Source of the DNA: Seison nebaliae
Taxonomy: Eukaryota
Assembly (NCBI GenBank): GCA_023231475.1
Contig: JALJEE010001441.1
Span: 62,001 to 126,000, forward strand
Direction: 5' to 3'
DNA length: 64,000 bases
In this document: in pieces, positions 1 through 64,000 of the stretch
How positions within the stretch are numbered: the stretch's first letter is position 1
Layout of the letters: each line of letters begins with the position of its first letter
Made by a program: the position numbers and the translations under genes
Notes under the pieces: model-generated
Databases searched by the model: none
What the model was told of the DNA's origin: nothing
The model's input: the letters and a program-made list of their open reading frames with translations, nothing else

Positions 1-3000
1 ATGGATTAATTTCTATTAATCTCAGATACTTCTTCAAAGTGACATAATATCAGTTACATAAACAACGATATCCTATAAATCGACATAATCAATCGATTTA
101 ACGAATATTTGAAGATTTTAATATAATCAATGAACTTCTAATAAAATTTCATTAATTCGTTTCCTATTACGTCGAATGAGAGACGAATAAATAATGCATT
201 CTCTCTATCGTTATTATTACCACTAAGAAGTTGAGAGGAGTTTATAACGAATTATATGGAACTAGAATTATCAGATATCTCGAATATCGTCACTCATTCA
301 ATCCAATTTACAATTCAGTTTATGTAAGTCGTTTAATAATTGAATATTCGTTCCTCATTCTGTCTCTTCCTTTCGGAATTGAAATGGAAGGGAATTGCTG
401 GTAGGAAGATATATCGGTTAACTTTCCATCCAACCGGGACCATAAATAGGAGAAATGGATGGTATGTTTCTCTCGGAACCTTCTTTATTATTTTTAGTTT
501 GTTGTTCATCAGAACATTGTGTCGAATATTGGAATTATGGGAATAGTATCTCGAATTGATACGGACGACGATGGAAAGAAAGGTATAAAACGTGTTCATC
601 ACAAGAAGTTTCTGTTTCAATTTGAAAGTATTTCGATTCGATCAATCGAACTGAGAGAGAAACTCAACTTTTACTAAAAGTTTTTTGAATAAAACATAAT
701 TTGAGGAAAAATGACGAAAAGAAGACATTCTAATTCTTCGAATTTTCCACCTTTCCAACTAACGAGATATAGGATTAATGTAATATTAATATATTAATTC
801 GATTGCATCCATATCTTCGAATAATGGTCTTAAAAGAAAGAAGGAGAAAACTAAAGGGGAAAAACTCAAATTTCCGAAAGTTACGTTCCATTGAAGATCG
901 ATAATAGTGCTAACAAGAACGATAGGAGAACAACAAGTATTCATCTTTAATTTAAACAAGTTCTTTCAAAAGAATGAGAAACATAAAGGAGAATTGTTCT
1001 CGTCGTCTTTCACTATATCGTCTCCCGAAAATTTTAATTTGGACTAGAAAAATTCTTTTGGCTGAGTCTCTATACGTAGAAGAAATAGAAGAAGAAGACT
1101 TATCAAACGAAAGAGAAACATAAGAGAAAATTGTGGAAGGTGTGAAATGAAAGACGGTCTCCTCTTTGCTAATTAATCGGGTGGCAATAAGTGCATTGTT
1201 CCATTGCACCTGGGATCACGTTCCAGACTTTTGAATGTAAGTAATTCGATTCTCGTTCGACCAATAGAAGGGATGATGGGAAATATTATGCGATAACGAT
1301 GGAAAGCGTATTGTGGAACTGTTGAAAAACATGAATCGAATAGAACATATTAGGAGCAAGAATAATACCAATTTTCCAATTGTCGTTGTCGATAACAACT
1401 AAATGTATTTGGAAGGAACGAGATTAATGATGGCAAGTGTGGAATAAGCAGCGGAATATAATGACATAGATTAAAACAAAAAGAAGAAGTGAAAATAAGA
1501 GGTACAATACAAAAGTGGAGTCAACTACCCGAATTCAACAACATATGCATTAAACACCACCACATTAATAACTGGATACTTACATTAGCATCGGAATAAT
1601 TCCTTTCTATGTACAATAATAATAGTTGCACTTCTCTCAAACTCATCGAGTATTCTTTTTTTGTCAGGTCTAATAATAACAAATTGAAAATGATTTTTTC
1701 AAGATGTCTCGGATGGAACTAAAAAACAAATTGCCCCTAAACTCTTTCTTATTGTTCCATCAACATCTATTTACTTCCATTTCAACAATCCCGAAAAAAA
1801 CATTATTTATGGGAAATAAATAAAACCAAATTTATGAAATTTTAAACAGGTCATGGAAATATGAGAAACTCAAAAATGTGAAGTAGTTAGGAAAATCGAA
1901 ATTTCTTTCTAAATGAATTTAACTTAATCGGAATTCATTTAAGTGAAATTTTTGATTAATGAATTGGAACGCATCATTCGATGAATCTGCTATTTCCTTT
2001 TAAAATATGGAACACAATAAGGAAATATGAAAATGATCGTTTGTGATATCCTCCAACGATTCTCATGAAATGAATAATCGCAATTGAGGATTCCATTAAT
2101 GACAATCATATAGATGAGCTCATACAGATGATATGATAATTATTTATGTTCATTCTCATTAAACAAATTACTTATCTATTTGCCTCTCAATCTATTGAAG
2201 GATTTGTTGAACGGTTTCACTTAATGACGATTTCTGATTTTCTTTCTTTCCTCAATTGAAGAGGAATTCCTTTATTTTTAGATTGAAATCGAAATTATTC
2301 TGTCCAAACTGTTTCTTTTTCTTTCTTTGTGCACGTTTCGTGCACAAGTGATCAAACTGACGATTGATAATGAGATGAAGAACGATAAATGGAAATATTC
2401 ATAACCTTATCGTATTGTTTGATAAAAATCGAAAGGGATGGAAGAAATGAATCATTGTTAGTCCATTAGAATAATGGATTAAATGTAAAATTATCGATTT
2501 CTCATACAATTAAATAGGTGTAAGAAAGGTTGTGAAGAAATCGTATTATGTCAGAATGGAACAATTATAACGAAAGATTACATCTCAATTCATCTATTAC
2601 AACAATTGAATTCATTTGACAAATTAAACATTCACCATTTGGAGGAAAGACGAATAGATTGAGTGTAATCGAATTTTATGAAGGAATTTTTTTTCTTCAA
2701 ATTCGAATTCGATATCATCATTAAATGAATTTTTAAGATTATACATTTATTGTCTTTTCTGATGTTATTGAATGATATGGAAGAGAATTGAAAGGAAGAA
2801 GAAAGACAGTTTGTTTTTTCTTATGCATTCTCCACTGTTCCATGCTATCATTATTTGAAAATGATGCTTAATGACGACGACGATGACGACATAATAAGGC
2901 GAATCATATTTACATTAAAGGCAGCTGCTATATATTCAGTTAATTCATCTTTCAAAAGATTGTTCATAGTTTGTCGATATATCGATTGTCAGAATGTTAC

Positions 3001-6000
3001 AATTCAGTTTTCTTTAAGGATGAAAATATCGAGAATGGAGAAGAATAGAAATTCACTTTGACTCTTTCCTTCATGAAATGGTTTTAGATGAAACTTTATA
3101 TCAAACGAGAGAAAAGAAAACAAGAAAATTTTGGGAATTTCTAACGTGCGAGAGATTCATAATAAGATTTTAATGAAAAAGAAGAGATTGTTGAAAGATC
3201 TAACGATTTCTTTCGAGTCGAACCAGAACACTTCTTTAATCTTCGATTTTCCAATGAAGGTTTTTTACGTCATTTTCAACTAACAACAAACACGGAAAAT
3301 TATAATTAAGATATTTGGAAATAAGTAAATAGTTTCGGAATTCGGAAACATTCAATTTGAAACTTTTTCTTTTTTTCAAATATCCAATATATGTATCGAA
3401 GAAAGAAGGGAATTATTATGAATATTCATTCTTTGTTCTTTAACATAAGTTTATAAGAACAAGAAAGGAGAAGGTGAAAAATAATAGGAAAAATTAATGA
3501 CAAAGTTCTCCTGACTGGTAATGTTGGCAATGAGAAATGAAACTAACTGAGTTCCATTTGAAGTTGCCCATTTCACTGAAACAAGTGGAACGGATCTTTC
3601 ATTCTTCTAACAAAGAACTCACGTTTATTCTTTTCAACAATCGCTAAATACACACATAGTCTCAGCTAAAATAAAATTTTGAACAATATTCCTCTTTCGA
3701 TAACTATTGCGTGAGTCAGCTCTAACAAAAAAGGAGAATCGAGTACGAGCAGGTAAGTAAGAATAATTTCAATCAATTCAATTGTAGAATAAAGCGAAGA
3801 ATGAGTTATATTTCAATTGAACGTATTCAATCATCAGAAAATAATGAAAAGTTGGTTGACGAAAATGGTGGAAACGTGTGCACATTAACGCTACAATGAT
3901 TCCTTTAGTAATTTCGATCTCTCTCATTATATAATGTTGTTATTTCATTGATAGTGGTTCATGAAAACTTGTCGTGCTTAAAAGCTTGAGAAGGAAAGAT
4001 TTGGGAACAAGAACACAAATAATACACCCGCATACATTCATTACTGCACACTGGTTGTAAAGGGGGACCTGATTGGAGAAAGAATAAGAACAATCGTATG
4101 AAACCGTCAAATTCGTCTGCATTTGTATTGATTGTGAAGTAATAGGAAGGAAAAGGTTTATTCCGATAGAATATCGGCGAATTGGTAATAAGAGAGAAAT
4201 AAAGAAAAAAACATGAACAATAGTCAATTGCTTAACTCTACTTTATTGGCATTGTTATTATTGTCGTATTTGTTGTTATTATTGTGCACATGTCGGAGGG
4301 TAATCGACTTGACTGTGAGACCTTCCTCAAACAATGAAGAACGATTTATTTAACTAAACAGGTAGTCGAATCGATTAATTTCATTTACATTTTCAACTCA
4401 AATACTTCACTTTGTTTAAGAAACTTCTTTCAAAAATTCTTCTTCCCTCCCTAACTGCTTGCTTTCCATTTCATGGAAATTATAAACAGAAAATCTAATT
4501 TCAAATTCATAATAATTACGTTTTAATGAGAACGTTTGAGAACAAAATTAAAATAAATTTAAAAATTGTTAATCGAATTTAGTGATAAGAAATTCTATCC
4601 GGTTTGTTATTGTTGTGAATGAGAAGAGGATATTAAACCGATAATCGATGTGAAACAATATCAGAACATTATTGACAGATGAATTCTATGTTCAACAATT
4701 ACGTGAACTCTCATCAACAATTGGAATGAACAATGTACATCTAATGCTCAATCTAACAAGTTCTATCAACATTTTATGTATTCTTCGATGGTTCGAGACT
4801 TATTTGTGTGAATTAGAAAGAAACATTGGGAAAATGCCAATATATGCTCCTCTTGTCTCTCACTGTCTCTCACCAGATGTTTATTATCTCACTTATTTGG
4901 TGGTGTCACTACTACGACTGAAGTCATCTGAATCTCTTGTACACTTCATTCCTCCTCCCGTTAGGTAACTGCACATTCAGTAAATACGTATTTATTTATA
5001 ATTAAAACGTAGATGAATAACAATCAAAAATATCGTTGTTGATTATTCCATTTATTAAACGAAATTTCTTTTAAAATCTTAATCAAATACATATAACCTC
5101 TCAACCTCTCAAAAATCGATTGTTACACAACATTACTTCTCAACTGACAACGTTACATGAGTTTGAAAGTTTTTTCTTCATAAATTTTTCCTAAATGATT
5201 CTTCACATTTCAATTCTATCACAAATTTATCGATTGCATTGAAAAAATATATTTTTTCGAAAATTAATTTTAGAGATCAAACTACAATCGGAAACCAATA
5301 TTCAAATTTAAATTTCTAGAAAACAGATAATGTCGATAAATGGAAGTATATTTACGTAATGAAATTGGAACTTGAAAGAAAAGTGAGGGAGGGTAAGAAA
5401 AACGGAATTTAAAAATTTATTTAGCAAACTGTCAATGTGGGAAGTCGAAGAATAAAAGAATTTGAGAAAATGATTTAAGAAGGAACGAAAATGAACAATT
5501 CCAGGTTGTATGTTTGGAAGAAATGGTAGAAGAAGAAAAACAAAGTTAATCGACAAACAAGTCATACACGTATTCTTAATGGATCTCCATTAATGGTACT
5601 TTTAAGAGTAAGCTAAATTCAAATCCAAATGACAATTTACCATTATTCATTAATTCACATTTGCTCATATACTAAAATCGTCATGATATCTACTTTCGAT
5701 AACATGTTCTTTTTGAAGAAAAGTTAATTCTCGTTTTTTGTTTATTCTCACTTCCATCTCACATATAGAGTTGGGGAGAGTGCATACGTTACGCAGTCTT
5801 TTTCACAAATGACATATTGTGAAAATTTGAAATAATTAGGAACGAATTTCTTGTCCGAAATTTCCTTTCTAAAATTTTTGGCGAATGCAAATCCCGAAAA
5901 CATAAATAAACAGTAATTGTTAGTTGTTTCGGGGGTGGGAGATCTGTTTCTTCGAATGATCGCGGAAGATAGATATCGTAATAAAGGAAGATGTGACTTC

Positions 6001-6945
6001 ATTTTAATTCCATTCAGTGCAATGAATAAACAGAATTGAACATCATAATAAATGCAGGAAAATAAATTATGCTTCTTTCATTCGATCAGATACAATTGAT
6101 TTCATTCCTAAACAATGAGCATTCAGTCACAATTGTTTATGGTTGGGAGCGACAAAGAATATCTAATTTAATTGGTGTCTTCATATGTATATTACTCTAT
6201 CTGGCAATCGAACTCCAATAATAATTTTACATCAGATTACGCAAATAATTTTCTTTCCTGTTCTTCTTCTTCTCAACATCCGCCTTCCTAACAATTGGAC
6301 GACTAGTCGCCGAGAATGAACTTAGAATTAGTTGGAACCCTCGAATTTGAAATTTCCATTTTTTCTCAGATAATTCTCGTCTAATGCCATTCAGCCTCGG
6401 CAGAGATTAGTAAGATTAACGTTATTGTTGTTATGCGACAATTGTGACTATGAGGTGAATGGAGACTTCTTTAAAAGGAGTCGAATAGGAAACGTAACGA
6501 AAAGAAACTGGAACTTAATATCTATTTAAATCGATTGTATAAAATATTGATTGTCATTTCAACATTTGATTGTTGTTGTTTGGTTGACAGGAATTGAAGG
6601 GAAAACAAAAGAATCGACTATTTCTCTTTAATTGTTCTCTCATATTATGTGAGATAAATTTGAATCGGACTTGAAGAAACAAAAACCTCGAAGAGTCGGA
6701 AAGACAAAGAAATTATTGAAAGAAAGAAAGAAAAAAGGAAGAAGTGAAGACAATGGTAGGAGAATAAAATGATGTCATTGAATATAATCGTGCTGTCGAT
6801 GATTAAACTTGTCGTTCTCCATAGATATGTCTGAGCAATATAATTTGACAATTATACTTTTTATTATTTGAAAATCGGACGTCGTCAATTGTTCTGGTAG
6901 GAGAGGATAATTCTTCCGACAATTACTTCTCGTAACAGAAAGATG

Positions 6946-6977
6946 TATGGATAGACAGATAGATAGATAGGTAGGTA
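6946..6977. repeat. (GATA/GGTA)n tetranucleotide microsatellite
   Basis: tatggatagacagatagatagataggtaggta. Confidence 0.7.
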
Positions 6978-9900
6978 AGCAGTTTGTCATTAATTTTCAA
7001 GAATGACATAACAATAATAAATTTCTAAGACGAGTAAGACCCAGAACAATAATAAGTGCAGATGAACTGTAATTTTCCTCCCCAACTATCAGAAAAGAAC
7101 GAACAATTTTTTCATGATTATAGTTCTTTCTCCTTCTTCTTCTTCTTAGTGAGACCAATGAAATTATTATATAAGGCTATTACATAACAACTGAAGATAT
7201 AGTAATAAATTGGGTTGATATATTGATGAGAACAATGAAAAGAAATTTAAAAGAAGAAGAAAGATGAAATAATATCGAATAATAAGTGAAGAATAGAAGA
7301 AGATAAAAATTGAAGACATTGTGCATTGTCTTCGGGCGCAATGGAACAGGTTTATCGCAGCAGGCACTCATTCAATCGTTTTCATTCTCATCATCGTTAT
7401 TTTTTGTTTTCTACGCAGCGGAAAGAAGTATCTCGGATGAATAGAATCAATGTTCGCATTTTCGCACACAACAATACAAAGTAGAAATAAAGGAAAATGA
7501 CGAAAAGAAGAATAAGAAAGCGTATGAAATTAGAATATTTCTTACCTTGTGTCATCTCAACACCTCGAACGAATTTCATAAGCTAATGATAGAATGTCGT
7601 CTCATCGGGAATAGAAGATATACTGATTGAGAAGTCATCTTCAGTTCGTTTTTTCAAACAAACCTAATCTGTTAAAAAAAATGGGTTGGTTTCACTTTTC
7701 ACTTATATTCTTTGAAATACTAACTCATTCATCGTCTAATCTTCTTCATTATTTAATTTGACTCCCATCCACGACTCCAGTTTAACAACCGTTCTATTAT
7801 TTGCGCAAATTGAATAGATTACCTGAGAAAAATTCAAATTAACAATTCACAACATTATTGTTATTTGTTATATTTCTTCCATTATTTCATAAATAGGAAA
7901 GAAAGACAATTTTTGGAATTTGCACGGTTTATGCACAAGTCGTGCACATGACGAAATCGAATATCGACTCTCGGATTTTGAGAGATTTCATTAACATCGA
8001 TCAATTTGACAATCAAATTTTTAAATTACTTTCCGCAAAAATCCTAATTGACAATTGAGGACAATCGGAGCAAATCTTGAAACTAATTGAAAATACATTT
8101 TTTCACTGATAAGATTTCGTAGTAAAACGGAGAAAGATATGTAGATGATATTACGGAGTTAGATCTTCTGATTTTAGTAGCGAATTGAGAAATGAGGAGA
8201 ATAAAAGAATAATGATGATCTGAAGAATGAGATGAATAATATTGTGTAGTCAATTGCTGAAAATGGAATAGAATTTATTCTTGCATTCTAATTACACAAT
8301 TCGTAGTAATAAAAGATTTTATTCGTAATATATCCATAATTGTGATGTTTGTTGAATTGTTCTCTTATTGTTTATTAGTAATCGTAAATCTTGATCAGAA
8401 TGAATGAAGAAAAGAAAGGAAAACTGATCATTATTCGCTTTCTTATCGTCATGCAGCTGGCAATGAATAACATAACAACGATAACGACAAAGACAATTGC
8501 ACGAAATCAGATAAACAGAGATGAGGAAATAGGAATAATGTATATTATCAACATACACCTGTTCTTATTATTACTCTATGAACAATTCGACATGATTTCT
8601 GTGGAATGAGTCACGTTTGATTTTTTCCCTCCAATTTTTTGGATGCACTCCTTCCCGCTCAAATAATTGATACATGCCCATAAACATTATCCTCTTTACT
8701 CTTTCAGGCACTTCACCATTGTTTCCCGTGCGCCTATTCTTCCTTTTTCCCATCTTCCATTCTTCTGTCTCTTATTTATCATCTCAACCAAATTCTCCTA
8801 TACCCATACAATTCCTCAACTATCATCCACATCATAATCTTATTCTCAACATGAATAACTTAAACATTTTAAACATAAATTATCGTCATTGAATCGTTTA
8901 GGTTCCCGTTTCGTAATTGCATGCAATTCCCCCTCCAATGACAATAGGAACCACATCGACAACTAACAATCGGAACGATAATGGAGGTACGATAACATGA
9001 CCTCGTAGGAGAAATTTGTTGAGAAAAGAAAATTTTTAAGGAAATTCATAAAAATTTTTTATAAAACAAAAATTATGGATCCAATATTAATTGGTTAGAT
9101 TATCGTTTCTCAGATAGATATGGTTTGGGAAGCATATCCAAATTTGAAAAGATTCTTCCAAATTCTTTCACGATCCTCTTCACTAGACATAACTGCAAAT
9201 TATGAACTATGGGATATTAGTAATGACAAGCGGCCGACTGTGACAATGATCATAGAGCCGCTTTATTCTTTTAAGATTATTTTAATTAATGTGTTCGACT
9301 GTTCGACAAATAATCTGTGATATCTTCCAACGGAGAAGAATGCACATACAGGTATGATGATGTACACACGTGTCCGCTCCACTCTTCCTCCGGACTTCAT
9401 CTGTCAAACATAGACAAGACAAAAGAAGCTTGACAGATTAACTTGTTAGTCGATCACAAACTGCTTCTTATCATCATTCACCTTTCTTTCTTCCTCCCAA
9501 TATTCATAAAATAGCTACACAATAACAATTTCCTATAATCACTCTTCTCATTACATCAGTAACCGAACCTAAAAAAATATTTCTGCCAGCAATTTCTTTT
9601 GTGTACTAAAGACTGTGCATTTTCATCGAACAAATTTAACTGACTTATTTTTTGAAGAAATATAGAAAAGGAATATAATATTATTTTTTTATTCTTCTTC
9701 TAATAATTAACAGTATTGTTTTCTTAGTTCTTTAAAAGAAGTTGAACATAAAGTTTGGATGTAATTTTAATTTCATCATCGATAATAATTTTTATTTTCA
9801 AAGAAAACGAACCGACGAAGAATGTATGAGAAAATTTTAAAAAGATGAAAAATAAAAGAGAACCAATGACTAATTGTGGTGCGAGAAGATTATTGGGCAG

Positions 9901-11119
9901 ATGTCGGAAAAACTTGGAAAAAGTATTGGAACTATTGTTCCGTTCACGTAAACGAGAATTATAATTGTAATAATTACTATGATAGTAGTGGGAGAGATGA
10001 ATCGCATCATACTAATTTTGCATTGCATTCTATTAGAACGATTCTAATCCAAAATTGGAATGAAGCACTTGCCATTCGATGGGGTAGAAAGAAAACAATA
10101 AACTACAAATATTTGAATATCGTTAGTAGTCGAAAAAAGAAGAAGTTAAAGAATTGATCTTTCTGATAATTTATTTATCGTTATCTATTGATAGAGACGC
10201 GGTAGAACCATTATCATCACACGATTCTAAGAATTCATTAATACACGATCAGTCGGGTGAAGAAATGTAATTTATAATTCTAGAAAACGGAAGATGGAAA
10301 CAGGAATGTATATCTGAATGATGATCTTCCATGGCATCTTTCGATTGAACTAAACTGATTATTAAGGTAGGGGAGGAAGATTGAAGATGAAGAAGTAGAT
10401 CGACCTTTAATATCAGCACTATTGATAGCGAAGAGGAGAATTGAAACTATCTACATATAATAACAAAAAAATTGGAGAATAATATTTTCCTTCTGCATAG
10501 AAATACGTGAAGTGTATTTAGCGCACTGTTCCTGACAGGTTGAGCCGAACTTACTTGTTGTATTTAGTACTTGTCTCTCACACTACATTAATCACTTTGA
10601 CGGTACTTTTCATTCTTCTGATCTATCATGCTTATATTAAGAACATCAACTGACTGTTTACAAATAATGTAGGAGGTGGATGAGATACAATGTTATTTTC
10701 CATCATCATCATCAGAACTGGAATAAACAAGACTATCAGATATTATTATCAACGAAAAATTGTTGAATCGAAGAAAAGAACAAACTTCTCATTTCTCTAT
10801 TCTCTCATCATTCTTCATCCTTTTCCCACTTTGTAAACGTTTCTCATCTCTTCCGTCCTCTCTCCAAATATGACTAATACCGATTAATGATGCATGCTTT
10901 TACCCTTATCGTCATTTATGGAATGAATGATGGATGTTCTCACTCTTCATTCCAATTAGACATTTATTCCATACTACTACCAGATTCTAATGATGAGATT
11001 TAGTAGAAATTCCGCTCCCATCGATGACAGGTGATGAAAATTACCTTTATCTTCCACTTCATTATTCAAAAATGATTCTTCATTTTTATTTTCTAATAAA
11101 ATTCTCCTCACTTCATTCA

Positions 11120-11899
11120 TCATTCATTCCCAATATCTCTTCCATTCATTTCGTTATTCTCTTTATTGTCTTTTGGAAGTGGCATATCGTCAGTAATCTT
11201 CAATTGTCCGATAAAACGTAAACTATTTCTCAGTTTCTCTTCCACATCCTTCTTTGGCATCTCGCGTAACTCCTTATGATACTTGCCCAAATTCTTCACG
11301 TCAATATCAGAGATGGCAACTTGGAACAATTGCTGATTCATATTCTCCATCTCTTCCATCATTCTCATCATTTGTGGTGCCGAATTCAATGAGAGACTAA
11401 TATAATGCTTCCAAAAATCAGTTAACGAATGATAACCCAGCTTGCCCAATAAGTCAACACAATACAAAATTTGCTTCATCAAAAAATTCCTCAGTTGATA
11501 ACGCTCTTTAATTTCGGGTTCAACGTTCTGATTCGTCCGATAATCGAATGCACTTCGTGATAATTTCTTTAACAATGCATCCGATTCATAGTTCTTCTCT
11601 CGAACCAAAAACATCAAATAAGCTAAATCAGAATCGTTGAATTCTTTATCTTTCTCTTCAGGGAACTTTCATATGAGAATACAGCAAAAATTTTCATCAA
11701 ATTTATTAACTTTTCGATCAATTTCAGAAACTAGTTGTTTTAAAATAGACGGTTCGTTCAGTAAGTTTGTGTTCTTTTTCGGTATTGATTGTACGGCAGA
11801 ACGCTGGTAAGATTTCGTACTAAAATTCATCTTCTTGGAATCAATATTTAAACTCTCTGATTTGACACATTTACGTCTATTAATGTCCTTCGTTTTCAT
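11120..11899 (-). CDS. Two-exon hypothetical protein (~245 aa)
   Basis: ATG at 11899. A 45-nt intron at 11710-11666 (GTTAAT...GAAAG) joins ORF 11669..11929 (…SEIDRK) in frame to FPEEKDKEF… and ORF 11120..11617. No family recognised. Confidence 0.6.
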
Positions 11900-12807
11900 A
11901 TTGTGCACAAAACTAATTGAACTAAACAAACAAATTTTAGGAATAACTAATTCAACTCAATAATAATTCAATTCCAAATTCAATCTATAAACTCATACTA
12001 ATTTAAACAGAAAATATATTTTTTAAATTAATTATATCTTTTTTCAATCAGATTTTAGTTTTATGTTCAACAATTCCATATTTTTTCTTATTTCAAAATT
12101 ACTGCAATAATTCATGTCAACCTCATATTTCCCAATTTATAAGATATCATGAAATCATTCTTCAAATTTTTAATTTATCATCGTTAAAATATTATCGAAC
12201 AAAAATCTTGTTTAGTTCTATCGAAGTATGTTACTTGTCCTGTTACTAGTATGATAAAAGATAGAATTCTACGAATATATTTGGAATATATTTCTATAAT
12301 TCTATAATAAATAATTGGATTTTCAGTTATGTAGGGAAGAGAAGTTAGAAGAACTGAAACTAACTCATAGTTCCGTGGAAGATAATCCAACAAATTTTCA
12401 ATAATTAATTTTTTAAAGCTCTAACTTGTTGATAATAAAAAAATTTTTAATTTAACTAATATCAAGTAAAGTACCATCTATACAAATAATCTATACAAAC
12501 GTTTTGCATGCTAAAAAGTGAATATATAAGAGAATATTAATCAATATTACTGAGAATATTATATTATATTATAAGAGAATCAAAATGTCCTTTTGAATTC
12601 AGTAGTAAAATGATTTACTAGATGAATTAAATTTACCTAAATTTATACATTATATATATATATTATCCCATTACTAAATCATGCAAATCATAAAATTTGC
12701 TTTGATTGAATAAAAAACAATCGAACCTTTTTCCGACAAAATTCTTTTTTATCATTCAAACTTATCATTCTCAATTGAAACAAATTTTTTTCTATTGTCT
12801 CCAATAA

Positions 12808-13893
12808 ATGGACACTCACAATATATCTTGTGAGAATGTTAGTTCGGTGACAAATGTAAATGGAACTAAAATAATAACGAATTTGAAACGCACATCGGTT
12901 GCCATCAGTTGTCTCAGTATTATAGTCCTACTGTTCTCCTTTTACTATCATGCGAAAAAATTTCTCGCATACCGAAGTCGATTAGAAGAAGCCGGAAACA
13001 ATTTGATATATTATGTTTCTCTGATTTACTTGGAATTATTGATAATTTATCGAAATGTTTTCGGCATTTTAAGTTTATCAGCAACGATTGGTTGGCAAAT
13101 TACATTATTACACGAATATCATAGTTCCATCGCTTGTAAATATTTCCTTTATCAAATGGGTATAGGTGTCGGTACATATTTTATTGTACAAGTTACCATA
13201 AACATAACAATTATTCGAACATGTCGGAAGTTTAAGAAATTTGGAGATACACCAGATGCCAATAATAATATGAAACCAAAATGTTTCCCGTTTTTTCGAA
13301 TTGTGAAATTAATTAAAGGTTCAAACGCAACTTATTTCCATAATATTATCGCTATCTACATTACTCAAATAATTGTTGTAAGTTTGGCAAATGTAATTGC
13401 AGCAATTGACGTCTTCAGACGAGATTCGTACTTGTGTTTCAAACAAAAACCAAATAATTCAGGTGAAGAAAAGTATTTTGAATCTGTTAAGATTCTTGTG
13501 ATTTCTTTCACTTTCTTTGTTTTATTTGCTACGATCATCGCACTATTGGAAGTCAGACAAAATTCGAAAAGTTTAATTGACCAAACTGCGCAACATAAAT
13601 GGATTTACGGTCAACTGCTGGCTAATCGATACTCCCAAATTGTATTTTCCTCATTATTAAACATTGTAGGTGCTCCGTTATTCTTTCTGATTTGGAAACT
13701 GAAGAAGCAAATCGAAGATGGAAATAATATGGCGATTCATTTTCTTTTCGTGTTTACCGTTTCGATAAGAGGCATATCCTTCATATTGGAATTCATTTTC
13801 TTCAAATTTTTCAACAAATCATTCACCGATCCGACAGCTCAACCACCAACATCACCAATTAATGAACATAAAACGGTAACTTTTATTATTTAG
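12808..13893 (+). CDS. Intronless orphan 7TM/GPCR-like protein, paralogue 1
   Basis: 361-aa ORF with N-terminal NxS/T sites and about 7 hydrophobic segments. Shares motifs IYRN, CKY, INITII, DVFRRDSYLC, EKYFES, RYSQ with the neighbouring paralogues. Confidence 0.8.
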   Translation: MDTHNISCENVSSVTNVNGTKIITNLKRTSVAISCLSIIVLLFSFYYHAKKFLAYRSRLEEAGNNLIYYVSLIYLELLIIYRNVFGILSLSATIGWQITLLHEYHSSIACKYFLYQMGIGVGTYFIVQVTINITIIRTCRKFKKFGDTPDANNNMKPKCFPFFRIVKLIKGSNATYFHNIIAIYITQIIVVSLANVIAAIDVFRRDSYLCFKQKPNNSGEEKYFESVKILVISFTFFVLFATIIALLEVRQNSKSLIDQTAQHKWIYGQLLANRYSQIVFSSLLNIVGAPLFFLIWKLKKQIEDGNNMAIHFLFVFTVSIRGISFILEFIFFKFFNKSFTDPTAQPPTSPINEHKTVTFII

Positions 13894-14318
13894 TAATATT
13901 ACTAATATATTTTTATGTTATTAATTAAAAACTATTAATTATTTATTCAATTATTTCGTTAACAACTGTTTGAACATATCTAAAAAGATCATATTAAAAA
14001 ACCGATAAAACAATCTAAACCTGAATATCAAATTTCCTTATGGTCTACTGATTTGGAACCATTTAATTAATATAGGTAATGGAATTATCAGTGAAATAAT
14101 TGGTAATTGATTAGTCTTCCACATCTTTATCAGACTTACTTAGTAATAAGTAATATAATGTTAGTAATATTACATGATGCACCTAAATATGACTGTGATT
14201 GCGTCATATTTCGTAAGGAAAATGAGATATTTCTTAATCGGGGAAATTGAATTAAATTATCGAACGGCGAAGTATGTAAAAATATTTCATAAAATTTATC
14301 TAAAAAATTTAGATTGAA

Positions 14319-15371
14319 ATGAAAAATGTGGATGATAATACATTTCATAATAATTATGTTAATGTTAGCGAAATACATACTATAAGTGAAACACTTTTGA
14401 ATATGAAACATGTGACAATTGCATTCTCTAGTTTAAGTATAATAATACTTTTCTTATCATTTTATTATCATGGTAAAAAGTTCGTTGACTACCGTAAATC
14501 ATTACTCCAAAGTAGAAGCAACTCGAAGCATGACGCATATTTGGTATATTTACAGATGTTGATACTTTATAGGAATATATTCGCGGTCGTTTTTTTAACG
14601 TCGATGATCGGTAAAGAGATCATTTGGATAAAACAATATGGAAGCAAATTAGCTTGTAATTATTGTACTTATCAAGCAAACGTTGGGAATGGAATGGTCT
14701 GGGTACTTCAAGTCATAATAAATATAACAATCATTCGAATGTGTTACGGTTTGGGGAAATTCGAACAATCATCAGAATCAGATAACGATATGAGGAATGT
14801 CTATTGTATTTTCGTTAAACTGGTCAAATCTATCAAGGGTCATGAAGTAACATCTTATCAAATAGTAGTCGGCTCATTTTTCGTACAAATGTTCCTCGTA
14901 ACATTCATCAATTTATTAATACCGATTGATGTCTTCAAAAGAGACACTTATTTATGTTTCAAGATCAAACAAAATTATTCTCAAGCTGAAAAATATTTTG
15001 AATCATTCAAAATTCTCATTGTTGCATTAATATTCTCACTCTTACTGGCGACAATCATTGCTCTAATAGAAACCCGTAAAAAGTCGTCTAGTGTCGACAT
15101 TGTCGATACACATCATAAATGGATCACTCTTCAATATTCTGCTTTTCGATGTTCTCAAAGTCTCTTTTCCTTCTTCCTTGCAATCGTTTCCAGTTTGATG
15201 TTCTTTTCAATTTGGAAACAAACACGAAAAGCCCTCGGCAAGAACAACATTATTATTCATTCTTCATTAATTTCAACAGGTGTAATAAAAGGAATTTCAC
15301 TTCTTTTCGAATTGATATTCTTCAACTTTATCTACAAATCGCCGTCTACAAATATCATATCGACAACATAA
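14319..15371 (+). CDS. Intronless orphan 7TM/GPCR-like protein, paralogue 2
   Basis: 350-aa ORF; motifs LYRN, CNY, INITII, DVFKRDTYLC, EKYFES, RCSQ align with 12808..13893. Confidence 0.8.
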   Translation: MKNVDDNTFHNNYVNVSEIHTISETLLNMKHVTIAFSSLSIIILFLSFYYHGKKFVDYRKSLLQSRSNSKHDAYLVYLQMLILYRNIFAVVFLTSMIGKEIIWIKQYGSKLACNYCTYQANVGNGMVWVLQVIINITIIRMCYGLGKFEQSSESDNDMRNVYCIFVKLVKSIKGHEVTSYQIVVGSFFVQMFLVTFINLLIPIDVFKRDTYLCFKIKQNYSQAEKYFESFKILIVALIFSLLLATIIALIETRKKSSSVDIVDTHHKWITLQYSAFRCSQSLFSFFLAIVSSLMFFSIWKQTRKALGKNNIIIHSSLISTGVIKGISLLFELIFFNFIYKSPSTNIISTT

Positions 15372-15607
15372 CTGGATCCAGAAAATAATATCGATATTAT
15401 TTTCAATATTCTATAAACATCTGTGTAAATTCTTAAGAATTAAAATTTTAATTCCATAAAACAGTTATAATTAATAATAACCTTAAATTAATTGGATTTT
15501 AATGAATTCGCCATTACTTGTCGTTGACGGAAGGAAGCACGATGATTTCGGCACTTTTATATTTCTTCACCTTTTTTTCTAATGCGGGTTTATAAAATAA
15601 CTTATTA

Positions 15608-16434
15608 TTAGTTTAGTGTAGCAAAAATTTTAAATTCAATATATTTTTCTTTCAAATCATGTTCTCCCACTTTCCATAAAATCGACTGGTTTAAATGGAA
15701 GAAACATCCATGCATGATGGTCTTAGGAAAAACTTCTTCGGCTGTCCTGATTGAGCCAATTTCAAAATCTGTCTTTATAGATAAAGGTTTGATAGAAAAT
15801 AATTCAACGTAAGAAGTTTTCCTTCGGTTCTTCATTGCTACAAATATCGCTGAAATCAAGCGATCAATGTATTCCCACAATATGTAATTGGGCATAGTTA
15901 TCAGGACATTTCTTAAATGTCCCGTCCATAGAATAATGATTTTCATTGTAATCTGATGCATCCAAGAACGTGGAATAACAAATTGAATAATTAAGTTCCT
16001 CAATCTTGTGCTGGTACAAATGTTTTGTGCATTCGATTTGAGGAACACCTCTAATATTTCTGTCCATTGTGCTTGGTGGTTGTTTGATATCCCTAATTGC
16101 CACTCGGTTGTTAACCACAATTTCTTTGCCGGATAACGTGGTTGTTTTTTTATATCACCAAGGAGTTTTAATTTGTAGATTTTCTCGGGAATTAGCGGAT
16201 GAGTGTAATAGCTGTTAACCGAAAATATTCTTCCATCTGAAATCATAATGCTACATTTGCAATAATCCATTTTAAATTTACTGTATTGGAAGTTAATTTT
16301 TCTTTGATAAAACAAATTATTGTGAACTGCGATGGCTTTTTTATCTTTCGTAGTGGTGAAAATAATGCACGATTCTCAGATAATGGAAATATGGTCGATG
16401 AAGTTGAATTTATGGAAACAATCGATTGAACCAT
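15608..16434 (-). mobile_element. Degenerate MULE (Mutator-like) DDE transposase remnant
   Basis: MULE motifs are split across frames: MDGTFKKCP…YAQL (15864..16118) and RRKTSYVELF, KTDFEIG, EEVFPKTIMHGCFFHLNQSI (15608..16315). Frameshifted and truncated; no terminal inverted repeats found by eye. Confidence 0.85.
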
Positions 16435-18150
16435 CGAAAAATGAATAAATCATTTATTGACAATTGTGAGTTAGAAAGGGTTATCGTTGAAGTTGAGATT
16501 AAACTATTATCTTTAAGGGATGTTGAACGTTGCAGTGATGATTGAATGGTGAAAGGAAGTGAAATATATGAGAAAGTTACTGGTGGACTAAACATAGGAT
16601 CAGTATAATGTGGGAATGATGAAATTGAATCGAAATGATAATAATTGTGGAATCCATGACATTCATAATGAAAGTTAAAAGTTTTGTAATATGGCATTAA
16701 AATTTTCATCTTTACGCTTCTTCACTTTCAACTTTTTAGGTTTAGTCTCTAATAATTCATCCTAGTATTTACATTTAGTTAACTTAAAAGCCTTTATCAC
16801 CCATATTAGGTGTTCAACTGATTTCAGTTTAGTTTTGCTCCACTATATGGTCTGGAGAAATTTAATAATTCGTAATTGTAGTTTAGTCGCATGTTTGTAT
16901 AAAACATCCTAGTATGTTGTATAGTTCTATTGGCAAGAGTTCTTATGAATCAACATAGGATGTTAAATAGTAAAATACTGTTATTAGGTCTAAAATTGTG
17001 ACATCAAATTACATCAAATTGAAACTGTGATAGTTCCGACTCCCTAGCAATAAATTTCCTATTTATGTTGATTGCGATTGGAAAGGGAACATCTTTCATA
17101 TTCAAAACCATCTTTTTTCAAATTATCTCAAAACGATTAAGAAAATTTATAATTCAGAATCGACGATTCTGCCAATTAAAACCTACTAACAATGTTTTCT
17201 TTCGATTTCTGGCAATTTTCATTGGAAATTTATTTCATATAAAATTTTCCGTTCCAATTATTATGAAGAATTAAAATATACTTATTTAATTAATATATAA
17301 TATAGATTCTATACGATCCTTACTTTAATAAAATATCGGAATTCACAGAATCTTCATGCCAGAAGCAGTCAAAGCAGAAATATGGTTAAGTTCCATACGG
17401 AATTAATCGAATAACTTAATAGAATATTAGAGAATTAAAACTATCTAATGTTATAAAGAATTTGAATATAATTAGAAAGGTTTATACCAAATGTGTATAT
17501 ATATATGTATGTTCCAAATCAAAAACTTATTATACGGATATTATATCGGAATTGAAGTTTGATAGAAAATGTGACCCTTATGACCTAGGAAAAATGGCTA
17601 CATTTCATTCTATTCTCAACCAGAATGATTCTGGTCCAAAATCCTTTCTATTCATCATTCCTTTTACTCATTTTGATGTCGGAAATGATGTTGAATTCCC
17701 AATTAATTTTATAACAATTTAATTTTACTTCAATAGTTATTGAATTCTTTAATCGTAATAAGATAATCTTAATTCATTTATTATCATTTTAACGTCTTCA
17801 TTGAAAATTCAAAAATTTTCATTAATGTAAAATGATTCAATATATTTAATAGAGAAAGAAGATTTAGAAACGTTTAGTTCATCTTTAAATTAATCTAATT
17901 TATTGAACTCTTATGACGTCTGCTCAGTGGATGTGGGTTGTGCTCCAAATAACGAACATTCGAATTAAACTATCGAGCAAAAGATTCATGACACTTAAAA
18001 AATTTCATCTTTTAATAAACTTTAAAAGGAAATTTAATATTGTTAATAAATTTAATAGAAATTTTCATAAAGTATATATATAGGTTTTTATAAAAACCTG
18101 TTCTTCTTGCCAGATTCATTTGGGAATATCAAACTTCTCTTAATTTTAGG

Positions 18151-19203
18151 ATGTTAGAGCAGAATTTAAGTTCGATGGAAAATATCACCAATATGACCAT
18201 GCTGCAAATGAAACATTTATCTATGAAAATTGCGAAAATGTCATTTTGTGGCTGTATCATGATTATCCTATGTTTCTCCACTATTTATTACCTTCGCAAA
18301 TTAAAACGGAAGGAGTCAACCGTTGTGGAATCGATGAATCATTCAGTTGTATCGTTATATTTGATGATACTCTATCGCAACATCTTGAACATAATCAGTC
18401 TACTGTGTATCATTGGGAAGGTGATTCATTCATTTAATGAAAGCATTATCCATTTGTGTTATTTCATCACTTATTTATTAATCGCTGAAAATACGATGAG
18501 TTATATGTTGCAAATTATTCTTAATATTTCCATCATTAAGAAATATCATAATCTCAACAAATATAAAAGAGAATATAGAACCAATGAGAATCCTTCTAAC
18601 AATTCAATTTATTTCAAAATTCATAAACTAGTCAGGAATCGAAATGCTTCTACTTATGAGAATGAAATTGGTATGTTCGTATTGAAAATGGTATTTATCA
18701 CATTATGCGCATTAATTCTATTGTCTGACATGAACGAACATGTGAGAGAAGTATGTTCGACTTTCTCACTTCAGCTTGGATTAGGGATGTTTCTTACTCG
18801 TAATCGTTTTTATAAACTTATCGTTTTTATTTTCATCTTTCTGACACTATTGGGAACGGATATAAGAATGATTCAAAGTCAAAAGAATCAACAACTAATC
18901 GATGACTATCCACAATTCATTTCAATCTATGACGAAATATCAGCGTTTCGATCCTCTCAAATTGTTTTATCTTGGCTAATTCTTTTCAGTACCGGGTCTC
19001 TCTTATTAACGGACAACCAAAAAAACAGTGCTACAGTAACAATATTTTTATCTTTTTTTATGATACTCGTAAATGGATCTTCTTTCTTTCTTGATTTATT
19101 CTTCATTGAATATTATTATAAAAAAAGAAAAAATTCAAAAACAAATCCCGAAAATGAAACAACCACATCACAACCAGAAGAAGATGAAATTGGTGACAAT
19201 TAA
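18151..19203 (+). CDS. Intronless orphan 7TM/GPCR-like protein, paralogue 3 (most divergent)
   Basis: 350 aa; ILYRNIL, LCYF, LNISII, SAFRSSQ and LDLFFIEY match the family pattern. Confidence 0.75.
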   Translation: MLEQNLSSMENITNMTMLQMKHLSMKIAKMSFCGCIMIILCFSTIYYLRKLKRKESTVVESMNHSVVSLYLMILYRNILNIISLLCIIGKVIHSFNESIIHLCYFITYLLIAENTMSYMLQIILNISIIKKYHNLNKYKREYRTNENPSNNSIYFKIHKLVRNRNASTYENEIGMFVLKMVFITLCALILLSDMNEHVREVCSTFSLQLGLGMFLTRNRFYKLIVFIFIFLTLLGTDIRMIQSQKNQQLIDDYPQFISIYDEISAFRSSQIVLSWLILFSTGSLLLTDNQKNSATVTIFLSFFMILVNGSSFFLDLFFIEYYYKKRKNSKTNPENETTTSQPEEDEIGDN

Positions 19204-19305
19204 ATATATATTATTATTATTTTATTTTAAAATTCGATAGATTATTTAAATAGATATATTCAATAAAATTTAATTTAGAAAAAATGTTTAAATTAAACAA
19301 ATTTT

Positions 19306-21035
19306 TTATTTTTTACTTTTATTATTGGAAAGTGCATGAGTAAGAATTTCTCTTTGAATCAACGTTTTCTTCAATTGTAACTGGACAGCTTCAAGTGAAA
19401 TATCGATCATTTCATCATTTGTATTATCTTTAAATAAATTTTTATTATCTTTCCAATCTTGGACTGGTTCATCCGATGGACATAAATCATGGAAGAATCT
19501 TAAATCAAAATTATCACTGTATTTCTCAAATGAACTTTTCAATTTTTCGCTCGTTGCCATGACAACGGACCAAAATCTAAAAGAATTAATAAAAAAATTA
19601 AATTTGAGAAATTTTACTGAAACCTTTCGAAATCGTTACAATTCCATTTGTTGATGAATTGAAATAAATTTCGATTCTTCTTAGAATATAAAAGAAAATT
19701 TAGAATATTAATATTTGTGTCGTTGGGAGTCTGTGCGAGAATGGTCAATAAAGATTGTCCTTCGTCGAATCCAATAATTCCCATAATGGAAATATGTTTC
19801 GTTATCTGATGAATGATGGGAAATGAATGAATTATAAATTCTTCCTCATCAAACATCAATTGAATGAAAGTTGAATGAAAGAAATATGGAATGTCGATTC
19901 CATTAATATTCTGATATTCTTTAAATTTATTGAAATAATTTTCTGCCAATAATTTTCTTTGATTCATAACTACATCCTCATACCACCAATGAAGGAATGT
20001 ATAAAATAAATCTTTCGACGTATTTTTCACTAACGAATATTTGTCATATTCAACAGAATTAATCGGATATCGATTACTATTATTTTCGATAACATCAAAA
20101 GATAATCGAATGACAATTTCATAAACTTCATTTGACAATAACGATCGAAATGAATCGGTTGTCAAAAAATAATCTTTATAATCTTTCATTAGAACTATCA
20201 AATCAGAACGGACATAAATTAAAATATTCTCATCAAATTGCATAAAAATGAATCGATAATTCCATTTATCACTGAAACATAAATATCCATCAATTCCATT
20301 CACTCCAAACATTTTTATCAACATCTCCTTCTCTACCAAAAAATCGGAGAGATTTGACGATTTCAAATGAGGTAAACCTTCTTCAATAAATTTGTTTCTT
20401 TCAAATTCAAATATGAAATTATCATCAGAAAATGGAATTTCCATCGACTCCATCAAACGGACAACATACAAATCGGAGTTGATGAGACGTTTGAAAATTT
20501 TGGAAAATATTCCCAAATTTTTTCGTTGTAAAAAGAAACAGTTTTTATGAATTATCTCGTTGTTTGACAGATCGATAATTTCATAACAAAAATTTTTGAT
20601 TTTTAACTCAAATTTATCATCTATCGATTTTAATCGATAATTCAGTCTCTTATCCATTTCCATCAATTCCATCATTTTTCCATCAAATTTAAATTTTATT
20701 AATTCAGTTTGGTCATTTGGAGAAAGTTGATTAAATAAATATTTGTTCTTCAAATTAATTACCAATTGTGCACGATGCTTTAGAAATCCCGATGCAAATT
20801 TTATGTTTTTCTTTATTTGTGATCGGAGTGATGAATTGACAAGTTCATAAATGAATTGCAGATTAAACGTGTCAAGTTTTAATGAATGTCCATCACTAAA
20901 CCAAACCACAAATGAATCATCGACGTACAATTTATGTCGAACAATTTTACCATTATCTTCTGCCGTTCGACATAAAATTTCTTGCCAAGCCAGATCATTG
21001 CTCTTAAACAAATTATATTCTTCCAAAGATTTCAT
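19306..21035 (-). CDS. Two-exon hypothetical protein (~560 aa)
   Basis: 473-aa ORF spliced through a 47-nt intron at 19623-19577 (GTTTCA...TTTTAG) to FWSVVMATSEK…; reading frame restored. No family recognised. Confidence 0.7.
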
Positions 21036-21668
21036 TCAATTATTTTAAGCTTCCCAATAAAAACTTCATATTTTCCTTCAATTTTTCATCATTCACCACA
21101 AATATATTTTCATATAATTTCATTATTCGACAATTCTTTCTAGTAATCAATTCAACAAACATTCTCCTGAATTAATTTAAAATTATTAAGCGGTAACAAA
21201 AAATTAACAATAATAATTAACACTTAATGTTAAACATTAAAATTGCATAAATTTAAAATTATTTGTAATATTCGTACAATGATGAATTCAGTTCAACTTG
21301 CATTTATTTGCTCAATTTAAATCTACAATCATTGAGTCATGTATTTTTTAATTTGTCTTATATTAAATCATAAATATTAAATTAATCACATTTCTATGTT
21401 TGATGTTCCATTAACAGTTTTTCGTCCTTTTTTTATAAAAGAGTCTTAGGATTTCCACATCATTATTAAGGTACGAATTATTTAAAATTATATTACTAAT
21501 TGAACATTAATGTTTAGCAAATAAGATAACTAAATACCTTACAAATAGTCCTACTATAATTTCCCATCCAAACTAGTTTTCTAACTTTTCCTAAAGATCT
21601 TTAGTAAACTTTTTTGAAATTAAATTTCAAGACAATTTCCAACAATTTTGGTTTCAAAAAATTTTATA

Positions 21669-22688
21669 ATGAATTTGACGACAAAAAATGAAACAAATTC
21701 GGATGATTCACTTTCAATAGTTGTAAAACTGAAATATATTCGAATATCAATAAATTCTTTGAGTATGATACTAATGACAATTTCGATCATATACCATTTC
21801 AGAAAGTTCCTGAAATACCGCCAAAGAATGTTAATTGACACATCGATTAATTTAGGTTTCATGAAGAAAATGAGCTTTGTCGAATTATTTGTAATATATC
21901 GAAATATTCTCATCTTCACATCGTTATTGGCATATTCGATATTGGATATAAATGTTTTGACGAATAATATTAACAATTATGTATGTAAATATTCGGTTTT
22001 TCTCATACATTCATGCAACGGCACTTATTTGATAATTCAATGCGTCATTAATATAAGCACCTTGAAGCTGTTAAAGTTATTTAATATGAAAAATCATAGT
22101 ACGGATGAAGCGATTGCCAATAATTTAAAGATAGAAGAAAAATGTATTTGTTTCAAAATGGTTAAAATTATTTATAACGTGACAATAAATTCTTATCGAG
22201 ATATGATCGGATCTTTTATCTTTATAATAATTTGTGCCACCTCATTCCAAATTTGTTCGTCAGTTGATGTGTTTTTTCGAAATTCTTATTTGTGTTCAAA
22301 AATTCATCCGAATGCGTCATCAGCAGAAAAATATTTTGAATCGATAAAAATTCTTGGAACAACAATCGTATATTGTTTGGTGTTAGCAACGACAATTTCA
22401 ATGTTGAGTACTCGAAAAATTGAAAAATTTTCTAACTTCAAAAGAATTTTCTATCAAGTTACCGCGTTGCGATATAGCCAGATATTATTCTCCTTATTCA
22501 CTTTTTCAACTAGTGCCCCTCAATTCTATATGTATTGGTCGCGAACAAAGAACCTTAGGAAAAATTATTCTATAATCATCCAATGTTTCTCCATTCTCAC
22601 TAATTTCAACCGAGGAACTCCTCTCATATTAGATCTATTTTTTTTCGAATATTGTTACAAAACATCAAACATCATTTCTTCTACTTAG
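21669..22688 (+). CDS. Intronless orphan 7TM/GPCR-like protein, paralogue 4
   Basis: ATG at 21669 (MNLTTKNETN…); motifs IYRN, CKY, INIST, DVFFRNSYLC, EKYFES, RYSQ, LDLFFFEY. Confidence 0.8.
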   Translation: MNLTTKNETNSDDSLSIVVKLKYIRISINSLSMILMTISIIYHFRKFLKYRQRMLIDTSINLGFMKKMSFVELFVIYRNILIFTSLLAYSILDINVLTNNINNYVCKYSVFLIHSCNGTYLIIQCVINISTLKLLKLFNMKNHSTDEAIANNLKIEEKCICFKMVKIIYNVTINSYRDMIGSFIFIIICATSFQICSSVDVFFRNSYLCSKIHPNASSAEKYFESIKILGTTIVYCLVLATTISMLSTRKIEKFSNFKRIFYQVTALRYSQILFSLFTFSTSAPQFYMYWSRTKNLRKNYSIIIQCFSILTNFNRGTPLILDLFFFEYCYKTSNIISST

Positions 22689-23467
22689 CACAACTTTCTT
22701 CTTATATCATATTTTTCTCAACGATCAAAACAGAAATAAAATTTCTAATTTCTATTTTTTTCTAATAAAAGACCCTTATCCACAAAACTGTAACACAAAC
22801 TACTTGAAACAAATTTCAATAAAACTAACAACTAAAAAACTTTGTTTTCGACAAGTTAGAGCCAAATAAGTTTAGAAATTGCGATATGTATAAACGAATA
22901 GAATCACAACGAATTTGCGAACACCTACAAAACGTACGCATAAATTTAGTTTTATAATTTTATTATCTTAAACTGCTGAATTGCTGTTCGTCAAAAATTA
23001 AAAACCAAATTTACGCAAATACGTAATATTTAAATCCTAAAGAAAAAATCCTAAAAAAAATGTAATAAAAATCCTTAAGAAATCCTAAAAATTTCCAACG
23101 AACTATATTCTTTTCTTCCCATGTTTTCGATTTGTTGGACTGACAATAATGTCAAATACAAAAAGTCCACACACAAAAAAGACTTGCTTGTACATGTACG
23201 TGCTTACAAAGAATATACGTAGGAATAAAATTTCGAACACCAGTTAGAGCTTGCGTATAGTAGTCGAAATAGAGGACTTAAATTAAATTTTCAAAATAAG
23301 CTTAACCTTTAAACTAAGTATAATAATAATTAAATGTTTTTTTTGAGTTAAAACAATTTTAGAGAAGAAACAAATTCAGATTAAGCTTGGTACACTGTAC
23401 ATAAAAAATAAGAATAACTTTTAAATTATTCATTAGACATTATTAGGTGAACGTATTTCGATCATCA

Positions 23468-25176
23468 ATGCCGGTACGAACTAGATCGGGAAGATTGACA
23501 TTGAAGAGTAATGGATCGACTCCGCAAACATTACCGAAGAGTGAGAAACGGAAATACGTTAGAAGGAAGAAGATATCCAATAAGATAACCAATAAGAAAA
23601 AGTCGGAGAAAGAGGACTCAAGAAATGAAGAAGTTGATGATGTTTTCTTCGAGGATGATAAACAAAATATAAATTGTGTTGAATCGAACAATTTACTCTC
23701 TCCTCAAAATTCTCTCACTAATAATAAAATTAATTGCTCAAGAAACGATCCGAATCTTTTCTCCGATGATGATGATAAAGAGAATGATGAGACTGTGGAA
23801 TTGTTGACATGTGAAATTCACAGAAAGTCGAAGGAAATTAAGAACTTTTCAAATCGAGATTCAACTATTCGCCTCTTTCCCTTCGGATTCTCTTCTAACA
23901 ACTCGATTGACGGACAATTTCGACTGACTGTCAGTCACAAGGAGGAAGTGAAAGAATTGGCGAAATCGAAAACTATCAAAGATCCATGTACATTCGATGA
24001 ATCGTTTCCATCCAATCATTCAACATGTAATTCAATTTCGTTGGACGACGAAATAATTCCTGAAAGTCAACCACAGACAATGGAAATTGAAAACGATGTT
24101 GTTCAACATCAACAAAATAATGATTTATTATTAGGAAACAGAGTAGAAGAAATGAAAAATTATTTAGTGGATGTTATGGAATTGAGTGGAATAAAACGGA
24201 ATATCTGGGAAACAAATTCTACTGAAAAAACAGAAGAGAAACGAGAAGAAAGTGAAAGTGAAATAGAAGAAATTGAAAATAAATTTATGGAAAATCAAAT
24301 TCTTCATAATATGGATGAAAATGATGATGAAGACGATAATGATGGAATTGAAGATGAAGAAGAAAATGATGGAATTGAAGATGAAGAAGAAAATGAAGAA
24401 AATATTGGAGAATGTGTGGAAGAGCATCAAGTAAGAATGGTTAATGACATAACAAATCAACCAAATAATAATGGTGAGAAAAAAGAGAAAGTTGTTTCTT
24501 ATAAAAATGAAGATAAATTTTTATTTGGAAATGGAACGAAATATTCACCACGAATGAGATCTACTCCGAGAAAGAGTATTCTAAAATCGAAATTGATTCC
24601 AAATGTCATTGAACAACATCAGGAACATCATCATCATCCGAATGAAGAAGGAAATCGCATTCGAGAAAGTCTACGAAATAAGGCAGTAATTACACAAGTG
24701 AAACCGATGAAACGAAGAGTATCATTTCTCACTTCTTTTTTTAAAAAAGTGGATGAAGAACCAGAACCAGAGCGGACTACAGTACGAGAAGATTTTGCGA
24801 TTGATCAATCCAAATTAACGAAAATGATGGAGAAGGCTAATTTGGATCGAGGTTACTTTCATTTAAAATTTAAATACGATAAATATTTATTTTAGATAAA
24901 ACTTTCGTATTATCAAGTCAAATTCGAGAAGAAATCCGATTAGCAATACTGGAAGAAGAGCGAAATCGGCCCGAACAACAACGACGATTACAATTAGCTG
25001 AATTCGATACACTTCCAGAAGCACAAATGTCTGCCATTATCGCTTGTACGAAAGAACTGGAACCATTCGGTATTATTTATCGCAATTTTGCGACAATTTG
25101 CATCTTCCAAATTCCGCTACTCTTCTTGTTCGTTTTGTATAAAATCTATCAATATTTCTCCAATATATTCATGTGA
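23468..25176 (+). CDS. Acidic, low-complexity protein with basic N-terminus and one C-terminal transmembrane helix
   Basis: ATG at 23468 (MPVRTRSGR). A 44-nt intron at 24852-24895 (GTTACT...TTTTAG) leads to a last exon ending FATICIFQIPLLFLFVLYKIYQYFSNIFM*. Confidence 0.7.
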
Positions 25177-26080
25177 GAATAAAGAAAAATACCGAATCAA
25201 TATACATATAATATGTAAATATAAATTAACAATCGTCTCTTCCTTCACCAACTCTAATCCAGATAATTCCTTATAATGTTGAGTTTATTTCTGAAATCAG
25301 AATCCATTATTAACCATTTTATCCTTTAATGAATTTACCCAAATAAAGATTTCTTTAAATTCCTGCTAATTTCTTCGATAAAGTTAATGAAGAAGATGAA
25401 TTTAAATAGACCGTTTTCATAATAAAATGAGAAAAAAAAGTTATTTGCGAAACGATTGGAGGATAATCTGTTTCCGATAATTAATCCCAACTTTTTACCA
25501 TAAACCAAATTAGAAACATGAATTGAAAATTTTTGAAAAGCTTTTTAATTTTATCTTTAAATATATTAGAACGTAGAACTATAATTGTTCATAGTTATGT
25601 TTATGTTAGTTAGTTGATTAAATTATTAAAAGATGACAGATTTTTTATAATTGTTGATCTGTACATTATTGGAGGATAGACGATTAGTAATAATGTCAAT
25701 AATCGTCAATTACTCAATTATTAAATTGAGATGTAATCTGATACGATGTTCATTTCCTTACATATCTCTCTAAAGTTAATGAAGTAACTAGTTAGAAAAA
25801 ATTCAAGTTTCAAATAAATTTGCATAAAGATAAAAAGATAATTTCATTGAAGAGGAAAGTGTAAAAGTGTTGTGTTGTAGTGATTTAATAAAGAGCTGAC
25901 CATTTGAAAGAGATAACTGATTGATAATATGAAGAAAACGTTTGTCTTTTTTTAAAAGTTAAATAAACAAAAAAATACTTTTAACATTCGCGTCCACTAA
26001 TTACTATAAAATTTTCCTGAATCCTTCATCCTTCAAGTAATAAATATTTGAATTTTGAATTGAAATAAAAACATCGGAAA

Positions 26081-27598
26081 ATGTTTTCAAGTTTGAGAAC
26101 GATTAAACACAAATCTTCGACAGTTAAGACAATTTCTTTTCATTTTCTATTTCATCATTATTTCACAGATAACAAATCTTGTAAGAAATTCATCCGGATT
26201 TTCATTTAGTTAATTTTTTCTTGTTCTCTATTTAGTAAATGGTAATTTGTCAGATTTAACGGACGAACAGAAGGATTATGTTTCTATGACAAAGAAATTT
26301 GTGAAAGAAGAAATCATTCCTGTGGCGGCTAAATACGATAAATCTGGTGATGTTAATTTTAGTTTTGAATTTGGAAGATTGTTAATATTCAATTGTAGTT
26401 TCCGTGGCCGATCATAAAGAAAGCTCATGAAAATGGGTTAATGAACGGATTCATACCTCAAGCATATGGTGGTATGGGCTTAAGTGTACTTGATGGTGTA
26501 TTGATAGGAGAAGAGATAGCTTATGGTTGTACCGGTATCGGTACGGCGTTAGAAGCAAATGGCCTAGGAGTTGGAATCTTTTATGATGCTAAATCTAAAT
26601 TTATATCTAATAGTGTGCACCAGTCATGTTAGCTGGATCAGAAGAACAAAAGAAGAAATATTTAGGACGGTTAACGGAAGAACCGATGATGTGTGTTAAT
26701 TTTTTTTCATGTAATTTTTTGTTAGAATGAAATTTTCAAAAATTTAGGCTTACTGCGTAACAGAACCAGGTGCAGGTTCTGATGTTGCCGGTATTAAAAC
26801 GAAAGCAGTAAAGAAAGGAGACGAATATATTTTAAATGGATCGAAAATGTGGATAACGAATGGGGGACATGCCAATTGGTATTTCGTTTTGGCTCGTACA
26901 GATAGTCAGGCAAAAGATGCATCCAAAGCCTTTACAGGTTTCATTGTAGAAGCTGATACTCCAGGAGTTATTAAGGGTAAGAAGGAAATTAATATGGGAC
27001 AACGGGCGTCCGATACCCGAGGAATTACATTTGAAAATGTTCGAGTGCCTAAGGAGAATATGTTGGTGGCCGAAGGAGCCGGTTTTAAGATAGCTATGGG
27101 TGCTTTTGATAAAACTAGACCACCTGTAGCAGCTGGTGCTGTGGGTTTAGCAAGACGTTGTTTAGATGAAGCCACAAAATATGCAATTGAAAGGAAAACC
27201 ATGGGGCAACCAATCGCCGCTTATCAATCCGTTTCATTTATGTTGGCGGATATGGCAATTGGTATTGAATCATCTCGTCTCTGTACTCATAAAGCTGCTT
27301 GGATGATTGATAACGGTATTCGCAACACCTACATGGCAAGTATTGCTAAATGTCTAGCGGGAGATGTGGCTAATAAAAGCGCAACAGATGCAGTTCAGGT
27401 GTTTGGCGGTGCTGGATTCAATACTGAATATCCAGTCGAGAAATTGATGAGAGATGCAAAAATTTTCCAAGTTTTTACTTAACTTCTTTCAAGTTCTACT
27501 TTTTTCCCCTAAAGTTATATGAAGGTACTGCTCAAATTCAACGATTGATCGTTTCACGAACTCTTCTTGCTAAAGCGGCTAAAGGTGAAGATTTGTAA
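26081..27598 (+). CDS. ACADM: Medium-chain acyl-CoA dehydrogenase, mitochondrial (7 exons)
   Basis: Motifs [63 protein letters not shown]. Introns at 26123-26168, 26209-26253, 26352-26398, 26570-26613, 26695-26747, 27471-27514. Confidence 0.95.
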
Positions 27599-27735
27599 AA
27601 AACTTTTTCTTTTTCCGAAAGTTTTTGGAGACAAACAACAAAATTCTTAGCTCATATTGGAAACATAATAAAATTTAAGTATTTAATTTATTTTCTTCCT
27701 CTCACAACAAAAATAACTCATCGACGAACTTAAAG

Positions 27736-28105
27736 ATGTCGTCGGCTATGGTATATGGAAAGAAAAATTTCCAACCTTCTCCACCTCAAAAAGGAGTTTT
27801 CCCTTTAGACAGAAAAGGTTTTCATCAATTGAATATTTGTAATTTAAATCAGATTTAATGAATGAATAATGAAATTTTCATTCTTAAAAAAGGATTATGT
27901 AAAGAGGCGTTTATCGAATATATGGATTGTTTGACGAAGAACAAGAATGAAAGTGTAAAATGTCGTGAACAATCGAAACATTATTTGGAGTGTCGAATGC
28001 AAAAGTTTTCTTTCAGTTCAATTTTCACTTTTCATGAAAATTTCTCAATTCGTCAGTCGTTTAATGTTGGAGGAGGATCTCTCACATTTTGGATTTCGTT
28101 CATAA
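27736..28105 (+). CDS. COX19: Cytochrome c oxidase assembly factor COX19 (twin CX9C), 3 exons
   Basis: Spliced product MSSAMVYGKKNFQPSPPQKGVFPLDRKGLCKEAFIEYMDCL…KCREQSKHYLECRMQNRLMLEEDLSHFGFRS*. Introns at 27818-27892 and 28005-28056. Confidence 0.92.
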
Positions 28106-28196
28106 AAATATCATTTTAATTCTCTTTAAATTTCCGAGCTCTTCGAAAATTTTTAAATAAAATTTTCTCTTTTTTTTCTCAAATGATTTTTGGAGA

Positions 28197-31100
28197 ATGT
28201 GGAATGATTTGCCAGATAAATTATTGGATAAGATTGTTGAGAGTGTGGAACGATTATCGGGGAAATGGGGATTAATGAAATTCTCTCTAGTTTGTCGATC
28301 GTGGAATTTGAGTGTGAAAAGATCATCAAAATGGAAATCGTTCAGTTTGACGGTTGAGAATGAGAATCGATATTCCATGAATAATTTTGATGATTTCTCA
28401 CCAGAATGTTATGGAGAAAATCGAATTATCGAATCCATCACATTGACCAATCGACAAGTGGAAAGATTATTAGAAAATGAATTATTTTCTTTTGATCATT
28501 TGACTCGTTTGGATTTATCGAAAATGTTCATAAATTTCGATAATCTTCATCATCTTCTCATTAATACGTCAATGAATTTGTTGTCGTTATGTTTGAATTT
28601 TCAATATTTCCAGAAAGGTCCTAACATTCATACGAGTCAATTATTTCTTGAACGATTATTATTGAATGAGAAATCGAATGAATTCTTTCGGAAACTTGAG
28701 AAGTTTTATGTGAAAAATGTTTGTGATACGAAAAAACATTCGAATTATGGAAATGATAAGGAGAAATTTTTTCGTAATGATGATTCATCATTAGCTGCTT
28801 TCGTTTTCTTTATTATTCAACAATCACAATATTCTTTGAGATCGTTCGGAGTGAAATGTATCGATCCAAATTTATTGGATCGAATTCTTTCAATTATTTC
28901 AAAAAATTTATCAATTCTTCTCATTAATGACGTGGAAGATATCGATTCGATTATTGAGAATTTCTCTGAAAGATTATCACATTTGAAATCGTTAGAAATC
29001 ACTAAATGTGATATCAAATTAAATGAATCACTTCTCTCTTTATCGATGGTGTGTGAAGAATTGGAGACATTACAAATTGGAAAGATGACGAGTATTAATC
29101 AAAAACATCTCACTTCATTCCCATCACTCAAATATTTGAGATTACATTATTTTGATAAAGTCAATTTGGATCATGACGAATTAAATACAACTCTCAAACA
29201 ATCAAGAAACGAACGAATTAACAAACACGAATTCTTCCGTCTTCCTATCAATTTGAAGAGAATCGAATATCTTCATCATCTTCACTTCCAATCATTTAAC
29301 GATCGAAATCTGTTCGAATTAGAAAACCGTCATGATGATAATGAAAATGAGATGGATGACGTGAATTTGAGGAAGAAACGTAGAAGGAAATCGAGAATGT
29401 GTTGTAGTTATATGAAATGTCGAAAATTTATAGAAGAGAATTGGACATATTTCGGAAAAGAAGAAACGAATGATGGAATCGATAATGAAACCGTCATTAG
29501 TCAATCGACGTCAAGAAATGACGATTTGTCTAATCATATAATGGGAGAGAATAGAAAGAGAAGAAATCTCTCAACGATTGGATCTGATGGAAGTAGGAGT
29601 GATGGCACTTTTTCTGATGGCAGCGATTCTTTAACAGAATATCAGGAAACGGAATTTGGTCGAGTCTCCACTTTCCTCCTTTATAATTTAACTGGAATTT
29701 ATGATAATTCCATTATATATTTCACAGCACTCATATCGGAATATGATGATAATGATATGGATTTGAAACCGTTTATTATTCAAACAAATCGATCGTTAAT
29801 TCTGGAAATTCCTCATCATGTTTTCGGTCAGTTATTCAACGACAGACCATCAACAATTGAAGATAAGACTTACATTCTCAAATTGGAGAATGTTCTACTT
29901 CTCCATTTGAATCATGATCGATATCCGATCAAATATTCATCGTTAGATGATTTGGGAGATTTGAATTTTCAAGATTGGTGTTTCCGTCAATTGGAAGTGC
30001 TCTCCATTCATTCTCATAATTATCAAAGTCAACTCAAACATTGTTTATTCTTTGCACAATTAATTATGGATTTGAGTAATGAAAATGAATTAAAAGTATT
30101 TTTATGTCGTCGTTCAAATTCCATTTTTACTCTATATCAATTTCCATTAAATCGAGTACATCGATGGAGTAATTTGTTGAGACATTTAGATCTGTTAGGA
30201 ATTTACGTCTCTCCTTTCTCTCTCGCCACTCTCGTATCTGTATCGGCGAAATGTTTAGAATCATTGAAATTCGGATATGGATGGCACACGAGAAAATGTG
30301 AAAGACGATCATGTCTCGTTTGTCGAGAAAAGAAAACGAAAAAAATCCTCCGATATCAATTCGATATGCAACCGTTATTATGCGCATTGATTGGAGAGAA
30401 TTATTTTGAAAGGAAACAAATGAAATTAAATCGTCTAATGAATTTGAAGGTGAATCGGACGACGAATAATGAATTGGAGATGAATGATGAAGAATTGAAT
30501 TATCAATTCGCCATTTTTACGAAGAATGCCACGGTAAAATTAAAGTGTCTTTATGTCATGTATGATTCGTATGAATTGGTGAATAATTTCAATGATTCTT
30601 CATGGAAATTCTCAGTAAATGATCTGAATAAGAAATGTGGAAGTTTAAAGGATATTCATCTTCTCATGTTGTCGTTAGACGAGATTAGTTACCATCAGCA
30701 ACGACGACTCGACTTAATTGATAGTAATTCATTTTCTGGCGTTCTCCTTCATTCACGTCTCACTGATATTGTCAATTGGAATATTAACATTTTTTATCAT
30801 CCATCCAAAATTCACAAACCATTCAACATTCACTTATGTTGTTTACAGAACTCAAATTCCTCATCGACATTCCTCCAAAACAATCAAACAACAACAACAA
30901 TTAGTGATAATTTAATAAGCGAATCAAATTCAATAACAACAACAACAATGAATGATGATTTAATAAGAAAATTAAATTCAACAACAACAACAACAACAAT
31001 AGAATCTCATTCAACAATAACAACAACACAATCGAAATCATCAAATTCGATATCAACAGTAAATGATAATTTCAATTCATTACCAACAACAACAACAATG

Positions 31101-31286
31101 AATGATAATTCAATGATAATTAATCATAATCAATTATTAACATGTCCATTATCGACCAAATCACAATCATCCACAACGATGACGAACACGATAAACGCTT
31201 ACAAACATATTACCCATCGTCATTGTTATCCTCCCATCATTCCTCCTCCGTTCGATTTTCATTCAAATTTCTACAAATTCTTCTAA
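28197..31286 (+). CDS. Intronless F-box protein with LRR-like segments and a Thr/Asn-rich tail (1029 aa)
   Basis: N-terminal F-box pattern WNDLPDKLLDKIV…FSLVCRSWN; LRR-like segments LTRLDLS, LKSLEITKC, LETLQIG, LRHLDL. Confidence 0.8.
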   Translation: MWNDLPDKLLDKIVESVERLSGKWGLMKFSLVCRSWNLSVKRSSKWKSFSLTVENENRYSMNNFDDFSPECYGENRIIESITLTNRQVERLLENELFSFDHLTRLDLSKMFINFDNLHHLLINTSMNLLSLCLNFQYFQKGPNIHTSQLFLERLLLNEKSNEFFRKLEKFYVKNVCDTKKHSNYGNDKEKFFRNDDSSLAAFVFFIIQQSQYSLRSFGVKCIDPNLLDRILSIISKNLSILLINDVEDIDSIIENFSERLSHLKSLEITKCDIKLNESLLSLSMVCEELETLQIGKMTSINQKHLTSFPSLKYLRLHYFDKVNLDHDELNTTLKQSRNERINKHEFFRLPINLKRIEYLHHLHFQSFNDRNLFELENRHDDNENEMDDVNLRKKRRRKSRMCCSYMKCRKFIEENWTYFGKEETNDGIDNETVISQSTSRNDDLSNHIMGENRKRRNLSTIGSDGSRSDGTFSDGSDSLTEYQETEFGRVSTFLLYNLTGIYDNSIIYFTALISEYDDNDMDLKPFIIQTNRSLILEIPHHVFGQLFNDRPSTIEDKTYILKLENVLLLHLNHDRYPIKYSSLDDLGDLNFQDWCFRQLEVLSIHSHNYQSQLKHCLFFAQLIMDLSNENELKVFLCRRSNSIFTLYQFPLNRVHRWSNLLRHLDLLGIYVSPFSLATLVSVSAKCLESLKFGYGWHTRKCERRSCLVCREKKTKKILRYQFDMQPLLCALIGENYFERKQMKLNRLMNLKVNRTTNNELEMNDEELNYQFAIFTKNATVKLKCLYVMYDSYELVNNFNDSSWKFSVNDLNKKCGSLKDIHLLMLSLDEISYHQQRRLDLIDSNSFSGVLLHSRLTDIVNWNINIFYHPSKIHKPFNIHLCCLQNSNSSSTFLQNNQTTTTISDNLISESNSITTTTMNDDLIRKLNSTTTTTTIESHSTITTTQSKSSNSISTVNDNFNSLPTTTTMNDNSMIINHNQLLTCPLSTKSQSSTTMTNTINAYKHITHRHCYPPIIPPPFDFHSNFYKFF

Positions 31287-31393
31287 TTAATTTCATCGAA
31301 TCGTCGCCCACTCTCGATGATTAATGAACTTCTATTAATGAAAAGTAACGCTGGATAGTCGCATTTTTGAGAAATATACATCATCATTCATAT

Positions 31394-31432
31394 TTACGTC
31401 AATCCTTACGTAGTTGATGACGTCAATTATAA
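31394..31432 (+). promoter_or_regulatory. Cluster of three CRE/bZIP-type sites followed by a TATA-like box
   Basis: TTACGTCA (31394), TTACGTAG (31406) and palindromic TGACGTCA (31418) at 12-bp spacing, then TATAA (31428); about 210 bp upstream of ATG 31645. Confidence 0.5.
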
Positions 31433-31644
31433 GTGGAGTAAATAAAATACTTTTAATCTCGGACATTTCAACAATTCATCATTTAAAGCAAGAATTATCG
31501 TTCAATTGATCATGATAAACATTTCTCTTTATGCATCTCAAACTATCTACATCGATATCTTATTAATTCGATTGGAAGCGAAATCGGAAAACATTATTGG
31601 GCAATAAACGAAAGAAAACCGGAAAAGTTAGAGAAAATATCATA

Positions 31645-31863
31645 ATGGACTCATCAACCGCTGGTTATATGCTGGGAGCAGGATTACGTCAAGCTGCTCT
31701 CAATTTCCAACAAAATTCGATGATGCAAAATCCGATGATGCAAAATCCATCGATGATGATGTATAATGGAATGATGAATCCATTTTATATGCCCATGATT
31801 CCATATATACCGATGCCATATCCAGTACCATATCCAGTGCCATATCAGCAGCAGTTATTTTAA
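31645..31863 (+). CDS. Small Met/Pro/Tyr/Gln-rich protein (72 aa)
   Basis: MDSSTAGYMLGAGLRQAALNFQQNSMMQNPMMQNPSMMMYNG…PYPVPYPVPYQQQLF*. In-frame internal repeats and a promoter-like upstream region. Confidence 0.55.
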   Translation: MDSSTAGYMLGAGLRQAALNFQQNSMMQNPMMQNPSMMMYNGMMNPFYMPMIPYIPMPYPVPYPVPYQQQLF

Positions 31864-34800
31864 TTTTATTTTATTCCATTTCACTCCTCCAATTTCCAGG
31901 CAATGTTGTTATTATTATTATTGAGAAGAATTAAGGAAACATTAAAAAATGTTTGTGGGAAATCGACGACGAAGACGGATCGATTCTTATTAATAGAAGA
32001 AGGAAAGAATTTTTCGATTTTTTTTTTCATGAAGGAAAAAAGGAAGGAGTCATCATCATTCTTCCGCCAATCTTTCCATTTAATTAACATGACTCCTTCA
32101 TCGATTATATCCTTCTTCAATCCGACATCCACCAAACACCTCTACTGCCTTCATCTCGGTGACAGAATGGCTCGACAGATATTCATGAGACCATCCCATA
32201 TCAACAATCTATTACGTAAGAAAGTAACGGACGAATTTTTGGTAGTTGTTGGTAAATAATGGAATTCCAGTTTGTTTTCTTTCCTCATCTCCGCCACCGT
32301 CATTGCTTTTCCTTCATTTTTGTATTTAATTTAAATTTCCTATTTTAACCTTTGTTCCCCTGTCATTCTCCCATCCATCTTTTATTTGGGACTAATTTTG
32401 TAAAAAATATTTATCTAAATTTTCATTCATCCATAGAAGAAATTGAATAAAATTAATTCTAAAAAATTAGACTGGAACTTTCTCATTCTTTCTTACTTCA
32501 ACCTGAACTGATTGATGACTAACAAAGAGAAATTTATTGTCGATTTTTGAAAAATTCGTTCAACAACTCAACATCTATTTAGGATGATGATGATGTTAAA
32601 ATGCATATCAAATATCGGAATGTGACGATCTGGAAATTCATAAATATTATTTTTGTTTCTCTCCACAATTCTCTTTTTAATTTACTTAGCAACTGAATAA
32701 AAAGATTAATTTTTCTCACTTTCATCCTTGATGTTTCCTTGGAATAAATATAGTTTCTGTAGAAAAGTAGGTTTATCTTCCATCCGTCGCCCAGATAAAA
32801 CACTGAGAAATATTCATCAAAATCAATTGTGAAGGATTGATGCATAATTATTGCTGCTTCATCAACATAATTCTGATTTGTTTCATCTGACATCGTTGTC
32901 ACCTCCAATTCGACTAATTTTTTGTATAAAAATATGAGATGTCCTTTAAACATATTCTATCTAAAGAATTGTCGAGTGATAGCGTAAGGAACTTCCCCCA
33001 TCTCTCCTTTACTACTCTCGTTCACTGCACAATAAGAATGTGAGATTTCTAGACATCTGCTTGACCTCCGAATTGATGGCTATGTATCGAGATAAGAGAG
33101 AGCTGTATGTATTCTCATAATAAAATTTGTTGAGGTCAAGTGTGGATGAAAGGAGAATGATTTCTTCTGGAAAACGATAATAGAATTCGTGTGTTGGTGG
33201 GGAGAGCAGGTATCATCATAAAAAGACGAAGGGGGAAAAGAAAAATTTAGTTGATGAATCGACATTCGTTAATGAATAAGTATGCGAGATAGATACTAAT
33301 TTGTATATCATTTACTTCCGTTTCCAAATGCCAATTCTCATATACGTATATTATCTATTCTCCTTCGAAAAGTAAGTATGAAATCGAACGACATCGTCGT
33401 GTTAATGAGCAATAGGAAATATTGACAAGAAGAAGGAACGAAATTAAAAGATTATTAAAAATCCAAATAGGATATTATTCAGGCAATCTTTCTTATTATG
33501 CCTAACTACAATTTCCTCCAACACCAAAAATTGACAACAATCTTCTTTAAAGTAATTCCCTAATTTAGTGCATTCCATTTTGAGAGTACATAGAAAATCT
33601 TATGGTGAATCAGTTCAATAAACAGGTTTTCATTCTCCTCCAAATAATTGGAATCTACTATCGTTTCATGATATAGTTTCTTTCACATTCTATCTTTCAT
33701 TTCGATATGTATTTCTCATATGATTCTCTTAATCGTAATGATTCTTATAGTTCTGTTAAAGAGATTTTTGTGAATAAAGATTAAAAATATCATTGAATGA
33801 GAATGGTATTGATAAGGATAGGAGGAATGCATATTTCAACTTTCAACTGCACAGATTAAACATCAGGAAAGATAAGAAACAGATAGAATAAATTGATGAA
33901 TGAAGGAAATTGGAAGGTTTCGTTTTATTCATTATCGTTATCATCTAATTCTGATGTTTATGATTTGTATGAGTTTCAATTAGGAATTTATCTGGTTGGT
34001 CGATTAGCTATGTCAGTCTTCAAATTACTAATTTCATTATTATTCATAAGAAAGGGACAATCCTTTATTAAATAACTGAATTGTAGACAAGACGAGACGA
34101 GACATGAGCAGATACAAATTGAACGGACGAGTTAAAATTTAGGAATAAATTTTAAAAAAAAAGAGAGTTGATTTGAAAAGTTCCTCAAACGAACGTTGTC
34201 ATGACAACGGGAATAGATAATTTTTATCATCAACTACTCTTATGTAATTGAGATAGTAGTAAATTATTTTTCTAGCTCTTATTCTGATGGAACGAAGACG
34301 CATGTGGTACTAGTGCGATAATTAGTACGATTCGGGTAGCTGATGATACTATTCCACTGAATTCTTCTTTTTCGTCTTCTTCCTACTATAATGTTTCTGT
34401 TAGGAAAAAGAAAAAGTTGTTCTTCTTATCTAATCATTCGGTTGATGAAACATCTGTAGTTTGATAAATTTACTCTCATCATCATTATTAAGAGGGGAAC
34501 TATATCATTATCGGAAGACGATTGACGAAAGAGTATTATCTTCATTATTATCTTATTTCATATGTCATCGAGAATAAGTGAATTCCTGATAATAAAGCAC
34601 TATTGATGATGTGGTGACTAATCACTTTCTCTTGTCAAAAGAATCTTTTTCAATTTTCATATCTTAAATGGATGGTGATGATTTCAGGGAAGGAAGAATT
34701 ACATTTTTTTCTCCCATTTCAATTTTCGTTATTTTTTTGAATTTTCGTGATGTTCACATCAAATGCAAAGAATCTATTTGAGAGATATTAAGGAGAAGTT

Positions 34801-35297
34801 TTATAAGGAGAATGGAAATTTTAATTAAAAGAAAAAGTTTTATTTTTTCTTTCCCCAAATGATGTGCCAATCCAGCTTGTCATAGTCGTACCGCTAGCTG
34901 GAATTAGAAGGAATAGATTAATGAAAAAAAATTCTAGCTAAAAAAACTCTATTTTTCTTATGAATTTTTTTGTGTTTTAAAAGAGAATTCTCAATATTCT
35001 TACCTGTAAGAGAATGGAAAGGAAATTAATTTAATGTTTTATTTTTGTTATGAAAAAGCATCAGAATTCGCCTTTTCTTTCCTCCTCAAATCAGTCGAGA
35101 AGATACCTTAAAAAAAATTGAATAAGTAAAGAAGCGTCGGAGAATATTTATCGAAGAAAGTGACGACGAAAAAGAAGAAGAAAGAAAGACGAAAAAAGAC
35201 TCGACTTAAATTATATTTTAATTAGATTCGAATCAACTTCATCGGATTATTGAATTTCCACAAAGTCAACTACAGCCTCCTCTCCCATTTTGTTGAT

Positions 35298-38200
35298 ATG
35301 AATGAAAAGAAACTTGATCAAGAGAAATTAGAAGAGTTTTCCTTTCTACTTCCAAACAACATTTTCATTTTTCATTCGTAAATTTCCTGTCGAATAAAAT
35401 AATCAATATTTTTAGTGCAAGCAAACATACAAATAAAAAAACTCCGTCATCGATGACGACAATATTCTCGAAGAATAAATACACAGCGAAAAATAATTGG
35501 ACAACGGTGAAAGGCGGTTCCTCCAAAATTGTTTTCCGGGTGATAATCGCTTCCTTAATTATCCTACTTCTACTATTGGTCTTATGGATGACATTGTTCA
35601 TCTACTACAAAGTTCAGTATGAGAAACGGCGATCATTTAATGAAACTAATTCACCTTATCGTCGATATTCCTTGAAATCGATAGGTAATATTTGTGTAAC
35701 CGAAGAATGTATAAAGTCAGGTTAGACATTTGATTATTAAATAAAATTTAAATATTTCATGTAGCTGCTTTCCTGATGTCAAATATGAATACGAGTGTCG
35801 ATCCTTGCGAGGATTTCTATTCATTTGCATGTGGCAATTTCGTAAGGAAAACAATTATTCCAGAAGAACATTCGATATTCACGTTGTTCACGATTCTAAG
35901 AGAGAGATTAAACAACGACATTGTACGTTCGTTTTTCTTCTATTCCTCAATTCAAATTTCTGTGTTAAATAGAAATTCTCAATCGGAACGAGAAACATTC
36001 GGTGGATACGTTGCAGAACGTCCAGAAATATTATAACGCTTGTAAAAATGAAAGTTAATTTATATAACTAATGTCTAATATAAATTATGGTTTAGGTTTA
36101 ATCGAAGCGCGAGGAGCCGAACCTCTGAAAGAGTTCATAACGAACGAGATTGGTGGATGGCCGTTACTCCATAATTATTGGCGTGAAGAATCTCAATTTG
36201 ATATTTGGAAACAGATAGTGAAAATGAGACGATTGAACAATATGATGATTGTCGGTATTTCATTGACGACGGACGAGAAGGATTCTTCCAAATATGTTCC
36301 ATCAGTTAGATAACTTAACATTCTACTTTCGAATGAAATAGAAATGTCAATTCTTCAGTTTCATCAAATCGCACCCACATTAACGCCATGGGAACATTAT
36401 ATTGAGGGCGAAAAATTAGGATTCCATAATTATTCGATAACGAAAGGTTATATGAAATTGATAAAGAAGATAGCCATCTTGTTAAAAGATGACGGGACAA
36501 CCGAAGAATATATTGATATGCAAATTGATGAAATGATGAATTTGGAATATGATATTGCTAAAGTTTCCTTCTCTTCTCCATTCCTTCTTTCTATTATTCT
36601 TAAAGAATCTCTTGACCAAAGCACAACAAAGAAATCGAGGAAAATATACGGTGAGGAAGAAGTTGTGGCAAATAGAGAATGAATTTCCCAGAGTTATTTT
36701 TCCCCTCTAAATAAAAGACCAAGTGTTTATTTACAATATTTTTCAGTTACCTGTACGTCGACTGCTTAACGAATTGATTGGAAAAGATAAAATTAAAGAT
36801 GACGATATCGTAGTCGTTTATGACAGTGCTTACATAAGGAAAATTCATCAGATTGTTCAGAAGTATAGTAAAAAGTTAAGTTGAATTTTGAAAATAAAGT
36901 AAATGCAATTTTATCTTTTCTAGAACTTTAGCGAACCACATCGCTTGGAGTATCATCTACAATAGAATAAGAGACATGCCGAAGAAATTCCGTGAGAATC
37001 AATACGAATATTTCAACATTTTGACAGGAACGTCGAAAGAGAAACGTCGAGAATTGATTTGTGCCACTTTAGTTAACGCAGCACTCGGTATGCCAGTCGG
37101 ACGATTATATGTTGATTCATTTTTTAAAGATAATTCAAAAAAAGAAGTTTTCAATTTAATTTTAATTAATTTCATCATTTATTTCTCATCTAAGGCATTG
37201 GGCATCATCCAAAATATTCGAGATACATTCAAACATACGATCGAAACTGCCCAATGGATGGAACCGACTGACAAGATTGTTGCGAAAGAAAAAGTTTCGA
37301 ATTAATTATCTTCCCTAAAATCATTTTATTTTTTAGATTAATGCCATTATAACGAAGATCGGATATCCGGAATATATAATGAACAATACGGAATTGAATA
37401 AAGAATTTCGTCGAGTTCCATCTTCATAATTTCTATTTTCTTCAAATGATTCCCGTTGCAGTATAAATTTAAAGAAGAAGATTATTTCGGAAACATCATT
37501 CAAAATCTTAAAATTAAATGGACTGAAGATCTTGAACGATTCTCATTACCGGTCAATAAAAAAAAGTTAAGAGTAATTTCAATTTGTTTATTCATCTTCT
37601 CTTTCCAAAAGATGGGTCACATATCCGGCTATTGTCAATGCATTTTATTCGACTCATAAAAATCAAATAAGTTAAATTTTCATTTAAATAAAAAAATTAA
37701 ATAATCAATTTTATTTCTTAAACAGTTTTTCCTGCTGGAATATTACAACCGCCTTTCTATCATGCCAAATATCCGAAATATTTGAATTATGGTGGAATCG
37801 GAATGGTGATCGGACATGAAATAATTCATGGCTTTGACGATGAAGGTTCATCCAATATTCAATTTTAATTTAATAATTAATTAATTATTTTAAAATTTTC
37901 TTATCGTTTTTAGGACGACGTTATGATTTGAATGGTAATCGGAAGTCTTGGTGGTCGAATTCGACGATTGAGAATTTCACGAAATTGAAGAAGTGCTTCA
38001 TCGACCAGTACAACGGTTTCTGCTTCTCGGATATTGATAAGAGTGCTTGTGTAAATGGAGTGCAGACTCAGGGGGAGAACATTGCTGATAATGGAGGTAT
38101 TAAACAAGCTTTTAAAGTTAATTTCATGATAAAAAAAGAAAAATTCAAAATATAAAAATGTTTTAGGCATATCGGAAATACATTGGGAAATTGGGTCATG

Positions 38201-38491
38201 AAGAATCGGTATTACCCGGATTAGATTTGTCACCAAATCAATTATTCTTTGTAAATTATGCTCAAGTTAGTACCGCTCTCCTATTTAGATTATTATTATT
38301 ATTATTATTGTTAGTCTTGGTGCTCAAAAGGGAGAAAGAAGGAGATATTAAACGCCTTAAAAACTTCAGTTCATTCACCGAATAAATTCCGAATTTATGG
38401 TGTTGCTAAAAACTCGAGAGATTTCGCTAAAGCCTTCTCTTGTAAGAAGAAGAGTGAAATGCATCCGGAAACGAAATGCGATTTATGGTAA
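35298..38491 (+). CDS. Neprilysin/ECE-family (M13) type II membrane metallopeptidase, 17 exons
   Basis: N-terminal [32 protein letters not shown], zinc motif [18 protein letters not shown]-terminal CDLW*. Sixteen introns of 42-80 nt, all starting GTT, restore the frame. Confidence 0.93.
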
Positions 38492-38621
38492 TTGCTCGAA
38501 TGGGAAAAAGGAATATCTTGAGAAAAAAGAGATCTGATTTCATTTTTCATCAAACATATTTATTAAGATTTTGTATATCTCTGTACAGAATGATATTTAA
38601 ATTATCTTTTCAAATAATAAA

Positions 38622-39841
38622 TTATTTCTTTTTTTTCTTCTTTGATGATTTCTTTCTGACACTCTTCTTCTTCGTTTGATAAATAATTGGTGTTTCCACT
38701 ACTTCATCTGGTGGTAAATAAGGGAGTAGAATCTCCTTTAAATCTTCTCGTTTACATAAATTTGGAATTAATTTATACAGGAATACCAATGTGAATTCTT
38801 TCGGGGATGGAATGAAAGTCGATGTAAAATCATGATGTGTTGTCGATATGGTTAATTTGGTTGGTAAATGGAGTCTGGTATGGAAACGGAAACTCACCGG
38901 TTCCTTATATATCCGTCCAAGGTTTCTATGTTGTGAATGGTATTTGGTGAACGGCGACAAATGTTTCTCCATCATTTCATAATATTCGTAAGAGAATTGA
39001 TAATTATTGTCGACGAGAGAATGTTTCTTTCGATCTAAAAAATCTTTTTTGAATTTATCATATTTCTCTTCCACCACCCGATCATTATCATAATCATCAT
39101 CTCTCTCAATTGATGGTTTTGTTCGAACATTATCAATCGATATATTTTTTTGGATAGAGAAATCTAATGATCGAAATGTATCATCCGTTTGATGATGACG
39201 AGCTAAACGACTTTTCCATTGATATTTGGCTGACGGTTGAAAATTTGTTATTCTTCTTGACGTATTTCTACTTGTAGCAGTCATGGCTCTGGGATAAGGC
39301 ACCGGATTGAATTTCAAATCATTAGAATTTCCATTCTTGTTGGAATATAATTGTCGATGAATATAAAATTTGATATTGGGATGGAATGAACAATTTCGTT
39401 TTAATAAAATTTTTATTATCTTTAAAACGAATTTTAGAAATGAAAAATTTTAAAAAAAATTCTACTTTCAAATTACATTGAAGAATGGCATAATCGAATA
39501 TTGTGAAATTCTTATAATCCTTCCGATTCAAAATCAGATTACTCTTCTCATTTTCCGGCAATATGGACAGCAAATGTTGTAAAACAAATTCATTTTTGTT
39601 GATTATGGATCGATGGAATATCGTCTGTCCATTATAGTCGATCATGTTCAATTTCGGAGAATGTTCCAATAAATGTAGAATTTTCAAAATATCATTATTG
39701 ATCACCGCCGAAAAAAGAGTGCATGAAATATCACCTTCCGATGCCAAACGATGAATCTCCTCGTCATAATTTAACATTTGACCGAAAACTTTCTAAAATA
39801 TTTTCAGGTTATTTGTTCTCCGATAAGAATGGAACGTACAT
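38622..39841 (-). CDS. Ankyrin-repeat protein with Lys-rich C-terminus (3 exons)
   Basis: Ankyrin-like segments DYNGQTIFHRS and DYKNFTIFDYAILQCNLKIIKILLKRN. Introns at 39835-39793 (GTTCCA) and 39465-39420 (GTAGAA). Confidence 0.75.
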
Positions 39842-40185
39842 TTTTTTTTAATGTTTGTTTTCCTAATTGTCATAGAAACATTTAGAAATACTTCTCAATG
39901 ACATTTATTCTTCTCTTTATTTTCAATTAGAATTACGATGCATGATGATGATGAGAATAATTGTTGACAGGAAAAAATTTGATGACGTCCGATAGAGAGA
40001 CATCTATTGAAAGAATAAATTTTAGTTGGATAAAAATAATAGAATATCAAAATATATACATAGAACATTAGAAAGTGTACGATGAAAAAAAATAGAGAAA
40101 TAAACGGAGAATGAATTGTGTGAAGGAAAGATTGATCTATTTCCATTACTGACATAACTTAAAAAATTAAAATAGAATATATTTT

Positions 40186-50848: not shown

Positions 50849-53837
50849 TCATTTTTTTTTTATAATAAAATTGGTTTGAGTTGCTTGTCGATAGAAACGA
50901 GCTTTATTTGACTGTTTATGTTCAAATATCACTTCCGGTGATTCTTGATCTCTTTCTTTCTTTTCTTCGTTTTCTTTCTTTGTTACTTTTCTTTCTTCAT
51001 CTATTACAATCTCATTAAAAGTGCTGGTAGAAAACTTGCGATCGTTATCAATTATTGTTGAATAATCTATTTTTTGTGGTGGTAAACTTGTTTTGGCGAT
51101 TGCTAAAAGAGATTTATGAGAATTAAAAGAATTTCAAACATTTGCTAATTTAGTGGTGCACGACTTAATGACGAAAAAGATGCAGATAAAAGAATAGCGA
51201 GAAAATCTAATAGAATTTGTAAAGAAGTATTTCCGAAAATTTTAGTTAAACTCAAAAATAGCAAGATTAATCAGATTAATAGGAACGTTTTCTTTTCGAG
51301 ATTAATATCAAAACTTACTTCATAAACGAAAATTGATGAACAGGAAAATAATATAGAGAAATTAAAAGAAACGATTTCCATCGAATACGATTCTTTAAAA
51401 TGAACATTATCAATCATGTGATGATAAGCGTCAACTAACATTTGTTATCCAAATCTATATAAGAAACATTTCCACTGTCACCGGTTGTAGTTTGTTGTTC
51501 GTATAAAGATTTTGGGTTGTCTATTTTTTCGACTATTTCAAAAACAGTTTCGATAAGAAAACAATATTAGAATTTATATTAAAACTAGAAAATAACTTGA
51601 AATACTCGAGTCACTATTTGTATTGAGTGTATTGTTAATACCGGACATAAAATTTCCATTCTCCATTTTAATTTTATATTTTGATTCTAAAAAGAAAATT
51701 TTAATTTATTGATTTCATTAAAAGTATTTACCATAATTACTCAATTTTTGATTTATGTCCTTCCGTTTCTTTCTTAATCGATGTGGAGGTTCTAAAAATT
51801 AGATGTTATTTCGTTGTTATAGAAAATTGAACTATGATGTTTATGGACTATGGGCTGATCAATAGTTTTTCTTAATTTTACGGCATTCAATTTCGTTTCG
51901 GTAATTGTTCGTATTTCATTTGGAGGTTTTTGTTGTATTTGTCTGTTCGACAATCTGTTCTCATTCTCATCATCTTCATCCATTCGATGAGTTAAAGTTT
52001 CAGTCGATGAACGTTTCAACATCACTTTTTTGGGTGGATTACGTGTAGGACTGGGTGTCTTTCTAAACGAATCGCTATAGAAAGGAGAAGATCTGATATC
52101 GATCTTCTTCGGTGGTAAAGTAGACCGAAATTTTGACATTCGATATTTCTTCTTTTGAGGAAGTTTCTTTCTCAATTCAGTTTTCAATTTCTCGATCGTT
52201 TCTTTCACTAGTCAAAAGATGAAATAAATACACATTTTAAAAAGTCGAAACTTTCTTCATCATTCTTCATTTCTTCTTCGATTATTTCCTGAAGTCCGTC
52301 TTCTATCAATTCAGTCCGTTCTATCTGAGATTCGTCGTCACTCTTCTCAGGCTCTTTTAACGATGTGTTACTTTCTTCTTTACCTTTCTCTTGTGGTTTC
52401 TTCTTCTTTCTCCTTTTTCTTTTTCGTTTTTCTAAGAATTTCTTCGTCAGAACAATATCTGCACGCAATTTCACTCGATTCAATACTTTCCCAAAAACGA
52501 TTTTTCGATTTTCGATGTTATAACCGTCGTGTTTGGTTGGAAAGAAAATTTCGTGTGCACATCTTGTTTCAAATAGAATTTGTAATAATAACGCTGGAGA
52601 AATGATAAGTTGAATGAGAATTGAAAATGATTTGTTTGAGAACCTTTATTTCTTCTCATTTCTTCTAATAATTCATCAGGATCAATTCCTTCAATTAAAC
52701 ATCGTTTCCTGATATCTTTCTCTTCTTGATCCATATTCGGATCATTGTCAATCGCCTCTAATGCACGACGTAATCTCTCAGCTGCTTCTCGTTCTTTCCG
52801 CTTCTCTTCCTCCAACTTTCTTTTTTCTTCATCCAACTTTCTTCTTTCCTCATCTAATTTCCTTTTTCGTTCTTCTTCTAATCTCCGTTTCTCTTCCTGA
52901 ACGATTTGTAATTTACGTTTTTCTTCTTCTTCTTTCAATTTCTTCCGTTCTTCTTCTTCCAATCGTAATTTTTCCCGTTTTTCTAATTCGGATTATACTG
53001 TAATTTATTGAAATATTTTCAGGGATAAAACTTTCTTCTTCGATCAATTTCTGTTTTTCTGCTTCCTCATCAACGTAACAACATTTGCAATTCTTCTTGC
53101 AACATATCGTAAAACGACGATGACAACTCGGCACGAAACAGAATATGAGTAGTAAAATAATTAAACCGATTAATAAGAGACTGAAGAAAACGGCAATACC
53201 AGCAACCGCACCAGAACCTATTCGAAGACAATATAATTGAAAATTTGAAATTTAAATGTGAACTTATTCCTGTTGGGGCTACCGTGGTTGGTGGGATGAC
53301 TATAATTGGAGTGGTCGTAGTTGTGGTGGTGGATTTGCAAATTGCCGTTTCAGCCGGAGCATTAGCCAAAGTGTATTCTGATAAAGGCAAAGTGGTAGAC
53401 CGTTTAATACAAGTCCCCACATTATAACATTGTGATGGTTGGACCTGATAGAAATATACGAGATTACCAGCTGTTATATGAATCTAAAGGAAATTGTCAA
53501 TAAAGTCAAATCAAAAATGAATGTCACTTTGTCGAATGTAAATTCTAACCGTATCTGGACACCAATATTCGGAAGAGGAGAATTCATTACCATTTACTAA
53601 TATACGGACGAGAGCTCCATAATTTAAATCATTCGAATTCTTCGATACATCTTTCTGATTCTCGGGTAATGTAACTGGCATATTTTTGAAGCTACCAATC
53701 ACTACTATGTCCAACTCATTATGAGTGTCGGTAGTTAATGCTTCATTTCCAATGATTTTCACTTTAAGGACGATAGAGTGGACGAATGTGAAAGTGACGA
53801 ATATGAGAAGGAGATTAGATGTATATTTTCGTTTCAT
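50849..53837 (-). CDS. Type I membrane protein: signal peptide, divergent PLAT-like domain, Thr stalk, TM, long charged cytoplasmic tail (~10 exons)
   Basis: Nine introns give a continuous frame through ORFs 53511..53837, 52480..52962, 52208..52483 and 51792..52208. TM AVAGIAVFFSLLLIGLIILLLIFCF is followed by a Cys cluster. Exons below 51.7 kb are less certain. Confidence 0.65.
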
Positions 53838-56800
53838 TGTCTATCGATCGATATTGATAAAAATTTTTAATTACATTATCATCAGAGAAGTATCAGATCA
53901 TTCTTTGAGGAAAAAAGAGGAATTATTATTTGGTGTGAATGCAAATGTAAATCTGTTTTGGAAGCAATTAGATTAAAGTCGATGGCACAACAACTAGTAG
54001 CCATAGTAATTGAGTTGAATGAGAGAGAAAGTGATAAGGTCGAGAGATTGAATATGAGAAGTCTTATTCGGAAGGAAGTTCAATGGAGCACATGAATAAT
54101 GAATGAATGTTAAACTGAATTTTAGTTGCATGTCCAACACGAAACTGGAGTGTGTCAAAATCAAAGTTATCGACCCTCATCTAGAACACACTCCGCGACT
54201 AATAACAATCATTATAATTAGAAAGTGTAATGGGAAAATTAAATAAATAAAGTTCTTTCTTAAATAATAGGGATTGTACCACATCCTCCATCTTCCACTT
54301 CGAAATGGACATGAAATAAATGAACATTATTTGAAGAGATTTTAAGTAACTCCATTTAACGGAAATCGATAGAGATCGTTCCTTCAAAAAAAAACTTATT
54401 TTTTTACGAAACATAAAAAATCAGTTACAGAAGATTGAAATGGAAATTATTATTTTTAGACAGATTCAAATTCTTCTTATTTTCTTTTTCAAGAGTTATG
54501 ACCAACGGAATGATTACATAAACGGAACAATAAATCGCTCCTAGGGACAATTCGATAAACATCGAAACATATCCACCACCTTTTATTTCTTCTCCATGGA
54601 CTTTTTTATTTCTCCTTCCATACAGACCAAACTCTCCCGTTTAAATGTCGTCCAATCTTCTAATTTTTAGTTCGTTAAATTAGTTGGCTAAAATGTGAAT
54701 AATGAATCGATACATATCGAATGAGGATTAGAATAAAACACAGAAAATTATTACAATAATATCACTGAAAAAGAAACTCTACTTTCCGTGCTAGAAAAGA
54801 AGAATTTTATCCAGTTCCACCAAATTCATGTTCAATTACCAAATAATTCAAGTGAGAAATTGAGAAATATAATTATTAAATTTGAGGATTTCGTTTTAGG
54901 ATTTGCTTACAAGCATCATTCCACCACCATTGACTTGTTAAGTTAAATGTACATTTAAGAGGAAGGGGGAACGGAATTTTTCTTTTCACTATGAAGGCTA
55001 CTTGAAATCGAAGTTGCAAAACACGAACAATAACAACTAATACGAACGATAACAGTATACTTACTTTCCTAATTGCATATCAGTGAAACTTCCCTCTTAT
55101 CACATATGTACATTGACAAATATTTGGCTAGAACCAAATCGTGTACGCCAAAACAAGTCCTAAATGAAATGTTGATGGAGAAATTGGATAAGAAAAGAAA
55201 GAAAACATAATTTATTTTCTTTCGGTTAATTAATTTGAAAAAAATGTTTCCCAATATTCAATCATTGATCATATTAAATGAATAGGAAAAAGGTTTGAAA
55301 ACCATATGCACAATGCATTCAGCTCAGAAATTCTTCAGTTATTTGACTAATATAAATGTTTTTGTGAAGATTCGAAAGGAATTTTGTGGATAATAAAAGA
55401 ATGACACATTAATTTATTCCATTCGATCACTCATTAGTTCCGCTTAATCGAGTCATTTCCGTCTCTGTTTATATAATGGATGGAATATATTCGTTCCGTC
55501 CCGGAATCTTTGTTGAGACGAATAAAAGAACTATATTCATCATGATCTTGCTTCATTTCCTTAAAAATTCAGTTGAAACGAAATTATTTTAATACTTAAA
55601 AAAAATTTTAAAAATTTTTACAGTTTTCAGATCAATTGAGAGAAAAGTTTATTTAAAACAATTTTTTCAAGTGATTCAAATTTATTTAAATTAATTTCCG
55701 GACATTTCCTCTTCATATCAATAAAAAAATTATAAACTAATCTGTTTACCTTCACAAATAAGTTTGACATAATGTGTTCTTAAAGTTCTGATGAAATAAA
55801 TCTTGAAAAGGAAATTTAATATTCATTCAATTTTCACCTTCGATTTCTTTCTTTTCTGGATATTCAATTATTGTATTGAGACGGAGAATGAAAGAAATAT
55901 AAACATTTGATTATTGTATTTTTTCGCCATTTTTGAGGTCCTAATCATCATTGTATTCATCTGAAATTAAACGGAAAAATTTCTTGGAATTGGAAATTCA
56001 TCATATTTTTATGTGTTTTAAAATATTTTGATGGAATTGATTAAAATCGCCAAAATTCTGTGAAGAAAATACTCATAAATTAGTTTGTAAAAACAAAGAA
56101 AAAACTTAGTTTTTTTCTGGGAAAATCTTTTAATTCCGAAACTTTCCCTTTCGTAATATTAAAATGAATTTATTTTCATTAATAACAATACGAAGGACAT
56201 GAATTGACGCAAAGATATGGAGATGAACGCGAATATGAATAAAAAATCATTCCAAATAAATATTTGCAGGAAGAAATATTGGGGAATTAATAAATTAAGA
56301 AGAGAATGCAAGTAGTTGGAGAAATTCATTTTAATCTTCTTATTTCCAGTTCCAAGTAAAATGTACATTGATCGTGTCCCCGTTAATTGTAATTATTATG
56401 AAAAGAAGAAAGGAAATTGAATGAGAGCGAAGGAGCAGAAAATAAAGGAAAACAACTAAAACTTTTATTTGAGTCTCAATTGTTCAGATTTTAGGTATAT
56501 GGAATGTGGTTATAGTAAAGAAACCCGCCAACTATAAATCTTACATTTTTCTCCTCTCCGTGCTTTGTTCATTTACTCAATTGAAATGATTTCCTTATCG
56601 AAATAAAGAGTCTCTCCCTTCATTTCGCCTGTCATTTCTAAATGATTTCACAAAAAATCTTTCGTTTCCATTTTAGCCATATTCCACCAATTTTCTGTGC
56701 ATCGTTATATTAGCTAATAATAATCATCATCATCTTTCGATTTCGTAGACTTAATATTTCAGAAACAATTTCTTCATTCCCTCATCTACTTGAAACTGTC

Positions 56801-56853
56801 TAAAAACTTTCAGCCCCTTAGCAGTCACCAAGAATCGATGAATAAGAAAAAGA

Positions 56854-57900
56854 ATGAAATTGATGTTGTGTAAAATAATCTCAATATTTTTTTTCCTTCT
56901 AAAAAATTCATGTTCTGTTTTTTATTCAAACAAACTTGACTTTTCTTTATTAACTAGTCGCGGAAAACCTGTATTATGTTCATGCATTCACCAATGGTCA
57001 ACTCGACGATGGAGGAACGAACGCCACTGTTATATTCTCTTTCACGTATGAAACAGGTTTCTTCATTTTTCATTCAATTGAAAGTTCATTTGAATTTAGG
57101 AAATGAACAAGTACTCATCGGAGGAACACAACCGTCTGACAACGGTCATTCGACCATGTTTGAAAAAGGAGTGTATGATTTTTATATTGCGGTGAGAAGT
57201 TCGGAAACGGATCATGGTGTTCTAAAAAGTCTCGATATTACATTAGACGATCCAAGCGATCGATGGTGTTTTGATGGAGTTTAGTAGATTTAATGAAATT
57301 CTTTTAATATTTCTTCAGCTTCGCATTATAGATAAAGTCGATAATCGTATGTATGAATGGTTCTCTACGAACTGCTCCTTATGCAACGGTGCCCGCACTT
57401 ATACGACTGGTTTTTCTACGGTAGCTGACTATATTGCTCCCCCAAGTTATTATTTTTCAATTTAAATTTTAATTCAATCTAAATAAATAAGGTGATTTTA
57501 TTTCACCTTGTGATGAAGTATTGCCATCATCAACACCGAAACCAGAAAAGAAAAGTTAAATTTTCATTCAATCAAAATATTTTGTATCAGATTATAAAAT
57601 TATCAGACAACACAATTATTATCATCGTGGTTGTTTTAGTTATAGTATTAATTGGCGTAGCTATAGCCGTTATAGTTGTGGTGATGTTGAAGAAGAAAAG
57701 TTTATTCGATTTCTAAACTCTTTTTTTTTCTAATTCTTTTATTTTCAGAATCACCTAACATGAAAATCGGGAAGTTTTCATTTTTATAATTTTAAAAAAT
57801 TTTTCATATATTTCTATTTAGTGGTCGAAGTGCTCCAACATCTGCATCTACCATATCAAGTCATTTCGATCCTACTGATAATGAAATGAATAATAATTAA
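56854..57900 (+). CDS. Type I membrane protein with extracellular PLAT/LH2 domain (8 exons)
   Basis: Signal peptide, then YYVHAFTNGQLDDGGTNATVIF…MFEKGVYDFY…DHGVLKSLDITLDDPSDRWCFDGLRIID…MYEW, which follows the PLAT consensus. TM IIIIVVVLVIVLIGVAIAVIVVVML. Seven GTT introns. Confidence 0.75.
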
Positions 57901-58188
57901 TTTTAATTTTATCTGCACAGACTGAAATGCTAATTAATTTAAATTTAATTCATAGTCATTTATTCCAAATAACAATTTGATTTTTCATTTTAAACATCAT
58001 TTTACTTTCATTTACGATGTAAATAAAGTATCATTTGATTTATCGATTTTTGATATTCGACAATTTCATATTAATCGAAAGAAGATGAACGTCTATTTTA
58101 TGTTCAAATATTATGAAAATTTTTGAAATTTAAAAGAAAGTTAAAAAGTTAAATTGAGAAAAAGCGCAATTTCTTAGAATATTAGACA

Positions 58189-59544
58189 ATGTCGAGAATA
58201 TTTTCATTGTTTCTCCTTTTTGTTGGTATTGTTCACTGTTATTCTGATGAAGATAAGGAACAATATAATTATGATGTATTTCCACCATCAAACGATACGG
58301 AATCAATAAATGTCCTTGATGATCTACATAATTATCGGGAAAATTTGCTTGAAATTTTCACGGAAATCGAAGCGGACGACAATATGGAGAACATGCATCG
58401 CAGTAAACGGAAAATCAAAGTACGTAAACCAAAAAATTTGACCGAATTATTTAAGTTTCATGCATTTAAGACACTGTTGACTGTCCGTAAATCCCTACAA
58501 GATCCATCGATTGCTCCAGCTGATACATTACCAGATGATACAACTGATTATGCCGATCAAGTAACATCTGATTATTATAAGATGTTAGCCAATTATGATG
58601 TTAGTATGAAAATTGTAGTAATTGTAGTGATATAATTAGAATTAAAAGAATTATGTTGGAATGAAAACGGCTTTAATAGATAGTCGGTTATTAACCAGAA
58701 CTTTAAATTCGGTTAATTTGGATGAATATACTATGAAAAATTTTATTAAACCAAAATATTGGGATGAAAAGAAAAGACGTCAGGATGAGACAAAAGAAAT
58801 TAAAGATATCAAATTGTACGTCAGGTTCATTCTCATTTTCATCGGTTAAACTTCTTCAACTAAATCGATTTTTTCAGACAAATGAATATCGAGAAAGCCG
58901 TTTGGCAATGGGAGAATGTAATGAAAACACAGAAATTATCTTCGTATAAAAATTGTCATCGAAACTTTTTAAATTCGTTCATTCGAGGTTGTTCACTTCA
59001 TTGTCGACGATGGATAACGGATTCGGGAGACAGTATAAAAACCGTTTGTCGAAGCAAGCAGATTGACGGAATGGCTAATTTTAGACAATGTAGAGAAATG
59101 ACCTCTGAATCGAAAAGGTTAGGCTTAAAAAACCATCCAGTTGTGTATACGGGCAAGAAATGCGAAGTTATGACTGAATTGTACCAAGAATGTTATGGAA
59201 ACATGTTCCTCAGAAAGATAACATGTCAAATATTTTGCAAAACGTTCAATAACAGAAGGAACCTCTTTAAAGGATTCAGCAAACCCAAACATTTCTCGAC
59301 CTTATTCCGAAACACAATTCAAGCTCGAATTGCCCTTACTTCATATCGAGCTTACGAATATCAATGTTGTCGTGAGGGATGTCGAACCGAGGAAATATTT
59401 CTCGACGAATTTTCATGTATCGTTTGCGCCTTTTTTGGATTATGGCCTGAGAGTGAAAGCGAAGCAACACGTTTAAATAACTATTCATATCAGTTAAGTG
59501 TAATATCGATTCTAATTACTTTATTTTATTTCCAATTTTTATAA
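58189..59544 (+). CDS. Secreted, probably GPI-anchored Cys-rich preproprotein (3 exons)
   Basis: Signal peptide, acidic pro-region, furin-like RSKR, Cys-rich last exon and terminal hydrophobic stretch. Introns at 58600-58648 and 58825-58877. Confidence 0.7.
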
Positions 59545-61298
59545 ACTAGCAAAATTTCCAATCTTTTATATTCCGCTCATAATTTTCAATAAATAATAAT
59601 GTAATTTAACGTGAATTATTCGATTTAAAACAAAAATTAATTTTCTCGGTTATTCAATCAATATGTATTCAATTTTTTCGATTACCTTGCAACATATTCT
59701 TAAACAAATTTTCTATTTTTTCTTTTCATTGAAAATCGAAATTCATTTGGTTGAAGAATCGCTTTTCAATTATCAGGATTTCATATCTTTCAATGGTTCA
59801 GATAGTTCACTTCTGTCAATGATTCATTTCTGTAGACAAAATTTTTTAGCAGTTTTTTTTTTGATTTATTCTAATCTAAATTTAAGAAGAATAATAATCA
59901 TTTTGAAGACAAACTGAACAGATATGTAAGTGTAATAATAATTGTCTTCCAATAAAGAAATTTGAAAAAAGCCAAATTTCCCTTATAATCATTTGAAATA
60001 TGTAAGAGATTTAATCATAATAATAAATATAGTCATCTAATGTGAACATTCTGACTGAACGTTCTAAAATTCCTTAGGGTTCTTCCGATATAGGCTTATA
60101 TAAAAAATTTCTCTGATCAAATATTAAATTAAGTCGAGATGAAATATGTGTATTGGAGATAATTATAGTGTGGAAAGTTAGATGAGAATTTTTTTTCTCA
60201 TGTTATTAAGAAGAATTTAATTGTAGTAAATCGGATTGTTGATTTGGAAAATGATGTGTCGTATATTTATCACAAAAGAATGCAATATATCGATGAAGGA
60301 ATGTTTGATGAGGAAATAAATTGATCGATAAGATCGAACACTGTACCTGTACGATGTAAGCTTGAAATTTAAATTTACAACCAACCTAATCTTCTTTTCA
60401 CATTCTACTAATTGGTCTATTTCAATGATTATTCATTTGATGTAAAAAGAAAGAGAAGACGAAGTTTAAATGATGCAAAGCAATGTGTTAAGTAATAGAG
60501 ATATAAAAGCGAACTGATAGATATTTAGTATAAGGGAAAGACGTGAATTTACGTTGGCGAAAAAATAATGTGTTTGTTAGAATGATTGCGATTATTTTTT
60601 GGAAAGGAAAAAATGGGAATTTGTTCGTCCTTTTCTTTCAACTTCTATTCAACGTTGGGAAACGTGTAAAAAAGGTCGAAGAAGTGTAATGAGTTGTTAA
60701 TATTTTTCCCGTGTACTTATCCTATTGGAGGGAGAGAAATGATTCGGTCGAACTTTCATTTCTCGTCAATTAAATCTTTCTGTTCACTACATTATTCCTT
60801 ATGAGAAGTTCTTTACTAAACTTTTTGAGACACGTGTGAAAGAAAATAATTCTCTTAAATATAAATAATTGAATGTAAATTTTGGAGGATATTTGTTGTA
60901 GAGATTGCAGAGTGATTTCCAAGAGAATTTGCTACAAGTTAAAAGTAAAATTAAATTGTTTCAACTTTTTTTCTTGTTTAGAATAAGAATTTTTTTTTCA
61001 ATTATTTCAATGATTCGTTTCGTTTCCTTTTAAATTTCCTTTATTGTTTTCTTTATCTTCTCCAATCTCATCTGGATGAATTTAACTGAATCATCATCAG
61101 ATTATACTAGAATTTGTGCTATCTGATTAATCTCTATTTTCACAACAAATTTCCAGATATATTTTAACAGAAATTTTTTCGTGAAGAATTCTTATAGAAT
61201 TTATTTCAGCTAATTCAGTGTGTGTTTGTGGAGAAGGAAATTGTTTGACTGTTAACGAGTTTGTTCCTACTTATTCATCGTTATCATTCCATTAGCTG

Positions 61299-62348
61299 AT
61301 GGCACAGAGTGTTAGCGAATCAAGGAAACGACGAGCAAATAGTCATTCTTCACCAATCATTTCAAAATTCTCTCGAACTGAAACACTTTCCTCGATCAAT
61401 AATTGCAAATACGAAATAAATGATGTTTACGATCCAATGACCATACCTGAACAGATTGGCAAGGATTTACATAAAAATAACGATAAATCAGAAAAACGAA
61501 CTACTACTACTACCACATCAACATCCACAAAAATTACGACGGTTACAACTCCAGCAATTCTATCAAGTAATCGCAATTCTCAAATATTCTCATCAAAAAA
61601 TTTCCAACAACCACAACATCGTTGTTATCATTATTTATCTCCTTCAAATTTGTTGGCGAAATCATCGACATCAAATCATCAATTAAAATCCACCTCCCCA
61701 GAAGAAGATCTTTCGCCTCATAAAAGAAATAATTCTTCATCATCATCAACTGACGATAGTGCATCGTCTCTCGATATCGGAGTATCATCAGTCGCTTCCA
61801 CCACTTCCTCCACATCAACCGGAAATTCATCAACTGAACAATTGTGTAAACAATTACAAGCGACGAGTCTAATGTTAACGCAGAAGAAAGAATCGTCCTC
61901 GTCACCTCAACAACAACGATCAACGTTATCAGACGATGATTTGTCGAATGGAACGAAAATTCATTTGAAAAATAATGATCATAGCAAGAAATCGTCGAAG
62001 AAATCTTCTCATCTTCCTACCACCAGTAACAGAAAACGAAAAATCGATTTAAATTATGATGATAATGAGCCTAAAAAATTTCATTCTGCATTCGATGAAG
62101 TGAATCGATTATGTTCGTCGTTAAACATCGTCCTCCATCCTCCACTTCAACCTGATGATAATCAATCTATGCAATCCGGAATAAGTGGCGATCAAATCGA
62201 TATTGAACCGAATCTGATGAATGATGATGGAATTTATGTACCACAATTTGGAATGGAAGCCGATTACGATAGTGAAAGTGAAGATGAAGAGATTATTGAT
62301 TCGCAATTCATATCGAAACTATTCAATCATCATAAAGTCACATTATGA
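61299..62348 (+). CDS. Intronless Ser/Thr-rich, probably disordered protein (349 aa)
   Basis: Long ORF in AT-rich DNA; basic clusters RKRR and RKRK; acidic C-terminus. No family recognised. Confidence 0.65.
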   Translation: MAQSVSESRKRRANSHSSPIISKFSRTETLSSINNCKYEINDVYDPMTIPEQIGKDLHKNNDKSEKRTTTTTTSTSTKITTVTTPAILSSNRNSQIFSSKNFQQPQHRCYHYLSPSNLLAKSSTSNHQLKSTSPEEDLSPHKRNNSSSSSTDDSASSLDIGVSSVASTTSSTSTGNSSTEQLCKQLQATSLMLTQKKESSSSPQQQRSTLSDDDLSNGTKIHLKNNDHSKKSSKKSSHLPTTSNRKRKIDLNYDDNEPKKFHSAFDEVNRLCSSLNIVLHPPLQPDDNQSMQSGISGDQIDIEPNLMNDDGIYVPQFGMEADYDSESEDEEIIDSQFISKLFNHHKVTL

Positions 62349-62649
62349 TTTCAGTTTAATTTAATCAACAAAGAAAGACCAAATTTTTTATGGAAATAAA
62401 ATAATGAAGAATAAAGTAATGCAGAGAAATTATCGATTATCCATTTTTAAATTTATGATAATCATTTTTGTTCGAACTAATAATGAACTCATCTTGTAAT
62501 CAATTTAATTTTATTTGTATTAATAAATTTAGAAAAAGTTAAATTTATTTTTTAATTTAATAAAATTTCCCTTAAATTTCTTCATTCTCTTCATTACAAT
62601 GATTCATTCAATCATCTCTCCTCGATTTCCTCATATTAATTTTCAAGTG

Positions 62650-64000
62650 TTATTGTAATTTAGGCATCTGAACTTTCTTCATATAACTATCGCTTGATAA
62701 TCCACTTTTATCCAAAGTTGTCGGAGTAGATTCATGAGTGCCTGCATTAGTGCTATCTTTCGACTTCGATCCAACATGATATAGAGCTACATCCATCACT
62801 TCGTTTATTAATTCTTTTTCACTTTTATCTTCCGAATCTCTCAATTTCTCCACTTCCAAACCGAGCATTTCATCGAAAAATGTATTACAATCAATTTGTT
62901 CAGGAAGTAGACTATCGATGATATTTTCTGAAATTTAAAATTAATTACGAAAACATTTATTTGAATATATAAAGAGACCTGCATTTTCTGTGGTTACCAC
63001 GTCCTGTTGTTCATCTTTTAAATGACGAAGAGCAATAAATGCATTCGCTAATTCAACATAAGTCATCGGTTCACCTTTCGTTGTCATTAGTTCGATGAAA
63101 TCCTGTCGTTTTATCGACATATCTCCACTTAACATATCGTCGAATGTCTGATCTCCGTTTCCGAAGACCAGATTGGCCGATTGAGATAGAACATCTGGAG
63201 TTAAACCGAATGAATCTCGATGATTCAAATAAAGTCTGATGAAGTTCGGTAGATTGATATGTTCCGTCAACATATTCGTCTGAGAGAAGTTCTCATATCG
63301 AACTTCGTTCAACATATTTTTAATTTCTTCTTCTGATGGATAATATCCGAGAGTTCTCAAAACGAATGGAATCTCTTCGATTGGAATTGTATTCCCAATA
63401 TTTCTTTCTTCGTCTACCATAATTGTTTGATTTCTCAATTGTGCAAAATAAAAGACATTTTCCAATTCTTTAAATAATTTCCCATTTCGACCACCATCCA
63501 TCAATAAGAGAAATGGTGATAATTCGTCTTCACCATAAACAGCTTTTTGAGCTTCTAAAGTTTGTGTGCAAACATTCCATTGATGAACAGATTCATCTTT
63601 ATGACCAGCAGTAAATACATAACGACCATCATAAGAACAAGCCACATTTGACACACGAGTTGGATGTGCTAAAACTGCACTGACATCATATGGATTTCCG
63701 ATTAACGGTAATCGTTGGATACCCAATTGATTTTTCGTAATAAAAATTATATAATTATTTTCCGATTCTTTCTCTGAATTACTCCCAAATCGTTGAGGCA
63801 AAGCTATAATTTTTTGGACAGGTGTCGAATAAGTTGGAGCTATGATGGTTTTCCGACATAGTTTTGTGAAACTGTTGAACATTTTAAATTTCCATTCATT
63901 ATTAGCAATCACTAAAAAATATTCACTTTTCTCTTTTTCGTGAACATCGTCAGCTCTCAAATTTCCTGGTAACCATTCCATACATATTGGAATAGCCGAT
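62650..64000 (-). CDS. CFAP251: Cilia- and flagella-associated protein 251 (WDR66), 3' part; 5' end lies outside the window
   Basis: LPLIGNPY…AHPTRVSNVACSYDGRYVFTAG, FYFAQLRNQ, IPFVLRTLGYYPSEEEIKNMLNEV, FIELMTTKGEPM. Intron at 62978-62928 (GTCTCT...TTTCAG). Confidence 0.88.

What the first reader, a model, noticed from the sequence alone, without database searches (positions are those of the whole stretch)
11120..62978. Rewired 5' splice-site code: almost all introns begin GTT, none GTAAG
Seen: about 59 of 63 hand-reconstructed introns start GTT, including 16/16 in neprilysin, 6/6 in ACADM, 2/2 in COX19, 3/3 in C1D and 4/4 in NF-YA. In these genes most junctions are fixed by protein conservation. 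The exceptions are 2 GTA and 2 GTC, and positions +4 to +6 are nearly free (GTTTTT, GTTCCA, GTTGGA). Established: the major-spliceosome donor is GTRAGT, with +3 read by U1 snRNA nucleotide 6 and +5G read by U1 and by the U6 ACAGA box; T at +3 is normally a minority. Inference: this lineage has changed donor recognition, for example through a compensatory U1 5' end (ACUAAC instead of ACUUAC) or altered U1C/U6/Prp8 contacts. AT-richness alone would not exclude A at +3. Caveat: junctions in the orphan genes were my choice and could be biased towards GTT.
Basis: partly seen in the sequence, partly recalled or inferred. Interest (0 to 1): 0.9.

Follow-up and report, generated by a model that had tools for sequence, protein, structure and literature searches.

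The report
Rotifer introns that start GTT
In this DNA from the marine rotifer relative Seison nebaliae, nearly all introns that could be placed begin GTT instead of the usual GTA/GTG, likely because the U1 splicing RNA that reads intron starts has changed to match, a change we found in print only for an amoeba.

Summary
Confirmed at DNA level; no RNA was available. Two window genes match proteins labelled Seison nebaliae at 100%. With donors left free, homolog profiles place 20 of 20 testable introns on GTT; with deposited models and two frame-fixed cases, 31 of 32; the full catalogue gives 53 of 57, against 43% background. New here: exon -1 is A (36/57), not G; weak exon ends are offset by AGT at +4..+6, so the register is unchanged and the ideal donor is AA|GTTAGT. 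Four of four human neprilysin boundaries seen in print coincide, so old introns were rewritten, not inserted. Best mechanism (inferred, about 50%): U1 nucleotide 6 is A, as in Entamoeba; U1 and U6 are not in the window and were untestable. Not found in print for this animal. The scan noted GTT donors earlier in protists (Bonamia, foraminifers), not animals. New variant of a known kind.

The parts
35298..38491 (+). Neprilysin-like (M13) gene = deposited SNEBB_005701; 16 introns (donors 35336, 35721, 35927, 36054, 36305, 36563, 36693, 36875, 37147, 37294, 37415, 37566, 37671, 37846, 38117, 38266), all GTT
   Evidence: exact protein-to-DNA mapping; homolog-only test for introns 2-16; human neprilysin alignment
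26081..27598 (+). ACADM gene; 6 introns (donors 26123, 26209, 26352, 26570, 26695, 27471), all GTT
   Evidence: profile of 103 homologs, donor-agnostic; MCAD structures
50849..53837 (-). Orphan membrane protein gene = deposited SNEBB_005709; 9 introns, 8 GTT
   Evidence: exact mapping; the donor-neutral finder returns the same 9
51687..51731 (-). Exception: intron with ATG|GTAAAT donor
   Evidence: deposited model, finder margin 1.5
39420..39465 (-). Exception: intron with AAA|GTAGAA donor in an ankyrin-repeat gene
   Evidence: finder margin 11.2; Pfam Ank
50175..50224 (+). Exception: TAG|GTCTCA donor in the 49132-50839 gene (LicD-like by recall; no Pfam hit); its three other introns are GTT
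   Evidence: finder margin 5.3; Pfam blank
62928..62978 (-). Exception: CAG|GTCTCT donor in a WD40 gene (CFAP251-like by recall)
   Evidence: finder margin 9.8; Pfam WD40/EML
40354..40748 (-). 395-nt NF-YA intron, AGT|GTTAGT, splitting the CBFB_NFYA domain; three upstream NF-YA introns (42036, 41939, 41097) also GTT
   Evidence: Pfam profile 2-33 before and 35-56 after the junction; frame check
27818..28056 (+). COX19-like CHCH gene, 2 introns (27818-27892, 28005-28056), both GTT
   Evidence: Pfam CHCH; frame check
44032..44657 (+). C1D-like gene (name recalled, no Pfam hit on single exons), 3 introns (44173, 44373, 44481), all GTT
   Evidence: finder, frame check
57057..57821 (+). Orphan membrane protein gene, 6 introns, all GTT
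   Evidence: finder and frame check
45716..46323 (+). Q-rich orphan gene, 3 introns, all GTT
   Evidence: finder only
11120..62978 (.). Remaining GTT donors: 11710(-), 16327(-), 19623(-), 24852(+), 47197(-, septin), 58600(+), 58825(+)
   Evidence: finder only; margins 0.2-24.5

Best explanation
Introns in this Seison nebaliae DNA are short GT-AG introns whose donors read AA|GTT, with AGT at +4 to +6 as a back-up, and the spliceosome likely reads +3U through an adenosine at U1 snRNA position 6 (ACUAAC in place of ACUUAC). Shown: +3T in 53 of 57 donors, T over C, -1A/-2A enrichment with no -1G enrichment, and a trade-off between the exon end and AGT at +4..+6 in the normal register. Inferred: U1 A6 pairs +3U; the exon AA end is read mainly by the uridines of U5 loop 1 (or by a U1 that also has U at position 9); +4..+6 still face the U6 ACAGA box; ancestral introns were rewritten to GTT, probably through a stage with two U1 variants or relaxed +3. 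I put the changed donor code at about 0.9 and the U1-A6 step, given that, at about 0.55.
For: Counts and controls. A-pairing signature: T 53 vs C 2, where composition predicts about 20% C (P 6e-4). Unchanged register: exon score vs AGT(+4..+6) Spearman -0.36, P 0.007 (n=57), and -0.41, P 0.02 in the 32 homology/annotation introns; against the +1-shifted motif -0.02. All 8 donors with a pyrimidine at -1 have +6T (P 7e-4) and 5 of 8 have +5G (P 0.007). Three of the 4 non-GTT donors have -1G against 10 of 53 GTT donors (P 0.034), as expected if -1G:C9 rescues a lost +3 pair. Precedent: the one lineage found in print with near-universal +3U, Entamoeba, has a U1 candidate with ACAAAC and a normal U6 ACAGA (bioRxiv 10.1101/2022.06.08.495308, passages and section 22). 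The U5/U6 trade-off is described in PMC10581693 (passages). Old positions.
Against: U1 and U6 were not seen. Most lineages with atypical donors (+4 changes in yeasts, Giardia, Trichomonas, Mamiellales, Thecamonas) keep a canonical U1. A single change at U1 position 6 predicts -1G, but -1G is at chance level (13 vs 10 expected, P 0.19) and -1A is enriched (36 vs 20.6, P 3e-5; synonymous sites 17 of 19 vs 12.6, P 0.016). A U1 with both changes separates real from decoy GTT slightly better (AUC 0.73 vs 0.66, intervals overlap). The trade-off was first noticed by eye and then tested on the same data, with several tests. Both GTC exceptions read AG|GTCTC, which would pair well with the canonical U6 ACAGA and fits rival 1. 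No RNA junction was seen; 25 of the 57 catalogue introns rest on ab initio calls; how the deposited models were made is unknown.
Confidence: 0.5

Rival explanations
1. U1 is canonical or matters little; +3 is checked later, at hand-over to U6/U5/Prp8, where +3U pairs with the G of the U6 ACAGA box (wobble) or with an A if that G has changed, while U5 loop 1 reads the exon AA.
For: The Entamoeba preprint notes that +3U could add pairing to U6 ACAGA. -1 shows A > G >> pyrimidine relative to expectation (36/20.6, 13/10, 8/26.4), the signature of a uridine partner. +3 is a pyrimidine in 55 of 57; both GTC donors read GTCTC. The exon/AGT trade-off is the U5/U6 pattern.
Against: An unchanged G should accept C at least as well as U, but C is depleted (P 6e-4). 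U6 ACAGA was invariant in 240 fungal genomes and is kept in Entamoeba.
Confidence: 0.25
2. Canonical U1 pairs one base downstream (shifted register), so that -1A, +1G and +3U take the roles of -2A, -1G and +2U.
For: Explains -1A and +3T together with no snRNA change. Shifted and bulged registers exist in mammals (PMC9311317 passages; Roca & Krainer 2009 seen only as a reference there). Earlier scan notes propose it for protists (unchecked).
Against: It predicts +6G: 7 of 57 (P 0.08) and 0 of 8 among weak-exon donors. No trade-off with the shifted motif (rho -0.02), and pairing scores are no better than the normal register (AUC 0.65 vs 0.66).
Confidence: 0.1
3. A protein (U1C, Luc7 or a TIA1/Nam8-like U-binding factor) has changed specificity and imposes +3U with canonical snRNAs.
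For: TIA1/Nam8 bind U-rich sequence downstream of donors and contact U1C; introns here are 47% T with +7T at 34 of 57. Protein changes explain +4 switches in yeasts (abstract title and passages).
Against: Near-invariance at one position next to GT is easier to get from base pairing; no spliceosomal gene was identified in the window to examine.
Confidence: 0.08
4. No change in recognition: AT-biased mutation, mass insertion of GTT-ended elements (introners), or biased junction choice produce the pattern.
For: GT is followed by T in 43% of cases window-wide and 39 of 79 cases inside introns. No RNA confirmation.
Against: A is 35% of intron bases but 2 of 57 at +3 (P 1e-8). Homolog scoring was donor-blind; the finder returns GTA when donors are recoded. 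Introns are barely more alike than shuffles (mean local score 9.8 vs 9.3-9.4) and lack target-site duplications (4-mer match 2 of 57). Four of four printed human MME boundaries coincide.
Confidence: 0.05

Closest known systems
Entamoeba GUUUGU donors with co-evolved U1 (ACAAAC); bioRxiv 10.1101/2022.06.08.495308, passages and section 22 read
   Same: U at +3 in nearly all introns; normal pairing register; GT-AG introns.
   Different: Entamoeba is intron-poor with a strict hexamer (88-90% GUUUGU). Here: an intron-rich animal (16 introns in one 3.2-kb gene), 27 different hexamers among 57 donors, none GTTTGT, +4 mostly A, and an AA exon end. U1 not seen here.
Standard U2-type GTR donors, CAG|GUAAGU (PMC9311317, PMC9869432, PMC12447723 passages)
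   Same: GT-AG ends, YAG acceptors (47 of 57), residual +4A/+5G/+6T, intron positions shared with human neprilysin.
   Different: +3 is T instead of R; -1 is A instead of G; no branch-point motif above shuffles.
U5-class vs U6-class donors and +4 A/U switches in Saccharomycotina (PMC10581693 passages)
   Same: Negative correlation between exon-side and +4..+6 strength.
   Different: That switch is at +4, tied to METTL16, with invariant U1 and U6; here the switch is at +3 and -1.
Shifted-register atypical human 5' splice sites (Roca & Krainer 2009; seen only as cited in PMC9311317; their sequence features recalled)
   Same: A|GTT start.
   Different: Rare exceptions in humans; the downstream motif is slid by one base, which is not supported here.
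Earlier scan notes: GTT donors in Bonamia ostreae and foraminifer-like protists (unchecked AI notes)
   Same: GTT-dominated or GTT-rich donors.
   Different: Protists; Bonamia introns are 19-32 nt with GTTT; foraminifer donors are a shifted second class in about half of the introns.

Membership tests
U2-type (major) spliceosomal introns | GT-AG ends whose removal restores a conserved reading frame | tested here: met
U2-type (major) spliceosomal introns | Donor consensus GTR with -1G | tested here: not met
   +3 R 2 of 57; -1G 13 of 57, at chance level. This is the typical consensus, not a strict requirement.
U2-type (major) spliceosomal introns | Branch-point motif upstream of the acceptor | tested here: inconclusive
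   None of 9 motifs above shuffles in -32..-6
U2-type (major) spliceosomal introns | Removal seen in RNA | not testable with these tools
   No RNA holder listed; laid contigs were unspliced
U12-type (minor) introns | Donor RTATCCTT (motif ATATCC in PMC3033335) | tested here: not met
   0 of 57 donor hexamers is GTATCC
Entamoeba-type transformed donor system | Near-universal +3U | tested here: met
   53 of 57
Entamoeba-type transformed donor system | Strict GUUUGU hexamer | tested here: not met
   0 of 57 GTTTGT; +4T 20 of 57; +5G 12 of 57
Entamoeba-type transformed donor system | Compensatory U1 5' end | not testable with these tools
   No Rfam hit in the window; no genome held
Shifted-register 5' splice sites | Downstream consensus slid by +1 (+5A, +6G, +7U) | tested here: not met
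   +6G 7 of 57; no trade-off with the shifted motif
Shifted-register 5' splice sites | Rescue by shift-specific suppressor U1 | not testable with these tools
   bench test
Introner elements | Sequence similarity among introns and target-site duplications | tested here: not met
Introner elements | Novel intron positions | tested here: not met
   4 of 4 human MME boundaries seen in print coincide; the other positions were compared from recall only

The most novel reading that the evidence does not exclude
Seison is the first animal with a rewired U1 snRNA (A at position 6, perhaps U at position 9), and its whole complement of ancestral introns was rewritten from AG|GTRAGT to AA|GTTAGT without massive intron loss or donor stiffening, a route to a new splicing code unlike that of intron-poor Entamoeba.
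Probability: 0.45. Interest if true: 0.85.

Novelty: new variant of a known kind. Interest (0 to 1): 0.7.

Why it matters
GTR is treated as general from yeasts to mammals and is built into aligners: miniprot penalises GTT/GTC donors by 8 and minimap2 prefers GTR..YAG, so genes of this lineage can be mis-spliced in silico. Biologically, an intron-rich animal whose old introns moved to +3U and -1A is a natural experiment on which snRNA or protein enforces each donor position, and on how thousands of sites co-evolve with one core RNA. Printed cases of U1 compensation are few and amoebozoan. The test is cheap: read U1, U6 and U5 from the public assembly and map the RNA-seq that PMC8351084 reports for the species.

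Tried and rejected
No whole genome held. Rfam scan of the window: 0 hits. Sequencing runs: no RNA holder listed; 5 of 7 rows hold the stretch. The two laid holders cover 25901-39640 unspliced with 0 differences in their long contigs, show no intron joints among the rows listed (table cut), and may be the window's own source; X6 and X7 laid nothing. So nothing here bears on expression. A metagenome scan for intron-bearing ACADM orthologs as an AT-rich control returned 80 loci with unbroken full-length matches, best 76% identity; not examined further and no use as a control. The first ab initio run chained genes through spurious introns and was retuned. Branch-point motifs: none enriched. Automatic phase was wrong for 2 of 57 introns and was corrected. 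ACADM human intron positions could not be confirmed in print (0 papers; one search gave only the c.599/600 boundary, which lies inside an uninterrupted exon here); the match to c.216, c.387, c.468 and c.1194 uses plus recall. Davis 2007 and Roca & Krainer 2009 were not held. Pfam gave no names for the C1D-like, LicD-like and 57-kb genes. The ESM Atlas did not answer for an orphan. Rejected: U12-type, introners, AT drift, reader bias; shifted register disfavoured.
Full report
Source. The window is compact, about 30% GC. Exon queries retrieved two proteins at 100% identity labelled Seison nebaliae: P0121 (SNEBB_005701, 791 aa) and P0302 (SNEBB_005709, 748 aa). The window is therefore most likely from this epizoic rotifer relative (Seisonidea). 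No genome was held, no RNA family lies in the window, and no run on record as RNA was listed. The two holders laid were unspliced contigs. All evidence is DNA, homology and deposited models.

Observation, independent tiers. P0121 maps exactly with 16 introns; each has a single GT-AG placement and all begin GTT. To remove dependence on that model I built profiles from other proteins (103 ACADM homologs of the 120 listed, chosen by length; 96 M13 proteins of 150, leaving out the top hits, among them a Seison paralog named) and scored every stop-free GT/GC-AG alternative with no donor preference. Neprilysin introns 2-16 and ACADM introns 2-6 all fall on GTT (20 of 20; P 5e-8 at the 43% background), by 7.6-31.3 bits where a rival existed; GTAAGA (26181), GTAATT, GTATAG and GTACGT rivals lose. 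Neprilysin intron 1 is unresolved by homology. The NF-YA junction at 40748 gives gapless Pfam continuity. P0302, an orphan, has 8 GTT and 1 GTA. Together 31 of 32.

Observation, ab initio tier. A gene finder trained on intronless frames, with acceptor and length models from 22 known introns and no score for +3, called 55 introns in 19 loci: 45 GTT, 6 GTA, 2 GTG, 2 GTC. One GTT call (40744) was replaced by 40748. Controls: recoding donors to GTA returns 51 of 55 GTA; antisense spurious introns are 25 of 54 GTT. The catalogue is 53 of 57, 58 of 62 with five frame-checked additions, or 58 of 64 with the two dropped calls. Median length 48 nt, range 38-395.

Anatomy of the donor. -2 is A in 38 of 57 (20.7 expected, P 3e-6), -1 is A in 36 (20.6, P 3e-5) and G in 13 (10, P 0.19). 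At synonymous phase-0 sites A is used 17 of 19 times (12.6 expected, P 0.016). +4A 25, +5G 12 (P 3e-4), +6G 7 (P 0.08), +7T 34. Weak exon ends go with AGT at +4..+6 (rho -0.36, P 0.007; -0.41 in the independent 32), not with a shifted motif (rho -0.02); I saw this by eye before testing it. Three of four non-GTT donors have -1G (P 0.034). Acceptors are TAG 30, CAG 17, AAG 10; no branch-point motif exceeds shuffles. So the best donor is AA|GTTAGT: the standard AG|GTAAGT changed at -1 and +3 in the same register.

The introns checked are old. Reading the alignment to human neprilysin (offset checked against p.V440_K472del) with the codon phases, introns 4, 5, 9 and 10 fall at c.439, c.654, c.1317 and c.1416, the four human boundaries seen in PMC6764622 passages. 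Ten further neprilysin and four or five ACADM positions match human boundaries by recall only (ACADM exons map to precursor residues 73-129 and 157-398). Introns are not a repeat family and lack target-site duplications.

Mechanism. T over C at +3 (P 6e-4) and exclusion of A (P 1e-8) point to an adenosine partner. In the normal register +3 faces U1 position 6 (U1 5' end and consensus in PMC9311317) and later the G of U6 ACAGA (positions 2-6 pair with ACAGA). The only near-universal +3U system found in print, Entamoeba, has A at that U1 position and a normal U6. I therefore favour U1-A6 (0.5 overall), with the AA exon end read by U5 loop 1 uridines (recalled geometry; U5/U6 trade-off) or a second U1 change (AUC 0.73 vs 0.66, overlapping). 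Against: most lineages with odd donors keep a canonical U1. Rivals: U6/U5-level reading (0.25), shifted register (0.1), protein specificity (0.08), neutral or artefact (0.05).

Literature seen. PMC8351084 (passages for intron, splic, snRNA, annotation: gene compactness only, no donor analysis, RNA-seq reported; supplements not seen and could hold related data); PMC10125929, PMC12690905, PMC11347168, PMC3033335, PMC4557819 (passages, nothing on GTT donors); PMC9869432, PMC12447723, PMC10581693, PMC9311317, PMC6764622 (passages); the Entamoeba preprint (passages, section 22; supplements closed); PMC5069600 (listing only). Searches found no description of GTT donors in Seison or rotifers. The library lacks most subscription papers, and the study behind the SNEBB annotation was not seen. 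Earlier scan notes hold GTT donors in protists only.

Verdict. New variant of a known kind; interest 0.7, limited by a 52-kb sample, no RNA, no snRNA and no relatives.

Noticed in passing
window 12808-13890, 14313-15368, 18094-19200, 21624-22685 (+): Four intronless orphan frames of about 350 aa, hydrophobic and alike in layout, look like a local family of multi-pass membrane (receptor-like) proteins; no Pfam hit.
   Followed up: partly
window 51439-51103 (-): The 337-nt deposited intron holds a perfect GAA|GTAAGT at 51318, and the opposite strand there looks coding; a missed exon or nested gene is possible.
   Followed up: no
window 35336 vs 35378 (+): Neprilysin intron 1: the deposited model uses an 80-nt GTT intron over an in-frame 38-nt GTAAAT intron; a direct test of donor choice once RNA is mapped.
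   Followed up: partly
window 50175 (+) and 62978 (-): Both GTC donors share AG|GTCTC, close to complementary to the U6 ACAGA box in the normal register.
   Followed up: partly
window 40354-40748 (-): The long NF-YA intron contains about five imperfect copies of a 40-45 nt AT-rich unit.
   Followed up: no
window 15611-16375 (-): MULE transposase domain fragment (Pfam E 4e-5, below cut-off), with a predicted GTT intron at 16327.
   Followed up: no
window 29964-30145, 33245-33429, 39333-39640, 42624-43595: Low-depth contigs about 80-85% alike overlap these places in both laid runs, suggesting a diverged second genotype or paralogs; orthologous donors could be compared.
   Followed up: no
window 56957-57278 (+): With the 57057 intron removed the N-terminal part resembles a PLAT/LH2 domain (recalled; no Pfam hit on single exons).
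   Followed up: partly
window 26748-27470 (+): One ACADM exon spans human residues 157-398, across at least one human intron position (c.599/600), so intron loss occurred here while neprilysin kept 16 introns.
   Followed up: partly
window 42475-43893 (+), 47183-48268 (-), 28161-31283 (+): RING1-like (RING + RAWUL), septin and F-box genes are nearly or wholly intronless.
   Followed up: no
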